The translations under genes and the position numbers were made by a program. Source: Escherichia phage vB_EcoM_JS09. Taken from it: a stretch of 64,000 nt of DNA. The stretch lies in sequence record NC_024124.2. One strand, given 5' to 3'. Numbering within the stretch: the first letter of the stretch is position 1; each line of letters opens with the position of its first letter. The notes below the pieces were generated by a model. That model searched no databases. It was not told the origin of the DNA and saw only the letters and a program-made list of their open reading frames with translations. Positions 1-64,000 of this stretch are shown here, in pieces.

Positions 1-1
1 C

Positions 2-78
<77 letters not shown>

Positions 79-96
79 ACTTTAAGTGAGGAAAAT

Positions 97-441
97 ATGA
101 AAGGCAATATTTATCTGGTAGTTCATGACTTAACGTTTTATTTTAACGAACGTGAAACAGTTATTTCCGATAGGTTAATTAATTCGCTGTATCAGCATGC
201 TGATTATGTCTATTTTCAAAATGAATTCGGACATTGGAAGTTTCTTAAAAACCGTTCCGGGTTAACTAGTTTTGAATACTTTGACCGTAAAGACCTTTTA
301 AACGAAATTCCATTACAACATCGGTTCCAGAAACGCGAATCACTATACTATTGTCGTCATATACCAAATGCTGAATGTGTTGATGAAGTAATTAATCTAT
401 GGCGTAGACGTAGAGAACAAATTGATGATATGTCAAAATAA
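97..441 (+). CDS. hypothetical protein (114 aa)
   Basis: ORF-track frame 49..441 trimmed to the internal ATG at 97 because its 5' part overlaps the tRNA; GAGGAAA 6 nt upstream. Confidence 0.5.
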   Translation: MKGNIYLVVHDLTFYFNERETVISDRLINSLYQHADYVYFQNEFGHWKFLKNRSGLTSFEYFDRKDLLNEIPLQHRFQKRESLYYCRHIPNAECVDEVINLWRRRREQIDDMSK

Positions 442-444
442 GAA

Positions 445-744
445 GCCGGGTCGCTACCGGCAAGTCGTCGGACTGATGTTCCCTGAGTAAGGACTGGTCT
501 TAATAAATCTTTATGATTTGTTAATATCCCCTTACATCACAGCAGAAACGGCGCAAAGAATTATCGATTCGAGGAAATATCTTTGCCGTAAGCCGAGTAG
601 CGTTTTTGACGGAACGTTCGGATATGGTCGAGATATGGCCTTTTAAAAATATTGAGTAGCGTCAACTGCTTAATAACCGGGTTCGAATCCCGGCGTTTCG
701 TACAAACACTTGCCTTAGTAGGTGGAAACCCCGACAAGGTATAT
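445..744 (+). ncRNA. candidate small stable RNA region next to the tRNA (T4 species-1/2-like by position)
   Basis: About 300 nt without a credible ORF, ending at an intrinsic terminator; contains a perfect tRNA-type T-arm CCGGG-TTCGAAT-CCCGG (677-693) and local hairpins, but no complete cloverleaf could be folded. Confidence 0.3.
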
Positions 745-774
745 AGCCCCTTCCGAAAGGTTGGGGCTTTTTTG
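745..774 (+). terminator. intrinsic terminator
   Basis: AGCCCC (745-750) / GGGGCT (763-768) stem followed by a T-run; an almost identical element recurs at 16915. Confidence 0.7.
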
Positions 775-782
775 TATAAATA
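775..782 (+). promoter_or_regulatory. T4-type late promoter box TATAAATA
   Basis: Exact TATAAATA about 35 nt upstream of the 818 start codon. Confidence 0.5.
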
Positions 783-817
783 TAGTAAACAATAAACCTA
801 CTTTCTAAGGACCATCA

Positions 818-1444
818 ATGTATACTTTTAATGAATTTTTAGCCGAAACGGAAGTAATCACCGAAGCCGGTGTACGTATGACAAAAGAGAAATGGCAAGC
901 TGCTTACGATGCTATTTCTGGTACAAAAACTAGTACAGAGTTTTTCAAAAACGTTCAAGCCATGTATGGTATCGACACTTCCAGCCAAAAAGAATATTAC
1001 AGAGCTTCTAAAGCATTCAAAGATATTGTTAGTGGCGGTGTTTCTGCTAAATCGGGTTCGCCTAAAGTAAAACCTGCTCCTACCGTTCCTAAACCTGCGA
1101 CCCCTAAAGCAATAGCAAAACCTGAGCCTAAGCCGGAAGTAAAAGCAACTCCTAAAGCTCCCGCTCTTAAGTTTGATACTTCTAGCCTGGAAAAAAAATA
1201 TAAACAACTATCTTCGCTTGTTCGTGATATTGAATCCGATACATCTTCACTCGTTCGTGAATTCAACAGTCTTCGTAATGGCCAACATATCAACAACCTT
1301 GATACCCCAGACCTTTATCGTCTTTATTTGACTATCGAAGGTTTGAAGTATACTCAACCACTTCACGATGCGATTAAAGAAAAACTTCGTCAGGCAGGTC
1401 GTTTGGCTGCTGACGCTGCTCAGTATGCAAAAACTCGTAAGTAA
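818..1444 (+). CDS. internal head protein-like (208 aa, IPIII-sized) with Pro/Lys-rich linker
   Basis: N-terminus MYTFNEFLAE resembles the T4 internal-protein capsid-targeting sequence MKTYQEFIAE; AAGGA upstream; late promoter box upstream. Confidence 0.65.
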   Translation: MYTFNEFLAETEVITEAGVRMTKEKWQAAYDAISGTKTSTEFFKNVQAMYGIDTSSQKEYYRASKAFKDIVSGGVSAKSGSPKVKPAPTVPKPATPKAIAKPEPKPEVKATPKAPALKFDTSSLEKKYKQLSSLVRDIESDTSSLVREFNSLRNGQHINNLDTPDLYRLYLTIEGLKYTQPLHDAIKEKLRQAGRLAADAAQYAKTRK

Positions 1445-1449
1445 AGAAT

Positions 1450-1468
1450 GGGGACTTCGGTCCCCTTT
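1450..1468 (+). terminator. intrinsic terminator with TTCG tetraloop
   Basis: GGGGAC-TTCG-GTCCCC followed by TTT. Confidence 0.7.
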
Positions 1469-1496
1469 AGGGGGTCTATAACTTACTGAAAAAGTT

Positions 1497-1525
1497 GTTT
1501 ACTTCTTCCCTAGATGTGTTACTAT
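1497..1525 (+). promoter_or_regulatory. T4-type early promoter
   Basis: GTTTAC (1497-1502), 17-nt spacer, TGnTACTAT extended -10 (1517-1525). Confidence 0.6.
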
Positions 1526-1553
1526 GGTCCTATTAAAACATGAGGAGAATAGT

Positions 1554-1859
1554 ATGAGTCTTTATACTGAACTGAATAAAAAATCTGAAGAATCTGCTGA
1601 AACTATTTTTAAAAACGTGCAAAAGCGTATTTTAGAAAAGATGTATAACACTGCAGCTAAAGGTGAAAAATCTTGCCGGTTCCCGATGAGGTGTTCTTCT
1701 GATTTATGCGCAAATACTATTGAATGGCTGGAAAGTGAAGGTCTTACGGTAGAGAAAAACCCGGCGATTTCTATTGACAGTGAATCATATATTAGTATTT
1801 CTTGGGATAAACCACGTACGAATGAAGGATACTACAAGTTGTTAAGTTGGAAAAATTAA
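1554..1859 (+). CDS. hypothetical protein (101 aa)
   Basis: ORF track trimmed to ATG at 1554 preceded by GAGGAG. Confidence 0.6.
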   Translation: MSLYTELNKKSEESAETIFKNVQKRILEKMYNTAAKGEKSCRFPMRCSSDLCANTIEWLESEGLTVEKNPAISIDSESYISISWDKPRTNEGYYKLLSWKN

Positions 1860-1927
1860 AAATAATGATGTACAAACACCAAGGATGGTGATACTATAGA
1901 CTTATCAACTACAGAGGAGTAAACAAA

Positions 1928-2092
1928 ATGACTACTTTAATTATTTGGTTCGATGAAAATGAAGAAACATACTGTGTGAATATTGGTGAAAGTCCAATGC
2001 CTGAATTTGAATCCTCAGATAAAAACTCTGTTGTATCTTGGGCTGAAGGTTATAAAGCCGCTAAAGGTGACGTTGAAATAATTTACATCTAA
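1928..2092 (+). CDS. hypothetical small protein (54 aa)
   Basis: Not in ORF track (<60 aa); ATG preceded by GAGGAG; fills an otherwise empty intergenic gap. Confidence 0.45.
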   Translation: MTTLIIWFDENEETYCVNIGESPMPEFESSDKNSVVSWAEGYKAAKGDVEIIYI

Positions 2093-2138
2093 GTACGTTT
2101 ATGTTATAGTAATCACATCAAATCAAGAGGAAAATAAA

Positions 2139-2366
2139 ATGGCTAAAGTTAGTATTGATGTCGTTGATTATGAATACACCGAAGAAGTTATTCGCAACCG
2201 ACACCCTGAAGTTCATATCGATTCAGTCCAAGATTCCAAGTTCTGGACAACTGAGCTTAATCTGAGTGGTCCTTATGAAGCTGTTAAGAAGTTCATGGTT
2301 GAAGAATACTGCGAAGGCATGCACCCCGAAGACGCCAAGTTTTATGTCAATTTGATTAAAAAATAA
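2139..2366 (+). CDS. hypothetical protein (75 aa)
   Basis: ORF track; AGAGGAAAA upstream. Confidence 0.6.
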   Translation: MAKVSIDVVDYEYTEEVIRNRHPEVHIDSVQDSKFWTTELNLSGPYEAVKKFMVEEYCEGMHPEDAKFYVNLIKK

Positions 2367-2436
2367 TTTACAAACTCTTGAGAGCAGAGTATAATGCTCT
2401 CGTTGGATAATAAACCACCAATTGAAAGGTAATAAT

Positions 2437-3030
2437 ATGAACACACTGAAGAAACTTGTCGAATTCATCCGCACTAAACTGGGTACTGCTATGGCTAAAA
2501 ATCTGACTGTCGAAGAACAGTATAACGCAGCTGCAGATAAGTTGATTACCCAAATCAAAGAACTAAAAACGGCTTCTGTTAAATCTATTAATGAAGAAAA
2601 ACGTATTCGCGAACTTGTTAATGAAAAGAACAAGCAAGCCGCTTCTAAGGAACGTGAAATTCGTAAGCTCCTGGCCGAAGGACAAGATGTTACCATGCAT
2701 GCTAAGCTTGGTCTTCTGTATCGTCGAACTGCCGAACAACTTAATACAAAAGCTGACGGGTATGCCGCTATGCGAATTGAAATTGCTCGTAAGGTGGTTG
2801 AACTTGACGATGCTCGTCAGAATCTGGCAATCAAACTCGAATACATTCGTGAAACTCGAGCAGCTAATGCCCTTGGTATCTCTACGGCTGATGATGTAAT
2901 TGAAATCGCTGCACTGACTAAGGTTGATATCGAAGACACTCTGACTCGTGTTGAAACGTTCAATGGCACTCCAGCTGGTGTCGAAACCACTTCTGCTGAT
3001 GTACAAGAATATATTAACTCTTTGAAATAA
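2437..3030 (+). CDS. hypothetical coiled-coil protein (197 aa)
   Basis: ORF track frame (2422 is a TTG); first ATG at 2437 with AAAGG upstream; Lys/Glu/Ala-rich heptad-like sequence. Confidence 0.6.
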
Positions 3031-3038
3031 AATAATAC

Positions 3039-3060
3039 GGAGGACTCCGGTCCTCCTTTT
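3039..3060 (+). terminator. intrinsic terminator
   Basis: GGAGGAC-TCCG-GTCCTCC followed by TTTT. Confidence 0.65.
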
Positions 3061-3079
3061 GGATAATAAAGGAGTTAAC

Positions 3080-3676
3080 ATGCGAAACCAAAATAATGAT
3101 ATTGACTCAATGTTCGAAGAGTTCCGAGATAAGGTAAATCCACCTACGTCTTTAGTTGATTCATTACGATATGTTGCAACTGGACGTAAATGGTACTGGT
3201 CGTCTTCTTATGAGACAACTGAATATGCAAATAACCGAAAATCTTTATTAGCCCCAGGTATTATGATTCATGATATCGGAGCTATTGCTAAACTAGTTGC
3301 AGACCATGATATTAGATTCACTGATTTCGTTGCTCCTACGTGGTCTGTTTGTTGTTTAAACACTGAATGGGACTATATCAGTGAACGTTCAGATGATTAC
3401 GTAGGCTTTAGAGACAAGCTTTTAAGGTCTAACATGTTTTATATTGATACAGAAGTTCTGGTCAATAATAAAAAATACTACTTCACTTTAATCGTCGATT
3501 CTGAAACTATGTATGAAGGCAAGCCTTTGCTTAAAAGAGTTGATGCTTTAAGTGCTATTGATGCGCTTTATGAAACTATGGTTGTTAGTCCTAATTTCAC
3601 TAACAATTTAATCCTTGAGCAATTTATTATGGAATGTAGAGAATATGTCAAAGCCAACCCTGTACATGCCAATTAA
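3080..3676 (+). CDS. hypothetical protein (198 aa)
   Basis: ORF track trimmed to ATG at 3080 after AAAGGAG. Confidence 0.6.
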   Translation: MRNQNNDIDSMFEEFRDKVNPPTSLVDSLRYVATGRKWYWSSSYETTEYANNRKSLLAPGIMIHDIGAIAKLVADHDIRFTDFVAPTWSVCCLNTEWDYISERSDDYVGFRDKLLRSNMFYIDTEVLVNNKKYYFTLIVDSETMYEGKPLLKRVDALSAIDALYETMVVSPNFTNNLILEQFIMECREYVKANPVHAN

Positions 3677-4040
3677 GCCCTGGGCATACGAATACAAACG
3701 TAAATTAATCCCAAATGAAGTACTATTTGGCCCTATTTTAGCTTTAGCATTTTTAATCTTTATGATTATAGGAGCTATTTTAGATTCCAATAAAGTTATA
3801 TCGTCTGATGCAGTGTTTTTACTTATTATACCCGGGTCGTTTATTGTACCATTTTTATTAATGCCTATTAACTGGGTGGGATATTGGTACCAAGGACGTC
3901 ATCATAGAGCCCGATTAAGAGAATGGAAAGTTCAGTGCGCAAAAGCCCAAGCTCAGTATGATGAAGCTGTTAAAAAGTATGAATACGAAGAAGCTATGGA
4001 ATTCGTTAAGGAAATAAGATGCAAAAGCCTCAACTCTTAA
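3645..4040 (+). CDS. small membrane protein, C-terminal tail EFVKEIRCKS
   Basis: ORF track frame (3615 is a TTG); ATG at 3645; two hydrophobic segments. Confidence 0.5.
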   Translation: MSKPTLYMPIKPWAYEYKRKLIPNEVLFGPILALAFLIFMIIGAILDSNKVISSDAVFLLIIPGSFIVPFLLMPINWVGYWYQGRHHRARLREWKVQCAKAQAQYDEAVKKYEYEEAMEFVKEIRCKSLNS

Positions 4041-4378
4041 CCGTATGGCCTTCTCTTGGTGAGAACATTCTAATTTTTATTATGAGTATTGGCATGGGAT
4101 TTGCCTTTGGATTAGTTGGATTTCTTATTGACGGCGTTGTGTTAGGATTTATAGGGAACACTGGTGGATTCACAGACCAATGGCAGGACTTACGGTATAC
4201 CCAAGCCTTTGCATCCATCGCATCATTTTGTACTGTAGTCTATTTTTACTACGATTTTATAAACCATAACAAGAAAAATAAAAAGGTTTACGCTTCTCAA
4301 ATGATTAGTTATAATGAACTCCTAGCTAGACGTGAAAATGAAACAATAGAAAACTTTATTAAGGAATGTAGAAAATGA
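4019..4378 (+). CDS. small membrane protein, C-terminal ENFIKECRK
   Basis: ORF track; AAGGAAA upstream; Gly-rich hydrophobic segment. Confidence 0.6.
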   Translation: MQKPQLLTVWPSLGENILIFIMSIGMGFAFGLVGFLIDGVVLGFIGNTGGFTDQWQDLRYTQAFASIASFCTVVYFYYDFINHNKKNKKVYASQMISYNELLARRENETIENFIKECRK

Positions 4379-4680
4379 GTAAGATTATTGAAATTAAAGT
4401 ACCAGAGTTTAATGATGCCAAATCCGCTTCAGACGCAATTTATAAACTTCTAAATCAAGCTGAACGTATCGAAGAAGAAGCAACAAAGATCGCAGACCAA
4501 TATGCAGTATCGTTTTCTGTAGGTGATTATGGTAGCGGTCGTACTTATTATCCTAAGGGTGAAATCGTATCCCAGTGGATGAAAGATGAAATTGAAAATA
4601 ATGGTGGCGATGTTAAGCGTGAAGGTAATGGTTACGTTATTACTGAAGGTGCTTGGGTTTCGTCTTCTGCGTTGTGCTAA
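4375..4680 (+). CDS. hypothetical protein, tandem family member 1 (ends GAWVSSSALC)
   Basis: ORF track; ATGA overlap with upstream gene. Confidence 0.6.
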   Translation: MSKIIEIKVPEFNDAKSASDAIYKLLNQAERIEEEATKIADQYAVSFSVGDYGSGRTYYPKGEIVSQWMKDEIENNGGDVKREGNGYVITEGAWVSSSALC

Positions 4681-4689
4681 GGAATTATT

Positions 4690-4962
4690 ATGTCTAAAGA
4701 ACAAACCGAACTGGCTGAAGCCGTAGCAAAAATCTATGCAGCTATTGAGGCTGCCAAAGAAATTGCTGATAAACAAAACACAACATTCAACTTGTATCCA
4801 GCTTATGGTATGGGTGGAACCTATCATTCACCCGGACATCTTAAAGCCGATCTTGAACGTTGTACAAAAAACGGCTATGCCGAATGGGCCGACGTTTACC
4901 AATACGACTATAACCTGAGTCTCGAAACTGGTGGTTGGGTTGCATCTTCTCACACTTGCTAA
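4690..4962 (+). CDS. hypothetical protein, tandem family member 2 (ends GGWVASSHTC)
   Basis: ORF track; CTAAGGAA upstream, the same context as member 3. Confidence 0.6.
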   Translation: MSKEQTELAEAVAKIYAAIEAAKEIADKQNTTFNLYPAYGMGGTYHSPGHLKADLERCTKNGYAEWADVYQYDYNLSLETGGWVASSHTC

Positions 4963-4971
4963 GGAAACCGT

Positions 4972-5169
4972 ATGTCTCGTGAATTAGATTGTGCTGTACG
5001 TACCGCAGTAGCTGCTCTAGAAAACCTGTTCCAAATTGCAACAGAAGAACGCGAAGAAGTTACATTATGGATTGAAGATAACGCAGGTCTGAATCTCCAG
5101 GACGCGATCTCATTATCTAATAATAGCATTACTGTTCAAGGCTGGGTATCATCTAGTTATTCTTGCTAA
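4972..5169 (+). CDS. hypothetical protein, tandem family member 3 (ends QGWVSSSYSC)
   Basis: ORF track; CTAAGGAA upstream. Confidence 0.6.
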   Translation: MSRELDCAVRTAVAALENLFQIATEEREEVTLWIEDNAGLNLQDAISLSNNSITVQGWVSSSYSC

Positions 5170-5173
5170 AACA

Positions 5174-5203
5174 GTTTACAACAAGATAGGGCTATGTTAT
5201 AGT
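5174..5203 (+). promoter_or_regulatory. T4-type early promoter inside an inverted repeat
   Basis: GTTTAC (5174-5179), TGnTATAGT around 5195-5203; arms GATAGGGCTAT / ATAGTAGTCCTATC flank the -10. Confidence 0.6.
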
Positions 5204-5231
5204 AGTCCTATCAAATTAAATGGAGTCTGCA

Positions 5232-5471
5232 ATGATTTATTACGAAAGTATTGGAACTAAAGTGGTTGCTAAAACCATTACTCGTGAAAAGTTTGCAAAG
5301 ATATTCGATATGCGTTATAAAAAATCTGAACACAAAGGCATCCGATTCGAAGATGCGCACTGTACAATTTGCCCTTATAATGAAGACATAAACGGTACAA
5401 TCGTTCCATTGGTAGAGGCTTCACATGATGACCTCTGGGATGAATATAATATCGCATGTCGTGAAATTTAA
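5232..5471 (+). CDS. hypothetical protein (79 aa)
   Basis: ORF track trimmed to ATG at 5232 after GGAG. Confidence 0.5.
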   Translation: MIYYESIGTKVVAKTITREKFAKIFDMRYKKSEHKGIRFEDAHCTICPYNEDINGTIVPLVEASHDDLWDEYNIACREI

Positions 5472-5495
5472 GTTAATTAATCCGAGGAAAATATT

Positions 5496-6452
5496 ATGAT
5501 GTTAGTTATTGGTTCTCGTGCACTTCACTATCATGGTCTTATTGATTCTAGCGCTATCAAAAATAGCGATTGGGACTTTATTGCGGACCAAGGTTCTTGG
5601 AATGCATTCAAAAATCAAATGATGGGTGTATATGTTCACCAAGACAACCCTGATGTCCAAGTTTTCAAATGCTTCCATAATGGACGCGAAACTCATTTTG
5701 AAGCATATATTGTTCCGGCAATCACTAATGTTCGTGAATTAGTCGGTGAACTCACTCCTGAAGATTTCACGTCTTCTTATGACCTTTTAAAATACGCCAA
5801 GAAAAATTTGACTAAAGATCGTTTGACCGGGTTTTACTGGGCAACTCCTGAGATATGTCTTGCAATTAAAATGTCTCATCGTTTCAAGAAAAATAATCCA
5901 TTCTTTTTAAAGACTATGAACCATATTCAGTATCTTCGTGGTAAAGGTGTTACACTGAACGATGAACTTACTGAAATTATGCTGAAACGCCAGAAAGAAA
6001 CTTTGAACTATGCTCACCCAGTTCTTGACACTTCTAAAAGTGCGTTCTTTAAAGATGACATCTATACATATGACCATGATACTATTCACGAAGCCATTGC
6101 ACTAACAGACCGTCCGGCTTATACGTTTTACATGAAAGACGGTTCTGAAGTCATGACCTCACGCGAGAAGTTCGAATCGTTACCAGAAATGGTCAAATTG
6201 GCCGGCGTATATGAAGAATCATGTGTACTAGCGTTAGAACGTTCTCAGATTCCTAATAACTTTGAAATTAACCCTGAAGCCAGTTTCATGATGGCATTAG
6301 AAAAAGTCTGCACAATCATCACCTCCGGTTGGTTCCGTGAGTTCGCTTGGGAAAATTATAGCAAAGTAGTAAGTATGTACCAAAGCTTAGGACATGACGA
6401 TTACGTCAAGCGTTTCAAACAAAACTTTCATATGGTAAAACCTTTCAAATAA
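5496..6452 (+). CDS. hypothetical protein with possible Pol-beta-type nucleotidyltransferase motif (318 aa)
   Basis: ORF track; GAGGAAAA upstream; N-terminal GSRALHYHGLIDSSAIKNSDWDF fits hG[GS]-x(9-16)-DhD only loosely. Confidence 0.55.
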   Translation: MMLVIGSRALHYHGLIDSSAIKNSDWDFIADQGSWNAFKNQMMGVYVHQDNPDVQVFKCFHNGRETHFEAYIVPAITNVRELVGELTPEDFTSSYDLLKYAKKNLTKDRLTGFYWATPEICLAIKMSHRFKKNNPFFLKTMNHIQYLRGKGVTLNDELTEIMLKRQKETLNYAHPVLDTSKSAFFKDDIYTYDHDTIHEAIALTDRPAYTFYMKDGSEVMTSREKFESLPEMVKLAGVYEESCVLALERSQIPNNFEINPEASFMMALEKVCTIITSGWFREFAWENYSKVVSMYQSLGHDDYVKRFKQNFHMVKPFK

Positions 6453-6532
6453 TTTCACAAAACAGTTTACAAGGTCTGTAGTTGTTGATACTATAGACCT
6501 ATCAAAACAAATGAGTGAATGGAGATATAAAA

Positions 6533-6733
6533 ATGACTACTTTGAATAAACGTTTCGGTAAAGCTAAACCTGGTTGTGCAGCAAAACGTCGTTATGTTTT
6601 CGCTCAGTTAGAAGATGTAGAGTATCAGATTAATCAAGTTCACATTACTGGTATCGAGCCTATGTGTGGCCTTGAAGCTCTTCGTGAAGTTCGTGATGGG
6701 TATCGTCGTGACATCGAAGAAATGTCAAAATAA
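6533..6733 (+). CDS. hypothetical protein (66 aa)
   Basis: ORF track trimmed to ATG at 6533 after GGAG. Confidence 0.5.
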   Translation: MTTLNKRFGKAKPGCAAKRRYVFAQLEDVEYQINQVHITGIEPMCGLEALREVRDGYRRDIEEMSK

Positions 6734-6789
6734 GTGTACAAACTGATAGGGCTATATTATAGTAGTCCTATCAACTTGAGGAGAATATT

Positions 6790-7095
6790 ATGAAATTAAC
6801 AGAAACCAACCGAATTGGTCTTTTAACAATACTTGCATCACCTTTTTACGCAGCCCTTTCTGTTGCAGTATTACAAAAGGCTTACGATATGGATGGTGTT
6901 CCTGGTTTTATATTCTTATCGCCGTTTTTGCTATTCGTTGGAGCATTGTTATTATATGCCACGACTGGTTTTGACCATAATGTCTGGGTCAATTATAAAC
7001 GTAAATTGTCTGAAGAAGAACACGCAGAAGCTCGTAAAAAAGCTATTGAATCTACCAATCTAGAAAATTTCATTAAAGAATGTCGAGGAAAATAA
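6790..7095 (+). CDS. small membrane protein, C-terminal ENFIKECRGK
   Basis: ORF track; GAGGAGAA upstream; two hydrophobic segments. Confidence 0.6.
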   Translation: MKLTETNRIGLLTILASPFYAALSVAVLQKAYDMDGVPGFIFLSPFLLFVGALLLYATTGFDHNVWVNYKRKLSEEEHAEARKKAIESTNLENFIKECRGK

Positions 7096-7096
7096 T

Positions 7097-7783
7097 ATGA
7101 ATAGTTCTAAAGTGTTTAATAGTCAAGCTCGTGCAGTAGGTGGTTTTGCCGGCGGTATTTCTAATGATAAAATCAAGAACGAGCCTATGTTCTTCAACTG
7201 TAGTTTAGAATTTGCTTATAATAACGGCGGTCCTATTACTCGTAGCTTCATCATGAACTTGCCGGACGATTGGAACACTGACCAGGTTGTATTTGATTCA
7301 CGAGTCCACATGCTGATGCCTGGTTGGTACCCTGCTATTCCTGGATATCACCATGATGACGTACCGCGCCCAGATATTCCAGTTGGTCAACACTTTATTA
7401 CTGCAGGACAACCTGATTATGACAATCCTCGCTATTTGTCTGAACATATTCTTGGTCTTGTTAACGCTGATGTGTGTCCTACTCATTTTGCAACAGGAAC
7501 TGCAGAGTTCAGTCAGATTCCTGATGGCGAACTTATCTATCGTCAGTGGCACAAAGAAGTCCTCGAAAAAATTGAAAAAGGTGAACTAGAGAAATGGGAA
7601 GCTCCAGATCGTACTCTTCTTCAGTTTGATTGGCAGACATGGCATACAGGTTCCCGCGCAGTAAGTAACGGTTGGCGTTGGTTCGGACGTGTATCTCGTA
7701 ATACAGACCGAGTTAAAAAGATTACCAATGAAATTCGTGTCAATGCTCAAGTTTATCTGGAATTCCCTATGGAAGGCTGGTAA
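7097..7783 (+). CDS. hypothetical protein (228 aa), His/Asp-rich
   Basis: ORF track; GAGGAAAA upstream; no confident family assignment. Confidence 0.6.
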   Translation: MNSSKVFNSQARAVGGFAGGISNDKIKNEPMFFNCSLEFAYNNGGPITRSFIMNLPDDWNTDQVVFDSRVHMLMPGWYPAIPGYHHDDVPRPDIPVGQHFITAGQPDYDNPRYLSEHILGLVNADVCPTHFATGTAEFSQIPDGELIYRQWHKEVLEKIEKGELEKWEAPDRTLLQFDWQTWHTGSRAVSNGWRWFGRVSRNTDRVKKITNEIRVNAQVYLEFPMEGW

Positions 7784-8274
7784 TGATTAGCAAAACATAT
7801 TGGTCTAATATAGACGATGTCAACGAAGGTATTTCATACTATTCAGTAGATTGGACAGGATGTCCATCCTACTTAGTGAAACATATTTGCCAAGAATTTA
7901 AAATCGACCAGCCAGCAGGTATTATCGTGAACAGATACATTAATGGATATCAACCTATCGATGAAGTAATACGAACAACTCAAGCTGAGCTTGAAAAGTT
8001 TTTCAATAAGTGCCAATGGACAACAGGATGGATTATATTTGTACCGTCGGTATGGTTTTTTAGTACTAAGGTGAGTTCTTTCGGTTTTGTTGATATTATT
8101 GCTATCTTATTAGCATCTATTATCATAAGTGTTGTTGGTGGCATCATTGGCGGCGGCACTGTCGCTATCATTATTAATCTTATTAAAAGTAGTTTACAAG
8201 AACATAAAGACAAGATAAAAGCCAAGAATAATGAAGTTGAACGTTTTATTACAGAATGCAGGAATTTGAGATGA
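7783..8274 (+). CDS. membrane protein, C-terminal ERFITECRNLR
   Basis: ORF track; TAATG overlap; Gly/Ile-rich transmembrane segment. Confidence 0.6.
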   Translation: MISKTYWSNIDDVNEGISYYSVDWTGCPSYLVKHICQEFKIDQPAGIIVNRYINGYQPIDEVIRTTQAELEKFFNKCQWTTGWIIFVPSVWFFSTKVSSFGFVDIIAILLASIIISVVGGIIGGGTVAIIINLIKSSLQEHKDKIKAKNNEVERFITECRNLR

Positions 8275-8507
8275 GTATAGCAATTTACATTAAATCAGAA
8301 TCATGTGATAGTTATCTGTACACATACGATAAAGATGTGTCAGAAGAAAAAATCAAAGACGACCTTAATACGGACCTTGATTTGTTCCGTCCTATTGCAG
8401 ATTACAAACTTGCGGTCTCTAATAGTGAAAGTCCATCTAAAGAAACGCGCATTGAAGAATTTATGTCCAAATTAATGGCCAAATCATGGGACCGAGATGA
8501 TGAGTAA
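8271..8507 (+). CDS. hypothetical protein (78 aa)
   Basis: ORF track trimmed to ATG at 8271 (ATGA overlap). Confidence 0.45.
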   Translation: MSIAIYIKSESCDSYLYTYDKDVSEEKIKDDLNTDLDLFRPIADYKLAVSNSESPSKETRIEEFMSKLMAKSWDRDDE

Positions 8508-8955
8508 GAAAAATAAAGTGAAAGAGCTATCAGCCGGTATTATCTTCATGACAAAAGATAAAGAGTTATTCATGGGGCGTGTAACTGGTTCTCGTCCTAA
8601 AGGTGCATTAGCTCATCGGTGGGATATTCCTAAAGGCCGTGTCGAACCCGGCGAATCTCCTATTGAAGCCGCTATTCGTGAATGCGAAGAAGAAACTGGG
8701 TTTACACAATATGACCCTGCCTTCCTGAAAGACCTAGGCGAACATCATTACTCAGACAATAAGAATATTCATCTGTTCCAATATACCATCCCTGTAGAGC
8801 ACGAGCAATTCAGAAACAGTGTTTGTAATTCCTATCATACATTCCCGGACGGACGACAGATTCCTGAATTTGATGCATTCGCTTTAATTAAACCTTCTCA
8901 ATGGGAATATGTAATGGGCAAATCATTATATAAGGTGCTCACTACCCTCCTATAA
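8497..8955 (+). CDS. nudE: Nudix hydrolase
   Basis: Nudix box GRVEPGESPIEAAIRECEEETGF; sits immediately upstream of lysozyme as in T4 (e.1). Confidence 0.8.
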   Translation: MMSKKNKVKELSAGIIFMTKDKELFMGRVTGSRPKGALAHRWDIPKGRVEPGESPIEAAIRECEEETGFTQYDPAFLKDLGEHHYSDNKNIHLFQYTIPVEHEQFRNSVCNSYHTFPDGRQIPEFDAFALIKPSQWEYVMGKSLYKVLTTLL

Positions 8956-8989
8956 GTAATAAATACCTCCTATAAACGTGGGAGGTATT

Positions 8990-9478
8990 ATGAATATATT
9001 TGAAATGCTTCGTAATGACGAAGGTCTTAGACTGACTTTATACAAAGACACTGAAGGCTTTTGGACGATTGGCATAGGCCATTTAGTAACAAAGAACCCG
9101 TCTTTAGCCGTAGCTAAAGCTGAACTTGACAGAATGATCGGTCGTAAATGCAACGGTACAATTACCCTTGATGAGGCTGAAAAGCTATTTAATGAAGACG
9201 TTGATAAAGCCGTCCGCGGAATCTTGGGTAATGCTAAACTTAAACCGGTATATGATTCTTTAGATGCAGTTCGTCGATGTGCATTGGTCAATATGGTCTT
9301 CCAAATGGGTGTAGCAGGTGTAGCTGGTTTTACTAATTCTCTTCGTATGCTTCAACAAAAACGTTGGGATGAAGCGGCAGTAAATCTAGCCCAATCTAAA
9401 TGGTATCGTCAGACACCTAATCGCGCGAAACGCGTAATCTCAACATTTAAAACAGGAACTTGGAAAGCGTATATATGA
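8990..9478 (+). CDS. e: T4-type lysozyme (endolysin)
   Basis: [32 protein letters not shown]... near-identical to T4 lysozyme as recalled; GGAGG before ATG at 8990 (8978 in the track is a GTG). Confidence 0.95.
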
Positions 9479-9756
9479 AAACATATAGTGAATTTTTATC
9501 AGAATCTATTCTTAACGAAGCTACTGACACATTTGCGACTAAGCTAGGTGCAGCTTTGGTTGAAGCTGAAAGTCTATTAGCACGTATTTCTGAACTTGCT
9601 AGTAAGATAGATACTCGCAAATTTGAGCGCACCAGTGATATCGTTAAGCTTGAAGCATTGTTGCGTATGTGCGATAAGCCAGAAGAAATCGCTAAGAACG
9701 GCTCGCTGATGAAACAACGTCTTGAAAAATATATTTCAGGCGCTTCAGAAAAATAG
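9475..9756 (+). CDS. internal head protein-like (93 aa)
   Basis: N-terminus [10 protein letters not shown] matches the capsid-targeting sequence; ATGA overlap with e. Confidence 0.7.
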
Positions 9757-9814
9757 TGTTTACTTCCTCCAATGGTTTTGATACTATACATTCATCAACT
9801 ACTTGGAGGAAATT

Positions 9815-10228
9815 ATGACTCGTATCAATTTAACACTTGTTTCTGAACTGGCCGACCAACATCTTATGGCTGAGTATCGTGAATTACCACGCGTATTTGG
9901 TGCAGTCCGTAAACATGTTCAAAACGGTAAACGTGTAAAGGATTTTAAAATCTCTCCAACATTTATCTTAGGCACAGGTCACGTAACATTCTTTTACGAC
10001 AAACTCGAATTTTTACGTTTACGCCAAATCGAGCTAATCGCTGAATGCTTGAAACGTGGTTTCAAAATCAAGGACACGACTGTCCAGGATATTTCCGACA
10101 TCCCTGCCGAATTTTGTAATAATTATGTCCCGTCCGAAGCGTCCATTGCGATAAGTCAAGCACGCTTAGATGAAAAAATTGCTCAACGTCCGACTTGGTA
10201 CAAATACTATGGTAAATCAATTTACTAA
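9815..10228 (+). CDS. denV: endonuclease V, pyrimidine-dimer DNA glycosylase
   Basis: [31 protein letters not shown]... about 90 percent identical to T4 endo V as recalled; GGAGGA upstream. Confidence 0.95.
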
Positions 10229-10234
10229 GGAAAA

Positions 10235-10351
10235 ATGAAAATGTATCAAGAATTTATCATTGAAGCAGAGGCCAAAGGTCCTAAAGTAGATGTTGACGAT
10301 ATTGGATATGATTTTAACAACTTCGGAATTATTTCTGGCGGTAAAGCTTAA
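10235..10351 (+). CDS. mini internal-protein-like ORF (38 aa)
   Basis: Not in ORF track; MKMYQEFIIEAE... is a capsid-targeting-like N-terminus followed by only about 28 residues. Confidence 0.4.
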   Translation: MKMYQEFIIEAEAKGPKVDVDDIGYDFNNFGIISGGKA

Positions 10352-10354
10352 ACG

Positions 10355-10384
10355 GTTTACGCTTAAGTATTAATATGGTATAAT
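10355..10384 (+). promoter_or_regulatory. T4-type early promoter
   Basis: GTTTAC (10355-10360), 18-nt spacer, TGgTATAAT (10376-10384). Confidence 0.6.
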
Positions 10385-10414
10385 TGCTCTATCAAAACAA
10401 ACAAGGAAACAAAA

Positions 10415-10729
10415 ATGAAAACGTATAAAGAATTTATTGCAGAATCCGCCAACCAACGCGTTGAAGGTGGTTATATTTGGATTGAACAAGTTGAGCCACC
10501 GAGCCGCACTTCTACAGGTAAATGGAAAATTACTGTTGATGGTCCTGGTGGTAAACGTAGGACTCTTAAAGAAATTAACGGGTACTATGAAGAAGCTCTT
10601 TCGGATGCAGGAACTTACATGATGCAAATCATGATTAAAAACCCTGAAAACCGTTTTGCAGCTAAAGTCTTCCGCCGTATTGGTAATAAACTTTATGATG
10701 CATATTCTAAAAACTTCCCTAAAGAATAA
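10415..10729 (+). CDS. internal head protein-like (104 aa)
   Basis: N-terminus MKTYKEFIAE; AAGGAAA upstream. Confidence 0.75.
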   Translation: MKTYKEFIAESANQRVEGGYIWIEQVEPPSRTSTGKWKITVDGPGGKRRTLKEINGYYEEALSDAGTYMMQIMIKNPENRFAAKVFRRIGNKLYDAYSKNFPKE

Positions 10730-10755
10730 CATAAATTAAAACAATAGGAAAAAAA

Positions 10756-11058
10756 ATGAAAACATATCAAGAATTTATTACTGAAGCGCGAGTGAGTGCA
10801 GGTAAATTAGAAGCCGCTATAAATAAAAAGGCCCATTCATTTCATGATTTGTCCGATAAAGACCGTAAGAAACTTGTAAGCCTTTATATTGACAAAGAGC
10901 GTATTCTCGCTCTTCCTGGCGCTAATGAAGGTAAACAGGCCAAGCCTTTGAATGCTGTCGAAAAGAAAATTGATAACTTTGCTTCTAAATTCGGTATGTC
11001 TATGGATGACCTTCAGCAAGCGGCTATCGAAGCAGCTAAAGTAATTAAAGGTAAATAA
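10756..11058 (+). CDS. internal head protein-like (100 aa)
   Basis: N-terminus MKTYQEFITEA; T4 IP-sized. Confidence 0.75.
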   Translation: MKTYQEFITEARVSAGKLEAAINKKAHSFHDLSDKDRKKLVSLYIDKERILALPGANEGKQAKPLNAVEKKIDNFASKFGMSMDDLQQAAIEAAKVIKGK

Positions 11059-11115
11059 CAGTTTACTTTCTCCTAGAATTGTGATAGTATATTCATAATT
11101 ACTTGGATGGGTAAA

Positions 11116-11244
11116 ATGACTTATATTAATTTGACTTTAGTATCTAAATTTGCTGATCAACATTTAATCGCCGAATACTGTGAATTGCCACGTGTTTTTG
11201 GTATAATTCGTAAACACGTGGCAAAAATATTTACATTCAAATAA
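11116..11244 (+). pseudogene. truncated second copy of denV 5' end (42 codons)
   Basis: Translates [42 protein letters not shown], matching the denV N-terminus at 9815 and then stopping; has its own GTTTAC promoter at 11061. Confidence 0.6.
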
Positions 11245-11387
11245 AATGGGAACAACCTGGACCTCATGATTCTATGAGGGATTCCCGCCAACCTGTAATA
11301 AGGTCGAGCCCAAGTGCGGTAATGGGTAAATACAGAAATGGACAATTCATGCGCCATGGAATGGCCCCCAACCTTAAGAGAAATAAT

Positions 11388-11927
11388 ATGAGAACATTTT
11401 TAACTGGACCTTATCTATCCCTGATGAATGCTTTTACACACCATTCTGATGCTAGAGTAGAAGAAATTTGTAAGAACGGTTATGCCCCACCATTTGAAGA
11501 CGTACTCAAGCAGTACTGTACACTTCGTTTAGACGGCGGCAGACAATCAGGTAAATCGACCGCAGTAACTAATTTTGCTGTTAATTGGCTGTATGACGGT
11601 GGAACAGTTATTGTTCTTTCTAATACTTCAGCTTATTCTAAAATTTCTGCTGGCAACATTGAAAAAGAATTTTCTCGTTATTCTAGCGACGATATTCGAT
11701 TCCGTTTATTTACTGATTCTGTCCGTAGTTTTATTGGCAATGAAGGTTCTAAATTCCGTGGATTAACGCTTTCTCGTATTCTGTATATAATTGACGAGCC
11801 TATTAAAGCTCCTGATATGGATAAGATTTACAACATACATATTAAAACAGTCCAACACTGTTGCAAAAGCAAATATTGCATCGGCGGTATTGCTCGTCCT
11901 CAATTTTTTGTGATTGGAATGCAATGA
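11388..11927 (+). CDS. P-loop NTPase-like protein (179 aa)
   Basis: Walker A GGRQSGKST and Walker B-like ILYIIDEP; start set at ATG 11388 (AAGAGAAA upstream); in-frame ATGs at 11274 and 11322 are alternatives. Confidence 0.55.
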   Translation: MRTFLTGPYLSLMNAFTHHSDARVEEICKNGYAPPFEDVLKQYCTLRLDGGRQSGKSTAVTNFAVNWLYDGGTVIVLSNTSAYSKISAGNIEKEFSRYSSDDIRFRLFTDSVRSFIGNEGSKFRGLTLSRILYIIDEPIKAPDMDKIYNIHIKTVQHCCKSKYCIGGIARPQFFVIGMQ

Positions 11928-12232
11928 TGACCACTATTGAAGTTTTTGAGTATTGTTATAACAGCCCAGTATGCAATAAAAGGGCTCTTGTAGAAAATTA
12001 CGAGATCTACCATTTTAAACCTAAACGATATTGTTTGACTAAAGGTCCGTTCGCAGGTCAGCAGGTTCTTTGTACTGCTCCTAATGCACGGTTGATGACT
12101 AGTATTCCGCATTTCAAAATGGAATTTATTGATGGGCCGTTTAAGGGATTAATCACTCAAAGTTTAATGGCGTTTAATTCCGTCCCATTTTTGATTAAAG
12201 AAAAAACTTGGATAAATTTATTTTCTAATTGA
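11924..12232 (+). CDS. hypothetical protein (102 aa)
   Basis: ORF track trimmed to ATGATG at 11924 (overlaps upstream stop). Confidence 0.5.
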   Translation: MMTTIEVFEYCYNSPVCNKRALVENYEIYHFKPKRYCLTKGPFAGQQVLCTAPNARLMTSIPHFKMEFIDGPFKGLITQSLMAFNSVPFLIKEKTWINLFSN

Positions 12233-12238
12233 GGTTAT

Positions 12239-12601
12239 ATGAAAGCATATCAAATTCTTGAAGGTGCGCATAAAGGCACTATTTATTTTGAAGACGGTAC
12301 TCAGGCCCGGATTATTGTCTCTAAGACTTTTAAAGAAGACGCTATTGTAGACCCGGAAATTTTCTACGGTTTGAATGCCCGTGAAATTGAAATTGAACAT
12401 CAACCTAAAGTTAAAATTGAAGGTGGTCAACACCTGAACGTTAACGTTCTGCGTCGTGAAACTCTGGAAGATGCAGTTAAGCATCCGGAAAAATATCCTC
12501 AGCTGACCATCCGTGTATCCGGTTATGCAGTTCGCTTTAACTCTCTGACTCCAGAACAGCAGCGCGACGTTATCGCTCGTACCTTTACTGAGAGTCTATA
12601 A
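12239..12601 (+). CDS. grcA: GrcA/YfiD-like autonomous glycyl radical cofactor
   Basis: C-terminus [63 protein letters not shown] carries the RVSGYAV glycyl-radical motif; C-terminal half uses CTG/CGT-rich host-like codons. Confidence 0.85.
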
Positions 12602-12825
12602 TGGCTAAATTGATTATAGAAGGGTCTGAAGATGTTTTAAAATGTTTTGCCGCCTGGTTTAGTTGCTCAGGCGAGCAATCATTCACTGAAGCATTTAGAA
12701 TGGGTGATATTACCGGAAACTATCCGACAACTGATATCACTGTACGTGGATATGGTATTAATGAGCCTATCCAATTGGTCGAATATGACCTTGCCACCGA
12801 TGAGGAAATTCCTTATGTCGATTGA
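12601..12825 (+). CDS. hypothetical protein (74 aa)
   Basis: ORF track; ATAATG overlap. Confidence 0.5.
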   Translation: MAKLIIEGSEDVLKCFAAWFSCSGEQSFTEAFRMGDITGNYPTTDITVRGYGINEPIQLVEYDLATDEEIPYVD

Positions 12826-13081
12826 AGATATTAAAGGTTACAAACCGCACACCGATGACAAAATCGGCAAAGTGAACGCTATTAAAGATGCCGAAGTCCG
12901 TCTTGGATTGATGTTTGATGCTCTGATTGAAGAAGCATATATCTTGAAAGAAAATGAAACAGAGCAACAAACCAAAGAAGATATGGATGCAGTGCAGGCT
13001 CTTAAGTACGCTAAGCAACATCTAAAAGAAGCCAGCATGTGGGCGTGTCGTGCAGTATTTCGACCTGAGGAAAAATACTAA
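12815..13081 (+). CDS. hypothetical protein (88 aa)
   Basis: ORF track frame 12647 trimmed to ATG at 12815; short overlap with upstream gene. Confidence 0.45.
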   Translation: MSIEDIKGYKPHTDDKIGKVNAIKDAEVRLGLMFDALIEEAYILKENETEQQTKEDMDAVQALKYAKQHLKEASMWACRAVFRPEEKY

Positions 13082-13296
13082 TGGCTTCTACTATTACTGG
13101 GTTATTGGACTTTCAAGAAAAGGTCAACAAAATTTGTAGTGAATACTTAAAGTATCTTGAAGAAGACCTTGAAGATTGTAAGGAAGAAGGCGAAGAAGAC
13201 TATGCTGACCAGCGCCGACGCCAAATCGAAGAGATGAGGCATTTCGCCGATATGGTATCTAAAGAATCTTGGGCTTTAACTCCATTTTATCAATAA
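13081..13296 (+). CDS. hypothetical acidic protein (71 aa)
   Basis: ORF track; TAATG overlap. Confidence 0.5.
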   Translation: MASTITGLLDFQEKVNKICSEYLKYLEEDLEDCKEEGEEDYADQRRRQIEEMRHFADMVSKESWALTPFYQ

Positions 13297-13300
13297 AGTA

Positions 13301-13329
13301 GTTTACTTCTCCTCTAGTTGTGTTACTAT
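13301..13329 (+). promoter_or_regulatory. T4-type early promoter with 14-bp inverted repeat
   Basis: GTTTAC (13301-13306), 17-nt spacer, TACTAT (13324-13329); TTCTCCTCTAGTTG (13307-13320) is the perfect reverse complement of CAACTAGAGGAGAA (13339-13352), which holds the SD of the next gene. Confidence 0.65.
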
Positions 13330-13357
13330 AGACCTTGTCAACTAGAGGAGAAACCAA

Positions 13358-13816
13358 ATGACTATCAATTCGGAAGTTTTTATCCGCCGTAATAAACTCC
13401 GTCGAATCTTTGAAACGGAGTTCCGCAAAATAAATGCCGGTATAAAAGATGCTGCAAAGTCTCTTGGACTACCAGGCTTTCATATCAAGTATTCTCAACA
13501 TCTCTTAGATCGTGCCATCCAGAGAGAAATAGATGAGAATTACGTTTTTGAATTATTTCATAAAGTAAAAAATCATGTTAAAGAAGTTGCAGAATTTTTA
13601 TCAATGCCGGCACGTCCAGATGTTGATGAAGATTTTGTCGAAGGTGTCGAATATCGCCCAGGCCGTTTAGAAATAACTGATGGAAATCTTTGGTTAGGAC
13701 TTACAGTTTGTCGCGAAAATCCAGCATTCAAAATGAAGACTCTTCAATGTAGAATGGCTATTATTAACAGTAAACGACTACCAGGAAAAGCTTCTAAAGC
13801 AGTGATTAAAATCTAG
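13358..13816 (+). CDS. regB: RegB-like endoribonuclease (152 aa)
   Basis: Size and position between denV and tk as in T4; sequence matches my recollection of RegB; GAGGAGAA upstream. Confidence 0.55.
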   Translation: MTINSEVFIRRNKLRRIFETEFRKINAGIKDAAKSLGLPGFHIKYSQHLLDRAIQREIDENYVFELFHKVKNHVKEVAEFLSMPARPDVDEDFVEGVEYRPGRLEITDGNLWLGLTVCRENPAFKMKTLQCRMAIINSKRLPGKASKAVIKI

Positions 13817-13824
13817 AGGTAAAC

Positions 13825-14367
13825 ATGAGAAAAGCACTACTCGCTGGTCTATTTGCTCTTTCGTTATCAGCACATAGCTCCGAGCATACTTTTAGTAATG
13901 TCCAACTCGATAACTTGAATTATGCTTATCAGTTTGGGGAACAGTTTTCTAAGGACGGAAAATTTAAAACGCATGAAAATATGCATAAGAAAGGACTTGG
14001 ATACATAATGGCCGCAATACTATGGCAGGAATCATCTGCTGGTATTAATCTTAAAGATAAGAAAGGTCACCATGCGTATGGAATGTTCCAAAACTATCTA
14101 CCAACAATGAGGGCAAGAATTAACCAGCTTGGTTATAATATGACTGATGCCCAAATTAAGAAAATGCTATCTAAGCGGTCTAATTCAACCAGATGGGCTT
14201 ATATCGAATTTTCTTATTGGTTAAATATACATAATGGGGATATAAGAAAAGCTATATCCTCATACAATGCGGGATGGAAGACAAGTGCTGGAAGTAAATA
14301 TGCTTCTGAAGTCCTAGAAAAGGCTAATTACCTTAAATCAAATAAACTACTGGAAATAAAAGAATGA
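13825..14367 (+). CDS. secreted lytic transglycosylase-like protein (SLT motifs)
   Basis: Signal peptide MRKALLAGLFALSLSAHS; ILWQESSAG, YGMFQNY and SSYNAGW resemble SLT domain motifs. Confidence 0.6.
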   Translation: MRKALLAGLFALSLSAHSSEHTFSNVQLDNLNYAYQFGEQFSKDGKFKTHENMHKKGLGYIMAAILWQESSAGINLKDKKGHHAYGMFQNYLPTMRARINQLGYNMTDAQIKKMLSKRSNSTRWAYIEFSYWLNIHNGDIRKAISSYNAGWKTSAGSKYASEVLEKANYLKSNKLLEIKE

Positions 14368-14711
14368 CCAAAGTGTTGGCTTTAATAGTTGGCTTGGTTT
14401 CATTTAACGCTCTTGCTAATACTACATATACTGATGTAACGGAGTATACAAACAGAACGGCGTCTGATTATTGTGGTAAAAGTCAAGAGTGTAAAGTAGA
14501 TTTTTCACAAAAATTGTTATATGCGTATAAAGACGGAGAAAAAGATGGGGCGTCTAGTAGGTTCAAGGCGTCTACCTTAATTAAAAGATACTATAAAAAA
14601 TGGCAAATATTAGAATGCTCGGTGGCGGAACCTAAAGATAAGGCAGCATGCAATTCTATGGTGGACCGTCTAGTTGACTCTTATAATAGAGGACTTGCAG
14701 CAAGTGATTAA
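14364..14711 (+). CDS. secreted Cys-containing protein (115 aa)
   Basis: Signal peptide MTKVLALIVGLVSFNALA; ATGA overlap. Confidence 0.55.
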   Translation: MTKVLALIVGLVSFNALANTTYTDVTEYTNRTASDYCGKSQECKVDFSQKLLYAYKDGEKDGASSRFKASTLIKRYYKKWQILECSVAEPKDKAACNSMVDRLVDSYNRGLAASD

Positions 14712-15171
14712 AAACTATATCAAGGGCGATATTGTCGCCCTGTTTTCTAAAGGTAATAATATTGCTCATGGGTGTAATTGTTTTCATACAATGGGCGCCG
14801 GTGTAGCAGGCCAATTAGCAAAGGCTTATCCAAAAATTTTAGAAGCCGATAAACTTCAAACCGAATTCGGAGACAAGTCTAAACTCGGGACTTATTCGGT
14901 TTATGAAAAATATTTTAAGACCCATAAAGCTTATTGCTTTAATCTTTATACGCAGTTTGAGCCGGGACCTAATTTTGAGTACTATGCTTTAATGAATTGT
15001 ATAATAGAATTAAATGAATTCGGAAAGAATAAGATAACAAAGCCTGTAATTTATATGCCAAGAATTGGTGCAGGTATCGGTGGCGGAAACTGGGATGTCA
15101 TCGAAGAGATTTTAGACACATATTCCACTAAACTAGAAATTGTGATTGTTGATTGGGAACCATTATTATGA
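14674..15171 (+). CDS. macro domain protein (ADP-ribose binding/hydrolase fold)
   Basis: NNIAHGCNCFHTMGAGVAGQLAKAYP fits the macro-domain Gly-rich signature; start overlaps upstream gene by 38 nt (only in-frame ATG). Confidence 0.65.
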   Translation: MTLIIEDLQQVIKNYIKGDIVALFSKGNNIAHGCNCFHTMGAGVAGQLAKAYPKILEADKLQTEFGDKSKLGTYSVYEKYFKTHKAYCFNLYTQFEPGPNFEYYALMNCIIELNEFGKNKITKPVIYMPRIGAGIGGGNWDVIEEILDTYSTKLEIVIVDWEPLL

Positions 15172-15380
15172 ATATACATTATCCACATCCATATGACCCA
15201 AAGAATAAGGCAGTAATTATTCGTCAATGGGAACGCATTTGTCGTACCAAATGTCCAATTAATAGTCCACACGATGTAGATAAAGACTACATCGGAACAT
15301 TCGTTGAATATACCTTTATTGATAAGAAAGGCCGTAAACAACATGTAGAAGAATATTGCTTAAAGGTGACATGGTTATGA
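15168..15380 (+). CDS. hypothetical protein (70 aa)
   Basis: ORF track frame (15153 is a TTG); ATG at 15168 overlaps macro-gene stop. Confidence 0.5.
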   Translation: MNIHYPHPYDPKNKAVIIRQWERICRTKCPINSPHDVDKDYIGTFVEYTFIDKKGRKQHVEEYCLKVTWL

Positions 15381-15583
15381 GTCAAACAAAAATTCTTACA
15401 GGTGCTAAATGCGAAAAATGCGAATGGCCTGTAGTTTTTGCTTTATGCAATGACGAAATGGCTTGTGATTTTGATTATTGGTGTTACTGTTCGAACAAAG
15501 GTTGTAGCAATCATAAAGGTGAAGGGTTTTACTCAGGATTTTACCCTTACCCGGATTTTGTTAAAGAAGGTGAACCTAAATGA
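15377..15583 (+). CDS. Cys-rich small protein (68 aa)
   Basis: ORF track trimmed to ATG at 15377; CEKCEW...CDFDYWCYCSNKGC suggests metal binding. Confidence 0.5.
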   Translation: MSQTKILTGAKCEKCEWPVVFALCNDEMACDFDYWCYCSNKGCSNHKGEGFYSGFYPYPDFVKEGEPK

Positions 15584-15762
15584 AATTAACTAAAGAAGAG
15601 AAAGCTAAACTGTTCGAACTTATCCATGACCTATTGGATGAGCAAGCAGCCACCAATGCGTACGATGAATATGCTCCTTTGACGGATGAAGAATATCAAA
15701 CATTGTTGGAATCATTTGACAGGAAAGAACAAGAACTCATTGACTACGTGAATTCACTATAA
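15580..15762 (+). CDS. hypothetical acidic protein (60 aa)
   Basis: ORF track; ATGA overlap. Confidence 0.5.
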   Translation: MKLTKEEKAKLFELIHDLLDEQAATNAYDEYAPLTDEEYQTLLESFDRKEQELIDYVNSL

Positions 15763-15771
15763 GGGACTCTT

Positions 15772-16353
15772 ATGGCTAGTTTAATTTTTACATATGCCGC
15801 TATGAACGCTGGTAAGTCTGCTTCATTACTTACTGCCGCACATAACTATAAAGAACGTGGCATGGGTGTATTAGTTCTTAAACCGGCTATTGATACTCGC
15901 GATTCAAAAGGTGAAATAGTCTCTCGTATTGGTATTCGTCAGGACGCCAATATAATTACAAAAGACATGGATATCTTTGAATTCTATAAATGGGCTGCAG
16001 CACAAAAGGATATTCATTGTGTATTTGTTGACGAAGCTCAATTCTTAACTACTGAAAAGGTGTATCAACTTAGTCGTATTGTTGACGTATACAATGTGCC
16101 GGTAATGGCATATGGACTACGAACAGATTTTAAAGGTAATCTATTTGAAGGTTCTCAAGCATTAATGGCTATTGCCGATAAGCTTGTTGAACTTAAAGGT
16201 GTCTGTCATTGTGGTAAAAAGGCCACAATGGTAGCTAGAGTCACGGAAGACGGACTTCCAATTACAGATGGCAGTCAAATTGAAATTGGTGATACCGATA
16301 GATATGTGTCATTATGCCGGAAGCATTGGAATGATTTGACAGGGTTGTTATAA
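15772..16353 (+). CDS. tk: thymidine kinase
   Basis: P-loop TYAAMNAGKSASLL, FVDEAQF and C-terminal Cys cluster; T4 tk-like. Confidence 0.9.
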   Translation: MASLIFTYAAMNAGKSASLLTAAHNYKERGMGVLVLKPAIDTRDSKGEIVSRIGIRQDANIITKDMDIFEFYKWAAAQKDIHCVFVDEAQFLTTEKVYQLSRIVDVYNVPVMAYGLRTDFKGNLFEGSQALMAIADKLVELKGVCHCGKKATMVARVTEDGLPITDGSQIEIGDTDRYVSLCRKHWNDLTGLL

Positions 16354-16380
16354 ATACTAATATCTAACCAAGAGGTATAT

Positions 16381-16593
16381 ATGCAGCAATTAAACGAAAG
16401 ACAACTTCGTAATCTTACTGTAACCCAATTGGATGAAATCCGAAGAGAATTAGGACATTCTATTTCTCATTTAAACGAGGATATCCGTCAAACTGGTTCT
16501 AAAGCTGATTATACACGCAAGCGCAAGCTGGAAAAATACCTCACAGATGTTAAGGCCGTCCAAAGGCGAAAAATAAATACTGGCCAAAATTAA
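16381..16593 (+). CDS. hypothetical protein (70 aa)
   Basis: ORF track; AAGAGG upstream. Confidence 0.5.
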
Positions 16594-16605
16594 CAGGAGG
16601 CCTAT

Positions 16606-16908
16606 ATGGCCTTAAGAGCGATAGCTGTCATGGCGATGCTGGGGTTTTTTGCAGCAACAACTCCTATCGTTGGTACTGCATATATCGACCCATATTTTGA
16701 TAACTTTATGGAATCAGGGATTAAAAACGTATATACTTTGTTTGAAATTCAAAATGTCGAGAATTCTGAAAAATTCTATAAGTATATGGCAAAGCATTAC
16801 AAAAATAGCCCCTGTGATGATGCATTTGAATGTCATGAACAAGGCATAAAAACTGCCAGACAATTTGCCGAGTTCATGAAAATAAAATTAGAGCCTACAT
16901 CTATCTAA
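16606..16908 (+). CDS. rI: lysis-inhibition protein RI-like (secreted, 100 aa)
   Basis: N-terminal MALRAIAVMAMLGFF signal-anchor and overall sequence match my recollection of T4 RI; AGGAGG upstream. Confidence 0.6.
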   Translation: MALRAIAVMAMLGFFAATTPIVGTAYIDPYFDNFMESGIKNVYTLFEIQNVENSEKFYKYMAKHYKNSPCDDAFECHEQGIKTARQFAEFMKIKLEPTSI

Positions 16909-16914
16909 TTTACT

Positions 16915-16943
16915 AGCCCCTTCCTTACGGTTGGGGCTTTTTT
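16915..16943 (+). terminator. intrinsic terminator (same family as 745)
   Basis: AGCCCC / GGGGCT stem followed by a T-run. Confidence 0.7.
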
Positions 16944-16953
16944 GCATTTAGCA

Positions 16954-16982
16954 GTTTACTTCTCCTCAGGTTGTGTTATAGT
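16954..16982 (+). promoter_or_regulatory. T4-type early promoter
   Basis: GTTTAC (16954-16959), 17-nt spacer, TATAGT (16977-16982) with upstream TG; TTCTCCTC complements the downstream GAGGAGAA SD. Confidence 0.6.
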
Positions 16983-17009
16983 AGTCCTTACTTACTAGAG
17001 GAGAACGTT

Positions 17010-17189
17010 ATGTCACGTAAAGAAAAAATTTCTAAGTTAATGTTTTTGATTGAAGAGTACGCTAATGCTGTATCTGATTGGGAAAATGCTCATGGTTGCG
17101 AAGATGGAGACATCGACATTAACAGAGCTATGAAAAAGATGACCGATGCCCACACCGAATTGCAAATGTATGTTAACGAGATTATGTGA
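17010..17189 (+). CDS. hypothetical protein (59 aa)
   Basis: ORF track frame (16971 is a TTG) trimmed to ATG at 17010 after GAGGAGAA. Confidence 0.5.
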   Translation: MSRKEKISKLMFLIEEYANAVSDWENAHGCEDGDIDINRAMKKMTDAHTELQMYVNEIM

Positions 17190-17196
17190 GGATATT

Positions 17197-17361
17197 ATGC
17201 TTTACGATTATACTGGAAAATCTGAAGACGGTGTACTTGAACTTTTACCTGAAAGCGCTGAAGATGATATGGTAGTGATGTTTTGTGTTGGTTGTCAATC
17301 AATGCGTGATGAAATTTTTAAACGTGAACCAAGAAACTGTTGGCACAGGAGCATGAGATGA
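17197..17361 (+). CDS. hypothetical protein (54 aa), paralog of 17453
   Basis: ORF track trimmed; begins MLYDYTGKSEDGVLELLPE. Confidence 0.5.
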   Translation: MLYDYTGKSEDGVLELLPESAEDDMVVMFCVGCQSMRDEIFKREPRNCWHRSMR

Positions 17362-17452
17362 TTTATTATCTTGAACCTTGGGCTTGGTTAACAATGGCTG
17401 TAGGACCTGTTTTAATTGGTTTATTCTTTTCATGGTTAGCGAGGAAACTGTA
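17358..17452 (+). CDS. possible hydrophobic micro-protein (31 aa)
   Basis: Not in ORF track; MIYYLEPWAWLTMAVGPVLIGLFFSWLARKL fills the gap and is start/stop coupled on both sides. Confidence 0.3.
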
Positions 17453-17668
17453 ATGTTATATGACCCAAGCGGCAATTTTGAAAATGGTGTGATTGTTCTG
17501 GAGCCTGAGCATCCAGTTGGTGACGTATACCGCCCAGTTGAAGTATGCGAATGTAATTTTGTTAAAGGTAATACTGGCGGAATTTCCATTGAGCAAGACG
17601 ATGATGTTATTTACCTGGATGCAAGCCAAGTAGAAGCTCTTTATAGCATTTTAAAACACAATCGGTAG
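17453..17668 (+). CDS. hypothetical protein (71 aa), paralog of 17197
   Basis: ORF track trimmed to ATG at 17453 after GAGGAAA; begins MLYDPSGNFENGVIVLEPE. Confidence 0.5.
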   Translation: MLYDPSGNFENGVIVLEPEHPVGDVYRPVEVCECNFVKGNTGGISIEQDDDVIYLDASQVEALYSILKHNR

Positions 17669-17725
17669 TTTACAACTTGGTAGGACTATGTTATAGTAGT
17701 CCTACCAAAACAAATGGAGAACAAA

Positions 17726-17836
17726 ATGAAACTTTTGCTTATCGTTTATGTTATAGTACAATACAATTATCCAATGTTTACTTATAACATGGTAAATGGC
17801 ATAGTGAATCTTATTGAAACGAGTATGGTAAAATGA
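17726..17836 (+). CDS. possible hydrophobic micro-protein (36 aa)
   Basis: Not in ORF track; GGAGAA upstream. Confidence 0.3.
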   Translation: MKLLLIVYVIVQYNYPMFTYNMVNGIVNLIETSMVK

Positions 17837-18012
17837 CACGTGAACAAGCTAATAAATTGATGGACCTTATCCATGACTTACGTGAAGCCGATTCAGATTT
17901 GAATAATGTAGCTTATCATGCGGTAAATGATAACGGAGACTTTTATGAAAATCAGGTTGACGCTTGCCAGAATGCTTTGGTGAATTTTGTTGAAACTTTA
18001 ATTGGTGAATAA
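17833..18012 (+). CDS. hypothetical protein (59 aa)
   Basis: Not in ORF track; ATGA overlap; ends at TAA immediately before the next gene. Confidence 0.45.
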   Translation: MTREQANKLMDLIHDLREADSDLNNVAYHAVNDNGDFYENQVDACQNALVNFVETLIGE

Positions 18013-18013
18013 T

Positions 18014-18544
18014 ATGAAAACCGTAATTGAAACAACCGAGTTGTTTGGTGATTTATGTATCGAAAAACGTGGGTATGTGTATGTTCTGACACAAGAAGAT
18101 GATGCTGCTACTATTCTTCCTATGGAACTGGACAAGATTTTGAAACTCAATCCACCAGGCCATGCATCTGTAATTAACATTGATGAAGACCTTCAAGTTC
18201 GTTTTTATCACGGACTTTATAGTGGGGTTAATATCGAAACTGAAGACGAATGTTTTTCTATTAATAATTGGAAAACATTCGTCACTAAAGTGAAAGAATT
18301 CATGGAATCTGAAACAGCCAAAAAGGCCAAACTTCAATGGGCTAAATGTCGTAATGCTTTTATTACAAATCAGGACCGCCCTGACTATACAACAGTCCTA
18401 GGCGTTAATCCTTCTTATGAAGATGGTGATGTCGTAGTTATTCGTCAAATTGACGACCTTCGTCAACATATCGTTACATTAGACAAAGATGAAGCAGTTG
18501 CTCTTAAAGCTTATCTTGATTCTATTATCCCGACTTTGAAATAA
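18014..18544 (+). CDS. hypothetical protein (176 aa)
   Basis: ORF track trimmed to ATG at 18014. Confidence 0.6.
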   Translation: MKTVIETTELFGDLCIEKRGYVYVLTQEDDAATILPMELDKILKLNPPGHASVINIDEDLQVRFYHGLYSGVNIETEDECFSINNWKTFVTKVKEFMESETAKKAKLQWAKCRNAFITNQDRPDYTTVLGVNPSYEDGDVVVIRQIDDLRQHIVTLDKDEAVALKAYLDSIIPTLK

Positions 18545-18553
18545 GGAATTATT

Positions 18554-19027
18554 ATGATTATCAATGAAAACTCTTGGCACTTTAAAATTTATGCCATGTT
18601 CAATAGTACATGGAATCGTCCGAAAACGTTGTGTGCTTATTTTTGGAAAACGTTTATTCCGGTATTAGCTGTTTCAATTGTTGGATTTGCAACTTTAGCA
18701 GGTGCCGCAATCATTGGCCAAGAAATTTTAACTAAGTTCTTTGTCTTTAGTAGTTTATGGACATTAGTTCCTGCTTCAATTGGTATAGGCATTTTAACAA
18801 TATCAGTAATGGTTCTTATTGCTGTCGGGTTGGTAATTGGTCCGTCTTGGTTGTTAGACAAATATAACGACAGAAAATATTATAAAGAAATTGAGCTCAT
18901 TGCGCAAAACCAAGAACGAATTAAAAATGGACTTGAGCCTATTGAACGTAAGAAATCATTAATAGGCGAATACCTTAAAGCTCGTAAAGAAAAAGTCTGT
19001 CCTACTCTTGAATATAAGGCTAAATGA
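18554..19027 (+). CDS. membrane protein (157 aa)
   Basis: ORF track; AAGGAA upstream; several hydrophobic helices. Confidence 0.6.
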   Translation: MIINENSWHFKIYAMFNSTWNRPKTLCAYFWKTFIPVLAVSIVGFATLAGAAIIGQEILTKFFVFSSLWTLVPASIGIGILTISVMVLIAVGLVIGPSWLLDKYNDRKYYKEIELIAQNQERIKNGLEPIERKKSLIGEYLKARKEKVCPTLEYKAK

Positions 19028-20013
19028 TGAAAACGATTGTTAAGGCTTACTTTGGTAGCCACCTTTATGGAACGTCTACTCCTGAATCTGACGTCGATTT
19101 TAAAGAAATTTATGTCCCTCATGCTCGTGATATCTTGACCGGTAACGTTAAAGAACATATGAGCAAGAACACGAATAACACATCTTCTAAGAACACAAAA
19201 GACGACGTGGACCATGAGTTGTATAGTCTCAAATATTTCTTTAAACTAGCTGCGGATGGTGAAACCGTCGCATTAGACATGCTTCACACTCCACAAAGTC
19301 TAGTAGTTAAATCTGATTTGCCTGATGTATGGAAGTATATTCAAGATAACAGGTCTCGTTTCTATACCACTAACATGAAATCTTATTTAGGGTATGTCCG
19401 TAAGCAAGCTTCCAAATACGGTGTCAAGGGTTCTCGACTGGCTGTTCTTCGACAAGCCCTTAAACGTTCTAATGAATGGGGACAATACTTTGATAATGGT
19501 GCAGTAATTCGTTTATCACATATGAAGAATGTTCTGCCTGTAGGTGAATTTGCTTCGTGGGTTGAAACCGAAAACGAGAAAACAGGTAAGCAAACATTCT
19601 ATAATCTGTTAGACCGTAAATTCCAAGATACGTTAACCAATAAAGAGTTCAATGCCATCCTGGTTAAACTGGAAGAGAACTATGGTGAACGTGCTCGTAA
19701 GGCAGAAGCTAACGAAGGTATTGACTGGAAAGCATTGAGTCATGCATGCCGTGGTGGACTTCAATTATTGGAAATTTACAAAACCGGTGACTTGGTTTAC
19801 CCACTTCAGGATGCTCCATTTATTCTCGATGTTAAGCTTGGTAAACATACGTTTAAAACTGTACAAGAATTCCTGGAAGACATTGTTGACCAGGTAGAAC
19901 AAGCATCAGAACAAGCCGCTAAGAACGGTATGCAACAAAAAGTAGATATGAGTTTCTGGGATGATTTCCTTGAGCAAGTCTATCTCGAAAATCATAATTC
20001 TTACTATAAATAA
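19024..20013 (+). CDS. nucleotidyltransferase-fold protein (329 aa)
   Basis: N-terminal AYFGSHLYGTSTPESDVDFKEIY fits the Pol-beta NTase motif; ATGA overlap. Confidence 0.6.
   Translation: MMKTIVKAYFGSHLYGTSTPESDVDFKEIYVPHARDILTGNVKEHMSKNTNNTSSKNTKDDVDHELYSLKYFFKLAADGETVALDMLHTPQSLVVKSDLPDVWKYIQDNRSRFYTTNMKSYLGYVRKQASKYGVKGSRLAVLRQALKRSNEWGQYFDNGAVIRLSHMKNVLPVGEFASWVETENEKTGKQTFYNLLDRKFQDTLTNKEFNAILVKLEENYGERARKAEANEGIDWKALSHACRGGLQLLEIYKTGDLVYPLQDAPFILDVKLGKHTFKTVQEFLEDIVDQVEQASEQAAKNGMQQKVDMSFWDDFLEQVYLENHNSYYK
20005..20012 (+). promoter_or_regulatory. T4-type late promoter box TATAAATA
   Basis: Exact TATAAATA about 33 nt upstream of the 20045 start. Confidence 0.45.
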
Positions 20014-20044
20014 GTAGATAAATAACTCTTAACTTGAGGTAAAT

Positions 20045-20311
20045 ATGAAAAAATTAGTAATTGGTTTATTCGCAGTAATGATGGCATTCTCTGTTGGTGC
20101 TACCACAGGTACAGGAGCCGGTGGTAACCAGTCTTCTGGGCCTTCCAACGGTTCGGTAAATGCATCACATTCTCAGGGTATTGAGAATATCAAATCAAGC
20201 TATATTAATAGCACGGCCGGACAAGCAACTGAAGCATGGTCAAAGGGACGAGTAGTTACTCGCTCCGTATTCTGTGATATGCCTAATTATGTTGCTAAGT
20301 GCGATAAGTAA
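20045..20311 (+). CDS. secreted Gly/Ser-rich protein (88 aa)
   Basis: Signal peptide MKKLVIGLFAVMMAFSVGA; GAGG upstream. Confidence 0.6.
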   Translation: MKKLVIGLFAVMMAFSVGATTGTGAGGNQSSGPSNGSVNASHSQGIENIKSSYINSTAGQATEAWSKGRVVTRSVFCDMPNYVAKCDK

Positions 20312-20315
20312 ATGC

Positions 20316-20335
20316 GGGGACCTTCGGGTCCCTTT
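20316..20335 (+). terminator. intrinsic terminator with TTCG loop
   Basis: GGGGACC-TTCG-GGTCCC followed by TTT. Confidence 0.65.
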
Positions 20336-20430
20336 AGGGGGTTAAAATATTTTTAAAAAAGTAGTGTACATGCTTTTAGGATATGTTATTATAGACCTAT
20401 CGAAACGAAATGAGTAAATTGGAGAATAAA

Positions 20431-21411
20431 ATGTTCAACGTTCAAATCAAAAAAGGTATCTATCGTAATAACGAAATCTCTGGTTCTTATGTTGCCACAA
20501 AGACCTGGTTCCCGGCAAAGCTTAATCCTGAATGTTCCCACTTAGGTGATGGTAAAATTTTCGTTATGATTGATGGTTCTGAACGTGGAGTATGGGTCTT
20601 CAAATCAGACATCGTAATGGAAGGAGTTGAGACGTCACCAGTTGCAGTTGTTGAAAGCACTGAAGATATGAAAACTCGTATCAACAAACGCTTTAAAGTA
20701 ATGAACATGATGACGAATGGCATTATCGATGGCAAAATTCGTTCACTCATTATTTCAGGTGCAGCTGGTATTGGTAAGACGTATTCTCTGGATAAAGCAC
20801 TTAATAATGCTAATGATAATGGTTTCATCAAATACAAAAGCATTAATGGTAAAATCTCCGGTATTGGCCTTTACGAACAACTTTGGCTCAACCGTGATGC
20901 AGACAGCGTTCTCTTAATCGACGACGTTGACGTATTCTCAGATATGGACATCTTGAACCTTCTTAAAGCAGCATTAGATACTGGAGATAAACGCAAAGTT
21001 TGCTGGAGCACTGCGTCATCTTATCTCGATGATAAGGGTATTGATAAAGAATTTGAGTTTGAAGGTACTATCGTTTTCATTACAAACGTTGATATCGATA
21101 AAGAGTTAGAACGCGGTTCGAAACTTGCCCCACACCTTCAAGCTTTAGTATCTCGTTCAGTGTATCTCGACCTCGGAGTACACTCTAATGAAGAGATTAT
21201 GGTTCGAGTTGAAGATGTAATATTATCTACTGACATGATGCAGAAACGTGGTCTGACTGATGCAGAAACGTATAAAGCATTGTCCTGGATGAAGGCTAAC
21301 GTATCTCGTCTTCGCAATGTATCATTACGTACGGCTCTTTATGTAGCAGATTTTATTTCAACTGATAAAGATGGTTGGGAGGAAATCTCTGAAGTAACTT
21401 TACTGAAATAA
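20431..21411 (+). CDS. AAA-type ATPase (326 aa)
   Basis: Walker A LIISGAAGIGKTYS and Walker B VLLIDDVDVF; start trimmed to ATG at 20431 after GGAGAA. Confidence 0.7.
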   Translation: MFNVQIKKGIYRNNEISGSYVATKTWFPAKLNPECSHLGDGKIFVMIDGSERGVWVFKSDIVMEGVETSPVAVVESTEDMKTRINKRFKVMNMMTNGIIDGKIRSLIISGAAGIGKTYSLDKALNNANDNGFIKYKSINGKISGIGLYEQLWLNRDADSVLLIDDVDVFSDMDILNLLKAALDTGDKRKVCWSTASSYLDDKGIDKEFEFEGTIVFITNVDIDKELERGSKLAPHLQALVSRSVYLDLGVHSNEEIMVRVEDVILSTDMMQKRGLTDAETYKALSWMKANVSRLRNVSLRTALYVADFISTDKDGWEEISEVTLLK

Positions 21412-21549
21412 TCTTATAGGAAGTTCTGAGGTAACAAAAGCCATAAAGATGAATAATCATATGGCTTACCTCAAAGAAGGACACCAGGAACCTACTGAGG
21501 GCATAGAAATATTTAAAAATAATGATGTACAAATCAAAGAGGATATGTT

Positions 21550-21837
21550 ATGGATTTTATGCAAAAAATTAAAGCCGCAGTCGAACTCTATGCTCATCGT
21601 ATGGTTAGTTCTACAATGCAATATAGCGAGGAGGTTCGCCAGGACTCTTCCTTGAAAGGAAAAACTAAAGCCTTAATTACCTTAGATTGTTTGCAAAAGA
21701 ATGCCATAGAGATGCTCCAGTACGACAAGGGTGTATATAAGAAAGAACAGGAAGAGAAACTTAAATCTGAAAAATTACAAAAAATCCCGAAGTCTGTTTG
21801 GTTCAGTGGAAAAAATACCGAAAAAAGTTTCTTTTAG
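21550..21837 (+). CDS. hypothetical protein (95 aa)
   Basis: ORF track; AAAGAGGA upstream. Confidence 0.5.
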   Translation: MDFMQKIKAAVELYAHRMVSSTMQYSEEVRQDSSLKGKTKALITLDCLQKNAIEMLQYDKGVYKKEQEEKLKSEKLQKIPKSVWFSGKNTEKSFF

Positions 21838-21839
21838 TT

Positions 21840-21868
21840 GTTTACAAGGTCTATGATTATGTTATTAT
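21840..21868 (+). promoter_or_regulatory. T4-type early promoter with inverted repeat
   Basis: GTTTAC (21840-21845), 17-nt spacer, TATTAT (21863-21868); AGGTCTAT / ATAGACCT arms. Confidence 0.6.
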
Positions 21869-21895
21869 AGACCTATCAACTACTGGAGGTAAAAC

Positions 21896-22423
21896 ATGAA
21901 CGCTAAAGATATTTTCAACCTGGTAAATTATAACGACGGTAAATTTAAATCTGAAGCACAAAGCAAGTTCTTTAATGACGTTGCTTATGGTAACGAGATT
22001 ACCGTAGACGGAGGTCAGATTTTCAAATCTCGCTGGAATTGGATTGCTATCATCGATTCAGTTGGAATTGTGGAAGTCTACAAAAACACTAACAAAAAAC
22101 GTACATTATTCTGGTCTCGTGAAACTAACGAGCAGTACAAAAAGGATAAAGCATCTCGTTTATCCAAAGTAACCCAGGAAGATATCGAGTTTATCAAGAA
22201 AGATATCGAGATGTACGAAAATTTAATCGCTGAAGACCAGGCAGTACTCGATAAGTTTGATGAAATTAAAGCTTCTCGTGAAATCCCTGACTTCATGAAA
22301 GAAACAGTAAACGAACGATACGCTCTCACTTCAGAACGTATTGCAAACTATACAAAACAGAAAGCAGAACGTATTAGTACTCTTCGGAAATTTGAAGAAC
22401 GTTTAAAGACGGTTCACGCATAA
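21896..22423 (+). CDS. hypothetical protein (175 aa)
   Basis: ORF track; GGAGG upstream. Confidence 0.6.
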   Translation: MNAKDIFNLVNYNDGKFKSEAQSKFFNDVAYGNEITVDGGQIFKSRWNWIAIIDSVGIVEVYKNTNKKRTLFWSRETNEQYKKDKASRLSKVTQEDIEFIKKDIEMYENLIAEDQAVLDKFDEIKASREIPDFMKETVNERYALTSERIANYTKQKAERISTLRKFEERLKTVHA

Positions 22424-22485
22424 ACGCTTTACCCAAGGACGGGTTATAATGGTTTTGAGTTCCAATTCAATCTGAGGAAATAGTT

Positions 22486-23481
22486 ATGAGCATTACATCT
22501 GATGCGGTAAAACATGAAATTAACGGTTTATGTGCTTCACAGATTAAAGTGTGGTTTAAAGACCATAATGATCGCAGAGCACTTAATTATGAGCAAATTG
22601 CTATCCAAGTTCATCAATTATTGACTAGTAAATTTGATTTTCATATGCCGTCTGAAATCTATACTAATCTACCGCGAGCGCTTATTAAAGCGTGTAAAGG
22701 TTACGGAAAATCAATGGCCGATGGAATCTTCAGCGCGCTGAATAAACTTAACGTTCTGTCGATGATTAACTCTAATAACATCCTGCGTAATCTAGGACGT
22801 ACTGATTTGTTCGGTCGTGAACAGTGTAAAATGCCTTTGAAATGGATTGTTGCTCATCTTAACGAGAACCAAACACGTTTTATGGCCGTATCAGCACGCT
22901 TACAAATGGGCCTAGATCGTCAGATGAACTTTAAAACTCATCCACGTTATTCAGGTTCAACAGACTTTTATAAATGTGAGCTTCAAAAGGTTGCAGGTAA
23001 AACTGTCTTAGTAGTTCGTGTAACGTTTGAAGGACGACGTCAAGGATATTTTGACCTAATCGGCTCTGGTCTTAAACATTGTGGATTTATTGACGAAGTT
23101 GTTATAAAGCGAGACGGCATTGGATATCGTATTGGATATGTTTGTACTCTTAAAGAAGAGATTTCAGGTCCAGCACCAGGACTAAAAGACGTTAGATATA
23201 AAGACGAGCTCGTTGAAGAAATAAAAGAAGTTGAATATGATATCAACCAAGAAGATGCTCTTAAAGACCTTATTGATGAACTAAACCAAGACGTTATTCC
23301 GGTTCAAAAATTTGAATCAAAACATGCTGAGCAAATCAAATACTTTGAAGCTTTGATTAACGAACTTAATGTAACTATTCAACAGACTGATGATGAAATC
23401 TCACGATTAGCAGGCTTAAACGGTAAAAATAAAACAGAACGAGCTAATCTTATTCAAGTAGTAAAACTTCTTAAGGAATGA
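22486..23481 (+). CDS. hypothetical protein with C-terminal coiled coil (331 aa)
   Basis: ORF track; GAGGAAA upstream. Confidence 0.65.
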   Translation: MSITSDAVKHEINGLCASQIKVWFKDHNDRRALNYEQIAIQVHQLLTSKFDFHMPSEIYTNLPRALIKACKGYGKSMADGIFSALNKLNVLSMINSNNILRNLGRTDLFGREQCKMPLKWIVAHLNENQTRFMAVSARLQMGLDRQMNFKTHPRYSGSTDFYKCELQKVAGKTVLVVRVTFEGRRQGYFDLIGSGLKHCGFIDEVVIKRDGIGYRIGYVCTLKEEISGPAPGLKDVRYKDELVEEIKEVEYDINQEDALKDLIDELNQDVIPVQKFESKHAEQIKYFEALINELNVTIQQTDDEISRLAGLNGKNKTERANLIQVVKLLKE

Positions 23482-23536
23482 TGTACAACCAAGGATGGTT
23501 GGAGTATAATAAATTTTTCAACATGAGGAATATAAA

Positions 23537-24472
23537 ATGGCTTCTATTACACGTAGAGAACTTATCAAAGAATTTACCTCGAACGCATATACCCCAGGTC
23601 CTAATCCTATCCGTATGCCTGTAAAGACTCCTGAAGAGATTGAGGAAATCTGTTCATATTATGGGATTACTTCTCGTAAGTTTACTCAATTTGAATGCGT
23701 TACTAACACACCCGTTAAAGAGTTCATTAAAAATGGTGAGTTCAGCCGTTTATTAGCCAAACAGAAACTTCGTAATTTTTGTATTGGCGGTGAAGGACAA
23801 TATTTCGCTAAGCAGTTCAGGAATAACCTTAACAATCTGATGGCCATTGCTTCTCGTATTCGTCCTCAAGCAATTAACATGAAACATTTGAAATATACTT
23901 ACGATAAGTTAGAAATCATGGTTATCAGTGAGAACGAGTTCACTCTTACGTATAAACCTAAGAATGATAACGTTGCTCGTGTATTCCACCAAGCGTTGGA
24001 AGTGTTAGGTGATAATATCCACCAGATTAAAGCAATTTATTCTCGTGAGCTTAATATTATCAACCCTATCAAGAATAAGGGCCATATCGCTATCCAGGCT
24101 CGTGTATCTATTGGTAAAAAGGTTCCTGCGCCATGGTGGCACAAAGACTCTGAATACTATCAAAATCTTAAAAAGGAAAATGCCACGTTCGAAGCGTCAA
24201 TTACTACAACCCCAATTGGCAATGCTGAAGTTCAAGGTGCATATTTTACTGCTCCATCTATATACACTTCACCGTCGACTAAACTGGAAATCTCTAACGG
24301 TCTTCTTCCTGCCGAAGATTACCATTACAATCAAATCAAGGCCACTATGGACAAACTGTCTGTTGAACTTGACAAAGCACAAGCTAAGCTTCGTGATGCT
24401 CAAAGTGTTGTAACGAATCTCCAGTTGCAGTATTCTAAACTTTTTAACGCAATGAATGCATTAAAATCATAA
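23537..24472 (+). CDS. hypothetical protein with C-terminal coiled coil (311 aa)
   Basis: ORF track; GAGGAA upstream; preceded by promoter cassette TACAACCAAGGATGGTTGGAGTATAAT. Confidence 0.65.
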   Translation: MASITRRELIKEFTSNAYTPGPNPIRMPVKTPEEIEEICSYYGITSRKFTQFECVTNTPVKEFIKNGEFSRLLAKQKLRNFCIGGEGQYFAKQFRNNLNNLMAIASRIRPQAINMKHLKYTYDKLEIMVISENEFTLTYKPKNDNVARVFHQALEVLGDNIHQIKAIYSRELNIINPIKNKGHIAIQARVSIGKKVPAPWWHKDSEYYQNLKKENATFEASITTTPIGNAEVQGAYFTAPSIYTSPSTKLEISNGLLPAEDYHYNQIKATMDKLSVELDKAQAKLRDAQSVVTNLQLQYSKLFNAMNALKS

Positions 24473-24534
24473 AATAGTTTACAACCAAGGATGGTTGGAG
24501 TATAATGAATCTATCTTAACGAGAGGAAAATATT

Positions 24535-25485
24535 ATGACACGTTCACATTACATTGATTATTTTGCAGGTCTTATCGCTAACGTTCATGCTCAGCGCGCT
24601 ACTGGTGCACTAGGATTTGATGTTCCACACCGAGATGTAGTAAGTGGTATTCTTCGAGATTTTGGCACATACACAGGTCAAGAAAATCATATCTGTAAAG
24701 ATACTCAGAATGCGTATTCTCATTCATTAGGGACACTGCTTCATTGGTTCAAACGTTCTCGTTTATTATCTTCTACTGTGGCTCGTGATAACATTAAAAA
24801 CTTTATGAAGCCGAGCTTTATTAAATCTGTGACATCTAAAACTGATTTGGTTGAATTTACTATTATTAACGATGTTAAAAAGACTCATTTGGCTGATTGG
24901 TTATCTACCATTCCTGAAACTAAATTTGCTGATAAATTTGCTTGTGAATTCAATAACCAAGTGAATATGCTTTTTAAACATTCACGTAAATTATTCACAG
25001 GCGGTGATGGTCGTACAAATAAAGTTCATGTTAAAGATTGGGTTACTGCAGTATTCAAACCAACTGGTAATGGTAACGCATCATTGTCAATTGATATCCA
25101 GGTTCCTTATTACTACTCACGTAATCTCGGTACCATGAAAGCCGAAGAAATTAATAAGCGCAACAAAACCGTTCGTTCGCTGTCTTATAAACTTCGTATG
25201 ATGTTACAGACTATGGATGTTGTTGAAATGTTCAGCGAAACTGAAGATAATGGTTCAATGTTATTCAGTTCTCGTATTCAAATTAAGCTGAAGAACCCTA
25301 ATACGTATAAACCTAAGCCTATTAAAGAGCCTAAAGCAGAAAAAGTTGATAACTTAAGAGAAGAACGCGAATATCTCAAATCTCGTCTGAAAGAAGTCGA
25401 AGCCCAGATTGCAGAACAAACTAAATCGTTAAAAGCTCTGAATGCGAAAGCGGATGGCTTACGAAATGCCATTGAGGTGTTATAA
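24535..25485 (+). CDS. hypothetical protein with C-terminal coiled coil (316 aa)
   Basis: ORF track; GAGAGGAAAA upstream; preceded by an identical copy of the same promoter cassette. Confidence 0.65.
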   Translation: MTRSHYIDYFAGLIANVHAQRATGALGFDVPHRDVVSGILRDFGTYTGQENHICKDTQNAYSHSLGTLLHWFKRSRLLSSTVARDNIKNFMKPSFIKSVTSKTDLVEFTIINDVKKTHLADWLSTIPETKFADKFACEFNNQVNMLFKHSRKLFTGGDGRTNKVHVKDWVTAVFKPTGNGNASLSIDIQVPYYYSRNLGTMKAEEINKRNKTVRSLSYKLRMMLQTMDVVEMFSETEDNGSMLFSSRIQIKLKNPNTYKPKPIKEPKAEKVDNLREEREYLKSRLKEVEAQIAEQTKSLKALNAKADGLRNAIEVL

Positions 25486-25790
25486 TGAAACTACGTCTTT
25501 TAGAGGATATTGATATGAGCACTAATCATGGCTTGGTTAAGTTTATTGACGATAGTTCAAAGATTGAATTTGTTCAGCGAGATAAAATCCACGGTGAAGA
25601 AGAGTTCGTTCCTCCGGCATGGAACGAAATAATGAAAATGGTTGAACGACGTGAAAATGCTGCCAAATCGGCAGCAAAACATCCATGTCCGGAATGTGGA
25701 ACTATCCAAGTCCAACTGGTTAACTGGACCACTGATAACTTGAAATTGAAATGCCGTAAATGCTTCCACAAATTTGAGAGAACATTATAA
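25485..25790 (+). CDS. zinc-ribbon-like protein (101 aa)
   Basis: ORF track; CPECG ... CRKC pair. Confidence 0.5.
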   Translation: MKLRLLEDIDMSTNHGLVKFIDDSSKIEFVQRDKIHGEEEFVPPAWNEIMKMVERRENAAKSAAKHPCPECGTIQVQLVNWTTDNLKLKCRKCFHKFERTL

Positions 25791-26203
25791 TGAGATATAG
25801 CCTTCGTTGTTTTATCGCAGCTTTAGTTTTTGCTATTATTCCATTCATTTGGAACAGCCAGAATACTTACATGGAAACTAAAGTAATTCCTGTGGAGGTA
25901 GTGGAATTAATCTCAGGCCAATCTACAGGAAAATATTCTAAATTAGAATTTATTGCAGTCTATAAAGATGAGCAAGGACGAGTTTTTGACAGGCGTGTAT
26001 CGCCATCGTTTTATACGCTTCTGAATAAAGGTGATACGATAGCTATAGAAATTCGTGAGATGGATATCAAACAAACTACTAAAGATAACTTGATTTGGTT
26101 CTTTGGTACAGTGTTGTTGGTTTCTATCTGTATCACAGGTTTTATTACATGTATTGTATTTGGCATTGCATATTTAATCGATGAAAGGAAAAATAATGTT
26201 TAA
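25790..26203 (+). CDS. membrane protein (137 aa)
   Basis: ORF track; hydrophobic N- and C-terminal helices. Confidence 0.55.
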   Translation: MRYSLRCFIAALVFAIIPFIWNSQNTYMETKVIPVEVVELISGQSTGKYSKLEFIAVYKDEQGRVFDRRVSPSFYTLLNKGDTIAIEIREMDIKQTTKDNLIWFFGTVLLVSICITGFITCIVFGIAYLIDERKNNV

Positions 26204-26459
26204 AGTGTACGGGTACGACTCTACTATTCATAAATGCATTTATTGCGATAATGCGAAACGATTGCTGACTGTTAAGAAACAGCCATTCGAATTCATTAAT
26301 GTTATGCCAGAAAAAGGTGTTTTTGATGATGAGAAAATTGCTGAGCTTCTGGTTAAGCTTGGACGTGAATCACAAGTCGGATTGACTATGCCTCAAGTGT
26401 TTGCTCCTGATGGAACTTCGATCGGTGGCTTTGACCAACTACGAGAATATTTTAAATGA
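26196..26459 (+). CDS. nrdC: phage thioredoxin/glutaredoxin
   Basis: MFKVYGYDSTIHKCIYCDNAKRLL... matches T4 NrdC as recalled, including the CIYC active site. Confidence 0.9.
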   Translation: MFKVYGYDSTIHKCIYCDNAKRLLTVKKQPFEFINVMPEKGVFDDEKIAELLVKLGRESQVGLTMPQVFAPDGTSIGGFDQLREYFK

Positions 26460-26812
26460 CATATTCATTAAATCTTAAAGATTTCCAAGATGTATACGAA
26501 GTTTGTGCCAATGAACTTGGTCCTGATGCTCCAACTATTATTGAAGTTTTAAATGTGCTCCCTTCATCATTAGCTTACGAAGCCAAATCATGGGGTTGGA
26601 GCGACACTGTCGTTCGTGATGACCTTTACGTCCTGATGAACGATATGATGGTTAAAAAGGCAGAACCGGTTGCACCAATGGTTACCATTACCGTTGAAGA
26701 ATATAATCGCCTGCAAGCCATTGAAGAGCTTCTGTGGAACATTGAATGTGACCTGCCGTCAGGGCTAGAATCCTGGATTGATTATGAAGAGCTCAATAAA
26801 CTCCGGGGTTAA
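26456..26812 (+). CDS. hypothetical protein (118 aa)
   Basis: ORF track; ATGA overlap with nrdC. Confidence 0.5.
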   Translation: MTYSLNLKDFQDVYEVCANELGPDAPTIIEVLNVLPSSLAYEAKSWGWSDTVVRDDLYVLMNDMMVKKAEPVAPMVTITVEEYNRLQAIEELLWNIECDLPSGLESWIDYEELNKLRG

Positions 26813-26940
26813 ACCGTGGTATTCGGCTCGATGGGAGACAGTCGAGCCAGACGTCGAAACAGTTTACAATGACGAAGAAACGTGTTATGATGAACCTTCA
26901 ATAAATGAATTAATTGATATGGAAATGGGAAGAGATTATT

Positions 26941-27111
26941 ATGCAAGTTAAATTATTATACCGTTTATTAAAAAATGGCAAGCATGATTGGTATTTGCTT
27001 ATTAAAACCGATCCGAATTTTTTCTCTGGACAACCATTTACAGTTCGTCCTACTAAACGTCAGCTTCGCAAAGCTAAACGTTCTCATCGTAACTTTTATA
27101 GAGAATATTGA
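26941..27111 (+). CDS. small basic protein, RPTKRQ-motif family (56 aa)
   Basis: ORF track frame trimmed to ATG at 26941 after GGGAAGAG; C-terminus VRPTKRQLRKAKRSHRNFY. Confidence 0.45.
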   Translation: MQVKLLYRLLKNGKHDWYLLIKTDPNFFSGQPFTVRPTKRQLRKAKRSHRNFYREY

Positions 27112-27113
27112 TA

Positions 27114-27526
27114 TGAATATTTCTGAAACTCGCGGTAAATGGTTCAAGATTGTTAAAGAAGACGAAGAACTCCAAGATAAGTTTCCTGAATTAAAGAAAG
27201 ATACGATCATCAAGGTAATTGGTACTACTACCGAAGATGGTTATGGCGACCATGGCATTATCGAAGTGATGTTGAACACAGGTGAGAAACTTTGCATCTA
27301 TGACCGTGATACTTCTCTTTGGTGCTTCTGGGAATCCCATTCAATAGATGAACTCGAAGAAATTGACCAAGTAGTTTGTGATGGTGGACTTGGCGAATTC
27401 GAAGGTGAACGTATTTCTTATGCTTTAGCTAAATTAGCCGCCCAAGAAAATAATGACGGTTATGAAGGTAATCTGATGCAAGCCGCAGCGGAATACATTG
27501 AATATTTAGAAAGACGTTTAAGTTAA
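27114..27526 (+). CDS. hypothetical acidic protein (137 aa)
   Basis: ORF track frame 26975 trimmed to ATG at 27114 to remove overlap with the upstream gene. Confidence 0.5.
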
Positions 27527-27535
27527 GGGCTTATT

Positions 27536-27715
27536 ATGAAAACTGCATTATTTTTTGGCGAAAGAACAAACGGTCAAAAATCTTGGAAATTTGTTATAAT
27601 TGGTGCTCCAAACAATCCGAACATGAGGACTTCAATCATTTCGGTAACACGTCCTACTAAAAGAATGATTCGCCAATACAAACGTTTCCATCGTGACTTT
27701 TATAACATTTATTAA
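27536..27715 (+). CDS. small basic protein, RPTKRQ-motif family (59 aa)
   Basis: Not in ORF track; C-terminus TRPTKRMIRQYKRFHRDFY is paralogous to 26941 and 55512. Confidence 0.45.
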   Translation: MKTALFFGERTNGQKSWKFVIIGAPNNPNMRTSIISVTRPTKRMIRQYKRFHRDFYNIY

Positions 27716-27717
27716 AT

Positions 27718-27725
27718 TATAAATA
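27718..27725 (+). promoter_or_regulatory. T4-type late promoter box TATAAATA
   Basis: Exact TATAAATA 29 nt upstream of gene 49; T4 gene 49 is known to have late expression. Confidence 0.5.
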
Positions 27726-27753
27726 CCCTTATCTAATATGGTAAGGGTTTATT

Positions 27754-28227
27754 ATGTTATTATCTGGCAAATTATACAAAGAAGAAAAACAAAAATTTTA
27801 TGATGCACAGAATGGTAAGTGTCCTATTTGCCACCGTGAATTAGACCCTGATGTTCAAGGTAACCATCTTGACCACGACCATGAATTAAACGGGCCAAAA
27901 GCCGGTAGAGTTCGTGGATTACTCTGTAATCTGTGCAACGCAGCAGAAGGCCAAATGAAGCATAAGTTCAACCGTTCCGGTCTTAAAGGACGTGATGTCG
28001 ACTACCTCGAATGGCTTGAAGCTCTTCTTGCTTATTTGAAACAAGATTATTCTGATAATAATATCCATCCTAATTTTGTTCCAGACAAAACTAAAGAGTT
28101 CTCAAGACTAGGTAAAGAGGAAATGATGGCTGAGATGCTTCAAAGAGGATTTGAATATAATGAATCTGATACCAAAACACAATTAATAGCTTCATTCAAA
28201 AAGCAGCTTAGAAAGAGTTTAAAATGA
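27754..28227 (+). CDS. 49: endonuclease VII, Holliday junction resolvase
   Basis: MLLSGKLYKEEKQKFYDAQNGKCPIC...HLDHDHELNGPKAGRVRGLLCNLCN near-identical to T4 gp49 as recalled. Confidence 0.95.
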   Translation: MLLSGKLYKEEKQKFYDAQNGKCPICHRELDPDVQGNHLDHDHELNGPKAGRVRGLLCNLCNAAEGQMKHKFNRSGLKGRDVDYLEWLEALLAYLKQDYSDNNIHPNFVPDKTKEFSRLGKEEMMAEMLQRGFEYNESDTKTQLIASFKKQLRKSLK

Positions 28228-30041
28228 AAATTGAAAAAGAAATTGAAGGATTAATTCATAAAACTAATAAAGATCTTTTGAACGAGAATGCTAATAAAGA
28301 TTCTCGTGTTTTTCCAACTCAACGGGACCTTATGGCTGGTATTGTGTCTAAGCACATTGCCAAAAATATGGTCCCGTCTTTTATTATGAAAGCACATGAA
28401 AGCGGAATTATCCATTTCCATGATATTGATTATTCCCCTGCTCTTCCATTTACTAATTGCTGTTTAGTAGATTTAAAAGGAATGCTTGAAAACGGGTTTA
28501 AGCTAGGTAATGCTCAAATTGAAACGCCTAAATCGATTGGTGTTGCTACTGCAATTATGGCACAAATTACCGCACAGGTTGCTTCACATCAGTACGGCGG
28601 AACGACTTTTGCTAATGTAGATAAAGTACTTTCTCCTTATGTTAAACGCACCTATGCAAAACATATTGAGGATGCAGAAAAATGGCAAATCGCTGATGCG
28701 TTGAATTATGCCCAATCTAAAACAGAAAAAGACGTATACGATGCATTTCAAGCTTATGAGTATGAAGTAAATACTCTTTTTAGCTCAAACGGTCAAACGC
28801 CTTTTGTAACAATTACATTTGGTACTGGAACTGACTGGACTGAACGAATTATTCAGAAAGCAATTCTTAAAAACCGCATTAAAGGCCTTGGTCGTGATGG
28901 AATAACTCCTATTTTCCCTAAACTTGTTATGTTCATTGAAGAGGGTGTCAATCTTTATAAAGACGACCCGAACTATGATATTAAGCAGCTTGCTCTAGAG
29001 TGTGCAAGCAAAAGAATGTATCCTGATATTATTTCAGTTAAGAACAATAAAGCTATCACTGGTTCATCTATTCCTGTTTCTCCAATGGGTTGTCGTAGTT
29101 TCTTGAGTGTATGGAAAGATTCGACTGGAAATGAAATTCTTGATGGACGTAATAATCTTGGTGTTGTAACACTGAATCTTCCTCGTATTGCGTTAGATTC
29201 TTATATTGGAACACAATTCAATGAACAGAAATTTGTTGAGCTATTTAATGAACGAATGGATCTGTGTTTTGAAGCCTTGATGTGTAGAATTAGTTCTTTA
29301 AAGGGTGTTAAAGCAACTGTTGCTCCTATTCTTTACCAAGAAGGTGCATTCGGGGTTCGTCTTAAACCTGATGACGATATAATTGAGTTATTTAAAAACG
29401 GTAGAAGTTCAGTGTCCTTAGGATACATTGGTATTCACGAATTGAATATTCTTGTCGGTCGTGATATTGGACAAGAAATTTTAACTAAAATGAATGCTCA
29501 TCTTAAGCAGTGGACTGAAAGAACCGGTTTTGCTTTTAGCTTGTATTCTACTCCTGCTGAAAACCTGTGCTATCGCTTCTGTAAACTTGATACCGAGAAA
29601 TATGGAAGTGTAAAAGATGTTACTGATAAAGGCTGGTACACTAATAGTTTCCATGTTTCAGTAGAAGAAAATATCACTCCGTTTGAAAAGATTTCTCGCG
29701 AAGCCCCATATCATTTCATTGCGACTGGCGGACATATTTCTTATGTTGAACTTCCTGATATGAAAAATAACCTAAAAGGTCTTGAGGCTGTATGGGATTA
29801 TGCTGCACAACATTTAGATTATTTTGGTGTTAATATGCCAGTAGATAAATGTTTTACATGTGGAAGTACTCATGAAATGACTCCTACTGAAACCGGATTT
29901 GTTTGTTCTATTTGTGGAGAAACTGACCCTAAAAAGATGAACACCATAAGAAGAACATGCGGTTATCTTGGAAATCCTAACGAACGCGGATTTAATCTCG
30001 GCAAAAATAAAGAAATCATGCATAGGGTTAAACACCAATGA
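28224..30041 (+). CDS. nrdD: anaerobic (class III) ribonucleotide reductase
   Basis: 605 aa with C-terminal glycyl-radical motif RRTCGYLGNP and Cys-rich zinc site; single uninterrupted ORF. Confidence 0.95.
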   Translation: MKIEKEIEGLIHKTNKDLLNENANKDSRVFPTQRDLMAGIVSKHIAKNMVPSFIMKAHESGIIHFHDIDYSPALPFTNCCLVDLKGMLENGFKLGNAQIETPKSIGVATAIMAQITAQVASHQYGGTTFANVDKVLSPYVKRTYAKHIEDAEKWQIADALNYAQSKTEKDVYDAFQAYEYEVNTLFSSNGQTPFVTITFGTGTDWTERIIQKAILKNRIKGLGRDGITPIFPKLVMFIEEGVNLYKDDPNYDIKQLALECASKRMYPDIISVKNNKAITGSSIPVSPMGCRSFLSVWKDSTGNEILDGRNNLGVVTLNLPRIALDSYIGTQFNEQKFVELFNERMDLCFEALMCRISSLKGVKATVAPILYQEGAFGVRLKPDDDIIELFKNGRSSVSLGYIGIHELNILVGRDIGQEILTKMNAHLKQWTERTGFAFSLYSTPAENLCYRFCKLDTEKYGSVKDVTDKGWYTNSFHVSVEENITPFEKISREAPYHFIATGGHISYVELPDMKNNLKGLEAVWDYAAQHLDYFGVNMPVDKCFTCGSTHEMTPTETGFVCSICGETDPKKMNTIRRTCGYLGNPNERGFNLGKNKEIMHRVKHQ

Positions 30042-30508
30042 ATTATGATAGATTTTATCCTTGCGATTTTGTGAATGGCCCTGGTTGCAGGGTCGTTCTT
30101 TTCGTTACAGGTTGTTTGCATAAATGCGAAGGGTGTTATAATAAATCAACATGGAACGCTAGAAATGGTATTCCATTCACGGGTGAAACACTAGAGCAAT
30201 TAATTGAATGTTTGAATAATGATTATATAGAAGGATTAACTATAACTGGAGGAGACCCTCTCTATCCCGATAACAGAGATGTTGTTCATTGCATTGCTCA
30301 AACAGTAAAAAATCTTTATCCCAATAAAAGCATTTGGTTGTGGACAGGATATAAGTTTGAAGATATTAAACAACTAGAAATGCTTAAATATGTTGATGTT
30401 ATTATTGATGGGAAGTATGAGAAAAATCTTCCGACTAAAAAGATGTGGCGAGGATCAGATAATCAGCGACTTTGGTCAAATACCGATGGGGTGTGGAAAC
30501 ATGATTAA
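30038..30508 (+). CDS. nrdG: anaerobic RNR activating enzyme (radical SAM)
   Basis: GCLHKCEGCYN radical-SAM Cys motif; ATGA overlap with nrdD. Confidence 0.9.
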   Translation: MNYDRFYPCDFVNGPGCRVVLFVTGCLHKCEGCYNKSTWNARNGIPFTGETLEQLIECLNNDYIEGLTITGGDPLYPDNRDVVHCIAQTVKNLYPNKSIWLWTGYKFEDIKQLEMLKYVDVIIDGKYEKNLPTKKMWRGSDNQRLWSNTDGVWKHD

Positions 30509-30618
30509 ATTGAATTACATTATGGATACTATAAATGATATGATTTTTCGTTTTGGTCCAGAATTTTATTCGCAGTATAGTTTGGTGTTTATCAATGCTT
30601 AGTTAATTAAGGGTAAAT

Positions 30619-30834
30619 ATGTATAAATTTCGTAAAGGTTTAGCTGATTTTCTTACAACTGTAACGTTCTTTTTGTTTATGGCAGTTGGAGCTATTTTTC
30701 TTATTCCTTTTACTGTTGTATTTTTCTTGATTAGTTTAATTTCTCCGGAAAAGGGTTTATCCTCCAGCGAATTCAATGAACGTTTGGACAAAATTACTAA
30801 TAAACTGAATTCTGTTCTTGATAAAAAGGCTTAA
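30619..30834 (+). CDS. small membrane protein (71 aa)
   Basis: ORF track; two hydrophobic helices. Confidence 0.55.
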   Translation: MYKFRKGLADFLTTVTFFLFMAVGAIFLIPFTVVFFLISLISPEKGLSSSEFNERLDKITNKLNSVLDKKA

Positions 30835-30836
30835 TT

Positions 30837-31154
30837 ATGATTAGTTTTGAGCGGTATGTGGTAGAGAGTTGGAAAGGTTTTGATATGTTCGGTAATGACT
30901 ATTATTTTTACGAATGTAATCTAAATCCTAGTTTTTGGGCTGGACGTGAACGAGATCTCGAAGAAATTAATGCTCGTGCCGAATTGTTAGGTGAACTGCC
31001 TACGGTTTATTTTACCTTTGATGAATCTGGATTTGTTATCCAGGTTTATTTTCCTGAAGAAAACTCTGGTGAGGATTCTGTTAATCCTCCTTATTGGGCT
31101 TACCAAGGAATTATTTCTCGTGGAACAAAACTCGAACTTAAAGAACAAGATTGA
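30837..31154 (+). CDS. hypothetical protein (105 aa)
   Basis: ORF track; AAGG upstream. Confidence 0.55.
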   Translation: MISFERYVVESWKGFDMFGNDYYFYECNLNPSFWAGRERDLEEINARAELLGELPTVYFTFDESGFVIQVYFPEENSGEDSVNPPYWAYQGIISRGTKLELKEQD

Positions 31155-31443
31155 AATTTATGGCATCCCTGAAGAAGTAGGACGTTGTCCAGGATGTTAT
31201 ACTGTTACAAAACTTTTAAAGGAGCTCAATGCTCCTTATACATTTTATAAAGTCCTCACTAATAATGGTAAGATTGAATACGACCGTCCTTTAATCGTAT
31301 CTCTTGCTAAACGTGCAGGATTCACTTCACTTAATATTCGTTATCCTGTCATATTTTTAAATGATAAGAAACAAAAGAATATTGCAGAGTTTAAAAAGTC
31401 CTTGATTTCATTAGGATACGACTCTGATATCATAGAAGATTGA
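31120..31443 (+). CDS. nrdH: glutaredoxin-like protein (NrdH-like), start uncertain
   Basis: IEIYGIPEEVGRCPGCYTVTKLL has a glutaredoxin-type CxxC; no in-frame ATG without large overlap, so a GTG at 31120 is proposed (ATT at 31150 is an alternative). Confidence 0.5.
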   Translation: MEQNSNLKNKIEIYGIPEEVGRCPGCYTVTKLLKELNAPYTFYKVLTNNGKIEYDRPLIVSLAKRAGFTSLNIRYPVIFLNDKKQKNIAEFKKSLISLGYDSDIIED

Positions 31444-31466
31444 CCAGGTGCCGCCTGGTCTTCTTT
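31442..31466 (+). terminator. intrinsic terminator
   Basis: GACCAGG-TGCCG-CCTGGTC followed by TTCTTT. Confidence 0.6.
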
Positions 31467-31608
31467 ATCTCATTTCTAATATAATCCATTGGAATCTTCA
31501 CTTCACTATCTCCTTGTGCCCCTCTCAAATCGAAAATATTTTCATAAAACAGTTTACATCCTCAATAGATGTGTTAAGATTAAACCATCTACTATAGAGG
31601 AAAATAAA

Positions 31609-31791
31609 ATGACAATTGAAGATAAAGAAATTAAGGTCGACCAGTACTATTCTGTCAACGGTAATGCAGTACAGATAACCAGAGTTTCAAGCCTGGATGT
31701 TTGGTACCGTTCAATCAAATATCCAGAAATTGGTGAAATGCTTTGTGACCGTGGTATCTTCTGTTCAATTGCGAAGGAAATTAAGCCATGA
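31609..31791 (+). CDS. hypothetical protein (60 aa)
   Basis: ORF track frame trimmed to ATG at 31609 after GAGGAAAA. Confidence 0.5.
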   Translation: MTIEDKEIKVDQYYSVNGNAVQITRVSSLDVWYRSIKYPEIGEMLCDRGIFCSIAKEIKP

Positions 31792-32036
31792 TTAGTTTAG
31801 ATTCAAAGAAAGTTGTTCTAACCCTTAAAGTTAATGATGAGCGTCCAGTATTCGTTACCATTTCCGATTTGCATGTTGAAATTGCTAATGGCGTCCATAC
31901 TTATCAAACGTCTAAAACACATTGGGACTATATCCCAATGTTGACGCTTACTCAGCGTTTAGAATCAATCGGTCTTAAAGACCTTTCAGTAAGTGAAGTG
32001 AATTTTATCAAACGCATTGTATCAATCAACCTCTGA
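31788..32036 (+). CDS. hypothetical protein (82 aa)
   Basis: ORF track; ATGA overlap. Confidence 0.5.
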   Translation: MISLDSKKVVLTLKVNDERPVFVTISDLHVEIANGVHTYQTSKTHWDYIPMLTLTQRLESIGLKDLSVSEVNFIKRIVSINL

Positions 32037-32043
32037 GGTACTT

Positions 32044-32337
32044 ATGGGTAAAACGTATCGTCGTAAAGATTTGAAAGTTCGTGATTACGACTATTTTGGT
32101 AAACGTAAAGCTCCTGACGGTGTTAGCCACAAAGACATGGTTGAAAACATTTTCCGCTCAGATAAATGGAAACGTATGAAAGGCGTTGATTCCGAAGTCA
32201 AGAACGAAATGAATCGACAACTTCGCAAAGAAGTTCGTAAGTTGAAAAAAGATGTTTACAGTAAAGAAGATTATGATTATAATACTTCTCATACTGAAGC
32301 CAAACGTAAAGCTAACGAATGTTATCGTTACAGTTGA
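32044..32337 (+). CDS. hypothetical basic protein (97 aa)
   Basis: ORF track trimmed to ATG at 32044 after GAGG. Confidence 0.55.
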   Translation: MGKTYRRKDLKVRDYDYFGKRKAPDGVSHKDMVENIFRSDKWKRMKGVDSEVKNEMNRQLRKEVRKLKKDVYSKEDYDYNTSHTEAKRKANECYRYS

Positions 32338-32344
32338 GGAAATT

Positions 32345-32479
32345 ATGAATATCAAACGAATGCTTTTTAAGCAGGGATTATATACTTTAAATGTTAATCC
32401 AAAGGGTGATACAACTAAATGGTCTGTAAATGACTGGATTAAGTTCATCGATGAAAATGGGACGTGGAACACAAAATGA
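32345..32479 (+). CDS. hypothetical small protein (44 aa)
   Basis: ORF track frame trimmed to ATG at 32345 after GAGGAAA. Confidence 0.4.
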   Translation: MNIKRMLFKQGLYTLNVNPKGDTTKWSVNDWIKFIDENGTWNTK

Positions 32480-32676
32480 ATCCTGAAAATATTGTGTCAT
32501 GGCAACTTCGTGAAGAACGTGCCGAATTCTTTGCCAATATGAAACTCAACGGCGTTGAGGACGAAGACTTTTTACGTTGGTTCTGGATTTACAAATACAA
32601 AGAATGCCAGCACGCTGTACTACTGACTTGTGCAGCTATGTATGAAGGCTGGAAAGGCGCTAAAAAGTTCGGTTAA
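32476..32676 (+). CDS. hypothetical protein (66 aa)
   Basis: ORF track trimmed to ATG at 32476 (ATGA overlap). Confidence 0.5.
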   Translation: MNPENIVSWQLREERAEFFANMKLNGVEDEDFLRWFWIYKYKECQHAVLLTCAAMYEGWKGAKKFG

Positions 32677-32739
32677 TAATGTACAACGATAGGAAGACGT
32701 GTTATTATCTTCCTATCGTCTTAAAATGAGGAAAATATC

Positions 32740-32979
32740 ATGGAACAAGAATTAGACGTTATTACATCGAAAAAACGTCTTGAAGTCGTAGTGAATGGCT
32801 CAACTATTAAGTTTGTATATGACACTTTAACTGATGCTATTACCGTTAGTTGTGGCGGAAAGGCTTTTAGTCTAGATTCTACTGAAAACAAATACCCGTT
32901 CTATAAAGGTATCTTTGATATGGGTGTTGATATCAGTGTTCGTCAAGCAAACTATTTACATTATCTTATCACGAAATAA
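32740..32979 (+). CDS. hypothetical protein (79 aa)
   Basis: ORF track; GAGGAAAA upstream. Confidence 0.55.
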   Translation: MEQELDVITSKKRLEVVVNGSTIKFVYDTLTDAITVSCGGKAFSLDSTENKYPFYKGIFDMGVDISVRQANYLHYLITK

Positions 32980-33045
32980 TGCATAAACTCTTGGGAGCAG
33001 AGTATAATGCTCTCATTGGATAATAAAATAACCGAGGAAAATAAT

Positions 33046-33378
33046 ATGTCTACTAAAATCAAAAACGTAGTTAATTCTTTCGCTTTCGATAAAGTTGTTG
33101 CTCTTCTGGAATCTGGCAATATTGTTACTCCTCAAGTTCTTGACGCGTGGGAATTCCGTCTTTATGAAATCATGCAAAAACACGATCAGAAAATTGGACG
33201 TAATTCTATTCGTGAAATTCTAGTACAATATATTCTTTCTGAATTTGACGTTGCTGCATTTGGTGTTGAATCTAAAGCTTATCAGAAACATGAAATCTCT
33301 GAAAAGACTATCCGTCGTATGAAAAATCAACGTAAGAAAAAATTCGTTGACCTGAAAATTGTTAAGGCGGTAAAATGA
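33046..33378 (+). CDS. hypothetical protein (110 aa)
   Basis: ORF track trimmed to ATG at 33046 after GAGGAAAA. Confidence 0.55.
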   Translation: MSTKIKNVVNSFAFDKVVALLESGNIVTPQVLDAWEFRLYEIMQKHDQKIGRNSIREILVQYILSEFDVAAFGVESKAYQKHEISEKTIRRMKNQRKKKFVDLKIVKAVK

Positions 33379-33602
33379 GCGTATTAACAGAAACTTTGAT
33401 TAATGACCTGCGTTTAGCTGGTTACGAAGTTGGTACAAATAGCCTAGGTCTTTCTCAGATTGAAGGGCTTGGATTTATCCTAGAATATGAATTCAAACAA
33501 TGGTGGCTATATGCTACGGCTGACGATGCGTTGAATATTGATTTCGTTGACCAATTTGATTCGCTGGATGCTGCTCTTGAAGCAGCAAAGGAACTAGAAT
33601 GA
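33375..33602 (+). CDS. hypothetical acidic protein (75 aa)
   Basis: ORF track; ATGA overlap. Confidence 0.5.
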   Translation: MSVLTETLINDLRLAGYEVGTNSLGLSQIEGLGFILEYEFKQWWLYATADDALNIDFVDQFDSLDAALEAAKELE

Positions 33603-33868
33603 AATTAACTCGAATCAGTATAACTGAAGAAAAGCTGGGCGAATTTTATGTTGACGAATACATGAAAGTCACGTATTTTCCATTCGTTAAAGGTGTTGGT
33701 TTTTGGGAAACTCATGTGTCTCAATTAAACGAAGGCGACTATAACGAAACACATGAGAACTTTTTAGATTTTCTTTATAATGCCGGTCTTACTGAGCTTT
33801 ATATCGATATCCATGAGTTCAAACGTTTAATGGAAAAAGTGTTTCAGGCTTATTGTTTGCTCCGATAG
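33599..33868 (+). CDS. hypothetical protein (89 aa)
   Basis: ORF track; ATGA overlap. Confidence 0.5.
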   Translation: MKLTRISITEEKLGEFYVDEYMKVTYFPFVKGVGFWETHVSQLNEGDYNETHENFLDFLYNAGLTELYIDIHEFKRLMEKVFQAYCLLR

Positions 33869-33940
33869 TATCTCGTGCTTTAAGATAGGTCTCTAAATAT
33901 TATGATATAATAGACCTATGAATTGAGCTAAGAGGTACTT

Positions 33941-34498
33941 ATGACTGAACAAAAACCTAAAAATAACTATGTGAATAATAAAGAGCTTCTCGCCGCTATA
34001 ATCGAGTGGAAAAAGGAGCTCTTAAATAATAAAGACCCAAACAAAATTATTCGTCAGAATGATACCATCGGTTTAGCAATTATGCTTATCGCCGAAGGCC
34101 TGTCCAAACGTTTCAACTTTTCAGGATATACCCAGTCTTGGAAGCAGGAGATGATTGCAGATGGGATTGAAGCCTCTATTAAGGGACTTCATAATTTCGA
34201 CGAAACTAAGTACAATAACCCACATGCATACATAACTCGAGCTTGTTTTAATGCTTTTGTCCAACGTATCAAAAAAGAACGTAAGGAAGTTGCAAAGAAA
34301 TATAGTTACTTCGTTCATAATGTCTACGACAGTCATGACGATGATATGGTAGCGTTGGTAGATGAAACGTTTATTCAAGACATCTACGATAAAATGACGC
34401 ATTATGAAGAATCCGCTTATAAAGCTCCTGGGGCTGAAAAGAAGGAAGTTGTTAGCGATTCGCCTAGTTTGGATTTTTTATATGAGGATGACAATTGA
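33941..34498 (+). CDS. 55: late-transcription sigma factor gp55
   Basis: ...[78 protein letters not shown]... near-identical to T4 gp55 as recalled. Confidence 0.95.
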
Positions 34499-34697
34499 CA
34501 TCTCTAACTACTTAGAAGAACCTTTTGACGAAGCAATCCCTTATTTGGTAAAACTGTTGGGTCGTGAATTTAAAATTAATTTTGACATCGACCCTTTGAA
34601 CCCACATGACGTGTCATTTTCGATAAATGGGACTCCGGTTGAGTATGAGTTCTGTATTGAAGAGGATGGACGTTTTTATTTTAATTTAATGAGATAA
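34482..34697 (+). CDS. hypothetical protein (71 aa)
   Basis: ORF track trimmed to ATG at 34482 (ATG at 34488 is an alternative). Confidence 0.45.
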
Positions 34698-34698
34698 T

Positions 34699-35022
34699 AT
34701 GACTACCGAGATTATTGAAAATAAAGAAGCAGAAGATGCAGTAGCTAAAATGCTACAAGAAATCCAAAAGAAAAATGAAGCTGAAGCACGTAAAAAATCC
34801 GAAAAGATTCTTAAAAAGAATCGTTTTGAACTAAACCGTCTTTATGCTCATGCTCAAGAAGCAGCAATTCAAAACAACTTCGAAGCTTACGAATATGCTA
34901 TTAAGAAATCTCGGGATATTCTACGACAACCATACAATGACAAGTTAATTAAAATCCAGTGGGTTACTACTCGTCAGGCTATTGAGGACATCATTAATGG
35001 CGCTAGTTCAAACAAAGTTTAA
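34699..35022 (+). CDS. hypothetical protein (107 aa)
   Basis: ORF track. Confidence 0.55.
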   Translation: MTTEIIENKEAEDAVAKMLQEIQKKNEAEARKKSEKILKKNRFELNRLYAHAQEAAIQNNFEAYEYAIKKSRDILRQPYNDKLIKIQWVTTRQAIEDIINGASSNKV

Positions 35023-35203
35023 ACGTCTGAAGCTGAACGCAGGGTTCACCCTTAAATTGGGAGGTCCTCTTTGTGTTAAAATTTCTGAAAAGGAATATCA
35101 CGACGGTTCTATTACAGAAATTTGTCCGCCTATTGTAAAGGCAGACCCAAAACAACTCGTGTGGGTTGATTCATTTCAAGTTAAGAAATGGTGGAAACGA
35201 TGA
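34997..35203 (+). CDS. hypothetical protein (68 aa)
   Basis: ORF track frame trimmed to ATG at 34997; weak RBS. Confidence 0.4.
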   Translation: MALVQTKFKRLKLNAGFTLKLGGPLCVKISEKEYHDGSITEICPPIVKADPKQLVWVDSFQVKKWWKR

Positions 35204-35242
35204 GAGAAATCGATTTAGGTATTTTCTGAGAGGTGATTATGC

Positions 35243-35416
35243 ATGACGAACGACCCGACCTCTGAAAATTTCGATAAAATCCGTAAAGGCAAAGCAGAAA
35301 GAATGAGACGTTTTAAAGAGTCTTATGATAAAGCTAAAGCCGAAGGAACTATTACATACAAGCCCATTCGATTTAAAAGTTCAAATGAGCCTCTGTACGG
35401 TGTACTATGTGGATAG
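35243..35416 (+). CDS. hypothetical basic protein (57 aa)
   Basis: Not in ORF track; GAGGTGA upstream; ends just before a terminator. Confidence 0.4.
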   Translation: MTNDPTSENFDKIRKGKAERMRRFKESYDKAKAEGTITYKPIRFKSSNEPLYGVLCG

Positions 35417-35440
35417 GAACTCTTCGGAGTTCCTTTTTTG
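35417..35440 (+). terminator. intrinsic terminator with TTCG tetraloop
   Basis: GGAACTC-TTCG-GAGTTCC followed by TTTTTT. Confidence 0.75.
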
Positions 35441-35485
35441 CTTTATAAACGGATGATAGAATGAATTAACTAATGAGGAAATAAT

Positions 35486-36505
35486 ATGAAAATTTTAAAT
35501 TTAGGTGATTGGCATTTAGGTGTTAAAGCCGATGATGAGTGGGTTCAATCCATTCAGTTGGATGGAATTAAACAAGCAATAGAATATTCTAAGAAAAACG
35601 GAATTACTACATGGATTCAATATGGCGATATTTTTGATGTGCGAAAAGCAATCACACATAAAACTATGGAATTCGCCCGTGAAATAGTTCAAATGCTTGA
35701 TGATGCTGGTATTACACTACATACCGTTGTAGGAAACCATGATATGCACTTTAAAAATACTTTAACTCCAAATGCTTCTACTGAGCTTTTGGCTAAATAT
35801 CCTAATGTTAAAGTATATGATAAGCCTACTACAGTAGATTTTGACGGATGTTTGATTGATTTAATTCCTTGGATGTGCGAAGAAAATACAGGTGAAATCT
35901 TAGAGCACATCAAGACTTCTTCTGCCGCTTATTGTGTTGGGCACTGGGAACTGAATGGCTTTTATTTCTATAAAGGAATGAAGTCTCATGGGCTTGAACC
36001 TGATTTCTTAAAGACCTATAAACAAGTCTGGTCCGGCCACTTCCACACAATCTCTGAAGCTGCTAACGTCAAATATATTGGGACACCATGGACCCTTACT
36101 GCAGGCGATGAGAACGACCCGCGCGGATTCTGGGTATTTGACACTGATGTTGAACGTATGGAATTTATTCCTAATGAAACAACATGGCATCGACGAATCA
36201 CTTATCCATTTAAAGGCAAAATCAATTATTCTGATTATACTAATTTAGCCGTACGTGTTATAGTATCAGAAATTGATTCAGAGTTGACTAAGTTTGAATC
36301 TGAACTTGAAAAAGTAGTTCACTCTCTTCGTATGGTTTCTAAAGTTGATAACAGTGTTGAATCTGATGACGACCAGGAAATCGAGATTAAATCACTTCAA
36401 GATATCATTAAAGAATATATTGACGCGATTCCAGATATCTCAGACGAAGACAGAGAAGCGCTGGTTAAATATTCCAACGAACTTTATATTGAGGCAACAC
36501 AATGA
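35486..36505 (+). CDS. 47: recombination endonuclease subunit gp47 (Mre11-like)
   Basis: N-terminal LGDWHLG and GNHD calcineurin-like phosphoesterase motifs; 339 aa; precedes the Rad50-like gene. Confidence 0.9.
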   Translation: MKILNLGDWHLGVKADDEWVQSIQLDGIKQAIEYSKKNGITTWIQYGDIFDVRKAITHKTMEFAREIVQMLDDAGITLHTVVGNHDMHFKNTLTPNASTELLAKYPNVKVYDKPTTVDFDGCLIDLIPWMCEENTGEILEHIKTSSAAYCVGHWELNGFYFYKGMKSHGLEPDFLKTYKQVWSGHFHTISEAANVKYIGTPWTLTAGDENDPRGFWVFDTDVERMEFIPNETTWHRRITYPFKGKINYSDYTNLAVRVIVSEIDSELTKFESELEKVVHSLRMVSKVDNSVESDDDQEIEIKSLQDIIKEYIDAIPDISDEDREALVKYSNELYIEATQ

Positions 36506-36759
36506 CTTTAGATGAATTTAACAATGCTGGGCTCGGGCTTGAAGTTGAAATGGACGTTAAAGATGATGATGGATTCGAGAACACTATCAAGTATTGGATT
36601 GAACCATTACGTGTTGAAGGCAATGAAGTTAAAGCTGTTCATGTTTGTACCGACTGGGCTATTGAATTTAGCTTTAATATAATGGACAACGATACTCCTG
36701 GCTCTATTCTTAAAATGGCTGAAGCGTGTATTGAGGATGCGTATAATGACGAAGACTGA
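36502..36759 (+). CDS. hypothetical acidic protein (85 aa)
   Basis: ORF track; ATGA overlap. Confidence 0.5.
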   Translation: MTLDEFNNAGLGLEVEMDVKDDDGFENTIKYWIEPLRVEGNEVKAVHVCTDWAIEFSFNIMDNDTPGSILKMAEACIEDAYNDED

Positions 36760-36985
36760 TTATGAAATCCATCGTCATGAATTTAGTATTGGTGACGGTT
36801 ATATTGGTATCGTTGAATGGACTGAGAATTGCGAGGAATCAACTCCTCGTTTCTTTGGAACAATGTATGTTACCTGTGAGTACGCACCAGGTGTTGTTAT
36901 GTATGCAGAACTAGATGAATATTTTGCTGATAGAGATGACATGTTAAAATATGTAGAGGACTTCATTCGAAGAGAATACATATGA
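36746..36985 (+). CDS. hypothetical protein (79 aa)
   Basis: ORF track frame trimmed to ATG at 36746 after GAGGA. Confidence 0.5.
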   Translation: MTKTDYEIHRHEFSIGDGYIGIVEWTENCEESTPRFFGTMYVTCEYAPGVVMYAELDEYFADRDDMLKYVEDFIRREYI

Positions 36986-38670
36986 AATCATTTAAATTAA
37001 ATCGTGTTCGTTATCAAAACATCATGTCGGTAGGTGGGAATCCTATTGATATCCAATTAGATAAAGTCCAAAAGACATTAATCACTGGTAAAAATGGCGG
37101 CGGTAAATCTACGATGTTAGAAGCCATTACTTTCGGACTTTTCGGTAAACCATTTCGTGATGTTAAGAAAGGGCAAATCATTAATAGCACGAACAAGAAA
37201 GAGCTCTTAGTTGAGCTTTGGATGGAATTCGATGGTAAAAAATACTTCATTAAACGTGGCCAAAAGCCCAATATTTTCGAAATCTCCGTTGACGGTGTTC
37301 GTCTTGATGAATCTGCCAGCAGTCGTGACTTCCAAGAAGAATTTGAACGTAGCATCGGAATGTCATACGCGTCTTTTAAACAAATCGTTGTGCTTGGGAC
37401 GGCAGGGTATACCCCTTTCATGGCTCTTAGCACCCCTGCTCGTAGAAAACTTGTCGAAGACCTTTTAGAAGTCGGCACGCTCGCTGAAATGGATAAAATC
37501 AATAAGTCTCAAGTTCGAGAACTTAATTCCCAGGGACAAGTTCTCGATGCCAAGAAAGATGGTGTTATCCAACAAATTAAGATTTATAACGAGAATATCG
37601 AACGTCAAAAGAAATTATCCGGTGATAATGTAGCGCGTCTACAGAATATGTATGACGACCTAGCCAAAGAAGCTCGTTCATTAAAAGCAGAAATCGAAGA
37701 AGCTAATGAGCGGCTACTTAATATCGTTCTTGATGAAGACCCTACTGAGGCATTCAACAAGATAGGACAAGAAGCATTCTTGATTAAATCTAAAATTGAC
37801 TCATATAACAAAGTTATTAAGATGTATCATGATGGTGGTACATGTCCTACTTGTGCATCACAGTTGCACCAGGGTGATCCTATTGTCTCTAAGATTACCG
37901 ATAAGCTTCATGAATGTAATCACTCATTCGAGCAACTTACATGTCACAGAGATAATCTGAGTGTCCTAGTGGACGAATATAGAGCTAATGTTAAGACTAA
38001 ACAGGACCTTGCATCTGATATTCGTACCAAGAAACAAGCAATGATTGCCACTATTGATAAAGCTAAGAAAGTTAAAGCTGCAATAGAACAAGCCTCGGCG
38101 GAATTTATCGACCACGCTGATGAGATAGCTTTGCTTCAAAAAGAACTTGATAAAATCATTAAAACAAAATCAGATATCGTTCTTGAAAAATACCATCGTG
38201 GTATTATCACAGATATGTTAAAAGATTCCGGTATTAAAGGTGCTATCATTAAAAAATATGTGCCTCTGTTCAACAAGCAGATTAACTATTATCTTAAAAT
38301 CATGGAAGCTGATTACGTGTTTTCTATTGATGAAGAATTCAATGAATCTATAAAATCACGTGGCCGTGAAGATTTTAGTTATGCTTCATTTAGTCAAGGT
38401 GAAAAAGCACGTATCGATATCGCATTGTTGTTTACATGGCGAGATATTGCTGAAAAGGTCTCTGGTGTTAAAATCAACACTCTGATTCTTGATGAGGTTT
38501 TTGATGGTGCTGTTGATTCTGAGGCTGTTAAGGCTATAGATACCATTCTTGGAAGTTTACAAAATACTAATGTGTTCATTATCTCTCATCGAGACCATGA
38601 CCCTCAACGGTATGGACAACATCTTCAGATGAGCAAAGTTGGACGATTTACGGTAATGACTGTTTCATAA
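36982..38670 (+). CDS. 46: recombination endonuclease subunit gp46 (Rad50/SbcC-like)
   Basis: Walker A GKNGGGKSTMLEAI, central coiled coil with CPTC zinc hook, C-terminal LILDEVFDG; 562 aa. Confidence 0.9.
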   Translation: MKSFKLNRVRYQNIMSVGGNPIDIQLDKVQKTLITGKNGGGKSTMLEAITFGLFGKPFRDVKKGQIINSTNKKELLVELWMEFDGKKYFIKRGQKPNIFEISVDGVRLDESASSRDFQEEFERSIGMSYASFKQIVVLGTAGYTPFMALSTPARRKLVEDLLEVGTLAEMDKINKSQVRELNSQGQVLDAKKDGVIQQIKIYNENIERQKKLSGDNVARLQNMYDDLAKEARSLKAEIEEANERLLNIVLDEDPTEAFNKIGQEAFLIKSKIDSYNKVIKMYHDGGTCPTCASQLHQGDPIVSKITDKLHECNHSFEQLTCHRDNLSVLVDEYRANVKTKQDLASDIRTKKQAMIATIDKAKKVKAAIEQASAEFIDHADEIALLQKELDKIIKTKSDIVLEKYHRGIITDMLKDSGIKGAIIKKYVPLFNKQINYYLKIMEADYVFSIDEEFNESIKSRGREDFSYASFSQGEKARIDIALLFTWRDIAEKVSGVKINTLILDEVFDGAVDSEAVKAIDTILGSLQNTNVFIISHRDHDPQRYGQHLQMSKVGRFTVMTVS

Positions 38671-38724
38671 ACGCTTTAACATGATGTGGTTATAATGACC
38701 ACATCAAATTAAATGGAGAACAAC

Positions 38725-38913
38725 ATGGAGTATTCAACTGGACAACATCTTCTCGTTGTCCCTGAAATTAAAAAATATGTTTTGACCAATACGTTTTCAG
38801 GTGAAGAACATATTGTTACTGAACAAATGCTCAAATCTGCTTTTAAAGATGAGTATAATAAAATAATGTCTAATCGCAATTCCGCATGGACAGTTACCGA
38901 CTTCTACGAATAA
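38725..38913 (+). CDS. hypothetical protein (62 aa), at the position of T4 45.2
   Basis: ORF track trimmed to ATG at 38725 after GGAGAA. Confidence 0.5.
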   Translation: MEYSTGQHLLVVPEIKKYVLTNTFSGEEHIVTEQMLKSAFKDEYNKIMSNRNSAWTVTDFYE

Positions 38914-38925
38914 GAGAGAAATAAT

Positions 38926-39342
38926 ATGTTTACTACTGCTAAAGGTTTCACTGCTGCTGATCTGAAAGTTACTTCTATCCGTACTGACGCTAACCCACAT
39001 AACCATAATCGTGTTCGTAAAGCATGGGTCCTGCATTGTGATGACGCAAGTGCTAAAAAACTCCAATCTTTGCCACAAGAAACTCGTTTTATGATTTACG
39101 GTTTTATTGATAACGATGTATCTGATATGTGGATTCATCTGATGCGTAAGCACTATAAAGATTCTATTGAAGCCGGCGGAAAAATCGTTCTTGATAAAGA
39201 TGGTTCTGAGCGTCTGGAAGATCTCTACTGTGTTGATGCCGACGAACAACTAATTGCAGCTGGCGAAATTGTTGCTTCTAAAATTCCAGAATATATTGAA
39301 TCACTGCCTGAAGCTATTAAAAAGCAGATGGTTGCTGCATAA
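38926..39342 (+). CDS. rpbA: RNA polymerase binding protein RpbA-like (138 aa), assigned by position
   Basis: Lies between 46 and 45 as rpbA does in T4; sequence itself not recognised. Confidence 0.45.
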   Translation: MFTTAKGFTAADLKVTSIRTDANPHNHNRVRKAWVLHCDDASAKKLQSLPQETRFMIYGFIDNDVSDMWIHLMRKHYKDSIEAGGKIVLDKDGSERLEDLYCVDADEQLIAAGEIVASKIPEYIESLPEAIKKQMVAA

Positions 39343-39384
39343 TAAATTTGTTATAAACTTTGAATTGTCTTGAAAGGAAATAAA

Positions 39385-40071
39385 ATGAAACTGTCTAAAG
39401 ATACTATCGCTATTCTGAAAAACTTTGCCTCTATTAACTCCGGCATTCTGCTGAGTCAAGGTAAATTTATTATGACTCGTGCAGTTAATGGCACCACTTA
39501 TGCGGAAGCAAATATCTCTGATGAAATTGATTTTGACGTAGCACTTTATGATTTGAATAGCTTCTTAAGCATTTTGAGTCTAGTGTCTGATGATGCTGAA
39601 ATTTCAATGCACACTGATGGTAATATTAAAATTGCAGATACACGTTCCACAGTTTATTGGCCTGCCGCTGACAAGAGCACCATTGTTTTTCCTAATAAAC
39701 CAATTCAATTTCCAGTGGCTTCTGTGATTACTGAAATTAAAGCTGAAGACCTTCAACAATTGCTTCGAGTTTCACGTGGTCTTCAGATTGATACAATTGC
39801 TATTACAAATAAAGATGGTAAAATTGTTATCAACGGCTATAATAAAGTTGAAGATTCTGGACTAACTCGTCCTAAGTATTCTTTGACTCTTACCGATTAT
39901 GATGGTTCTAACAACTTTAACTTCGTAATCAATATGGCTAATATGAAAATCCAGCCAGGTAACTATAAAGTAATGTTGTGGGGAGCTGGTGATAAAGTTG
40001 CAGCTAAGTTTGAAAGCTCTCAAGTAAGTTATGTTATTGCGATGGAAGCCGATTCTACTCACGACTTCTAA
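39385..40071 (+). CDS. 45: sliding clamp gp45
   Basis: MKLSKDTIAILKNFASINSGILLSQGKFIMTRAVNGTTYAEANISDEIDFDVALYDLN... near-identical to T4 gp45 as recalled; start trimmed to 39385. Confidence 0.95.
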   Translation: MKLSKDTIAILKNFASINSGILLSQGKFIMTRAVNGTTYAEANISDEIDFDVALYDLNSFLSILSLVSDDAEISMHTDGNIKIADTRSTVYWPAADKSTIVFPNKPIQFPVASVITEIKAEDLQQLLRVSRGLQIDTIAITNKDGKIVINGYNKVEDSGLTRPKYSLTLTDYDGSNNFNFVINMANMKIQPGNYKVMLWGAGDKVAAKFESSQVSYVIAMEADSTHDF

Positions 40072-40146
40072 GTCAAAGCTTTACGTTTATTGTGATACGA
40101 TTATGGAGGAGAAATCCTCCAGTTTAATGATAATGAGGAAAATTAC

Positions 40147-41109
40147 ATGATTACTATCAATTCCAAAGAACACATTCTAGAACAGAAATATCGTCCTTCT
40201 TCCATTGACGAATGTATTCTGCCTGCGTATGACCATGAAACATTCAAGTCTTTAGTATCTAAAGGAAAACTTCCTCATATTATTTTACACTCTCCATCTC
40301 CTGGTACCGGTAAAACAACCGTAGCAAAAGCATTATGTAATGATATCAATGCCGAAATGATGTTCGTCAACGGTTCTGATTGTAAGATTGATTTTGTGCG
40401 TGGTCCGTTAACTGCATTCGCTCGTTCAGTCTCAATGGAAGGCAAGCCTAAAGTTATTGTTATTGATGAATTTGACCGTAGTGGCCTCGCCGAATCACAA
40501 CGTCACCTTCGTACATTCATGGAAGAATTCTCTAGTAACTGTTCTATTATTATTACGGCTAACAACATCGATGGAATTATTGAACCATTACGTAGTCGTT
40601 GTCGAGTTATCGAATTCGGACGTCCAACCGAAGAAGATAAAATCTCGATGATGAAGAAAATGATTCATCGTATGGTTGAAATCTGTAAGAATGAAAATAT
40701 CGAAATCGCTGATATGAAAGTTGTTGCAGCTCTGGTTAAAAAGAACTTCCCGGACTTTCGTCGTACAATTGGACAATTAGACCAGTACTCGTCTAAAGGT
40801 GTTCTTGATGCAGGTATTTTGTCTATCGTAACTAATGACCGTGGCACAGTCTCTGATGTTATCGAAGCAATGAAGAACAAAGATATCAAACAGCTTCGTG
40901 CATTAGCTCCAAAATATGCCGCAGATTATTCATGGTTCATCGATAAATTAGTTTCAGAATGTTATGACCAAGTTGCACCTGGTAAAAGTATTATTTCGCT
41001 TTATGAAATTGCAGGCGAAAACAATAAGTTTCATGGATTAGCAAGTAATATTGAATTACATGTTATGTATATGCTTCTTCAACTGACCTGCGAACTGACT
41101 TGGAAATAA
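40147..41109 (+). CDS. 44: clamp loader large subunit gp44 (AAA+)
   Basis: Walker [11 protein letters not shown], Walker B VIVIDEFD; 320 aa; follows gene 45. Confidence 0.9.
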
Positions 41110-41110
41110 T

Positions 41111-41674
41111 ATGAACTTATTCGATGATGACGTCCGGCTTAACGAGCACCAAATTGCATGGAAGTCTAATGACGCTGATGCGATTCAAAAATGTGCTGAT
41201 ATGTTTAAAGAAAAACCTGAGAATGAATTCTTTAAAATCATTAATGCTATTAATGAAAAGAAATCTATGTCAATTGCTCAGGTCGACTACTCAAAATTTA
41301 TGGTTGAGAACTCATTATCCCAGTTCCCAGAATGTATGCCAGCTGTTTACATGATGAACTTAGTCGGTTCTGAATTAAGTGATGAAGCGCACTTCAACTA
41401 TATGATGGCGGCAATTCCGCGTGGTCGTCGATTCTCTAAATGGGCTAAACTGGTTGAAGACACTTCAGAGTTACTAGTTATCAAACTGTTGATGAAACAT
41501 TACACAATCAACATGAATGATGCTACTGAGTATAAGCGGCTCCTTGAAAAAAATAACAAGTTGCCAATAGTCCTTAAAGAACTGAAGGCCATGGTCACTG
41601 ATGAGTTTCTCAAAGAAGTTACAAAAAATGTGAAAGAACAAAAACAATTTAAAAAATTAGCATTGGAATGGTAA
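41111..41674 (+). CDS. 62: clamp loader small subunit gp62
   Basis: 187 aa between 44 and regA as in T4. Confidence 0.8.
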
Positions 41675-41676
41675 AA

Positions 41677-42045
41677 ATGATTGAAATTAAATTGAAGAAC
41701 CCTGAAGATTTTCTGAAAGTCAAAGAGACTTTGACCCGTATGGGCATCGCTAATAACAAGGATAAAGTCCTTTACCAGTCTTGTCATATCCTCCAAAAGC
41801 AAGGTAAATATTACATCGTCCACTTTAAAGAAATGCTGCGTATGGACGGACGTCAGGTTGATATTGATGGTGAAGACTATCAGCGACGTGATTCGATTGC
41901 TCAGTTGCTTGAAGACTGGGGATTGATTGTTATTGAAGACTCTGCTCGTGAAGATCTATTTAGCCTGACTAATAACTTCCGTGTTATCTCTTTTAAACAG
42001 AAAGATGACTGGACTTTGAAAGCAAAATATACAATTGGTAATTAA
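41677..42045 (+). CDS. regA: translational repressor RegA
   Basis: MIEIKLKNPEDFLKVKETLTRMGIANNKDKVLYQSCHILQK... near-identical to T4 RegA as recalled; start trimmed to 41677. Confidence 0.95.
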   Translation: MIEIKLKNPEDFLKVKETLTRMGIANNKDKVLYQSCHILQKQGKYYIVHFKEMLRMDGRQVDIDGEDYQRRDSIAQLLEDWGLIVIEDSAREDLFSLTNNFRVISFKQKDDWTLKAKYTIGN

Positions 42046-42050
42046 AGCAA

Positions 42051-42069
42051 TGGGACTTCGGTCCCATTT
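42051..42069 (+). terminator. intrinsic terminator with TTCG tetraloop
   Basis: TGGGAC-TTCG-GTCCCA followed by TTT. Confidence 0.7.
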
Positions 42070-42126
42070 GGAGTATAATAAGTTCATCAACAAACAAAAG
42101 ACAATAACTCGTCTAAAGGAAATTAA

Positions 42127-44838
42127 ATGAAAGAATTTTACTTAACGGTTGAACAGATTGGTGATTCAATTTTTGAACGTTACATCGATTCTAACGGCCG
42201 TGAACGTACTCGTGAAGTAGAATATAAACCATCACTGTTTGCTCATTGTCCGGAAAGTCAGGCTACGAAATATTTCGATATCTACGGTAAGCCGTGTACT
42301 CGTAAGTTGTTCGCTAATATGCGTGATGCCTCACAATGGATTAAACGCATGGAAGATATCGGACTTGAAGCACTTGGCATGGACGATTTCAAATTGGCGT
42401 ATTTGTCTGACACTTATAACTATGAAATCAAATACGACCATACAAAAATTCGTGTGGCTAACTTCGACATCGAAGTAACATCTCCGGATGGGTTCCCTGA
42501 GCCGTCACAAGCAAAACATCCTATTGATGCTATCACTCATTATGACTCAATTGACGACAGGTTCTACGTATTTGATCTATTGAATTCTCCATATGGTAAT
42601 GTGGAAGAATGGTCTATCGAAATTGCAGCTAAGCTTCAAGAACAAGGTGGTGATGAAGTTCCATCCGAAATTATCGATAAAATCATTTATATGCCGTTCG
42701 ATAACGAAAAAGAATTGTTGATGGAATATCTCAACTTCTGGCAACAGAAAACTCCTGTCATTTTGACTGGATGGAACGTTGAGTCATTTGATATTCCATA
42801 TGTGTATAACCGAATCAAGAATATTTTTGGCGAATCTACTGCGAAACGTTTATCACCACATCGTAAAACTCGTGTTAAAGTTATCGAAAACATGTATGGT
42901 TCTCGTGAAATCATTACACTGTTCGGTATCTCTGTTCTTGATTACATTGACCTTTACAAAAAATTCTCTTTTACCAATCAACCGTCGTATTCTCTGGATT
43001 ACATTTCAGAATTTGAATTGAACGTTGGTAAACTGAAATATGACGGCCCTATTTCTAAGCTTCGTGAAAGCAATCACCAACGATATATTTCTTATAACAT
43101 TATCGACGTGTATCGTGTATTGCAAATTGATGCTAAGCGTCAGTTCATCAACTTGAGTTTGGACATGGGTTATTATGCTAAGATACAGATTCAATCCGTG
43201 TTTAGCCCAATTAAAACATGGGATGCTATTATTTTTAATAGCCTTAAAGAACAAAACAAGGTGATTCCACAAGGTCGTTCTCACCCGGTTCAACCTTATC
43301 CTGGCGCTTTTGTTAAGGAACCTATTCCAAATCGATACAAATATGTAATGAGTTTCGACCTTACATCTCTGTATCCAAGTATTATTCGCCAAGTGAATAT
43401 TAGCCCAGAAACAATAGCAGGAACGTTTAAAGTAGCTCCACTGCATGATTATATTAACGCAATCGCTGAACGTCCTTCAGATGTGTACAGTTGCTCTCCT
43501 AACGGCATGATGTATTATAAAGACCGTGATGGTGTAGTTCCAACTGAAATCACTAAGGTCTTTAATCAACGTAAAGAACATAAAGGTTACATGCTTGCAG
43601 CTCAACGTAATGGTGAAATAATTAAAGAGGCATTGCATAATCCTAATCTTTCTGTTGACGAACCATTAGATGTTGATTATCGTTTCGACTTCAGTGATGA
43701 GATTAAAGAAAAGATTAAAAAGTTGTCTGCTAAATCTCTTAATGAAATGTTGTTTAGAGCTCAACGTACTGAAGTTGCAGGTATGACTGCACAGATTAAC
43801 CGTAAATTGCTCATCAACTCACTTTATGGTGCACTTGGAAACGTTTGGTTCCGTTATTATGATTTGCGTAATGCTACTGCAATCACAACATTTGGTCAAA
43901 TGGCTTTACAGTGGATTGAACGTAAAGTTAATGAATATCTGAATGAAGTTTGTGGTACAGAAGGCGAAGCTTTCGTTCTTTATGGTGATACAGACTCTAT
44001 TTACGTATCTGCTGATAAAATTATCGATAAGGTTGGTGAATCTAAATTCCGTGATACCAACCATTGGGTAGACTTCTTAGATAAGTTCGCTCGTGAACGT
44101 ATGGAACCTGCTATTGATAGAGGTTTCCGTGAAATGTGCGAATACATGAACAATAAGCAACATTTGATGTTCATGGACCGAGAAGCTATCGCTGGGCCTC
44201 CGCTTGGTTCTAAAGGTATTGGCGGATTTTGGACTGGTAAGAAACGTTATGCATTAAACGTGTGGGATATGGAAGGTACTCGTTACGCTGAGCCTAAACT
44301 CAAAATCATGGGTCTAGAGACTCAGAAATCTTCGACTCCTAAAGCAGTACAGAAAGCTCTTAAAGAATGTATTCGTCGTATGCTTCAGGAAGGTGAAGAA
44401 TCATTACAAGAATATTTTAAAGAGTTTGAAAAAGAATTCCGTCAATTGAATTATATTAGCATCGCGTCGGTATCTTCTGCGAATAACATTGCTAAATACG
44501 ACGTCGGTGGATTCCCTGGTCCCAAATGCCCGTTCCATATTCGTGGAATTCTGACGTATAACCGGGCTATCAAAGGTAATATCGATGCACCGCAAGTTGT
44601 AGAAGGTGAAAAAGTATATGTTCTGCCTTTACGTGAAGGAAACCCATTCGGTGATAAATGTATCGCATGGCCTTCTGGCACTGAAATCACAGATTTAATT
44701 AAAGACGACGTACTTCATTGGATGGACTACACTGTTCTCCTTGAGAAGACATTTATTAAACCACTTGAAGGATTCACATCAGCAGCGAAACTCGATTACG
44801 AGAAGAAAGCATCTCTATTCGATATGTTCGATTTTTGA
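42127..44838 (+). CDS. 43: DNA polymerase gp43 (family B)
   Basis: 903 aa; exonuclease FDIE motif, polymerase motifs SLYPS and YGDTDS. Confidence 0.95.
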   Translation: MKEFYLTVEQIGDSIFERYIDSNGRERTREVEYKPSLFAHCPESQATKYFDIYGKPCTRKLFANMRDASQWIKRMEDIGLEALGMDDFKLAYLSDTYNYEIKYDHTKIRVANFDIEVTSPDGFPEPSQAKHPIDAITHYDSIDDRFYVFDLLNSPYGNVEEWSIEIAAKLQEQGGDEVPSEIIDKIIYMPFDNEKELLMEYLNFWQQKTPVILTGWNVESFDIPYVYNRIKNIFGESTAKRLSPHRKTRVKVIENMYGSREIITLFGISVLDYIDLYKKFSFTNQPSYSLDYISEFELNVGKLKYDGPISKLRESNHQRYISYNIIDVYRVLQIDAKRQFINLSLDMGYYAKIQIQSVFSPIKTWDAIIFNSLKEQNKVIPQGRSHPVQPYPGAFVKEPIPNRYKYVMSFDLTSLYPSIIRQVNISPETIAGTFKVAPLHDYINAIAERPSDVYSCSPNGMMYYKDRDGVVPTEITKVFNQRKEHKGYMLAAQRNGEIIKEALHNPNLSVDEPLDVDYRFDFSDEIKEKIKKLSAKSLNEMLFRAQRTEVAGMTAQINRKLLINSLYGALGNVWFRYYDLRNATAITTFGQMALQWIERKVNEYLNEVCGTEGEAFVLYGDTDSIYVSADKIIDKVGESKFRDTNHWVDFLDKFARERMEPAIDRGFREMCEYMNNKQHLMFMDREAIAGPPLGSKGIGGFWTGKKRYALNVWDMEGTRYAEPKLKIMGLETQKSSTPKAVQKALKECIRRMLQEGEESLQEYFKEFEKEFRQLNYISIASVSSANNIAKYDVGGFPGPKCPFHIRGILTYNRAIKGNIDAPQVVEGEKVYVLPLREGNPFGDKCIAWPSGTEITDLIKDDVLHWMDYTVLLEKTFIKPLEGFTSAAKLDYEKKASLFDMFDF

Positions 44839-44878
44839 TATAATGACATGGACGGTAAACTAATTAAATGAGAGAAAT

Positions 44879-45514
44879 ATGAAAACTACTCCTATTACTA
44901 TCGCTATTGACGCAATCATAAAACAAGCTTCTTCTTTGGCCGCTATGGCCAAAGTAATTAGTCAAAACCCTGCTCGTTATAATGCTATTCTAGAAACTCT
45001 TCGACGCCCTGGACTTAGTAATTATGAAAGTCGTGTAATTATTACAGGTGTTGGTAAGAACGCTAATATCGCAACTAAAGCTTCTGAGACATTTGCTTCA
45101 CTCGGTATCCCGAGTATGTACTTGAACACCGGGCATTATTCTCACGGTGATGCAGGATTCATTGCGCCTAATGATGTGTTGATTCATATTAGTCGTTCTG
45201 GTAAAACTGAAGAAATGATAGGCGTGGCTAAGCATCTTAAAACGATTCGTCCGAACGTCAAACAGATTCTGTTGCATTGTAACCCAGACATTCCACAAGA
45301 AAATGAAGCCCTTTTTGATTACTCTTTCTGTACAGGCATCGCAGTAGAGGTTGATGAGAATTCTCTGGCTCCGACCATGTCCACTACATTGTTGTTAGCG
45401 CTTATCGATACTTTTGCTATCAACCTTTCGTCTGAGCGTGGATTTACCTCTAATGACTTCCTTAAGTTCCACCCTGGCGGTGCACTAGGTGCCATGTTAC
45501 GAGGCGAACAATGA
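44879..45514 (+). CDS. SIS-domain sugar-phosphate isomerase, arabinose-5-phosphate isomerase-like
   Basis: RVIITGVGKNANIATKASETFASLGIP ... HGDAG resembles the KdsD/GutQ SIS core; no CBS domains. Confidence 0.75.
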   Translation: MKTTPITIAIDAIIKQASSLAAMAKVISQNPARYNAILETLRRPGLSNYESRVIITGVGKNANIATKASETFASLGIPSMYLNTGHYSHGDAGFIAPNDVLIHISRSGKTEEMIGVAKHLKTIRPNVKQILLHCNPDIPQENEALFDYSFCTGIAVEVDENSLAPTMSTTLLLALIDTFAINLSSERGFTSNDFLKFHPGGALGAMLRGEQ

Positions 45515-45654
45515 AAGCAATAACAATAGGACTTTTACTATTGATGCTTGTCATGACTATCTACTGGAGCTTAACGGCTCCAGTAATGATTCCAACACTT
45601 GTAATCGGATGGATTATGATTGGACTACAAGCAAAGTATGAATGCTTTAACTAG
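45511..45654 (+). CDS. possible small membrane protein (47 aa)
   Basis: Not in ORF track; MKAITIGLLLLMLVMTIYWSL... hydrophobic; ATGA overlap with the SIS gene. Confidence 0.4.
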   Translation: MKAITIGLLLLMLVMTIYWSLTAPVMIPTLVIGWIMIGLQAKYECFN

Positions 45655-45695
45655 AATAGTGTACAATACTCCTACTTACTAATGAGGACCACAAC

Positions 45696-47381
45696 ATGAA
45701 AAAAGCTGTTATTCTTGGTGCTGGACTGGCAACTCGTTTGTATCCAATAACGCATCATATTCCTAAGGTGCTTGTTAACTATAAACAAGACACTATTCTG
45801 AGCAATTTGTATACAATTTATTCTGACCTTGGTGCAGATGAAATTATTGTAGTAGTTCATTCAAAATTTGCTGAAACTGTTCGAGCTTATTGTGAGCAAG
45901 AAGGGTTCAATGTGACTATTCGTACAGTTGATGAAGCATATGGTTCTGCTTATGCTCTTGCTAAATTACACAAAGATTTAGACGGCCATAATGTAATTGT
46001 TAACTGGTGTGATATTATTCCTGATTTTGGTTCATGGTCTTGGAATGTTAACGCAATCTATGTTAAGGGTGACGAATGTCGATATAATTTCGACGGTGAA
46101 AATATCACTAACGTAGGTTCAACAGGTGGTAATGTTGTAGGAATTTATCAGTTCAAAGACTGGGAATTCTATATGGGTTCTACTGATGAGGAAATTCATG
46201 AATACTGCAAAGGACGTGATTTCGTAGAATTCCTTTACGGCAGCGCATTCAATAAATCAGAGCTTATGAATCTAATTGATTTAGGTGATATGCCTAAACT
46301 TGAAAAAGCTCATGAAGTTCGTGAACTTAATCGTAGTTTTAATGCAGTTGAAATTGGTGAAGAAACTGTAACTAAATTCGCATTAACCGAACAGGGCCGA
46401 GCTCTTCAGAAAGATGAGATTTCATGGTATCTTAAAGTGAAATCAGATTCAGTTCCTCAGTTAGTTTCTGTTAATGAAAATAACTTTGAAATGGAACGCA
46501 TTAAAGGTAAGCCGGCATTTGAATATATTAAATCCAAATCGAGTCTTGCTCGTCCACAAATTGTTGATGCAATTTTAGACGCACTGAAATTCAGCACAGA
46601 CACTTATTTTGTAAGTCCTGAAACTGTTCGTCGTGATTTCACTAAAGAATTCTATACGAAAGTTATTGATCGTTGTGAAAGCATTCAACCATTGATTGAT
46701 TCATTTGGTAAAATCACACATGTGAACTACACTAAGATTGGACGTCTGAAGCCAATGTTGAAACAAGCTTTAGAACACCTTATTCGTTATCATAACCGTT
46801 CTCAGGGACAGTACTCTGTTATTCATGGCGACCCGAACTTCAGTAATACTATGATTACTGATAATGGTGAAGTCAAGTTTATCGACCCTCGCGGATATTT
46901 TGGCGAAACCAAGATTTATGGGCCAAAATTGTATGATGAAGCTAAAGTGCTTTATGCTGTTTCAGGTTATGATGAATTCAACGCTAATCCGACCTGGGGA
47001 CAGTTTACTATTGATGAAACAACTTGTAATGTGACTATTAACATCAATCCATTAGTTTACAAATATGGAAAGATGAGTTCGTTTAACGAGTATCATCATT
47101 TGGCTGTAGCAATTATCTGGATTGCATTAGGTGGTTATTTCAAGAATAATCCACTTAAAGCGGTAGCCGCATATTATAAAGGTATGGAACTTCTGACTAA
47201 GCAATTACGTAACATGGGCCGTGTACTTCAGGACGGCTCTATTAGTTATGACGTAGCAGAACCTGTAACGGCTACTCTGATTACAAAAAATCCTGGTAAA
47301 TGGGTACTAACTGATAAAGAAACTGGTGTTTCCTATCGTCCAATCGGTGGCGATATCACTCATCAATGGGAACGAATCTAA
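45696..47381 (+). CDS. bifunctional sugar-1-phosphate nucleotidyltransferase / kinase (561 aa)
   Basis: N-terminal MKKAVILGAGLATRLYPIT (GlmU/RmlA/LicC-type NTase); C-terminal SVIHGDPNFSNTMITDNGEVKFIDPRGYFG (APH/choline-kinase-like kinase). Confidence 0.75.
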   Translation: MKKAVILGAGLATRLYPITHHIPKVLVNYKQDTILSNLYTIYSDLGADEIIVVVHSKFAETVRAYCEQEGFNVTIRTVDEAYGSAYALAKLHKDLDGHNVIVNWCDIIPDFGSWSWNVNAIYVKGDECRYNFDGENITNVGSTGGNVVGIYQFKDWEFYMGSTDEEIHEYCKGRDFVEFLYGSAFNKSELMNLIDLGDMPKLEKAHEVRELNRSFNAVEIGEETVTKFALTEQGRALQKDEISWYLKVKSDSVPQLVSVNENNFEMERIKGKPAFEYIKSKSSLARPQIVDAILDALKFSTDTYFVSPETVRRDFTKEFYTKVIDRCESIQPLIDSFGKITHVNYTKIGRLKPMLKQALEHLIRYHNRSQGQYSVIHGDPNFSNTMITDNGEVKFIDPRGYFGETKIYGPKLYDEAKVLYAVSGYDEFNANPTWGQFTIDETTCNVTININPLVYKYGKMSSFNEYHHLAVAIIWIALGGYFKNNPLKAVAAYYKGMELLTKQLRNMGRVLQDGSISYDVAEPVTATLITKNPGKWVLTDKETGVSYRPIGGDITHQWERI

Positions 47382-47767
47382 TGCACCGTGTAGAAAACAT
47401 GCTTAATCTTTGTTTTGATGTCGATGATTGTATAACAGAGTGGAATAACAATCGTGATTACGTGAACTTCAAACCAGACGTCGAAATGGTGACTGCCATT
47501 AATGCCCTGTATGATGCAGGGCATACAATAACGCTTTACACTGCTCGCGGTATGAAGTCAGTCGGTCCTGGTCGTATAGCAATTGACATTCTCCCAAGTC
47601 TGATTCAGAACTTGGCAAACATTGGATTGAAGTACCATAATTTGCTAACACATAAACCAGTATATGATTGGATTATCGACGACAAAGCTATGCGTCCTGA
47701 CGAATTCAAAGCTCTTATGAATAAAGGCGAATTCGAAACATTTAAATCATATAAACCGAATCTATAA
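47381..47767 (+). CDS. HAD-like phosphatase (128 aa)
   Basis: N-terminal CFDVDDCIT resembles HAD motif I; start trimmed to ATG at 47381 (TAATG overlap). Confidence 0.5.
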   Translation: MHRVENMLNLCFDVDDCITEWNNNRDYVNFKPDVEMVTAINALYDAGHTITLYTARGMKSVGPGRIAIDILPSLIQNLANIGLKYHNLLTHKPVYDWIIDDKAMRPDEFKALMNKGEFETFKSYKPNL

Positions 47768-47821
47768 TAATTTAAGTAAGACCTGCAAAAACCATCGCAA
47801 CAATTAACGCGAGATGCAAAA

Positions 47822-48982
47822 ATGAATACCTTTAAAATCGGAACGAATTTTGATTTAGCTCTTCTTGATAAAATCGTAGAGCTCAATAAAACTTATCCTA
47901 ATAGCTTGATAAACGAAGTATACGGCTCTACAAGAGAAATGGCTTTTGTAGCAGCCAGACCTGATTTTAGGCTTCCTGACGTTGACAAAAAGATGTTAGA
48001 AGATTACGTTAAACGTTGTAACGAATTAGGTATTTGCTTTAACTATACACTCAACACGATAAATCCTGGTTCAAAAAGAGAACTAGTTGAGTGGAAGAAG
48101 AAAGCTATTCAGGATTATGTTCAGTATCTTTGGTCAATAGGCGTATGGCGTATTACTATCGCTAACCCTGTTGTTATGGAAATTGTTCGTGAAGTCAATA
48201 AAGACATTGAGATTGAAGTTTCAACAATTCTACATGTCGATGCTGTAACTCAAATCAAATACTTGCATGACCAGTATAATATCAAAAAGGTCTGCTGTGG
48301 AATTCATAAGAACCGTTCAGTTTCTTTCCTGAAGCGTGCAGCAGAGTTTTGCAATAAGAACAATATAATATTTGAAGTTCTTGTAAATGAGTTCTGTTCT
48401 AATGCTGGTAAAGGGTATACAACACATTGTAGCTATCGTGACTCTTGCTATATTTTCCATAGTACTGATGTTACAGCTGATGATGCTAAATCCTTAAACG
48501 GATATCCTATGCAGCACTGTATTAAAGCTCGTGATACAGACCCATTTAACTGGTTGAGAACTCGTTTTGTTCGCCCCCAAGATTTGAAACTTTATAATGA
48601 TATTGGTATCACTCAATTTAAAGTTTCGGGACGTACAGGTAGCACCGACTACATTTTGAAAGTTCTTGAAGCTTATGCTTCTGAAAAGTTTGAAGGTAAT
48701 TTGTTGGAATTGTGGAAGCCTTTAGAGACCATTTTCACTCTTGAAAATGAGACAGAGTTTTCACATACAGTAAATATTGAAACCTCTTTGTTAGATGGCT
48801 TTTTAGAAAAAAGGTGGTTCAGACATCCAGATTTCGATTGTGCTAATGAAATCTGCGGGACGACGTGTACATATTGTGAAAGATATTATAAACGTCAATT
48901 ATCTAAAAACGGGTTAGCAGAAAACTCTATATCTATTATTGATATAACTAACTCTGATGACGCTTTGAGGTACCCGGAATGA
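47822..48982 (+). CDS. Cys-rich U32-family-like protein, possible Fe-S enzyme (386 aa)
   Basis: Cys clusters NEFCSNAGKGYTTHCSYRDSCY and CANEICGTTCTYCERYY; overall resemblance to peptidase-U32 (RlhA/UbiU-type) proteins is from recollection only. Confidence 0.55.
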   Translation: MNTFKIGTNFDLALLDKIVELNKTYPNSLINEVYGSTREMAFVAARPDFRLPDVDKKMLEDYVKRCNELGICFNYTLNTINPGSKRELVEWKKKAIQDYVQYLWSIGVWRITIANPVVMEIVREVNKDIEIEVSTILHVDAVTQIKYLHDQYNIKKVCCGIHKNRSVSFLKRAAEFCNKNNIIFEVLVNEFCSNAGKGYTTHCSYRDSCYIFHSTDVTADDAKSLNGYPMQHCIKARDTDPFNWLRTRFVRPQDLKLYNDIGITQFKVSGRTGSTDYILKVLEAYASEKFEGNLLELWKPLETIFTLENETEFSHTVNIETSLLDGFLEKRWFRHPDFDCANEICGTTCTYCERYYKRQLSKNGLAENSISIIDITNSDDALRYPE

Positions 48983-49140
48983 TTTCTAGAAAAACTTTTA
49001 ACCACCAACTTAACGAAGAGATTTTGACTATGAAACTGAACACTAATGAACAAATTCTTAAAAAGGCCCTGATGGGCCTGTTTGAAACTAAAGCGGCTAA
49101 AGTGATTAAAGAAACCTGTTCAATTGGAATACTACGCTGA
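48979..49140 (+). CDS. hypothetical small protein (53 aa)
   Basis: Not in ORF track; ATGA overlap. Confidence 0.35.
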   Translation: MISRKTFNHQLNEEILTMKLNTNEQILKKALMGLFETKAAKVIKETCSIGILR

Positions 49141-49261
49141 TGCATTTCTTCATAGTGTTCTTGGAAGTATCGATGCTGAAGCTTTACGTTATATCAACAT
49201 TGTCAAGAAATTCAAATAAGCTTTACGAATTGAGTATATAATAAATTGTATTGAGGTAAAC

Positions 49262-49978
49262 ATGGGAAAACATAACACAATGAAATATATCAAAGCCGCA
49301 GATTTTCAAACCGCATTTAAAGCAGTCAATCGTGAAATTTTAGAAAACCCGGAATTCGTAACTGATTCTCGTATTGGACGTTGTAATGAAATTGGGTCTA
49401 TGACAGTAGTTGTTGACACTCCATCATCATTCAAAATGACCGACCCACGTATTAACCGCATCTCTTATGAATATGCCGAAGACTTCTGGAAGTTTATGAT
49501 TTCTGGTGGTACCAACGCAGAAGAAGCGTTTAAGGCATATCCTAATGTCGCTAAATTTATTTCTAAACCAAAATCAGATGTTTTGCCGGCGAACTTCAAC
49601 ACTTTCTATGGTCCTCGCATTGCGGCCCAATTACCAGCTCTTCTAAAAGAACTTAAAGAGAAGCCTAACTCCCGAAGAGTTGTGTTCCAAATTCTAGAAA
49701 GTTCTGATCAGGCTTTGCTTGATTCAGACGAAACGCTTGAATATCCATGTACTGACTCAGTGACTTATTATATTCGTGATGGTAAGCTTTATACCCACTG
49801 TCATATGCGTTCTCAGAACTGTGCTGTTGTTATGCAGTTGGATTTTTATCTCCAAGGAAAATTACTTCATTATATCGCTAACGAATGTGGTGTAGAAGTT
49901 GGTGATTATACTCATACCATGGTAAGTGCCCATGTGTTTGAACGTGATTTTGATTATGTTAAAGGATTCCTTGACTAA
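49262..49978 (+). CDS. 42: dCMP hydroxymethylase-like (thymidylate synthase fold)
   Basis: EYPCTDSVTYYIRDGKLYTHCHMRSQN...D aligns with the T4 gp42 core around the catalytic Cys and Asp; 238 aa. Confidence 0.65.
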   Translation: MGKHNTMKYIKAADFQTAFKAVNREILENPEFVTDSRIGRCNEIGSMTVVVDTPSSFKMTDPRINRISYEYAEDFWKFMISGGTNAEEAFKAYPNVAKFISKPKSDVLPANFNTFYGPRIAAQLPALLKELKEKPNSRRVVFQILESSDQALLDSDETLEYPCTDSVTYYIRDGKLYTHCHMRSQNCAVVMQLDFYLQGKLLHYIANECGVEVGDYTHTMVSAHVFERDFDYVKGFLD

Positions 49979-50877
49979 TGGCTATTTTCCGCGTACCTAT
50001 TTTGAGTATGCGGTCTTATGAAACTGGACAGTATGCTATCCTTAAGGATGGCAACTTCCAACTTCATTTGCACCGTGCTAATCCAGGTGATGTGATTACA
50101 TATCCACGTAATGCATCTGATATTAAAGAATGCGAACGTCTTTTTCCGGAATTTAAGTTTGTTCCATTATGGTATAAAGATAACGCGTATAACACTCGTA
50201 AATATTTCTGGTCTGAAAATGAATTTGTGGTTGATTCATTAATTGCTTATTATGATTGTGATTTTCTAATCACAGATATCACTGGATATGATGGCGCTTT
50301 TGACGTAGAATTCAATTTCAATATCACTGCAGACCCTAATAAACCACGTTTTTATATTGATGAATTCTTAAAAACCGACATGTTGTCTGTTAATCGTTCA
50401 CTTCAAACTACTGTGTTGAATGAACGTCAAAAAGAAGTGCTGGTTAACGCAGGTGCAGATGGTAATAAGATTATCGTAACACAGAAAGTTATACGTCCTT
50501 CCGTCATGCAGCGTCTTGTAGGTGATTTGGCTCCTATTCATCTAGATGGTATTTTTCATCCATTTCGAATTAGTGACCCATGCTATCGTTTTGAACAAGT
50601 GGTTGAATGCGCAATTCAATTAGGTCAACCGCTTTATATAACTGATCCAAATAATAGTTTCGACAGAAATAAGTATCCTGAAGAAGCGCTGATTCGAATT
50701 TTTAATCCAACTAAAACTGAGTACTATCAAATTCTTAAAGGACGTCCGAAGATTCAATATTTCGAAAATCCTGAAGAAGTATTCCATCCAGGTCTTGGTG
50801 AGTTCATCTACTTTAATGCTTTAATTTCTTCGCCGTATAATATACCTAAATACGAAGATGTCGTAATCGAGGAATAA
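49978..50877 (+). CDS. hypothetical protein (299 aa), candidate DNA sugar transferase by position
   Basis: Occupies the slot between gene 42 and uvsX where T4 has beta-glucosyltransferase; no motif recognised. Confidence 0.55.
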   Translation: MAIFRVPILSMRSYETGQYAILKDGNFQLHLHRANPGDVITYPRNASDIKECERLFPEFKFVPLWYKDNAYNTRKYFWSENEFVVDSLIAYYDCDFLITDITGYDGAFDVEFNFNITADPNKPRFYIDEFLKTDMLSVNRSLQTTVLNERQKEVLVNAGADGNKIIVTQKVIRPSVMQRLVGDLAPIHLDGIFHPFRISDPCYRFEQVVECAIQLGQPLYITDPNNSFDRNKYPEEALIRIFNPTKTEYYQILKGRPKIQYFENPEEVFHPGLGEFIYFNALISSPYNIPKYEDVVIEE

Positions 50878-50878
50878 A

Positions 50879-51427
50879 ATGGCTAAAATTATTTTAGTAG
50901 ATGGCCCGGATAATGCCGGTAAAACAACTTTCATTAATGACATAATGGAAATTAGTGAAAGATATGTAAAGATTGATTTCCCTAAACGAACAGTTGATGG
51001 ACGTTTCGATGTTAAGTCTCGAAATGAAGTTGGCTGTTTCGAAACGATGTTGAATTATTTAGACCCTACTAAGATTTATCTGTTAGACCGTGGATATATT
51101 AGTAACTGGGTTTATGGACGTATTCGACAAGATGTGGACTCGGTTCTTGACGTTTATGAACAGGATTATGTTCGTCTTTGCCAAAACCATGATGTGTTCA
51201 CAATTATTTTAACACGTAACGAAATGACTGAAAGTTTTGAAGACGACCTTATTACTTTGTCTTCATTCGGTTTTAATACAGTCATTTCATATTTTGAAGA
51301 GTTTGCAATTCATAACAAAATCCAAACGTATCAATTACTTAATCATGACGGTGCTAACAAAGTTATAGGATTTAATGCAAGCGAACGTAATTATTTGATT
51401 ACAGAAATTATCAAATGGGCTCGTTAA
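50879..51427 (+). CDS. P-loop nucleotide/nucleoside kinase-like (182 aa)
   Basis: Walker A VDGPDNAGKTTF typical of thymidylate/dNMP-kinase-like enzymes. Confidence 0.6.
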   Translation: MAKIILVDGPDNAGKTTFINDIMEISERYVKIDFPKRTVDGRFDVKSRNEVGCFETMLNYLDPTKIYLLDRGYISNWVYGRIRQDVDSVLDVYEQDYVRLCQNHDVFTIILTRNEMTESFEDDLITLSSFGFNTVISYFEEFAIHNKIQTYQLLNHDGANKVIGFNASERNYLITEIIKWAR

Positions 51428-51527
51428 GAGCCTGTTTAAAGTTTTTAAATGCTGTATAACCCTTAGTATATAATCGTCTTATCTTTTAAACATGAGTAAA
51501 ATATAATGATGCCTATGGAAAAATACA

Positions 51528-52700
51528 ATGTCTGATTTAAAATCTCGTCTGATTAAAGCTTCTACTTCTAAAATGACTGCAGACTTGACTAAGTCTAAGC
51601 TGTTTAATAATCGTGATGAAGTCCCTACTCGTATTCCGATGTTGAATATTGCATTAGGTGGTGCACTGAATGCAGGGTTGCAATCAGGCTTAACTATTTT
51701 TGCTGCTCCTTCTAAACACTTTAAAACGTTGTTTGGACTAACTATGGTTGCAGCATATATGAAGAAATATAAAGATGCAATCTGTTTGTTTTATGACTCA
51801 GAATTCGGTGCTTCAGAATCTTATTTTCGTTCAATGGGTGTTGATTTAGACCGTGTAGTTCATACGCCAATTCAGTCCGTCGAACAACTTAAAGTTGATA
51901 TGACTAATCAGCTTGACGCGATTGAACGCGGTGATAAAGTTATTATCTTTATCGATTCAATCGGTAATACTGCATCTAAGAAAGAAACCGAAGATGCGTT
52001 GAACGAGAAAGTTGTAGGTGATATGTCTCGTGCTAAGGCACTTAAATCTCTTTTCCGTATTGTGACTCCTTATCTGACTATTAAAGATATTCCGTGTGTT
52101 GCAATTAACCATACCGCAATGGAAATTGGTGGATTGTATCCTAAAGAGATTATGGGCGGTGGTACAGGTATTCTTTATTCTGCCAACACGGTATTTTTTA
52201 TCTCTAAACGTCAGGTTAAAGAAGGTACAGAATTGACCGGTTATGACTTCACGTTGAAAGCAGAAAAATCTCGCACCGTTAAAGAAAAATCTACTTTCCC
52301 AATCACGGTTAATTTTGATGGTGGTATCGACCCATTCAGCGGCTTGCTAGAAATGGCAACCGAAATTGGTTTTGTAGTTAAGCCTAAAGCCGGTTGGTAT
52401 GCTCGTGAATTCCTTGACGAAGAAACAGGTGAAATGATTCGTGAAGAGAAATCGTGGCGTGCTAAAGCTACTGATTGTGTAGAATTCTGGGGACCTTTGT
52501 TTAAACACAAACCTTTCCGAGATGCAATTGAAACTAAATATAAACTAGGTGCTATCTCTTCTATTAAAGAAGTTGATGATGCTGTTAACGACCTTATTAA
52601 TTGCAAAGCAACAACTAAAGTTCCGGTTAAAACTTCTGATGCTCCGTCTGCAGCAGATATAGAAAACGACCTTGACGAAATGGAAGATTTCGATGAATAA
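51528..52700 (+). CDS. uvsX: recombinase UvsX (RecA-like)
   Basis: MSDLKSRLIKASTSKMTADLTKSKLFNNRDEVPTRIPMLNIALGG... near-identical to T4 UvsX as recalled; 390 aa. Confidence 0.95.
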   Translation: MSDLKSRLIKASTSKMTADLTKSKLFNNRDEVPTRIPMLNIALGGALNAGLQSGLTIFAAPSKHFKTLFGLTMVAAYMKKYKDAICLFYDSEFGASESYFRSMGVDLDRVVHTPIQSVEQLKVDMTNQLDAIERGDKVIIFIDSIGNTASKKETEDALNEKVVGDMSRAKALKSLFRIVTPYLTIKDIPCVAINHTAMEIGGLYPKEIMGGGTGILYSANTVFFISKRQVKEGTELTGYDFTLKAEKSRTVKEKSTFPITVNFDGGIDPFSGLLEMATEIGFVVKPKAGWYAREFLDEETGEMIREEKSWRAKATDCVEFWGPLFKHKPFRDAIETKYKLGAISSIKEVDDAVNDLINCKATTKVPVKTSDAPSAADIENDLDEMEDFDE

Positions 52701-53034
52701 TCTCGATGATTTAAATCTAGAAATCGTTGATGAATCCCCTTCTTCGGAAGGGGAAGACATTCGCAAAGAACGAGTGTTTAATGAATCTCTTAAAATTATC
52801 CGTTCAGCAATGGAAAATGTCATTCAAGAGATTCTGATTACACTTGAAGATGGTTCTCATCATATAGTCTATATTACAAAACTAGACTGGGTTGATGGTA
52901 AAATCGTAATGGACTTTGCAGTTCTTGACCAGGACAGAAAAGCAGAACTTGCACCGCATGTTGAAAAATGTGTTACAATGCAAGTACAACAAGCTTTTAA
53001 TGAACGGACCAAGAAAAAATTTAAATTCTTTTAA
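52693..53034 (+). CDS. hypothetical acidic protein (113 aa), at the position of T4 gene 40
   Basis: ORF track frame trimmed to ATG at 52693, overlapping the uvsX stop. Confidence 0.5.
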   Translation: MNNLDDLNLEIVDESPSSEGEDIRKERVFNESLKIIRSAMENVIQEILITLEDGSHHIVYITKLDWVDGKIVMDFAVLDQDRKAELAPHVEKCVTMQVQQAFNERTKKKFKFF

Positions 53035-53043
53035 GGAGTTATC

Positions 53044-54486
53044 GTGGTAGAAATTATTTTGTCTCATCTAGTATATGACCAGGCTTATTTTTCTAAGGTC
53101 TGGCCTTATATGGATTCTGAGTATTTTGAGCGTGGACCGGCAAAAAATGTCTTTAAAATTATAAAGAGCCACGTTAACGAATATAATGCAATGCCGTCTA
53201 TCAATGCGTTAAAGGTGGCTTTAGATAACAGTTCTTTAACTGAAGCCGAATATAAAGGAACTTCAGACCTAATTGAAAAATTGGCTGATACTCCTGAAGA
53301 CCACGAATGGTTGGTTAAAGAAACTGAGAAATATGTCCAGCAAAAAGCGATGTATAATGCTACATCCAAAATCATTGAGATTCAGTCTAATGCTGAACTA
53401 CCTCCAGAACAACGTAACAAGAAAATGCCTGATGTAGGAGCTATTCCTGATATTATGCGTCAAGCACTTTCAATTTCGTTTGATAGTTATGTTGGACATG
53501 ACTGGATGGAAGACTATGAAGCCCGCTGGCTTTCTTATCTGAACAAAGCACGTAAGGTCCCGTTCAAATTAAACATTCTGAATAAAATCACTAAAGGTGG
53601 TGCTGAAACTGGTACACTGAATGTTTTAATGGCTGGTGTTAACGTTGGTAAATCTTTAGGCCTTTGTTCACTTGCTGCAGATTATCTTCAAACAGGTCAT
53701 AATGTTCTTTATATTTCCATGGAAATGGCTGAAGAAGTTTGTGCTAAGCGTATAGATGCAAACATGCTTGACGTATCACTTGATGATATTGATGATGGTA
53801 ACGTATCTTATGCCGAATATAAAGCCAAGATGGAAAAATGGCGTTCAAAAACAACATTAGGACGTTTAGTAGTTAAACAGTATCCTACTGGCGGAGCTAA
53901 TGCTAATACATTCCGTGCGTTGCTTAATGAATTGAAACTCAAGAAGAACTTTGTGCCATCTGTAATCATGGTTGATTACTTAGGTATTTGCGGGTCTTGT
54001 CGTATAAGAGTTTACACTGAAAATAGTTACACGTTAGTTAAAGCTATCGCAGAAGAACTTCGTGCATTAGCAGTAGAATCTGAAACAGTTCTATGGACTG
54101 CAGCTCAAGTAGGACGTGCAGCATGGGATGCTTCGGATATGAACATGAGCGATATTGCAGAATCAGCAGGTTTACCAGCAACAGCAGATTTCATGTTGGC
54201 CGTAATTGAAACCGAAGAACTTGCACAAGCTGAACAACAACTTATCAAACAAATCAAATCACGATACGGCGATAAGAATAAGTGGAATAAATTCCTGATG
54301 GGCGTACGTAAAGGCAACCAGAAATGGATTGAGATTGAGCAAGAAGGCATGAACACATCTAACACAGTAAATGAAAACGCAGGTGCTCAGATGCGCCAGG
54401 CAGAGGTGAATCGTACGGAACGCGTAGGTAAAGCCAAAGCAACACGTGCTGACCTAGATAGCTTAGCCAATGAGTTAAAATTTTAA
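53044..54486 (+). CDS. 41: replicative DNA helicase gp41 (DnaB-like)
   Basis: MVEIILSHLVYDQAYFSKVWPYMDSEYFE... and Walker A GVNVGKS near-identical to T4 gp41 as recalled; GTG start preceded by AAGGAG. Confidence 0.95.
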   Translation: MVEIILSHLVYDQAYFSKVWPYMDSEYFERGPAKNVFKIIKSHVNEYNAMPSINALKVALDNSSLTEAEYKGTSDLIEKLADTPEDHEWLVKETEKYVQQKAMYNATSKIIEIQSNAELPPEQRNKKMPDVGAIPDIMRQALSISFDSYVGHDWMEDYEARWLSYLNKARKVPFKLNILNKITKGGAETGTLNVLMAGVNVGKSLGLCSLAADYLQTGHNVLYISMEMAEEVCAKRIDANMLDVSLDDIDDGNVSYAEYKAKMEKWRSKTTLGRLVVKQYPTGGANANTFRALLNELKLKKNFVPSVIMVDYLGICGSCRIRVYTENSYTLVKAIAEELRALAVESETVLWTAAQVGRAAWDASDMNMSDIAESAGLPATADFMLAVIETEELAQAEQQLIKQIKSRYGDKNKWNKFLMGVRKGNQKWIEIEQEGMNTSNTVNENAGAQMRQAEVNRTERVGKAKATRADLDSLANELKF

Positions 54487-54492
54487 TAAAAA

Positions 54493-54511
54493 GGAGACTT
54501 CGGTCTCCTTT
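54493..54511 (+). terminator. intrinsic terminator with TTCG tetraloop
   Basis: GGAGAC-TTCG-GTCTCC followed by TTT. Confidence 0.7.
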
Positions 54512-54574
54512 CGGGGTTTACATCTTCCTCTAGGCATGATATGATGTACTTACACCAACCAAGAGGAAAACATT

Positions 54575-54949
54575 ATGAATATGTCTCAGGCAATTTTTAC
54601 TGCAATCACCGAAAACACAACTGTTGAAGTAGTTTCTCCGCTGGCAACCTACGTTATTCTTGCTCCTAAAACTATTGTATCTCGTATGGAAAACATGGGC
54701 AAACGTATCGTACAAATTGTTGGAGCCGGAAATCAAAAACTTGATTATCTGCGAACCATCAAAGCTTATGAACATTTCCAACTCGAAAAAGGTTCTCCTA
54801 TCCAGGTAGAACTCGTAAATGGTGATATCGTTCGAGCAATGTTCCATCATTTCTATGCATTGAATGACCCATCTAAAGCGGTTCGTTTAATTGCATACGA
54901 CGCAAACCAAAACGAAATCAACGCAGATATATCTAAATTACGTTTTTAA
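54575..54949 (+). CDS. hypothetical protein (124 aa)
   Basis: ORF track; AAGAGGAAAA upstream. Confidence 0.55.
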   Translation: MNMSQAIFTAITENTTVEVVSPLATYVILAPKTIVSRMENMGKRIVQIVGAGNQKLDYLRTIKAYEHFQLEKGSPIQVELVNGDIVRAMFHHFYALNDPSKAVRLIAYDANQNEINADISKLRF

Positions 54950-54978
54950 GTTTACTTCTCCAGTAGTTGTGTTATTAT
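54950..54978 (+). promoter_or_regulatory. T4-type early promoter with 14-bp inverted repeat
   Basis: GTTTAC (54950-54955), 17-nt spacer, TATTAT (54973-54978); TTCTCCAGTAGTTG (54955-54968) is the perfect reverse complement of CAACTACTGGAGAA (54987-55000). Confidence 0.65.
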
Positions 54979-55004
54979 AGACCTATCAACTACTGGAGAA
55001 CAAA

Positions 55005-55322
55005 ATGAAAACCATCGATTGTAAAGCAGAATTTAAGATTTTTTATCACGGTTCAAGTAGTTCAGCTAACATCGAAAACATGCTTTGTCCTCCTGAAGAA
55101 ACAGGAGTTCTGTCTGAAACAGGACGTAAGAAAAACTTGGATCGTGTATTCTTTACCGAAGATATCGGTTTAGCAAAGATTTATGCAGGACGAGCAGCAC
55201 GCTCTTATGGAGGTGAACCACGTCTCTATCGAGTAATTTCTCCGGTAGATGTAGTTCAAATGAATAATACTAAAGGTGCTACAGTTTATCACGCTGAATG
55301 GGCATTTTGCGAGGAAATATGA
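55005..55322 (+). CDS. hypothetical protein (105 aa)
   Basis: ORF track; GGAGAA upstream. Confidence 0.55.
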   Translation: MKTIDCKAEFKIFYHGSSSSANIENMLCPPEETGVLSETGRKKNLDRVFFTEDIGLAKIYAGRAARSYGGEPRLYRVISPVDVVQMNNTKGATVYHAEWAFCEEI

Positions 55323-55510
55323 GCAAATTAACTAAAGTTACTTTTATTGGCTGGTTTAAAAATGATAATACGTTCACTAAAGATATCATGTTATCAGGTG
55401 ACCGTGAAGAAATCGAGTGGGTTGCGGTACAACTTGCTGAAGTGAACAAAGCATTAGTTAAAGCATTTGTTAATGACGAGAAAGTTTTTGAAGCTGATTT
55501 CAGAGGATAA
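55319..55510 (+). CDS. hypothetical protein (63 aa)
   Basis: ORF track trimmed to ATG at 55319 (ATGA overlap). Confidence 0.45.
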   Translation: MSKLTKVTFIGWFKNDNTFTKDIMLSGDREEIEWVAVQLAEVNKALVKAFVNDEKVFEADFRG

Positions 55511-55511
55511 T

Positions 55512-55724
55512 ATGTATTCAACTGTGTTTAAACCATCAACATACGAATTTGCATCAACTACACAATGGAAAGCTCTTATTCTGGAAGGATGGGAACTAAT
55601 GATGGACTGTGAAGCATCTGAAAAGTTTCCACACGGCAAAGTGGACTTCGTTAAATTTGCTGTACGTCCGACTAAACGACAGATTCGTCAAGAAAAACGC
55701 AAATTTCGCAAAAGTTTAAAATAG
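55512..55724 (+). CDS. small basic protein, RPTKRQ-motif family (70 aa)
   Basis: ORF track trimmed to ATG at 55512 after GAGGATAA; C-terminus VRPTKRQIRQEKRKFRKSLK. Confidence 0.5.
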   Translation: MYSTVFKPSTYEFASTTQWKALILEGWELMMDCEASEKFPHGKVDFVKFAVRPTKRQIRQEKRKFRKSLK

Positions 55725-55784
55725 CTGTTTACAAGCACCACATACTGTGTTACTATCTTTCTATCAACTACAGAGGAAATTGAA

Positions 55785-56153
55785 ATGAAAAAATTAATCG
55801 CTTTAGCAATGGTATTTGGATTAACCGGATGTGGTGCCCATGGCTTTATCCCTAATAACGTCGGCCAATTGATTTACAATCCGAATGTTAAACAGTACGA
55901 CCAACCTAAAGTTGAAGTGGAAGACCCGGTTACTGTAGGTAATCGAATGATTCAAGCTGATGCCCATGCTCAACGTTATCGTGACTCTGATACTGTAGCA
56001 TTGTCAAAAGAACAACGCGTTAAAGAACATTGTCTACAGGCTACTGAAATCGCATTCATTCGCTATGTTGAAACAACTGGTAAAGAGCCTACCCAGAAAC
56101 AAATCGCGAATAACTACGTCCAGTGTATTGAACGTTTAAACAAATTTAATTAA
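55785..56153 (+). CDS. lipoprotein (122 aa)
   Basis: Signal peptide with lipobox MKKLIALAMVFGLTGC; AGAGGAAA upstream. Confidence 0.6.
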   Translation: MKKLIALAMVFGLTGCGAHGFIPNNVGQLIYNPNVKQYDQPKVEVEDPVTVGNRMIQADAHAQRYRDSDTVALSKEQRVKEHCLQATEIAFIRYVETTGKEPTQKQIANNYVQCIERLNKFN

Positions 56154-56214
56154 TTGGTTTACACCAAAGTTAAAACAAGATACTATAAACATAACAAATC
56201 AAGAGGAAATTAAC

Positions 56215-56463
56215 ATGGAATTATTCGTAGCTAGTTCAGTAGCAGTTTTAATCGCAGGTATTGGTTCAATCATCATTTACATGCTGCCTTGGGTAATCGC
56301 ACTTATTCGTGGCACAAAAAGCACAACAGCAATCTTCTTTGTATCTTTACTCTTTAACTGGACGATGGTTGGTTGGATTGGAACTTTAATTTGGTCTATC
56401 GTTGCCGAAAAGAAATCGGCTCAGCAGCCTCAACAAGTAATTATTATTCGCGAAAAAGAATAA
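56215..56463 (+). CDS. Imm-like superinfection immunity membrane protein (82 aa)
   Basis: YMLPWVIALIRGTKSTTAIFFVSLLFNWTMVGWIGTLIWSIV fits the Imm-type pattern (P..IA..R ... N....GWI..LIW) as I recall it. Confidence 0.5.
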   Translation: MELFVASSVAVLIAGIGSIIIYMLPWVIALIRGTKSTTAIFFVSLLFNWTMVGWIGTLIWSIVAEKKSAQQPQQVIIIREKE

Positions 56464-56526
56464 ACTTGTTTACATTATAGATGGACTATAGTATAGTAGT
56501 CCTATCAAATCAACTAAGGAGTTAAA

Positions 56527-56820
56527 ATGAAAAAGTTATCATTGGCAGCAATCTTACTTGCAGTATCATGTGCACCGGCTCCAGTTACGGCAGGTTATGA
56601 TAAAGACCTCTGTGAGTGGTCAATGACTGCAAATCAAGAAGATGTTGAACAACAAATCTTCTCTGATATCATGAACATCACTAAACGAGACCGTCCTAAT
56701 ATGGTTAATAAAGTTGTTGAACAACTTAAGTCTGGCGGTATCATGCAGTACAACTATGTTTTGTATTGTGACCCTAATTTCGATAACAAAGATATCGTAA
56801 CCGAAATCACAGGTGAATAA
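56527..56820 (+). CDS. sp: Spackle-like periplasmic protein (97 aa)
   Basis: 97 aa with signal peptide MKKLSLAAILLAVSCAPAPVTA, close to the primase gene; matches my recollection of T4 Sp in size and features. Confidence 0.5.
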   Translation: MKKLSLAAILLAVSCAPAPVTAGYDKDLCEWSMTANQEDVEQQIFSDIMNITKRDRPNMVNKVVEQLKSGGIMQYNYVLYCDPNFDNKDIVTEITGE

Positions 56821-56821
56821 C

Positions 56822-57472
56822 ATGATTTATTACATGCACAAAAATGCGCCATTTAAATATGGTAAATTTCCTAATGCGCAATGTTATAATATAACGCCGA
56901 ATGAAAATAATAACGGATATCATATTGGTGTAATTTTTGTAATTGTTAAAGATAACGAAATCGTTGCCTGGGCAGATTTTAAAGGTACAACATATGATGT
57001 TAATCCTGTGCCTTTCACATATTACAATATAATGGATTTGGCATATGATTATAATTGGTTTAATCATGACGCGTTGGTTCATATTGAAGGTGTAGGATTT
57101 GACATCTCCTATTCTAGCTATTCATTATGTCCTATGAGCCGAGCTCACGGTAAAGATGTATCATATCTTTCAATTCGGAAACGTGTAAACTTCAAACGTA
57201 GTACAGAGTATGTTGGTGGACTCTTTGTTAAAGATAATAAAATAACCCGTATTAGTTATCCTCTAAGTGTAGGTCAAAAAGATGTTGATGTTGATTTAGA
57301 CTTAACTGAAAATAACATTAATCATATTGCTTCTGTATATTTTGATATCGATGAAAAAATTGTAGTGTGTGGATACGAATTACCACCCGAAGAAAAGGCT
57401 GAAGCAATTGAAGTCGAATTAGAAATTTCTGTCGATGACCAAATATTTAATGCATTTATGAATCGAGGTTAA
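56822..57472 (+). CDS. hypothetical protein (216 aa)
   Basis: ORF track frame (56813 is a GTG) trimmed to ATG at 56822. Confidence 0.6.
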   Translation: MIYYMHKNAPFKYGKFPNAQCYNITPNENNNGYHIGVIFVIVKDNEIVAWADFKGTTYDVNPVPFTYYNIMDLAYDYNWFNHDALVHIEGVGFDISYSSYSLCPMSRAHGKDVSYLSIRKRVNFKRSTEYVGGLFVKDNKITRISYPLSVGQKDVDVDLDLTENNINHIASVYFDIDEKIVVCGYELPPEEKAEAIEVELEISVDDQIFNAFMNRG

Positions 57473-57473
57473 A

Positions 57474-57671
57474 ATGACTACTGCAATTTGCACTGGTTCT
57501 AAAATTAGTGTTTTTACAAGTTTTGAAGATTATGAAGTTATTTCAAAACACCAATGCCATATTAGCGTAAAAGCTAATGACGGTGTAATTTGGAATATTC
57601 CACAGTATGAAGGCACTACATATGAAGTCACAGATATAAATGGTGACAAAGCAATCTTTGTAATTGATTAA
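57474..57671 (+). CDS. hypothetical protein (65 aa)
   Basis: ORF track; GAGG upstream. Confidence 0.5.
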   Translation: MTTAICTGSKISVFTSFEDYEVISKHQCHISVKANDGVIWNIPQYEGTTYEVTDINGDKAIFVID

Positions 57672-57690
57672 ATATACTCAGGAGGTACCT

Positions 57691-58158
57691 ATGGGTATTA
57701 TTAACACTGCAATAGATTCTGTTTACGCATATAAGTTTATTCGACTAATGCAAAAACCTTTTACTGAATGGAAAGCATACGAAGCCAAAATCATCGATGA
57801 ACGTGGAAGTGTTCTTAAACGTCCTTCCACTCCTGAAGAGAAAGCGGCTTATACACCTTTTCATGCTTCAGTTCGTTCAATGAAGCGAATGATGAGCACT
57901 GTTCCAGGTCTTAATGGAATGGCCTCAATGATGTCTGCCTGGAGTGCTGTAGCTTCACGCTATAACATTACGGAAGAACAGCAGAAAGAAATATTTAAAG
58001 AACTCCCTTTATTTGAGGATATGGTTGCTGGTGATTCAGGTGGCAGCCCTCAAGCTATTGCATCAGGAACAACTACAGGTGCAGTAGTAAATAAAGGTCC
58101 AGAACAAATTCCTTCCAAGAAAAGAAAGCGAATTAAAGTAAATATTAATAAGTTGTGA
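57691..58158 (+). CDS. hypothetical protein (155 aa)
   Basis: ORF track trimmed to ATG at 57691 after GGAGG. Confidence 0.55.
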   Translation: MGIINTAIDSVYAYKFIRLMQKPFTEWKAYEAKIIDERGSVLKRPSTPEEKAAYTPFHASVRSMKRMMSTVPGLNGMASMMSAWSAVASRYNITEEQQKEIFKELPLFEDMVAGDSGGSPQAIASGTTTGAVVNKGPEQIPSKKRKRIKVNINKL

Positions 58159-58197
58159 TAAGATGGCCTTATTAATTTAAGGCCTCTGGAGAATACT

Positions 58198-59220
58198 ATG
58201 GCTGAATGGATAGATAATGAATTTGCTTATCGTGTGTTTTCTCACCTCCCTCGTTTTAGACAAATCAATAATTCAAGCACATTTAAATTAACGTTTCGTT
58301 GTCCAGTTTGTGGCGACTCCCAGACAGATGCAATGAAAGCTCGCGGTTGGTATTATGGCGGTACTCCTGGTAATGTACATTGCTATAACTGTCAATACCA
58401 CAATACAATTTCCGGATACTTAAAAGAGTATGATGAAGAGCTTTATCGCGAATATCTAATGGAAGTTCGTAAAGAAAAAGCTAGAATGGAACCAAAGATT
58501 GAAAAGGTTCCTGAACATAAACCAGAACCGGAGAAAAAGACTATAAATTCTTTGCCGTCTTGTTCTCGTCTGGACAAGTTGCCTGAAGAGCATCCTATTG
58601 TGAAATATGTTAAGTCTCGGTGTATTCCTAAAGAATCGTGGAACAGATTATGGTTCACATTAGAATGGCCCAAATTGGTCAACAAGATTCAACCTGGTAC
58701 GTATAAGAAAGAGATTCCTGAACCACGTTTAGTTATTCCTATTTTTAATAAAGATGGGAAGGCCGAGTCATTCCAAGGACGTGCACTTCGTAAAGATGCT
58801 CCTCAGAAATATATCACTATTAAAGCGTTTGAGTCTGCAACAAAAATTTATGGTGTTGAACGTGTTAAGGAAGGGGACGTCTGGGTAATGGAAGGCCCTA
58901 TTGATAGTTTATTCATACCCAATGCAATCGCTATTACAGGAGGCTCGATAGATTTAGATGTGGTACCATTTAAAGAACGTCGGGTATGGGTAATGGATAA
59001 TGAACCTAGGCATCCGGATACTATAGCTCGCATGAAGCGATTAGTTGATGCAGGCGAACGTGTCATGTTCTGGGACCGAGCTCCATGGAGATCAAAGGAT
59101 GTGAATGATATGGTAATGAAAGAAAATGCAACACCACAAGAAATTTTAGAATATATGAAACAGAATATTTCAAGTGGGTTGCATGCTAAAATGAGATTAT
59201 CTCGTTATTCGAAGATTTAA
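58198..59220 (+). CDS. 61: DNA primase gp61
   Basis: Zinc ribbon FRCPVCGDSQTDAMKARGWYYGG ... HCYNCQYH and TOPRIM-like core; near-identical to T4 gp61 as recalled. Confidence 0.95.
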   Translation: MAEWIDNEFAYRVFSHLPRFRQINNSSTFKLTFRCPVCGDSQTDAMKARGWYYGGTPGNVHCYNCQYHNTISGYLKEYDEELYREYLMEVRKEKARMEPKIEKVPEHKPEPEKKTINSLPSCSRLDKLPEEHPIVKYVKSRCIPKESWNRLWFTLEWPKLVNKIQPGTYKKEIPEPRLVIPIFNKDGKAESFQGRALRKDAPQKYITIKAFESATKIYGVERVKEGDVWVMEGPIDSLFIPNAIAITGGSIDLDVVPFKERRVWVMDNEPRHPDTIARMKRLVDAGERVMFWDRAPWRSKDVNDMVMKENATPQEILEYMKQNISSGLHAKMRLSRYSKI

Positions 59221-59414
59221 ACAAGCCCTATAATAGCAAAGGCCAAATCAACTACAGTATCCAATGGAACAGAAGGAACTATAATACCATTAGCAACTAA
59301 TAATGGTGCGATACCGAAGTTCCATGAAATAATGCCACCTACAACTATTGCGGCGATAGCAGTTTTCTTTTTATTGCCTTTAATAGCATTGATTAACGAT
59401 GGAAGTTTAAACAT
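59217..59414 (-). CDS. small hydrophobic membrane protein (65 aa), opposite strand
   Basis: Minus-strand ORF in the primase-to-56 gap; AAGGAG 5 nt upstream of its ATG; two hydrophobic segments. Confidence 0.5.
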   Translation of the reverse strand: MFKLPSLINAIKGNKKKTAIAAIVVGGIISWNFGIAPLLVANGIIVPSVPLDTVVDLAFAIIGLV

Positions 59415-59502
59415 AATATCTCCTTAGTTACCTATTATTTATTACGCTTTATAAAATTAATGTTAGAATTAACTCTCTTATACTGAATTGAAAGGAAAAA
59501 TA

Positions 59503-60024
59503 ATGGCACACTTTAACGAATGTTCACAACTTATTTCTGGTGTTGATAAAGCAGAAGAAGCTTATTTTAATGCTCTGATTCACGAAGATAAAGACCCACT
59601 TCAGGTAATGCTTGATATGCAGAAATCTTTACAGGTTCGTTTGGCAAATGACAAGCCTGAACATAACAAACATCCTGATGAATTGGCCACTGCAGGCGAC
59701 GTTGTTGATTGGCTGCGTAATCAGAAAGATTATATTGATGATGAATTCCGTGAACTGCTGACTTCACTTGGTGGTATGAGCAATGGTGAAAAAGCCGCCA
59801 GCAGTGTATGGAAGCCGTGGAAAGCACAACATGCTGAATATCGTAATCGTCGTATCGATGAACTGTCTCCTGAAGACCAGCTTGAAATTAAATTTGAGAT
59901 GATTGATATTCTGCACTTCGTTCTGAACATGTTCCAAGGTCTGGGTCTTTCTGCTGAAGAAATCTTTAAACTTTACTACTTGAAAAACCAACACAACTTT
60001 GAACGCCAGGATAATGGTTACTGA
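59503..60024 (+). CDS. 56: dCTP pyrophosphatase gp56 (MazG-like)
   Basis: MAHFNECSQLISGVDKAEEAYFNALIHEDKDPLQVMLDMQ... near-identical to T4 gp56 as recalled; start trimmed to 59503. Confidence 0.95.
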   Translation: MAHFNECSQLISGVDKAEEAYFNALIHEDKDPLQVMLDMQKSLQVRLANDKPEHNKHPDELATAGDVVDWLRNQKDYIDDEFRELLTSLGGMSNGEKAASSVWKPWKAQHAEYRNRRIDELSPEDQLEIKFEMIDILHFVLNMFQGLGLSAEEIFKLYYLKNQHNFERQDNGY

Positions 60025-60030
60025 TTAAGT

Positions 60031-60038
60031 TATAAATA
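60031..60038 (+). promoter_or_regulatory. T4-type late promoter box TATAAATA
   Basis: Exact TATAAATA 32 nt upstream of soc, a late capsid gene. Confidence 0.55.
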
Positions 60039-60069
60039 CACCTGTAATTAAACAACAAAGGAGTTAATT

Positions 60070-60306
60070 ATGGGTGGTTACGTTAATATCAAAACCTTTA
60101 CGCATCCTGCAGGTGAAGGCAAAGAAGTTAAAGGTATGGAAGTTTCTGTACCGTTTGAGATTTATTCAAACGAACATCGGATTGCAGATTCTCATTACCA
60201 AATCTTTCCATCAGAAAAGGCAGCTTATTCTGATGTCGTTTCTGATGCAGCAACTTGGAAAACTAAGAACGCAGCAATGTTTACCCCTACACCAGTAAGT
60301 GGTTAA
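60070..60306 (+). CDS. soc: small outer capsid protein Soc
   Basis: GYVNIKTF...HYQIFPSEKAAYS resembles T4 Soc as recalled; AAAGGAG upstream. Confidence 0.85.
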   Translation: MGGYVNIKTFTHPAGEGKEVKGMEVSVPFEIYSNEHRIADSHYQIFPSEKAAYSDVVSDAATWKTKNAAMFTPTPVSG

Positions 60307-60315
60307 ATAATTTAA

Positions 60316-60343
60316 GGAATCCTTCGGGATTCCTTTTTTTTTT
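60316..60343 (+). terminator. intrinsic terminator with TTCG tetraloop
   Basis: GGAATCC-TTCG-GGATTCC followed by a 10-T run. Confidence 0.8.
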
Positions 60344-60410
60344 GTTTCTACAGTTTACAACCACTAAAAACTGTGTTAAGATATTATTACTTACTCAAGA
60401 GGAGAACAAT

Positions 60411-60638
60411 ATGTTAAATCGTTGGATTAAACCTAATAACACATTAGGTGCTTTGATTGCTCAAGAAGTTTCGTTGAAATATGGTCTTGGATATTATGAC
60501 GACGTAGTCGTACACTCATTCATGATGGATGGTGAAGACGTCAAATTTAATGCCGAAATCCGTTGGGATGATGGTGGTGTTCGTTTTGTTCGAGGAACAA
60601 TTAATGCTTACGATGCTGAAGAAGTTGTTTGCTGTTAA
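60411..60638 (+). CDS. hypothetical protein (75 aa)
   Basis: ORF track trimmed to ATG at 60411 after GAGGAGAA. Confidence 0.5.
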   Translation: MLNRWIKPNNTLGALIAQEVSLKYGLGYYDDVVVHSFMMDGEDVKFNAEIRWDDGGVRFVRGTINAYDAEEVVCC

Positions 60639-60651
60639 ACCAGGCGAAGGT

Positions 60652-60840
60652 ATGATGCCTATTCCTGATACACGTGAAAAGGCTTGGGAATACATTGGTG
60701 ACGGAATGATGGAAGAAGTTGTTCGTCCTAAGTCTGCTTCAAACTCTTCAAGTTATAATCATTCATACGTATCGTCTTGGCCCGGTGATTCTGGGTCAAG
60801 TTATTCTGATTGTGGTTCAAGCTCAGGGAGCTGCGAATGA
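60652..60840 (+). CDS. hypothetical Ser-rich protein (62 aa)
   Basis: ORF track frame trimmed to ATG at 60652 after GAAGG. Confidence 0.45.
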   Translation: MMPIPDTREKAWEYIGDGMMEEVVRPKSASNSSSYNHSYVSSWPGDSGSSYSDCGSSSGSCE

Positions 60841-61016
60841 ACAAGATAGTTAAATGGTTTAAAAGCTGGGACGATGGTGTCGGTCCAGAAGATTGGCTGG
60901 ATGTTCTTGAAGAGAATATGGCTAAAGAATTCCAGAAACATGAAGAAAAGCTCGTCGAAGATGAAGGCGAACGTATTGTAAAACTTTATATGGGTGAACC
61001 ATCGAGGAAATTATAA
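60837..61016 (+). CDS. hypothetical acidic protein (59 aa)
   Basis: ORF track trimmed to ATG at 60837 (ATGA overlap). Confidence 0.45.
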   Translation: MNKIVKWFKSWDDGVGPEDWLDVLEENMAKEFQKHEEKLVEDEGERIVKLYMGEPSRKL

Positions 61017-61480
61017 TGGATGCTATGCTATTTAAAATGTATTTGCTTGAAGCCAAGTCGTTTAAACATATACCAGTAGAAGATAAGACTCCACTAGAAA
61101 TAGCTATTCTAATTAACAAAAGTCTAAATAATCCGCAATATATCGTAGAAGAATTCTGCAAATTGCAGATTCCTAAAGGTTACAAAATTCGTGTAGAGCG
61201 AGTTGGAGCTATTACTCGTTCTAAAAATTCTCCGTTTAGTCTTGAAGAAGGCATAAAGGACTTAGGTTATGAATCTACGGAAAATGCAGTTTATGTGAAT
61301 CCTGAAAAGCGTTTAGACTTGTTTGAAAAGCGAGACCATAAGTATTTTGCCAAAAAATACTTTATTACATCATTAGCAGATTTAGTCCATTTGCAACGAG
61401 CTATTTGGAAATTTTTTAAGACAAAAGGTGTAGCGCTAGAAACATTCTCTGAACCTGCTAGTTTTTATCTAGGTGAATAA
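61016..61480 (+). CDS. hypothetical protein (154 aa)
   Basis: ORF track; GAGGAAA upstream. Confidence 0.55.
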   Translation: MDAMLFKMYLLEAKSFKHIPVEDKTPLEIAILINKSLNNPQYIVEEFCKLQIPKGYKIRVERVGAITRSKNSPFSLEEGIKDLGYESTENAVYVNPEKRLDLFEKRDHKYFAKKYFITSLADLVHLQRAIWKFFKTKGVALETFSEPASFYLGE

Positions 61481-61481
61481 T

Positions 61482-61661
61482 ATGGACCTTATGAGTATGT
61501 TTGACGAGCCTGAAGTTGAGGCTCCTAAAGTGCATCGTAGTGAACTTATTGATGAACTAGATAGTATTATACAACGACACGGCTTTAGTTTACCTGTTGA
61601 AGCCCTGAAAGACCTTGCATCTTATTATGACGACCCTCCACCATGGAGTCCTTGGAAATGA
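61482..61661 (+). CDS. hypothetical acidic protein (59 aa)
   Basis: ORF track frame (61473 is a GTG) trimmed to ATG at 61482. Confidence 0.45.
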   Translation: MDLMSMFDEPEVEAPKVHRSELIDELDSIIQRHGFSLPVEALKDLASYYDDPPPWSPWK

Positions 61662-61822
61662 AAGAGAAATTGAAAGAGAAATTCTTACTAGAAATCAAGG
61701 AAAAAGACTTTGAGACATGGTATCGAATGGTGAAAGGGCTGACATTGCTTTTTAAAGCATCGTTATTCATGTTAGAACAACCTGGTCCTGATGGGCCTTT
61801 AGTAGGAAAGCTTAAAAAGTAG
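61658..61822 (+). CDS. hypothetical protein (54 aa)
   Basis: Not in ORF track; ATGA overlap; ends at the next promoter. Confidence 0.4.
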   Translation: MKEKLKEKFLLEIKEKDFETWYRMVKGLTLLFKASLFMLEQPGPDGPLVGKLKK

Positions 61823-61877
61823 TTTACATTCCCTCCTCTCGTGTTATGATAGGCTTATCTTTAAATGGAGGTCTATC

Positions 61878-62459
61878 ATGACATGTCAATCTGAACTTCA
61901 AGAACGCGAATACCTAACAAATCTGATTGATAGCAAATTCACCCGCCAAGAACAAAACATTCTCTGGGCCTGCACCGATTCTAAGGAAGACCCGGATTTC
62001 CACTATGAATTAGACCATCTTGTTCGTAAGCATATGACTTCTACAGTGCCAGTAGAACTCTACCGTGGTGTAACTCCAGAAGAAGTAGAACGTCTTTCCC
62101 TTCTTTCTGTGGGATGCCATTGGTCTCCTGGACGAGTAACATCGTTCACAACTGATTTCAGTACAGCTCGTCAATTCTCCGGGAGATGGGAATATCAGAC
62201 GTACACTATTCTTAGTCTCAGGAATGCTCCATTCATTTTTGATTACTACCAAAACATGGTTAACATTGTACTTGCCGGAAAGAACCCTAAGCATGTTATG
62301 GAAGAAACGCGTGTTGACGTCCTAGATATGATTGAATCTGAACAAGAATACATGGTCTCAGGTATCTCTAGATTTGAGATTGCGGAAATTGAAGAGTTAG
62401 AGTATGACCCTTTGTCTCGAGTATACAAAATCATTCACTTAAAGATGTTGAATTTTTAG
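61878..62459 (+). CDS. ModA/ModB-family ADP-ribosyltransferase-like protein (193 aa)
   Basis: R-S-E-type triad candidates: VELYRGV, SFTTDFSTARQF, ESEQEYMVSG; paralog of the next gene. Confidence 0.6.
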   Translation: MTCQSELQEREYLTNLIDSKFTRQEQNILWACTDSKEDPDFHYELDHLVRKHMTSTVPVELYRGVTPEEVERLSLLSVGCHWSPGRVTSFTTDFSTARQFSGRWEYQTYTILSLRNAPFIFDYYQNMVNIVLAGKNPKHVMEETRVDVLDMIESEQEYMVSGISRFEIAEIEELEYDPLSRVYKIIHLKMLNF

Positions 62460-62516
62460 TGTACAAACTCTACCTACGATGATACTATACTTTTATCAAC
62501 CACAGGAGAAACCTAA

Positions 62517-63125
62517 ATGTTTATGCCGTATAACGAGTGTGAAATTGAAGAAATGGTTCGTCGTGCTCAAAACCCCGAATATCAAGATGTATTGCAGTAC
62601 GAAATTGATAGTCAATTCAGCGACATTGAACAAAGTGTACTGTGGCAGTGTATGGAAAACAAGCCAGACTGTATTCAACAGGAGTTAAGTTCAATCGTTC
62701 GTAGAAATTGGACGTCTTCTGTTCCTGAGACAATGTATCGTGGAATCTCTAAGAAAACTATGGCCACACTCGATGATAAAGGTATTGGTAGTATTATTAA
62801 ATTTGACAGAGTAATGAGCTTCAGCCCAGTGTTCGGTGTAGCACGTAACTTTGCTTCGTATAATTTTTACGGAACATTTAATATGTTCTGCATCAAAGAT
62901 GCACCATTTGCTTTCAACTTCCGTGAACATATGCTTAATATGATTCTGGCTGCACCATCTTGTGAGTTCAATGGAGCTTTCCCTGAAGCGACAAGACGGT
63001 CTAATGCTAGACTTATATCTGACGAATGTGAATTTATGCTCCCTATAGGGACTACACTGCATGTAGATTCTATTATTCAAGATGGACGTTATACAATCTG
63101 GAATCTGTCTATTGTCAGTTACTGA
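62517..63125 (+). CDS. ModA/ModB-family ADP-ribosyltransferase-like protein (202 aa)
   Basis: R-S-E-type triad candidates: TMYRGISK, SFSPVFGVARNF, DECEFMLPIG; GGAGAA upstream. Confidence 0.6.
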   Translation: MFMPYNECEIEEMVRRAQNPEYQDVLQYEIDSQFSDIEQSVLWQCMENKPDCIQQELSSIVRRNWTSSVPETMYRGISKKTMATLDDKGIGSIIKFDRVMSFSPVFGVARNFASYNFYGTFNMFCIKDAPFAFNFREHMLNMILAAPSCEFNGAFPEATRRSNARLISDECEFMLPIGTTLHVDSIIQDGRYTIWNLSIVSY

Positions 63126-63278
63126 CTGAATTGGAATAACCGGATGGAACTCAGAACCATTATAACACATAAAAAATTAAAGCATTTTATGAAAAAAGAG
63201 TGTACACTACCTGAGGGCATGATATTATAAGCTTATCAGCTAAATGACCTAACGTCCGTAAGACAGAGGAAAATATTA

Positions 63279-64000
63279 TGTTGTCAAATAATAAAATTAA
63301 CAAAATCAATCGTCGTCTTGACCACACCAGAGCTTCTGCGAAGAGACGCTCTAAGGATTTTAACTTAGACTTTAATTACCTTAAAAACATTCTTGATCAA
63401 AAGGTCTGCGCTTACTCAGGTGAATCTTTCAATAACTCTGTTGAAGGTGAGAAATTATCCTTAGAACGTTTTAATAACGATATCGGCTACATTAAAGGTA
63501 ATGTTATCCCGGTTAAGAAAAAATATAACACGGCTCGTTCTGATTTAACATTAGAAGAACTTATTGAGAAACGTGATGCCATTGCAAGACGTATCGCTAA
63601 TCCTTCTGCCCGTAAAGTAGAGAAACTTAATCTCGACGAGAAGAAATGGGCCCAAATTAAAAAGGTTTATGGTACTATTTTAAAAATCCGAGCAAAACGT
63701 GAAAATCGTGTTAAGCATATGGCAAACATGATGAAAAATCAACCTTTATCTAACGAATCTAAACTTAGAATTGTTGCTTTGAAAGCACGCATTAATGGCT
63801 CACATCAAGCAGAAGGCCATGAACTTACTAAACTCAACGTTCTTCTTAAAGGCTCTGACTGGAAAACTAAAACTAAATTAACTGACGCTGAATCGCTTTT
63901 CGATACATATGATAAAGTTATCCAAGGTCTGCAACGTTTTGAAAAGATTGGTTTCATTGGTAAATTAAAATTGAAACGTGGCTTACCACTTAGCGCATCA
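63279..64000 (+). CDS. hypothetical basic protein, 3' end beyond the window; weak HNH-like motif
   Basis: ORF open to the window end; AGAGGAAAA upstream; CAYSG ... LSLERFNNDIGYIKGNVIPV faintly resembles phage HNH endonuclease cores. Confidence 0.5.

Follow-up and report, generated by a model that had tools for sequence, protein, structure and literature searches.

The closest described counterparts of the sequences considered here are the early promoters of phage T4 and the PeSLs, composite promoter/stem-loop modules that have been proposed to act as recombination modules (PMC2839356, PMC4122927) and, in RB49 and phi1, as transcription terminators or attenuators. Early promoters have also been predicted for RB69 (Nolan 2006). 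The window that we analyzed, a 64,000-nucleotide stretch of Escherichia phage vB_EcoM_JS09 (NC_024124.2), belongs to an RB69-like Mosigvirus, a T4-type coliphage, and its repeated cassettes and stem-loops are of this known kind. Taking all evidence together, we read the cassettes as sigma-70 early-promoter modules, of which about half carry stems restricted to read-through RNA and which occasionally serve as crossover points, and we give this joint reading a probability of about 0.8.

The first-pass annotation of the window had described some 25 to 30 copies of an early promoter motif. We found 31 sites, all on the + strand, and essentially none in shuffled sequences. All 25 coordinates listed earlier hold the motif, four of them after a shift of one base (26861 to 26862, 55728 to 55727, 60354 to 60353, and 61823 to 61822), and six further sites (1868, 2081, 2366, 4286, 32254, and 54516) had been missed. 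The pattern GTTTAC-N14-15-TGNTANNAT has 14 matches in the window, exclusively on the + strand (0.02 expected), and GTTTAC-N16-18-TANNAT has 18 (0.82 expected); a looser regular expression matches 32 sites on the + strand and 2 on the - strand. A position weight matrix with a threshold of at least 20 bits finds 30 sites on the + strand, none on the - strand, and none in shuffles, with the caveat that this matrix was trained on the very sites counted, while the regular-expression counts are independent of it. A generic TTGACA/TATAAT scan of the window reveals no enrichment (76 versus 69), so that it is specifically the T4-type motif that stands out. At 25 of 30 sites, the -35 box lies 55 to 61 nt ahead of a start codon; the spacer ends in TGn at 23 of 31, and the A+T content upstream of the cassettes is 73%, compared to 63% in the whole window.

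The earlier reading of these sites as T4-type early promoters is borne out by orthology: 27 of the 31 occupy the syntenic position of an early promoter predicted for RB69, and the T4 orthologue of the site within the 55.5 homologue (32254..32347) is Pe40.4, whose primer-extension-mapped start (41,225) is the 7th nucleotide after its -10 box, exactly as the module geometry predicts. The window consensus agrees with that of T4 and RB69, including a preference for C at positions -3 to -1 (PMC1524935). On the strength of this orthology and consensus, transcription is expected to initiate at the cassettes of the window phage as well. A module spans about 75 to 80 nt: A-rich sequence on the upstream side is followed by a -35 box (G/A-T-T/G-TAC), a 17- to 18-nt spacer usually closing in TGn, a -10 box (TAnnAT), a conserved AGNCCT-ATCAAC start region, a Shine-Dalgarno sequence (SD), and an ATG about 57 nt past the start of the -35 box. 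We propose that such modules drive immediate-early transcription of small accessory genes.

The stem-loops in these modules are real and under selection. The first-pass annotation had staked its inverted repeats on an excess over shuffled sequence, and there is one: six perfect repeats of at least 12 bp (loops of up to 40 nt) occur in the window versus 0 to 1 in shuffled sequence, and four of the six fall in cassettes, which span 2.3% of the window. These comprise the 14-bp pairs at 13307/13339 and 54956/54987 (listed earlier as 54955) and the 12-bp pair at 32686/32708, all confirmed, as well as a previously unlisted 12-bp pair at 17677/17697. Of 31 cassettes, 13 have fold z-scores below -2, as do 5 of 99 gene starts without a cassette (Mann-Whitney test, P = 1.4e-5); as a control, the method recovers the hairpins already known at e, 49, and soc. 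At 12 of 16 stems, folding is better on the sense than on the antisense strand, a modest bias (P = 0.035). In every stem the 5' arm is located upstream of the transcription start, and the stems are therefore possible only in read-through RNA. The earlier claim that the other arm carries the SD is true of about nine stems, which bury it; about eight others enclose the -10 box. One example given for that claim, 32686/32708, belongs to the second kind, as the spacer there pairs with the sequence directly following the -10 box and not with the SD.

Since about 13 cassettes are without any stem, stems are optional. No stem, or no significant one, is found in the cassettes at 1497..1556 (-35 GTTTAC, 17 nt, TACTAT; before the RB69ORF146c homologue), 2081..2141 (-35 ATTTAC; RB69 Pe:72354), 4286..4377 (within the 3' end of the e.3 homologue; Pe:70143), 10355..10417 (Pe:64193), and 26862..26943 (within the coding region of the 49.1 homologue; Pe:48639), nor in those of nrdC.10 (20364..20433; GTGTAC), imm.1 (55727..55787), imm (56157..56217), modA (62459..62519; GTGTAC), and srd (63200..63280; GTGTAC, ATG at 63278; Pe:12088). 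The mrh.2 cassette (60353..60413) has no embedded stem; 17 nt ahead of it is a terminator-like hairpin (60314-60335) with a T-run after it. Small spacer hairpins occur at 1868..1930 (-35 ATGTAC; CACCA/TGGTG; Pe:72567) and, as the same CAACCA/TGGTTG, at 23481..23539 (ATGTAC) and 24477..24537. Stem class or presence at nrdC.8 and sp differs between T4 and the window phage (at nrdC.8, T4 has an SD-pairing stem while the window phage has one around the -10 box), which indicates that individual stems are evolutionarily labile.

Stems that reach the SD (class II) occur in the cassettes of denV (9758..9817; TTCCTCCAA at 9764-9772 with the SD TTGGAGGAA at 9803-9811; z = -4.5, folding P(SD unpaired) = 0.00), regB (13301..13360; perfect 14-bp stem of 13307-13320 with the SD arm 13339-13352, z = -5.6), mobD.2a (16954..17012; TTCTCCTC/GAGGAGAA, P(SD unpaired) = 0.00), and the RB69ORF040c homologue (54950..55007; perfect 14-bp stem of 54956-54969 with the SD arm 54987-55000, z = -5.5, P(SD unpaired) = 0.00). 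The SD is also occluded by a composite stem (TAGATG/CATCTA plus CCTC/GAGG) at 55.6 (31552..31611; z = -3.6, P(SD unpaired) = 0.01), by an arm that begins in the -10 box and discriminator (ATGATAGGC...) and pairs with SD and AUG at modB (61822..61880; z = -4.6, P(SD unpaired) = 0.06), and by an imperfect stem at 11061..11118, a cassette of T4-type origin (the T4 denV promoter region) before a 42-amino-acid denV' fragment (P(SD unpaired) = 0.02). After gene 41, the cassette at 54516..54577 has a 7-bp spacer/SD complement (TTCCTCT/AGAGGAA), just downstream of a 9-bp hairpin (54490-54511).

Strong SD occlusion is found in 9 cassettes of the window versus 2.8 expected, with similar excesses in T4 (7 versus 2.5) and RB69 (9 versus 3.6). 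Among denV orthologues the SD is occluded in 26 distinct cassettes, in which P(SD unpaired) is 0.01 for read-through RNA, versus 0.28 when the upstream half is shuffled and 0.54 for RNA from denV's own promoter (P = 1.5e-8). The contrast between read-through and own transcripts is in part a trivial consequence of RNA length. Across the whole family, mean P(SD unpaired) does not differ from that with the upstream half shuffled (0.36 versus 0.38). Hence, the SD sequestration suggested earlier describes a subset of modules, with strong conservation at denV and regB, and not the family. The regB, denV, and mobD.2 stems covary among T4-like phages, with single changes keeping the pairing as sense-strand G·U. 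Duplexes of regB arms from the same lineage average -20.3 kcal/mol versus -10.9 kcal/mol for cross-lineage pairings (5 lineages), and the mobD.2 stem, which encloses the -10 box, has four compensatory double changes relative to T4, its polymorphisms being G·U-compatible on the sense strand only.

We suggest the following mechanism, in which the translational effect is modeled from folding. With the 5' arm in the untranscribed spacer or -10 box and the 3' arm covering either the transcription start or the SD, RNA begun at a module's own promoter would lack the 5' arm and thus the stem. The SD would be buried by the stem in about nine modules (denV, regB, mobD.2a, 55.6, modB, the ORF040c homologue, and others), so that translation is predicted from the module's own early transcript and predicted to be blocked on read-through transcripts; in about eight, the stem encloses the -10 box and leaves the SD free. 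The RNA results throughout are thermodynamic predictions for short segments folded in isolation, with ribosomes, co-transcriptional folding, and RegB left out of account.

The stems enclosing the -10 box (class I) occur at 5174..5234 (GATAGGGCTAT/ATAGTCCTATC with G·U pairs, z = -3.2; Pe:69254), 6465..6535 (AGGTCTGTAG/CTATAGACCT, z = -3.1), 6734..6792 (GTGTAC; TGATAGGGCTAT/ATAGTCCTATCA, z = -4.0), mobD.2 (17668..17728; perfect 12-bp stem 17677-17688/17697-17708, z = -5.3), nrdC.8 (21840..21898; AGGTCTAT/ATAGACCT, z = -3.0), 32679..32742 (ATGTAC; perfect 12-bp stem 32686-32697/32708-32719, z = -3.7), and sp (56468..56529; GGACTA/TAGTCC, z = -2.0). The e.6 cassette (2366..2439; Pe:72069) likewise has GAGAGCA/TGCTCTC (2380-2401) around its -10 box (z = -3.6). 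Such stems could be terminators or attenuators, each cassette stopping upstream transcription and then restarting it, which would insulate each small gene group as a transcription unit of its own. In RB49, whose stems similarly lie between the -35 and -10 boxes or overlap the latter, the stem-loop of one PeSL lowered lacZ expression to a degree similar to rrnB T1 (Arbiol 2010), and stems that are intergenic and possible only in read-through RNA fit such a role. However, no U-tract follows any of the 16 strongest stems (1 to 4 T in 8 nt, the tails being mostly A-rich), the stems are shorter and more AT-rich than the polyG/polyC stems of RB49, and a canonical terminator-like hairpin precedes just 1 of 31 cassettes. 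Class II stems, moreover, stop at the SD, 5 to 8 nt ahead of the AUG, which suits translational rather than transcriptional control. We therefore regard termination as a tentative explanation that is rather doubtful. Without a U-tract after class I stems, their role as terminators lacks sequence support and their function is a guess: they are probably read-through-specific attenuators or barriers to RNA processing or decay.

Alternatively, the cassettes could be primarily mobile recombination modules and mark the limits of the variable genome regions. Two of the indels that separate the window phage from close relatives are indeed clean recombinants between cassettes, crossed over at the -35 box in agreement with the PeSL model and in line with the gene shuffling suggested by the first-pass annotation. 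The cassettes at 6465 and 6734 flank a gene (6533-6733) missing from RB69, where Pe:67959 is a chimera of the two cassettes, fused at the -35 box, and the 2366 cassette is a chimera of two ECCR664 cassettes. Several replacements also end within cassettes: 1497 and 20364 are the right edges of replacements relative to RB69, 2081 contains a replacement boundary against NHEP29 and AV117, and another replacement ends in 13301; the upstream edge of 16954 is the site of a 595-nt insertion in NHEP29. Near-identical cores recur at distant sites, as noted earlier: 23485-23510 equals 24481-24506 (26/26), and 2372-2416 matches 32985-33027 at 41 of 43 positions, although the second copy is a half-cassette (32985..33027; RB69 Pe:42515, published score 8.9) that shares the spacer, -10 box, and stem but has ATGCAT where the -35 box is expected. 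The conserved replication-gene block (33.9-54.5 kb) is free of cassettes. Nevertheless, the claim of an exact bracketing of T4-divergent regions by cassettes fails, as 43 T4-synteny breaks have no cassette and 7 cassettes are at colinear junctions. Association with junctions is not significant relative to T4 (Fisher's test, P = 0.23 and 0.089; P = 0.09 to 0.37 for the claim overall) or RB69 (P = 0.19), nor do genes preceded by a cassette lack a T4 homologue significantly more often than other genes (47% versus 32%, P = 0.19). Among indels relative to seven relatives, 8 of about 18 touch a cassette, when about 41% would be expected at random gene junctions; many others (tk.3, gene 18, the I-TevII intron, and 36767-36983 among them) involve no cassette. 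Because cassettes are mutually just 45% identical and the longest words they share have a median length of 7 nt, they offer microhomology and are not efficient homologous substrates. Recombination as their primary role is thus unlikely; rather, short shared motifs, chiefly the -35 box, occasionally serve as crossover sites, with gain or loss of an ORF plus one cassette.

Finally, it is very improbable that the inverted repeats act as DNA, either as operators for a dimeric phage protein, such as a factor shutting off early promoters, or as cruciforms tuning promoter strength: the palindromes do overlap the -10 box and start site, the place for a repressor, several class I stems share GATAGG...CCTATC, and the shut-off mechanism of early promoters has been called not completely understood (PMC3014915), but stem sequences vary widely among cassettes and orthologues while complementarity is kept, which favors structure over recognition of a fixed sequence. 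Single changes keep G·U pairing in the sense orientation alone; in DNA or antisense RNA they would give A·C mismatches. Moreover, the sense strand outfolds the antisense, and about 13 cassettes have no repeat at all.

As early-promoter modules with optional read-through-specific stems, the cassettes of the window phage match the published PeSL kind of composite promoter/stem-loop module. If they include an undescribed variant, it may lie solely in the pairing of an early promoter with an SD-occluding stem.

The promoter motif reported to recur along the window in the first-pass annotation is real and far exceeds chance. The pattern GTTTAC-N14-15-TGNTANNAT, in which the TGn lies inside a 17-18-nt spacer, has 14 matches (0.02 expected), and the pattern GTTTAC-N16-18-TANNAT has 18 (0.82 expected), all of them on the plus strand. 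A looser regular expression finds 32 sites on the plus strand and 2 on the minus strand, while a position weight matrix gives 30 plus-strand sites at ≥20 bits, with none in shuffled sequences and none on the minus strand, where no site appears even at ≥15. All of the previously listed coordinates carry the motif, four being off by one base, and our working set comprises 31 cassettes, six beyond that list, each named here by its −35 coordinate. A scan of the window with the generic Escherichia coli sigma-70 consensus (TTGACA) showed no enrichment.

Across the 31 sites, the −35 composition is G26/A5, T31, T24/G7, T31, A31, C31, and the −10 begins with T31 A31 and ends with A25/G6 T31 (i.e., TA-Y-W-A/G-T). 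The extended −10 element TGn is present in 23 of 31 sites, and the spacer is 17 or 18 nt long at every one. A conserved AGNCCTATCAAC block lies 3′ of the −10, and the 22 nt upstream of the −35 are 73% A+T and 42% A, compared to 63% and 33% for the window. All cassettes are on the coding strand with a start codon 55 to 91 nt downstream, and in 25 of 30 sites the −35 starts 55 to 61 nt before a start codon that is preceded by a Shine-Dalgarno (SD) sequence. All 31 cassettes belong to the part of the window outside 33.9-54.5 kb, which has 101 genes; the 28-gene replication block has none. This cassette-free replication/recombination block (33900-54500) carries genes 47, 46, 45, 44, 62, regA and 43, RB69-specific sugar-metabolism genes, and uvsX, 40 and 41. 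In T4, expression of this block relies on MotA middle promoters and on read-through.

The set of predicted promoters is in essence the one already published for RB69, present in a new isolate. For RB69, 57-58 early promoters were predicted by Nolan et al. 2006 (PMC1524935), who deposited their coordinates, and 27 of our 31 cassettes are syntenic with them. The RB69 consensus of that study is the same as that of the window, down to the preference for C at positions −3 to −1; the T4 early promoter consensus is described there and in PMC2988021. The cassettes share with the T4 and RB69 early promoters the −35 GTTTAC, the spacer of ~17 nt, the TGn, the −10 TAnnAT, the A-rich upstream region, the C preference before +1, and the placement 5′ of early genes and novel open reading frames (ORFs) on the early strand. 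There is no essential difference. The window is from another Mosigvirus genome (~98% identical to vB_EcoM_TU01), and a few cassettes (1497, 6465, 11061 and 20364) are swapped, gained or chimeric relative to RB69. T4 has cassettes at many orthologous positions. In the T4 orthologue of site 32254, the −35 is at 41,261-41,256 and the −10 at 41,237-41,232, and the seventh nucleotide after this −10, 41,225, is the transcript start of the T4 early promoter Pe40.4 as mapped by primer extension (PMC6024815). This match supports both the promoter assignment and the assumed start position. The T4 GenBank record itself annotates no promoter features. The earlier recognition of T4-type early promoters and of promoter-early stem-loop (PeSL) modules was largely correct. 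The small-ORF regions of the window would thus correspond to ~30 immediate-early transcription units, with annotation transferable from the RB69 map.

Inverted repeats are likewise in excess of shuffled sequence: with a perfect match of ≥12 bp and loops of up to 40 nt, there are 6 in the window versus 0-1 in shuffles. Four of the six lie inside cassettes, which make up 2.3% of the sequence. They comprise the three perfect pairs noted at first pass (14 bp at 13307/13339, 14 bp at 54956/54987 and 12 bp at 32686/32708) and a further 12-bp pair at 17677/17697. We used the perfect-repeat scan; a length-ranked repeat list is dominated by low-identity palindromes. The two perfect repeats outside cassettes are unexplained: one of 13 bp (TTGCCACGTGTTT/AAACACGTGGCAA) at 11185-11224 lies within a denV′ fragment, and one of 12 bp (GACGAATGTTTT/AAAACATTCGTC) at 18245-18283 lies within a mobD.1 homologue. 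Unusually stable folds (z < −2) occur in 13 of 31 cassettes, compared to 5 of 99 cassette-free gene starts (P = 1.4e−5). Both near-identical cassette pairs that had been pointed out exist; the −35 is no longer present in the 32985 copy.

The stems differ in what they enclose. In class I stems, found in ~8 cassettes (2366, 5174, 6465, 6734, 17668, 21840, 32679 and 56468), one strand of the helix is the spacer and the other is the conserved block just after the −10, leaving the −10 in the loop and the SD free. In class II and related stems, found in ~9 cassettes (9758, 11061, 13301, 16954, 31552, 54950 and 61822, to which accessibility adds 21840 and 23481), the pairing partner of the spacer or the −10/discriminator is the SD, in some cases together with the AUG. 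Three cassettes (1868, 23481 and 24477) have a small hairpin entirely within the spacer, and ~13 have no significant stem. The composite layout of promoter, stem, SD and ATG is therefore a property of 13-16 of the 31 cassettes, the rest being promoters without stems. A role of the stems as canonical intrinsic terminators is unsupported: no U-tract follows any of them (tails have 1-4 T per 8 nt), which also argues against this role for class I, and the sole terminator-like hairpin just upstream of a cassette, at 60314, is outside the promoter (1 of 31 cassettes). By analogy with a reporter result in RB49, class I stems may instead act in attenuation.

The 5′ arms all lie in the spacer, the −10 or the discriminator. 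Because this is upstream of the transcription start, RNA initiated at the cassette’s own promoter lacks the arm, and stem formation is restricted to read-through RNA that enters from upstream. Strong predicted occlusion of the SD (P(SD unpaired) ≤ 0.06) is found in 9 of 30 cassettes of the window, compared to 2.8 expected (P = 0.003), in 7 of 21 cassettes of T4 (2.5 expected) and in 9 of 32 cassettes of RB69 (3.6 expected). At the same occluded sites, P(SD unpaired) is 0.33-0.75 in own-promoter RNA. The SD is more accessible in cassettes with class I stems. As a family-wide property, SD occlusion was rejected, since mean accessibility is 0.36 versus 0.38 in the shuffled control. The proposal that the inverted repeats pair with the SD of the next gene holds for a subset of about nine cassettes and fails as a general rule.

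The stems could be DNA elements, such as palindromes or protein operators, or structures of the sense transcript. We favor the latter based on covariation, on G·U pairs that form in the sense strand only, and on a sense-strand folding bias. In the regB cassette, a spacer/SD helix of 14-15 bp is kept in five lineages, including T4, while its non-SD half varies (CTAGTTG/CAACTAG, CTTGACTG/CAGTTAAG, CTTTATG/CATAAAG and TGTAAG/CTTACA). Duplexes of regB arms from the same lineage average −20.3 kcal/mol versus −10.9 for cross-lineage combinations, and the own arm is always the best; we compared duplex energies here, as a MAFFT alignment of the leaders lost the stem register. In denV, all 26 distinct T4-like cassettes are predicted to occlude the SD in read-through RNA, with a mean P(SD unpaired) of 0.01, compared to 0.28 when the upstream half is shuffled and 0.54 in own-promoter RNA (P = 1.5e−8). 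Lineages differ in where the denV 5′ arm lies, which is either the spacer or the −10/discriminator. Fixed-arm duplexes show a weak contrast for this gene (own −11.5 versus cross −8.5) because the arm begins in the −10 in many lineages, and denV was tested by SD accessibility against the shuffled upstream half. The class I stem of mobD.2 has 4 compensatory double changes between the window phage and T4, and where a lineage varies by a single change (A to G opposite T or C to T opposite G), pairing persists only as G·U in the sense strand. Searches of viral contigs for mobD.1 relatives gave 1 and then 5 loci, and covariation of class I stems therefore rests on few lineages. Of the 16 strongest stems, 12 fold better as sense than as antisense sequence (P = 0.035), and G·U pairs number 21 versus 13.

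Individual stems turn over, while the SD-occluding share is near 30% in each of the three phages compared (T4, RB69 and the present one). At nrdC.8 (21840 in the window, 53943 in T4), the stem surrounds the −10 in the window and pairs with the SD in T4, and at sp (56468 in the window, 20109 in T4) only one of the two phages has a stem.

We hypothesize that in ~30% of T4-type early promoters the untranscribed spacer/−10 encodes an anti-SD arm. Genes behind such promoters would be translated only from their own immediate-early transcript, and the folding model predicts that early, middle or late read-through RNA from upstream would be translationally silent. We give this hypothesis a probability of roughly 0.4. 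The T4 genes with such promoters would be e.8, denV, regB, nrdC.10, nrdC.8, modB and dexA. If true, the arrangement would contribute in cis to sharply shutting off early protein synthesis, the mechanism of which is described as incompletely understood. We found no description of an anti-SD arm in an early promoter in the accessible literature, a scope that leaves the older T4 literature outside. A conserved, covarying anti-SD arm inside the early promoter in T4, RB69 and this phage is the only part of our results that may go beyond that literature. SD-occluding stems with one arm hidden in an early promoter, kept by compensatory change across T4-like phages, are also the point of wider interest: if real, they represent a simple cis device that ties translation to transcript origin.

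The window has ~37% G+C, with every gene-sized ORF on the plus strand, and belongs to the RB69 group, genus Mosigvirus, by gene-by-gene tblastn. It spans the tRNA/e region, tk, regB, nrdC, nrdD, 55, 47/46, 45/44/62, 43, uvsX and 41, up to modA/srd, and its counterparts run from ~75.4 kb down to ~11.5 kb on the reverse strand of RB69 and from ~70 kb down to ~12.5 kb in T4. Positions 96001-160000 of vB_EcoM_TU01 (MZ560701.1) are colinear with it at 97.5-98.1% identity, and >150 other records align at 95-99%. The constant offsets to TU01, without net indels over 64 kb at only that level of identity, are unusual because every other close relative shows indels. A tRNA-Arg gene (anticodon TCT) is at the very start (2-78), where relatives carry tRNA-Met directly upstream; Rfam matches in the window are to tRNA only. 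Two T4-type mosaic patches interrupt the RB69-type backbone. In the patch at 10756-11244, an IpII gene that RB69 lacks, with 94% amino acid identity to that of T4, precedes a T4-like denV promoter cassette and a 42-amino-acid duplicate fragment of the denV N terminus. The patch at 15168-15380 contains tk.3, which encodes a protein 100% identical to that of T4, is absent from RB69 and has no cassette at either end. A 38-amino-acid ORF at 10235-10351 looks like the remnant of an internal head protein gene, and at 10278-10285 five relatives have ~136 nt more (RB69, NHEP29, AV117 and mar005P1; ECCR664 differs). The nrdD gene is without an intron at 28761, exactly where Shigella phage JK45 and Escherichia phage PNJ-9 have a 1045-nt insertion encoding an I-TevII-like homing endonuclease.

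The first-pass annotation also held that the cassettes bracket exactly the regions that differ from T4, which our data do not support. T4 synteny breaks number 15 with a cassette and 43 without, compared to 7 and 40 for colinear junctions (P = 0.23); with both-absent junctions included, P is 0.089, and the comparison with RB69 gives P = 0.19. T4 homologues are lacking for 47% of cassette-preceded genes versus 32% of others (P = 0.19), in a search of T4 positions 1-80,000 that counts homologues elsewhere (e.g., frd.3) as absent. Seven relatives reveal ~18 distinct indel or replacement events, of which 8 touch a cassette, about the number expected for random junctions. Many have no cassette at either end, including those at tk.3, gene 18, the I-TevII intron in nrdD and 36767-36983. 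Overall there is no excess of events at cassettes; two chimeric events are clean, and several others are one-sided. RB69 promoter Pe:67959 is the same as window cassette 6465 as far as the −35 box, and its sequence beginning with the spacer is that of cassette 6734; RB69 consequently lacks exactly the gene at 6533-6733 plus one cassette. Window cassette 2366 is likewise chimeric, joining two cassettes that in ECCR664 lie on either side of an extra ORF. Identity among the cassettes is only 45%, their longest common word has a median of 7 nt, and the clean events are microhomology crossovers at the −35 box. They support the published PeSL mechanism for individual events and provide two nucleotide-resolved examples of cassette-to-cassette gene gain and loss; as markers of variable regions, cassettes are unreliable.

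Lambdoid morons, each a gene with its own promoter and terminator, resemble the units described here in being small accessory genes with their own expression signals that are gained and lost as units. PeSLs were described by Arbiol et al. 2010 (PMC2839356) in RB49/phi1 and by Comeau et al. 2014 (PMC4122927) in PST/T4 and nt-1/KVP40, with stems between the −35 and −10 or overlapping the −10 and a T4/PST consensus of TTTACW-N17-TAYWAT. Our cassettes match them in being intergenic composites of an AT-rich region, an early promoter, a stem-loop, an SD and an ATG, in stem position, consensus and concentration in plastic regions, and, for the two clean events, in recombination between cassettes that adds or removes one ORF and one cassette. 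However, the stems here are AT-richer than those of RB49 PeSLs, without G-run/C-run or U-tract; the PST layout, with the stem just upstream of the promoter, is limited to 1 of 31 cassettes; SD pairing, predicted for ~9 stems, is not described in the PeSL papers; and the association with variable regions is statistically weak in this window.

T4 genes e, soc, 49 and I-TevI have hairpins that sequester the ribosome-binding site and carry a late promoter embedded in the 5′ strand (PMC3014915). As in our subset, the SD and/or AUG is in the helix and the 5′ strand is upstream of the start of the internal promoter, an arrangement that in the T4 genes keeps long read-through RNA silent and allows translation of the short promoter-proximal RNA. 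The hairpins of e, 49 and soc are conserved in the window at 8962-8989 (AATACCTCC/GGAGGTATT), 27718-27753 (TATAAATA followed by CCCTTATC/GGTAAGGG) and 60031-60069 (TATAAATA, with the start codon paired), and the same folding method recovers all three. In e, soc, 49 and I-TevI, the internal promoter is late (gp55, TATAAATA) and delays expression; in the window, this late promoter is not the internal promoter of the cassettes and is confined to other genes, 49 and soc among them. The review (PMC3014915) contains no early-promoter case. Because the embedded promoter in our cassettes is early, the temporal logic is reversed: expression would be confined to the immediate-early burst and later translation of read-through RNA blocked. 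The anti-SD early promoter varies a known T4 regulatory device only modestly and would be the temporal mirror image of the late-promoter hairpins of e, soc and 49.

Follow-up and report, generated by a model that had tools for sequence, protein, structure and literature searches.

Our analysis makes it probable that five genes in the DNA examined here encode internal (ejection) proteins of the T4 type, which would be loaded into the phage head, injected into the next host and act there, most likely, as nuclease inhibitors. The window, i.e. the whole stretch of 64,000 nucleotides that was analysed, comes from a Mosigvirus that is 99% identical to phage pEK20 and carries the Mosigvirus arabinosyl-cytosine genes. 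Internal proteins are, to our knowledge, alone among phage counter-defences in being already inside the cell at the moment of DNA entry; of these proteins, only IPI, IpII, IPIII and Bas37_0260 have a known phenotype so far. The concept itself is not new: T-even internal proteins have been published as a reservoir of injected anti-defence factors (PMC3012670; PMC6024577), with matching views in Rao & Black 2010, Silas 2023 and HIDEN-SEQ 2025. The arsenal described here belongs to an established type of system, to which it adds a few members not recognised before. The window supplies three intact, widespread orphan candidates with clear boundaries (ip93, ip104 and ORF208), a naturally truncated gene (ip38) and a cassette exchange mapped to the repeat that encodes the capsid-targeting sequence (CTS). 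The candidates bear on nucleases that cut arabinosyl-cytosine DNA, a matter of importance when the host range of Mosigvirus phages used in therapy is to be predicted.

The genes concerned are as follows (a slash marks a predicted cut).

818..1444, + strand: ORF208, 208 aa, CTS-like start MYTFNEFLAE/TEVITE/AG; phrog_2280
9475..9756, + strand: ip93, 93 aa, CTS followed by S; phrog_3499 ("internal head protein")
9815..10228, + strand: denV (endonuclease V); Pfam PF03013 Pyr_excise 6.6e-14, phrog_1183 6e-63
10235..10351, + strand: ip38, 38 aa, CTS MKMYQEFIIE/A plus 28 residues
10415..10729, + strand: ip104, 104 aa, MKTYKEFIAE/S; phrog_3966, RB69ORF124c, "Ip10" of Shigella phage SP18
10756..11058, + strand: ipII orthologue, 100 aa, MKTYQEFITE/A; phrog_7857 4.5e-55

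The capsid-targeting sequence

The preliminary description had listed four clustered ORFs with a T4-like capsid-targeting start and a fifth, larger one further upstream, and the ORF translations carry exactly these N-termini. CTS-starting ORFs in the window number five (at 818, 9475, 10235, 10415 and 10756), all on the + strand. A six-frame regular expression scan of the 64 kb returned these five alone, each at the start of an ORF, while the shuffled window (n=200) gave a mean of 0.015 matches with a maximum of 1, and 31 distant lysozyme loci (330 kb) gave 0. Pairwise nucleotide identity among the five genes is 0.66-0.80 in the 30 CTS nucleotides versus 0.31-0.35 in the flanks to either side, which include the ribosome-binding region, and on the 5' side the similarity ends at the ATG.

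In T4, residues 1-10 of IPIII suffice for packaging; targeting depends on CTS residues 4 and 7, processing on residues 8 and 10 (PMC9026906). All five ORFs have the targeting determinants (Y/Y/Y/Y/F at position 4, F at position 7) and a putative processing site for gp21, with Ile or Leu at position 8, Glu at position 10 and Ser, Ala or Thr at position 11; the predicted cut sites are LSE/S, IIE/A, IAE/S, ITE/A and LAE/T. All of 79 CTS genes have Glu10, and 67 of them continue with Ala or Ser at position 11. Among these 79 distinct gene starts, which are mutually related and in which Lys2 and Phe7 are biased to AAA and TTT, Thr3 is encoded by ACT, ACA, ACC and ACG in 26, 19, 13 and 5 cases and Ile8 by ATC and ATT in 28 and 26; the synonymous codons of Tyr4 are likewise varied, and Glu6 and Glu10 use GAA and GAG at the background ratio. 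Synonymous variation with a constant peptide argues for selection on the CTS peptide, and judged from these codons it is the protein sequence of the motif that is conserved. That the similarity might be only conserved nucleotide sequence next to the ribosome-binding site is ruled out by the synonymous codons and by the stop of the similarity at the ATG.

Proposed function of the bodies

According to the mechanism we propose, residues 1-10 would serve as a targeting propeptide by binding to the gp22/gp67/gp68 scaffolding core during prohead assembly. The congeneric phage phi25-307 encodes the gp20 portal, gp67, gp68, the gp21 maturation protease, the gp22 scaffold and the gp23 major head protein. 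The prohead protease gp21 would then cut on the C-terminal side of Glu10, with a probable second cut in ORF208 behind its conserved Glu16, freeing bodies of 83, 28, 94, 90 and ~192-198 residues from ip93, ip38, ip104, IpII and ORF208, respectively. These bodies would remain in the head with the DNA, be ejected together with it into the next host and act before any phage gene expression, their most likely activity being stoichiometric inhibition of nucleases that attack sugar-modified cytosine DNA (GmrSD/BrxU, McrBC etc.). For the uncharacterised members we infer packaging, cleavage, ejection and anti-defence activity alike.

The bodies are unrelated to each other, as had been proposed: after removal of the first 10 residues BLASTP found no cross-matches at E<=1e-3, and the proteins fall into five different PHROG families. 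The closest link to a known function is the product of 10756-11058, which aligns with T4 IpII over 100 aa at 93% identity (E 2.5e-68). T4 IpII is a published inhibitor of fused GmrSD, and from this similarity the window protein is predicted to inhibit single-chain GmrSD. IPIII is required for infecting ECOR17, and Bas37_0260, from the ipI locus of phage Bas37/KarlGJung, inhibits McrBC (10.1101/2025.11.20.689424). These three experimental cases, in addition to IPI, support the earlier suggestion of an injected anti-defence reservoir, which agrees with the published T-even view; an IpII orthologue is among the window genes. Arabinosyl-cytosine DNA is cut by GmrSD/BrxU (PMC6024577). A point against such an activity is that Mosigvirus NP is still BrxU-sensitive.

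The remaining bodies are orphans. We dismissed homology of ip93, ip38, ip104 and ORF208 to T4 IPI, T4 IPIII or the McrBC inhibitor Bas37_0260, since BLASTP matched only residues 1-~20 and the similarity ends with the CTS. Pfam gave only sub-threshold noise on the CTS proteins (CsgH 0.074, DUF7412 0.005), PDB sequence searches gave nothing below E 0.1, and in Rfam over positions 1-12500 a tRNA was the sole match. The AF2 model of ip104, built from a 3-sequence alignment, was unusable (pLDDT 46.8), and the structural work (PDB, AF2, Foldseek, BFVD) yielded no functional clue. A search of the literature for virion proteomics covering ip93, ip104, ip86/38 or ORF208 (internal proteins of Mosigvirus, JS98 and RB69) found none.

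An unlikely reading, yet the best placed among the alternatives, is that the proteins are packaged in a mainly structural role, as basic, abundant head proteins that condense or neutralise DNA or aid assembly of the core or prohead. It would account for the high pI of mature ip104, IpII and ORF208 (9.6-9.7), for the long Pro/Lys-rich linker in ORF208, and for the observations that T4 IPIII- and triple-IP mutants have head-assembly aberrations and that internal proteins co-purify with gp22 (both PMC9026906). It gives no reason to expect 18 unrelated body families exchanged between close relatives; moreover, ip93 is neutral and ip38 acidic, and all internal proteins with an assigned function to date are anti-defence factors.

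Mosaic structure of the locus

The cluster occupies the T4 e-ipIII-ipII-denV locus. Its gene order is nudE-e-ip93-denV-ip38-ip104-ipII-denV'-vs.8, versus nudE-e-ipIII-ipII-denV-vs.8 in T4. denV, which is not an internal protein, interrupts the cluster between the first (ip93) and the second (ip38) of the four CTS ORFs. In 26 T-even-like loci we counted 77 CTS ORFs on the strand of e, the majority directly after e; together with the five of the window they form 18 body families. The locus had been called hypervariable, and its gene content is indeed mosaic between close relatives. The following elements lie between the genes.

9755..9820, + strand: PeSL-like joint, T4-type early promoter GTTTAC...TACTAT inside a stem-loop
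10356..10384, + strand: promoter upstream of ip104, strong sigma-70/T4 early-type, TTTACG-17-TATAAT with TG
11061..11244, + strand: T4-like ipII/denV junction and truncated second denV; early promoter and stem-loop at 11061-11106

The ATG of ip93 overlaps the stop codon of the lysozyme gene e (ATGA). The protein is known from about 495 phage records and has a homologue with 47.6% identity (E 1e-22) in bas37_0261 of the Bas37 ipI locus. Downstream of it, the region 9755-9820 folds at -18.3 kcal/mol (z -3.1), pairs with the denV Shine-Dalgarno sequence (inverted repeat I5) and aligns with the T4 ipII-denV intergenic region. A sigma-70-like early promoter combined with a stable stem-loop, running from stop to start as in PeSL joints, is found there and again at about 11053-11125 (z -3.05). 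This second joint precedes the truncated denV (11116-11244), a pseudogene of ~37 homologous codons at the position of denV in T4. Upstream of ip104, a gene present in about 188 records, the promoter is the best in the region (10/12 matches); the stem-loop there is not significant (z -0.6), and the interval does not qualify as a PeSL joint.

A different kind of joint lies within the genes. The region upstream of ipII and its first 12 nt derive from an ipIII gene, which places the ipII/ipIII crossover inside the CTS codons at ~10753-10768. An ipIII cassette was lost or gained via crossover within the CTS-coding repeat. More generally, the ip repertoire would be reshuffled by homologous recombination both at the 30-nt CTS-coding repeats and at the early-promoter/stem-loop joints between genes.

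It could be argued from such a crossover within CTS codons that the common start is a recombination or expression module and not a packaging signal for all of these proteins, some of which, notably ip104, would act only after de novo synthesis. The strong early-type promoter at 10356-10384 fits this idea, as does the finding that IPIII without its CTS, when supplied in the host, still rescues infection. We regard it as improbable, since synonymous variation with a conserved peptide speaks for selection on the peptide, and conservation falls on precisely the positions that targeting and cleavage require. T4 internal proteins are, in addition, made both early and late, which also counts against a module of this kind.

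The window resembles T4 in several respects and departs from it in others. Shared with the T4 internal proteins are the N-terminal CTS, the locus beside e and denV, the orthologous IpII and similar sizes (8-21 kDa). By contrast, the bodies of ip93, ip104, ip86/38 and ORF208 are unrelated to those of IPI, IPII and IPIII, denV lies within the cluster instead of after it, and the phage DNA carries arabinosyl-cytosine in place of the glucosyl-hmC of T4. Bas37_0260 shares the combination of a CTS with an orphan body and acts against type IV restriction (HIDEN-SEQ preprint), and its neighbour bas37_0261, which has no reported phenotype, is the ip93 homologue; the window proteins match Bas37_0260 itself only in the CTS. 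The joints recall the PeSL cassettes of T4-type hyperplastic regions (Arbiol et al. 2010, PMC2839356), with early promoters inside stem-loops, stop-to-start gaps and gene content that differs among close relatives. Unlike those cassettes, the window also uses the 30-nt CTS-coding repeat inside genes as a second joint type, and its stems pair with the Shine-Dalgarno sequence, where PeSL stems are GGGG/CCCC terminators. The propeptide-targeted ejection proteins of the giant phages SPN3US and phiKZ and the ejection proteins of P22 and T7 likewise enter the head and reach the host together with the DNA, and those of SPN3US are reported to be cleaved by the prohead protease as well (PMC5694885). 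The giant-phage, P22 and T7 proteins differ in being other proteins with other targeting signals, and those of P22 and T7 form a conduit instead of inhibiting defences.

ip38 as a deletion remnant

The 38-aa gene had been described as either decaying or newly forming. The former holds and the latter is excluded: ip38 arose from an 86-aa gene of the RB69ORF125c family by loss of 144 nt in frame; the parent gene is annotated "internal head protein" and occurs undeleted in at least 213 records. The deletion junction lies at ~10276-10285, between 8-nt GTCCTAAA repeats (microhomology). The deletion removes 48 of the 76 mature residues, among them the most conserved block of the family (GDAEDF..RNGY.F), and the allele occurs in 9 of ~150 phage records. 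ip38 is a gutted remnant, which may continue to be packaged.

There is only a slim chance that ip38 is instead a functional micro-protein, an injected peptide of 28 residues kept because of its conserved C-terminal tail. In favour of this, Korean, Nepalese and Belgian phages with different neighbourhoods all have an intact ORF of equal length, and the family conserves the remaining tail (DDI..DF.NFG..SGGKA) fairly well. Against this stand the loss of the conserved block, the status as a minority allele, and the few differences between alleles, which are mostly non-synonymous (3:1, 2:1, 1:1).

ORF208 and its late promoter

ORF208 follows a tRNA-Arg; besides the neighbourhood of e and denV, the tRNA/57B region is a known site of ip loci. 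The gene is present in about 142 records and annotated as "hypothetical" everywhere, nowhere as an internal protein. Its relatives mostly begin MKTYNEFLNES.VL[ST]EAG, and a search of 1.84 billion representatives showed the CTS-like start to be kept in 13/13 true relatives. In the AF2 model (pLDDT 72) the protein is predicted to consist of two helical domains with a disordered Pro/Lys-rich linker between them. Foldseek with this model had no PDB match below E 1, and in BFVD the model matched its own family alone. In other phages, another family sits in tandem with the ORF208 family.

We tentatively propose, at less than even chances, that the ORF208 family and the tandem family constitute an unrecognised third ejection-protein locus, and that ip93, ip104 and ORF208 are each directed at a different defence. 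The proteins of this locus may be late-expressed and head-packaged in T-even-like phages; they may be larger and modular (N-terminal domain, Pro/Lys linker, C-terminal domain), with domains swapped between families, and may carry an extended propeptide like that of IPI. The defences in question may be separate modification-dependent systems directed against DNA with arabinosylated cytosine, each neutralised by one of ip93, ip104 and ORF208.

Upstream of ORF208 lies one further element.

775..782, + strand: T4 late promoter TATAAATA, consensus, 36 nt upstream of ORF208, after a GC hairpin and T-run

As a point against our main reading, ORF208 alone among the five CTS genes has a consensus late promoter; ip104, like denV, is preceded by an early-type promoter. 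An exact TATAAATA was not found before the ip cluster, where a stricter search gave one-mismatch motifs alone. The same octamer precedes the first CTS gene by 33-48 nt in the corresponding loci L006, L008, L009, L016 and L025, i.e. the late promoter before the ORF208 locus is conserved in six phages.

Capsid-targeting starts and their loci

Five open reading frames (ORFs) begin with the capsid-targeting sequence (CTS), the ten-residue N-terminal tag of T4 internal proteins (IPs), and all of them, N-termini included, are as the preliminary description had them. In a six-frame scan of the 64 kb, the pattern M-x-x-[YFW]-x-[EDQ]-[FWY]-[LIVM]-x-E was matched exactly five times, always on the plus strand and at an ORF start (mean in shuffled windows, 0.015). 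The observation stands and greatly exceeds chance expectation.

CTS genes and their surroundings, in gene order
2-78 (+), tRNA-Arg, first in the order
818-1444 (+), ORF208, CTS gene, phrog_2280 (unknown function), then a run of small genes
8497-8955 (+), nudE
8978-9478 (+), lysozyme gene e
9475-9756 (+), ip93, CTS gene, phrog_3499 (internal head protein)
9815-10228 (+), denV, endonuclease V gene
10235-10351 (+), ip38, CTS mini-gene, phrog_35655
10415-10729 (+), ip104, CTS gene, phrog_3966 (unknown function)
10756-11058 (+), ipII, CTS gene, 100 aa, phrog_7857 (internal virion protein)
11116-11244 (+), truncated second denV, about 37 homologous codons, 73% nucleotide identity to the intact denV
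3' of the denV fragment (+), vs.8-like P-loop gene, vs.7, grcA/vs.6

The N-terminal likeness is conserved as protein and is not just nucleotide sequence near the ribosome-binding site, as flank identities and codon usage both indicate. Pairwise nucleotide identity among the five genes is 0.66-0.80 over the 30 nt of the CTS and 0.31-0.35 on either side, ribosome-binding region included. Among 79 distinct, though not independent, CTS gene starts, Met1, Phe7 and Glu10 are invariant; Thr3 is encoded by ACT, ACA, ACC and ACG (26, 19, 13 and 5 cases), Ile8 by ATC and ATT (28 and 26), and Glu6 and Glu10 show the background GAA/GAG ratio. Lys2 is always AAA and Phe7 is TTT in 77 of the 79, a codon bias of the kind usual where genes begin. 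Since the peptide is kept with synonymous codons, this pattern reads as the signature of peptide-level selection. For IPIII, the first ten residues are enough for encapsidation, residues 4 and 7 mattering in targeting and 8 and 10 in gp21 processing (review of Black's work, PMC9026906); in all five ORFs position 4 is aromatic, 7 is Phe, 8 is Ile or Leu, 10 is Glu and 11 is a small residue. Across 54 loci around lysozyme e homologues, taken from IMG/VR, CTS ORFs were confined to 26 T-even-like loci (those of pEK20, phi25-307 and T4 among them), always on the strand of e, and the motif was absent from 330 kb of distant lysozyme loci.

The bodies are unrelated, as had been claimed: with the first ten residues removed, no BLASTP cross-match was found among the five at E<=1e-3, and they belong to five PHROG families. 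The 100-aa protein has 93% identity to T4 IpII from end to end and is by this measure IpII, which in T4 abolishes fused GmrSD (BrxU-type) restriction (Silas et al. preprint). The bodies of the other four show no resemblance beyond the CTS to T4 IPI, T4 IPIII or Bas37_0260. Of the roughly 495 phage records with an ip93 homologue, about 237 have it at 80% identity or more, adjoining the lysozyme gene in the examples listed; about 258 have it at below 60% (about 47% among listed matches), and these are mostly Tequatrovirus genomes. In the one of them that was inspected, Bas37/KarlGJung, the homologue, bas37_0261, lies at the ipI locus beside the McrBC inhibitor bas37_0260. The ip104 gene (RB69ORF124c) is found in about 188 records, with relatives of 52-57% identity in Enterobacter and Kosakonia phages.

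The system is of a known kind: ip93, ip86/38 and ipII already carry the RefSeq annotation 'internal head protein' or 'internal virion protein', and in Shigella phage SP18 ip104 goes by the name Ip10. Its members are worth testing and will not surprise a T4 specialist. Added here are the deletion origin of ip38, a crossover mapped inside CTS codons, the denV remnant, and evidence for the unannotated ORF208 family as a probable late-expressed CTS protein.

Turnover of the internal-protein genes

Positions 8900-11400 are 99.0% identical, full length, to Escherichia phage vB_EcoM-pEK20 (Straboviridae, Tevenvirinae, Mosigvirus JS09) and match 857 phage records, of which only 33 extend over 80% or more of the 2.5 kb. 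The T4 order over the same stretch is nudE-e-ipIII-ipII-denV-vs.8-vs.7-vs.6, and the cluster therefore lies in T4's classical ipII/ipIII locus. The head genes lie outside the window; the congeneric phi25-307 encodes portal, gp67, gp68, maturation protease, scaffold and major head protein. The start codon of ip93 and the stop codon of e share bases (ATGA, 9475-9478), which suggests that ip93 is translationally coupled to e. In T4, e is translated late.

Close relatives differ by whole genes at this locus. The order in phi25-307 is ip93-denV-ip86-ip104-ipIII-ipII-ip109, other Mosigvirus loci hold further combinations, and T4 has ipIII-ipII only; 82 CTS ORFs from 27 loci formed 18 body clusters. 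The sequence leading into the window's ipII is, up to and including ATGAAAACATAT, that of the phi25-307 ipIII gene and, from the next codon onward, that of ipII, so an ipIII cassette was lost or gained by crossover within the CTS-coding repeat.

The mini-gene ip38 had been described as decaying or newly forming, and only the former holds. An 86-residue counterpart is encoded in phi25-307 and in no fewer than 213 further records, and from it ip38 differs by an in-frame deletion of exactly 144 nt (48 codons) bounded by two copies of GTCCTAAA, as is usual with slippage or recombination at microhomology. This deletion removes the family's best-conserved block, GDAEDF..RNGY.F, and ip38 is therefore a decaying member with a complete CTS ahead of 28 residues; this origin rules out a nascent gene. 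The deletion allele, present in 9 of about 150 records, is an intact ORF of unchanged size in Korean, Nepalese and Belgian phages, with few substitutions, mostly non-synonymous.

The denV remnant occupies the exact position of T4 denV. This position, with only 73% identity to the intact gene, indicates that a second, divergent allele was acquired and one copy then decayed. Early promoters embedded in stem-loops, of the same type as the promoter-early stem-loops (PeSLs) of Arbiol et al., precede both denV and the remnant. The junction before the remnant (from 11061) is a T4-like ipII-stop/early-promoter/stem-loop, and a perfect 13-nt inverted repeat lies within the remnant itself (11185-11197/11212-11224); at this site phi25-307 has another CTS gene, of 109 aa. 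The vs.8-like gene (11274-11927; phrog_1488, weak AAA/terminase-like P-loop) has an ORF extended upstream to 11274, the annotated start in relatives being equivalent to 11388. The segment 11245-11390 looks like debris of the rearrangement that truncated the remnant.

ORF208 and a third CTS locus

ORF208 lies outside the 9475-11058 cluster delimited in the preliminary description and is 'hypothetical' in 142 of 142 records. Most relatives begin with the canonical MKTYNEFLNES.VL[ST]E|AG, resembling the extended T4 IPI propeptide MKTFKEF...ITE|A; all 11 sequences of an alignment have Glu16, and Ala17 is almost as constant. When 1.84 billion representatives were searched with a profile, only 13 true relatives came up, every one with a CTS-like start and some with a different N- or C-terminal domain flanking the Pro/Lys linker. 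A late promoter, a perfect TATAAATA, stands 36 nt 5' of the ATG; five other phages have it ahead of the first CTS gene at this locus. In the AlphaFold model two helical domains (20-73, 118-208) are predicted with confidence and the linker is disordered; a structural search with this model gave no informative neighbour. Of the five, ORF208 has had the least recognition, and it is a good candidate for an additional family of internal proteins.

This third CTS locus consists of a terminator hairpin, TATAAATA and one or two CTS genes (775-1444 here; 2815-3977, 2317-3479 and 660-1775 in comparison loci L006, L008 and L025). In relatives, a 157-178-aa CTS family (MKSY[TA]QFLNEAV) stands in tandem with the ORF208 family, and the two swap domains across the Pro/Lys-rich linker (proteins P0031, P0033, P0034 and P0035). 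Positions 518-800, 3' of tRNA-Arg, are non-coding and gave no call by ARAGORN or at Rfam gathering thresholds; in T4 this is the place of the stable RNAs rnaC and rnaD, and a tRNA-like T-arm sequence, GGTTCGAATCCCGG, lies near 680-700.

Possible function

The proposal that these are injected anti-defence proteins is in line with both established and recent work. Genes of the Mosigvirus arabinosyl-cytosine pathway are present in the window (44879-49978, 3' of the DNA polymerase gene: SIS-domain isomerase, NTP-transferase, peptidase-U32-like protein, thymidylate-synthase-family enzyme), arabinosyl-cytosine DNA is cleaved by GmrSD/BrxU (PMC6024577 among sources), and anti-defence phenotypes are now on record for IPIII, IpII and Bas37_0260; anti-defence is for these reasons the best functional guess. 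Counting against it, no virion proteomics for the four orphan families was found in the literature searched, and ORF208 is the only one of the five CTS genes with a consensus late promoter. Three of the five are basic in their mature form (pI about 9.6), which would also fit a role in DNA packing.

Follow-up and report, generated by a model that had tools for sequence, protein, structure and literature searches.

A T4-type denV remnant and a candidate RNA three-way junction ahead of vs.8 in Escherichia phage vB_EcoM_JS09

Two small stable RNAs of unknown function, rnaC and rnaD ('species 1 and 2'), are encoded with the tRNA cluster of phage T4, and phage phiTE carries pseudo-ToxI, an RNA decoy that mimics an antitoxin. 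Among the mediators of shuffling in the hyperplastic regions of T4-type phages are PeSL promoter/stem-loop cassettes (Arbiol et al. 2010, PMC2839356; Comeau et al. 2014, PMC4122927). The locus analysed here lies in a 64,000-nucleotide stretch of phage vB_EcoM_JS09 (NC_024124.2; this whole stretch is called the window) and resembles such shuffling in that small early-gene cassettes with their own GTTTAC-type promoter are swapped between related phages, that short repeats bound the indels and that the same promoter recurs before several cassettes. Unlike PeSL-to-PeSL excision, however, it appears to combine intergeneric exchange with microhomology deletions at GGCAAA and ATGGGTAAA. A PeSL-type promoter (GTTTAC ... 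TAnnAT) is present at the cassette boundary, and a stem-loop is weakly present, with 8-bp arms (11040-11047 / 11096-11103) and a 48-nt loop round the promoter; our terminator scan found none at this promoter, and WebGeSTer called one in phage SA79RD. With T4 endonuclease V (denV; PF03013 / PHROG 1183) a truncated gene at this locus, denV', shares the first 37 codons, the native early promoter and, as in T4, a place between ipII and vs.8, but it keeps only 37 of 138 codons in frame and carries R3Y, R22C and a weakened ribosome-binding site. Taken together, we consider it likely that a dead, imported denV here adjoins a native, non-coding vs.8 leader that contains a compact RNA junction.

An imported T4-type patch with a denV pseudogene

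9815..10228, + strand: resident denV, intact, RB69-type, 137 aa (Pfam PF03013 Pyr_excise, E = 6.6e-14)
10756..11058, + strand: ipII, encoding an internal virion protein, at the left of the patch (PHROG 7857)
11061..11090, + strand: T4-type early promoter of the former denV cassette (GTTTAC, 18-nt spacer, TAGTAT)
11116..11244, + strand: denV' pseudogene, denV codons 1-37 fused out of frame to the last 7 codons
11107..11115 and 11322..11330, no strand: two copies of the 9-bp direct repeat ATGGGTAAA, from a repeat search
11185..11224, no strand: perfect 13-bp inverted repeat TTGCCACGTGTTT / AAACACGTGGCAA, ending at the deletion junction
11221..11226, no strand: GGCAAA, the microhomology where the 292-bp deletion is joined; the intact gene has it at both ends of the lost segment

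The initial annotation had reported a second copy of the denV 5' end about 900 bp downstream of the intact gene. The fragment is real: the 42-codon ORF read from the window sequence (ATG 11116, stop 11242-11244) matches residues 1-37 of the 139-position endonuclease V profile PHROG 1183 (E = 1.6e-13) and starts 888 bp after the stop of resident denV. The nucleotide alignment proposed there gives 73% identity (E = 1e-19) along 162 nt, the promoter included, which is far beyond chance and not a matter of low complexity; the alignable parts, 9758-9920 and 11061-11220, comprise the promoter and about 105 nt of coding sequence. However, the description as a copy of the resident gene does not stand. 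denV' is 90-92% identical to denV in about 220 Tequatrovirus-type records and 95% identical to that of vB_VIPECOOM03, a match that holds across both halves of its deletion junction, and resident denV shares merely 70% identity with Tequatrovirus denV. Since denV' is thus 90-95% Tequatrovirus-like and only 73% resident-like, it is best read as the decaying remnant of a second, T4-type denV allele that was brought in by recombination, not as a copy of its neighbour. The promoter had likewise been noticed, and GTTTAC (11061-11066) and TAGTAT (11085-11090) can be read directly from the sequence. It is the native early promoter of denV, though, and not an acquisition of the fragment. The identical site carries a T4-type early promoter annotation in SA79RD, and the promoter that precedes T4 ipIII matches it at 92% identity; a generic sigma-70 scan did not call it.

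The Tequatrovirus-like sequence extends well beyond denV'. From about 10745 to 11460, a patch containing ipII, the promoter, denV', the leader and the start of vs.8 has 94-100% identity to a Tequatrovirus, against 52-90% in its flanks (left 52-57%, right 67-90%) and 70-80% in the neighbourhood overall. By part, identity amounts to 99-100% for ipII, 90-94% for denV' and 96-98% for the leader. The left edge is sharp, as ipII is 99-100% identical to that of vB_VIPECOOM03 and the sequence just upstream (10400-10756) merely 52-57%. At the right end, formed by the first ~70 nt of vs.8, identity drops from 94% to 67% past ~11460, within the gene. In T4 the gene order is ipII-denV-vs.8, and denV' occupies the position of T4's denV.

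These values bear on the explanation implied by the initial annotation, namely that the 5' end and promoter of resident denV were duplicated in place as internal-protein cassettes inserted into denV, so that fragment and intact gene would be paralogous halves of a single event. Promoter and coding sequence can indeed be aligned between the copies, internal-protein cassettes do sit between them, and PeSL-type promoter cassettes are documented to mediate such shuffling (PMC2839356, PMC4122927). Yet the copies share 73% identity with each other and the fragment 95% with a Tequatrovirus denV, a T4-type denV 3' end is still present after the deletion, and the adjoining ipII is 100% T4-type; together these contradict duplication in place, which we regard as highly improbable. 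The import scenario would run differently. A Mosigvirus ancestor that already had the RB69-type denV at 9815-10228 would have received a T4-type cassette consisting of ipII, the early promoter, denV, the vs.8 leader and the vs.8 start, probably by homologous recombination while a Tequatrovirus infected the same cell. The crossovers probably lay within vs.8 and in the part of the internal-protein genes that encodes the conserved N-terminus. The second denV, being redundant, then lost 292 bp and has since gathered disabling substitutions. We infer the direction of transfer, from Tequatrovirus to Mosigvirus, from identity patterns alone. With an imported patch and a deletion, the proposal of a recombination scar in a cassette-shuffling region with denV and internal-protein genes is borne out.

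The deletion itself is clean. Window positions 11000-11226 align with 969-1194 of an intact T4-type locus (L032) and 11221-11450 with its positions 1481-1709; the two halves meet at GGCAAA. The 292 bp missing between two GGCAAA repeats shift the frame, and for this reason the ORF stops after 42 codons, as had been described, with the last seven denV codons persisting out of frame. The inverted repeat TTGCCACGTGTTT / AAACACGTGGCAA has 12 of its 13 pairs in intact T4-type denV, and such a hairpin-forming sequence may have favoured replication slippage between the GGCAAA repeats. Comparison with related genomes, also suggested at the outset, shows that besides the T4 arrangement sister phages hold other deletion states of the same denV remnant. 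At least three other phages (AV110, pEK20 and TU01) have the same arrangement as the window; HX01 has a larger internal deletion; and in SA79RD and most Mosigviruses everything between the two ATGGGTAAA repeats is gone, including denV' and the RNA motif described below, SA79RD reading ...ACTTGGAGGGGTAAATACAG... where the repeats are joined.

Could the 42-codon ORF still encode a functional small protein, such as a DNA-binding N-terminal peptide of endonuclease V with a new role? Promoter, ATG and open frame are all kept, and the arrangement recurs in AV110, pEK20 and TU01. However, relative to vB_VIPECOOM03 the ribosome-binding site has changed from GGAGAGG to GGATGGG, and five non-synonymous changes (R3Y, E11K, L12F, R22C, V31I) stand against three synonymous ones. 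Among the catalytic and DNA-binding residues of T4 endonuclease V (Thr2, Arg3, Arg22, Glu23 and Arg26), denV' retains Thr2, Glu23 and Arg26, but Arg3 is replaced by tyrosine and Arg22 by cysteine, both radical changes at conserved positions that the biochemistry of the T4 enzyme has shown to be required for activity. The tail is frame-shifted, close relatives have different, larger deletions or lack the fragment altogether, and the identity of denV' to Tequatroviruses is below that of ipII and the leader (100% and 96-98%), which fits relaxed constraint. A small-protein function is therefore extremely unlikely. With 42 codons, a 292-bp internal deletion and a frameshift, the full-length frame of ~138 aa is absent, and denV' is a pseudogene without prospect of encoding a glycosylase. 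By itself, this finding is ordinary and of little weight. As a locus, denV' nevertheless offers a clean, datable case of T-even hyperplastic evolution, in which a cassette was imported between genera and microhomology deletions then eroded it step by step.

The leader of vs.8

11245..11387, + strand: vs.8 leader, non-coding, 143 nt, annotated in T4 as Vs.8 codons 1-37
11262..11279, + strand: hairpin Pa, CCUCAU-GAUUCU-AUGAGG, with a compensatory variant in relatives
11333..11365, + strand: two conserved GGA-loop hairpins, CAGAA-AUGGACAA-UUCAUG and GCCA-UGGAA-UGGC, shortly before the ribosome-binding site of vs.8
11388..11927, + strand: vs.8, 179 aa, P-loop-like (PHROG 1488, E = 1.4e-77)

Downstream of denV', the initial annotation had pointed to an unusually GC-rich stretch before a P-loop protein gene and had counted this stretch as part of the scar. 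The gene is there: Vs.8 (11388-11927) belongs to a family of unknown function (PHROG 1488) and has a Walker-A-like GGRQSGKST as well as faint similarity to terminase ATPases. The leader is GC-rich too, at 46.2% G+C compared to 37.1% in the window, but the 97.7th percentile of 143-nt windows makes it moderately so, not extreme. It does not belong to the scar. The leader, which is 92-95% identical to Tequatroviruses, is the conserved native non-coding spacer of vs.8 in T-even phages and contains a motif shared by unrelated phages. In T4 and wV7 it stays with vs.8 whichever cassette precedes it.

The non-coding assignment conflicts with T4 annotation, in which Vs.8 has 216 aa. An open frame in phase with vs.8 is found in T4 and in the window, an in-frame ATG lies ~5 codons upstream of the motif core in the T4 type, the long type and L036, and the old T4 record X04567 lists alternative starts; the stretch could thus encode the N-terminal 37 residues of Vs.8 or a separate leader peptide (M...QPVIRSSPSAVMG). 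In most T4-like loci, however, the frame of the leader is interrupted or does not agree with that of the vs.8 ATG. In pEK20, which is 97% identical to the window, a stop separates the leader frame from vs.8; TAA immediately precedes the core in the L038 type, and in the rV5 type there is a TGA and no start codon. The start of vs.8 itself (MRTF/MKF/MKY) is conserved across all T4-like loci. In the T4-like alignment, we looked for codon periodicity in the leader and found none: entropy by codon phase is 0.44/0.44/0.51 there, against 0.72/0.49/1.03 in the periodic vs.8 coding sequence, which is also the less conserved of the two. Six would-be codons are invariant, an 'Ile' codon varies between AUA, ACA, AAA, GAA and GCA, and the motif also occurs inside tRNA arrays. 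Overall, the upstream 37 codons are not coding-like across homologues, the first 37 codons of the 216-aa T4 Vs.8 are probably not coding, and a coding role for the GC-rich stretch is hardly plausible.

Several elements in the leader are predicted to fold. Hairpin Pa has a compensatory variant, CCUUAU/AUAAGG, in L065 and is shorter yet paired in L022 and L069. The two GGA-loop hairpins are nearly invariant across T4-like genera, with pairing partly supported by covariation.

The three-way-junction motif and its distribution

11288..11325, + strand: three-way-junction RNA motif (covariance model 74.8 bits, E ~1e-22)

Within the leader, a motif of roughly 40 nt (38 nt at 11288-11325) has the core ACCU-N6-AGGU-CGAGCC-N5-GCGGUAA. 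Helix P1 pairs 11288-11290 with 11323-11325, P2 pairs 11291-11294 with 11301-11304 around a loop at 11295-11300, and P3 pairs 11308-11309 with 11316-11317; J2/3 is CGA (11305-11307) and J3/1 is GGUAA (11318-11322). According to the covariance model this is the sole copy in the 64-kb window, and no second copy was found in the window or in T4-like loci; two copies ~114 nt apart occur in Karamvirus-type loci only.

Covariation supports a three-way junction. The closing pair of P1 is AU in 26 cases, UA and UG in five each, CG in two and GC in one, and is never unpaired. In P2, A:U is replaced by G:C in L043b; in P3, C:G is replaced by U:A (L089, L043b) or G:C (L101), besides wobble variants. In alignment A5, which was fitted to the model and in which independent changes are few and most paired positions invariant, 95.1% of cells in all motif helices are paired, five pairs are altered on both sides, and 0 of 500 shuffles reach the observed values on all five measures. 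Slid-register controls pair in 13-48% of cells compared to this 95%. The G-U pairs are strand-specific and thereby indicate that the transcribed strand is the gene strand. The helices are very short (3, 4 and 2-3 bp), and the predicted folding energy does not surpass that of shuffled sequence (148-nt leader, z = 0.55; 46-nt core, z = 0.03). Energies of cognate and swapped flank duplexes (-4.96 vs -4.04 kcal/mol) discriminate P1 weakly because most flanks are CC/GG.

Other pairings were considered. In an alternative model (B), in which GAGCC(C) pairs with the 3' flank, 72% of cells pair and one strand is invariant. RNAalifold suggests other registers and, for the KpCHEMY26 group, an alternative 8-bp ACUAACCU/AGGUUAGU helix. 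Its ACC/GGU plus GUA/UGC pairing was rejected, as loop mutations in L041, L059 and SEA1 are uncompensated and U40-to-C in K65 breaks the pairing. For P3, the GCC/GGU register (model R1) gave way to G28:C37 / C29:G36 after the variants L045b, L043b, L089 and L101. A scan in which the 11:24 pair was left free revealed no new variants.

The exact core is found in many genera of the Straboviridae, in Vequintavirus, in KpCHEMY26-like phages, in Ivi and in several uncultured contigs; the flanks are unrelated and the boundaries of conservation coincide with P1. Hits to the motif in INPHARED number roughly 1,100. In all 16 loci that have tRNA genes, the motif is on the strand of these genes, at a distance of 46-1183 nt or inside the tRNA array. 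Throughout the T4-like genera, the vs.8 start follows the motif at a distance of 65-100 nt. In rV5-like and KpCHEMY26-like phages, Ivi, L041/L089, L060 and L079, it adjoins no ORF start; there, a promoter or terminator comes after it, or it has tRNAs on both sides. It is part of a larger fold in rV5-like phages, with several compensated helices, and in KpCHEMY26-like phages, where the fold covaries and has a basal stem of ~18 bp; an intrinsic terminator follows 25-35 nt downstream in L041 and L089. About 25 matches to a relaxed pattern (ACCTTCTTNAAGGTCGA...) were discarded: they lie on the reverse strand of a protein-coding gene, vary at third positions and are rejected by the covariance model. 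L054, L058 and L067 were left out as reverse-strand matches of this kind. As side observations, an HNH endonuclease-like ORF lies ~240 nt downstream of the motif in L029, and a Tequatrovirus has a degenerate second leader copy between ipIII and ipII.

Searches of other collections gave few matches. Against Rfam 15, window positions 10700-11700 returned noise (best 18.6 bits, E above 2), and in ten loci from other phage families tRNAs scored, with nothing over the motif; no tRNA or tmRNA was found at the leader site. BLAST of the core against E. coli genomes gave no match; at detectable length, the motif thus neither stems from the host nor is antisense to one of its genes. The three matches among 185,579 bacterial and archaeal genomes are in GC-rich MAGs, lack the P2 hairpin and equal the number expected by chance. 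The only core match in a plasmid collection is a 137.6-kb record that resembles an rV5-like phage genome and is probably mislabelled. An eight-nucleotide identity of GCGGUAAU to the 530 loop of 16S rRNA and an identity of GUGCGGUAA to E. coli RNase P RNA were judged coincidental. Our search of the literature on the core sequence, on vs.8/regB/ipII and on structured phage RNAs near tRNA clusters yielded nothing relevant, the RegB/S1 paper bearing on the denV ribosome-binding site alone. This small folded-RNA motif, common to unrelated phages of enteric bacteria, has apparently not been described so far.

Possible roles of the motif and comparison with known systems

Transcription of the leader would start at the early promoter upstream and yield + strand RNA, which could then fold into P1, the ACCU/AGGU hairpin P2, CGA, the short P3 hairpin and GGUAA. 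We think it most likely that the invariant junction nucleotides create a pocket in which a small ligand, or a conserved factor of host or phage, would be bound. In unrelated phages this module lies in or beside tRNA operons, sometimes with a long basal stem or a terminator, which argues for an autonomous module, such as a processed stable RNA, a decoy or a processing or stability element, and not for a vs.8-specific switch. The junction is dispensable, since most Mosigviruses have lost it by deletion and are nonetheless viable. As a tentative possibility, the 38-nt junction may represent a new functional RNA class that is exchanged horizontally among virulent phages of Enterobacteriaceae, expressed from early or tRNA operons and acting in trans on a host factor or small molecule. 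Such a class might serve as a decoy that counters defences aimed at RNA or tRNA, as a new aptamer or as a small ribozyme.

A cis-regulator specific to vs.8-vs.7-vs.6, either a riboswitch or a protein operator of the CsrA type with GGA-loop hairpins, would account for the constant position before vs.8 in T4-like genera, where the motif is followed by the two GGA-loop hairpins and the ribosome-binding site. Switching could be allowed by the duplicated ACCU strands (CAACCUG at 11253 and 11289) and, in the KpCHEMY26 group, by the alternative 8-bp helix. The motifs that adjoin no ORF start speak against such a regulator, however, as do the junction-deleted phages, which keep vs.8 and the GGA hairpins, and Rfam 15 holds no known aptamer family that matches. 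By eye the leader has four GGA triplets compared to a rough chance expectation of ~2, which is not clearly more and leaves the CsrA idea without statistical support. We therefore consider a vs.8-specific regulator rather unlikely.

Alternatively, the core could act as DNA, as a recombination hotspot or a site bound by an endonuclease or other protein, or be a recent neutral passenger. Its occurrence in hyperplastic, recombination-prone regions, the degenerate leader copy and HNH-like ORF mentioned above and the unremarkable folding energy would agree with this. On the other hand, compensatory changes and G-U pairs are strand-specific signatures of RNA, the orientation is always that of the flanking genes or tRNAs (16/16), conservation ends at P1 within unrelated flanks, and the T4-like leader is more conserved than the coding sequence it adjoins. 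A DNA-level or neutral explanation is very unlikely.

The leader is the valuable part of this locus, with a compact RNA motif that is conserved nearly base for base across unrelated phage families, typically near tRNA genes, and that T4 genetics makes directly testable. If it is a new RNA class, it has been hidden for ~40 years inside a mis-annotated T4 ORF. Compared by description, the motif resembles rnaC and rnaD in being non-coding, structured and co-oriented with phage tRNA genes, but in T-even phages it lies ~11 kb downstream of the tRNA cluster, in the vs.8 leader. With the hammerhead and small three-way-junction aptamers of Rfam it has in common a size of ~40-45 nt, three short helices, an unpaired junction as the most conserved part and occurrence in phages. 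Unlike the hammerhead, its junction strands are 0, 3 (CGA) and 5 (GGUAA) nt long and the CUGANGA/GAAA core is absent; a hammerhead was not matched by Rfam at 10700-11700 of the window either. From type III antitoxin mimics it differs in lacking tandem repeats and an E. coli homologue and in being single-copy in the window. Like pseudo-ToxI of phiTE, however, the motif appears to be an accessory, dispensable and horizontally exchanged non-coding RNA of virulent enterobacterial phages, and as with RNA decoys it sits among genes with counter-defence roles, namely those for internal proteins and tRNAs. Should it bind a host factor or serve in counter-defence, an RNA would join the counter-defence proteins for which this locus is already known.

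An imported denV allele and its decay

The stretch comes from a Mosigvirus (an RB69-like T-even phage); over 10700-12300 it shares 98.8% identity with Escherichia phage AV110 and 97% with pEK20 and TU01.

Features of the denV-vs.8 locus
8978-9478, + strand: e lysozyme gene
between e lysozyme and denV, + strand: small internal-protein (ip) gene
9815-10228, + strand: resident denV, RB69-type
between denV and the remnant, + strand: three ip-type cassettes, each starting MK(T/M)Y(K/Q)EFI
11061-11066 and 11085-11090: T4-type early promoter, GTTTAC and TAGTAT 18 nt apart, 25 nt upstream of the ATG
11107-11115 and 11322-11330: copies of ATGGGTAAA, both still present
11116-11244, + strand: denV remnant, an ORF of 42 codons
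11185-11197 and 11212-11224: perfect 13-bp inverted repeat, ending at the deletion junction
3' of the remnant and leader, + strand: vs.8, vs.7 and vs.6 (vs.6 encoding a GrcA-like glycyl-radical protein)

The initial annotation described a second copy of the denV 5' end with its own promoter and took it, together with the GC-rich stretch behind it, for a recombination scar. The fragment is real: its product matches residues 1-37 of 139 of PHROG 1183 (endonuclease V, E = 1.6e-13), and with its promoter region it is 73% identical to the resident denV over 162 nt (E = 1e-19). The early promoter is also present, and the identical site is annotated as a T4-type early promoter in SA79RD. However, the fragment is no copy of the resident gene: in the phage collection, denV from about 220 Tequatrovirus-type records matches its first 126 nt at 90-92% identity (T4 itself only about 77-81%). 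In a sliding comparison, approximately 10745-11460 forms a patch 94-100% identical to Tequatrovirus vB_VIPECOOM03 (ipII 99-100%, remnant 90-94%, spacer 96-98%), with flanks at 52-57% on the left and 67-90% on the right and the whole region at 70-80%. Within the patch the remnant has diverged most, as a pseudogene should. Since T4 and Tequatrovirus vB_VIPECOOM03 share the gene order ipIII-ipII-denV-vs.8, the remnant occupies exactly the position of denV in T4, and the phage has kept its own RB69-type denV further upstream. The recombination reading was right in spirit, but the event is the import of a second allele that then decayed, not an in-place duplication.

Compared with vB_VIPECOOM03, the locus consists of two collinear halves of 95% identity each. 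The left half (11000-11226) corresponds to the 3' end of ipII, the promoter and denV codons 1-37, and the right half (11221-11450) to the final seven codons of denV followed by spacer and vs.8 start. Both halves include GGCAAA, a 6-bp sequence that the intact gene carries as direct repeats at the two corresponding points; the deletion between them thus removed exactly 292 bp and shifted the frame. Slippage aided by a hairpin of the 13-bp inverted repeat is a plausible mechanism. Five amino-acid substitutions (R3Y, E11K, L12F, R22C and V31I) and three synonymous changes separate the remnant from the intact T4-type allele, and the ribosome-binding site GGAGAGG has become GGATGGG. T4 endonuclease V requires Arg3 and Arg22, among other residues, for its activity. 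The remnant belongs to the endonuclease V family by descent, fails its functional requirements and is therefore a pseudogene. At the sequence level, the fragment's status as a pseudogene is firmly established, as are its origin and the mechanism of the deletion; as a finding, the pseudogene is ordinary.

The 292-bp deletion is common to AV110, pEK20 and TU01. In HX01, just ATGACTCG is left, joined to the final ~70 nt of denV. In SA79RD and most Mosigviruses (taken as the 84-87% coverage class in the match of 10700-12300), all sequence between the two ATGGGTAAA copies is gone, a loss that takes out the remnant along with the RNA motif discussed further on. A 38-codon ORF 900 bp upstream (10235-10351, MKMYQEFIIEAEAKGPKVDVDDIGYDFNNFGIISGGKA) equals an 84-aa ip-like gene of SA79RD with an in-frame internal deletion, a second microhomology deletion by the same process within this hyperplastic region. 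The locus behaves as published for T4-type hyperplastic regions, where cassettes are shuffled and indels form (PMC2839356, PMC4122927).

The vs.8 leader

The 143 nt after the remnant are indeed GC-rich (46.2% G+C against 37.1% for the window, 97.7th percentile). Rather than being part of a scar, they are the native vs.8 leader, 92-95% identical to the sequence 3' of the denV stop in Tequatroviruses, T4 included. In wV7 the leader is preceded by ip4 in place of denV; it therefore moves with vs.8 and not with denV. The gene that follows encodes Vs.8 (PHROG 1488), a protein of unknown function with a Walker-A-like motif.

In T4 records the leader is annotated as codons 1-37 of a 216-aa Vs.8, with alternative starts in X04567. 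The Vs.8 start at MRTF/MKF/MKY is kept in every T4-like locus, and the stretch upstream is in frame with it in some loci and stop-separated or in another frame in others; pEK20 has a stop between the two. Across 31 T4-like sequences the leader is more conserved than the vs.8 coding sequence, and its column entropy by phase (0.44/0.44/0.51) has no 3-nt periodicity, whereas the adjoining coding sequence has the classical pattern (0.72/0.49/1.03). Six would-be leader codons are invariant at all positions and an 'Ile' codon reads AUA, ACA, AAA, GAA or GCA. Elsewhere, the core of the motif has a stop just upstream (as in L038, a KpCHEMY26-like phage), lacks a start codon (rV5 type) or lies between tRNA genes. 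The variable frame, missing periodicity, codon pattern and these contexts argue that the leader is non-coding, which implies a correction of the T4 Vs.8 annotation.

The leader also contains (C)CAACCU three times (11253-11259, 11289-11295 and 11368-11374); the second is the 5' strand of helices P1/P2, and alternative pairings with AGGU at 11301-11304 could form. The ipIII-ipII spacer of vB_VIPECOOM03 (L032, 614-695) holds, upstream of ipII, a degenerate 75% copy of the leader's 3' two-thirds, which the covariance model of the motif does not detect and which suggests that the leader was once duplicated together with cassettes.

A probable three-way junction motif in the leader

The 32-nt core ACCU-N6-AGGU-CGAGCC-N5-GCGGUAA (11291-11322) is found again between unrelated flanks in many Straboviridae genera (Tequatro-, Mosig-, Karam-, Jiaoda-, Gelderlandvirus and others), in Vequintavirus (JES2013 and relatives), in a KpCHEMY26-like group (46-70 kb contigs), in phage Ivi (45 kb) and in several uncultured contigs of 27-104 kb. 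It was not found in E. coli genomes or the literature searched, and 185,579 bacterial and archaeal species (one genome each) gave three chance-level matches without the hairpin. Rfam 15 has no matching family. With the covariance model, the 64-kb window yields a single copy (74.8 bits); a relaxed-pattern family of extra matches proved to be coding false positives, which the model rejected.

Covariation supports a three-way junction fold. P1 pairs three nucleotides on either side of the core; in 39 distinct sequences its closing pair is AU (26), UA (5), UG (5), CG (2) or GC (1) and never unpaired, and none of 500 shuffles reached its covariation score. P2 is invariant (ACCU/AGGU) except for GCCU/AGGC in the second Karamvirus-type copy. 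P3 (G28:C37 and C29:G36) becomes GUC/GAC in loci L089 and L043b, GG/CC in L101 and GCC/GGC in L045b and L109, with wobble variants in HX01, K65 and mobillu. In an alignment of 48 distinct sequences, itself fitted to the structure model, 95.1% of cells are paired and five pairs changed on both sides; no shuffle reached the observed values, and slid registers gave 13-48% pairing. Conservation peaks in the P2 stem and in CGA and GGUAA, which are unpaired; the N positions and the loop of P2 are variable. The G-U pairs establish the gene strand as the strand of the motif. The motif's non-coding nature, conservation, strand and covariation are firmly shown. The helices are very short with unremarkable folding energies, compensatory support for the junction comes from few independent events, and alternative pairings exist. 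That the motif is a DNA-level or neutral element appears quite improbable.

Some copies deserve separate mention. Karamvirus-type loci carry tandem copies about 114 nt apart (L043 5091-5253, L045 9018-9181, L076 360-523), the diverged second one bearing the P2 and P3 compensatory changes. An rV5-type copy occurs in three 'Campylobacter phage' records (H96, H164, H177; 135-141 kb) and in an 'E. coli plasmid' of 137.6 kb (H141, CP057073.1), all of which look like mislabelled rV5-like coliphage genomes. GCGGUAAU (11316-11323) matches the 530 loop of 16S rRNA exactly, and GUGCGGUAA is part of E. coli RNase P RNA; at such length we judge both identities coincidental.

Genomic context and possible role

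Elements flanking the motif in the leader
11262-11279: covarying hairpin, CCUCAU/AUGAGG (CCUUAU/AUAAGG in locus L065)
11333-11365: two nearly invariant hairpins with GGA loops (T4-like phages)

In T4-like phages the motif lies between these hairpins, within the vs.8 leader; a regulator specific to vs.8 is an unlikely reading given its placement elsewhere. All 16 non-T4-like loci with tRNA genes have the motif on the same strand as the tRNAs, at a distance of 46-1183 nt from the array or, in L060, within it. In the KpCHEMY26-like group it is part of a ~145-nt domain with a closing basal stem of ~18 bp, and a covarying hairpin adjoins. In rV5-like phages several helices with compensatory changes surround it and a consensus TTGACA promoter of the next gene follows 3'; in L041 and L089 an intrinsic terminator lies 25-35 nt downstream.

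Several neighbors were also recorded. The KpCHEMY26-like loci L044 (1900-2470) and L060 (1000-1520) contain structured units one after another, each enclosed by basal stems that resemble one another (AGUGCUCUU..GUUGUGAC / GUCACAAC..AAGAGCAUU); one of the units has a T-arm-like GGUUCGACUCC. The arrangement resembles a row of excisable RNA cassettes, and we would guess at processing by RNase III. The tRNA array of the 70-kb KpCHEMY26-like phage includes a tRNA with anticodon CUA (L038 9535-9610; ARAGORN label 'Pyl'), a putative amber suppressor. In rV5-like phages (L020 1714-1812, L050 2501-2599) a tRNA-like gene is predicted whose four-base anticodon (ATCC) lies in an enlarged loop. In L079, a sub-threshold tRNA-like match lies directly 3' of the motif (3407-3475; 26.7 bits, gathering score 29); the motif would there have a tRNA-type structure on either side. 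In L029, a phage contig of 75 kb, an ORF assigned by eye as HNH/AP2-type homing-endonuclease-like (2195-2731; MSFDLNWLL...NGCWNFTG...GYG) starts ~240 nt downstream of the motif (1954-1985).

The motif would be transcribed from the upstream early promoter, its RNA would fold as a small three-way junction and the invariant junction nucleotides may bind something conserved. We tentatively favor an autonomous accessory RNA module (a processed stable RNA, a decoy or a processing/stability element), a possibility just short of even, because the motif mostly does not adjoin an ORF start but lies within tRNA operons, closed domains or ahead of terminators, and is dispensable in many Mosigviruses. These gradings are rough and concern the motif on its own. 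The value of the finding lies in the motif and the implied annotation correction, not in the denV fragment. No curated family matches the motif, which takes its place among conserved non-coding RNA motifs of phages whose function is unknown. With small junction aptamers and ribozymes it has just the architecture in common, and with the orphan stable RNAs found in phage tRNA clusters just the context.
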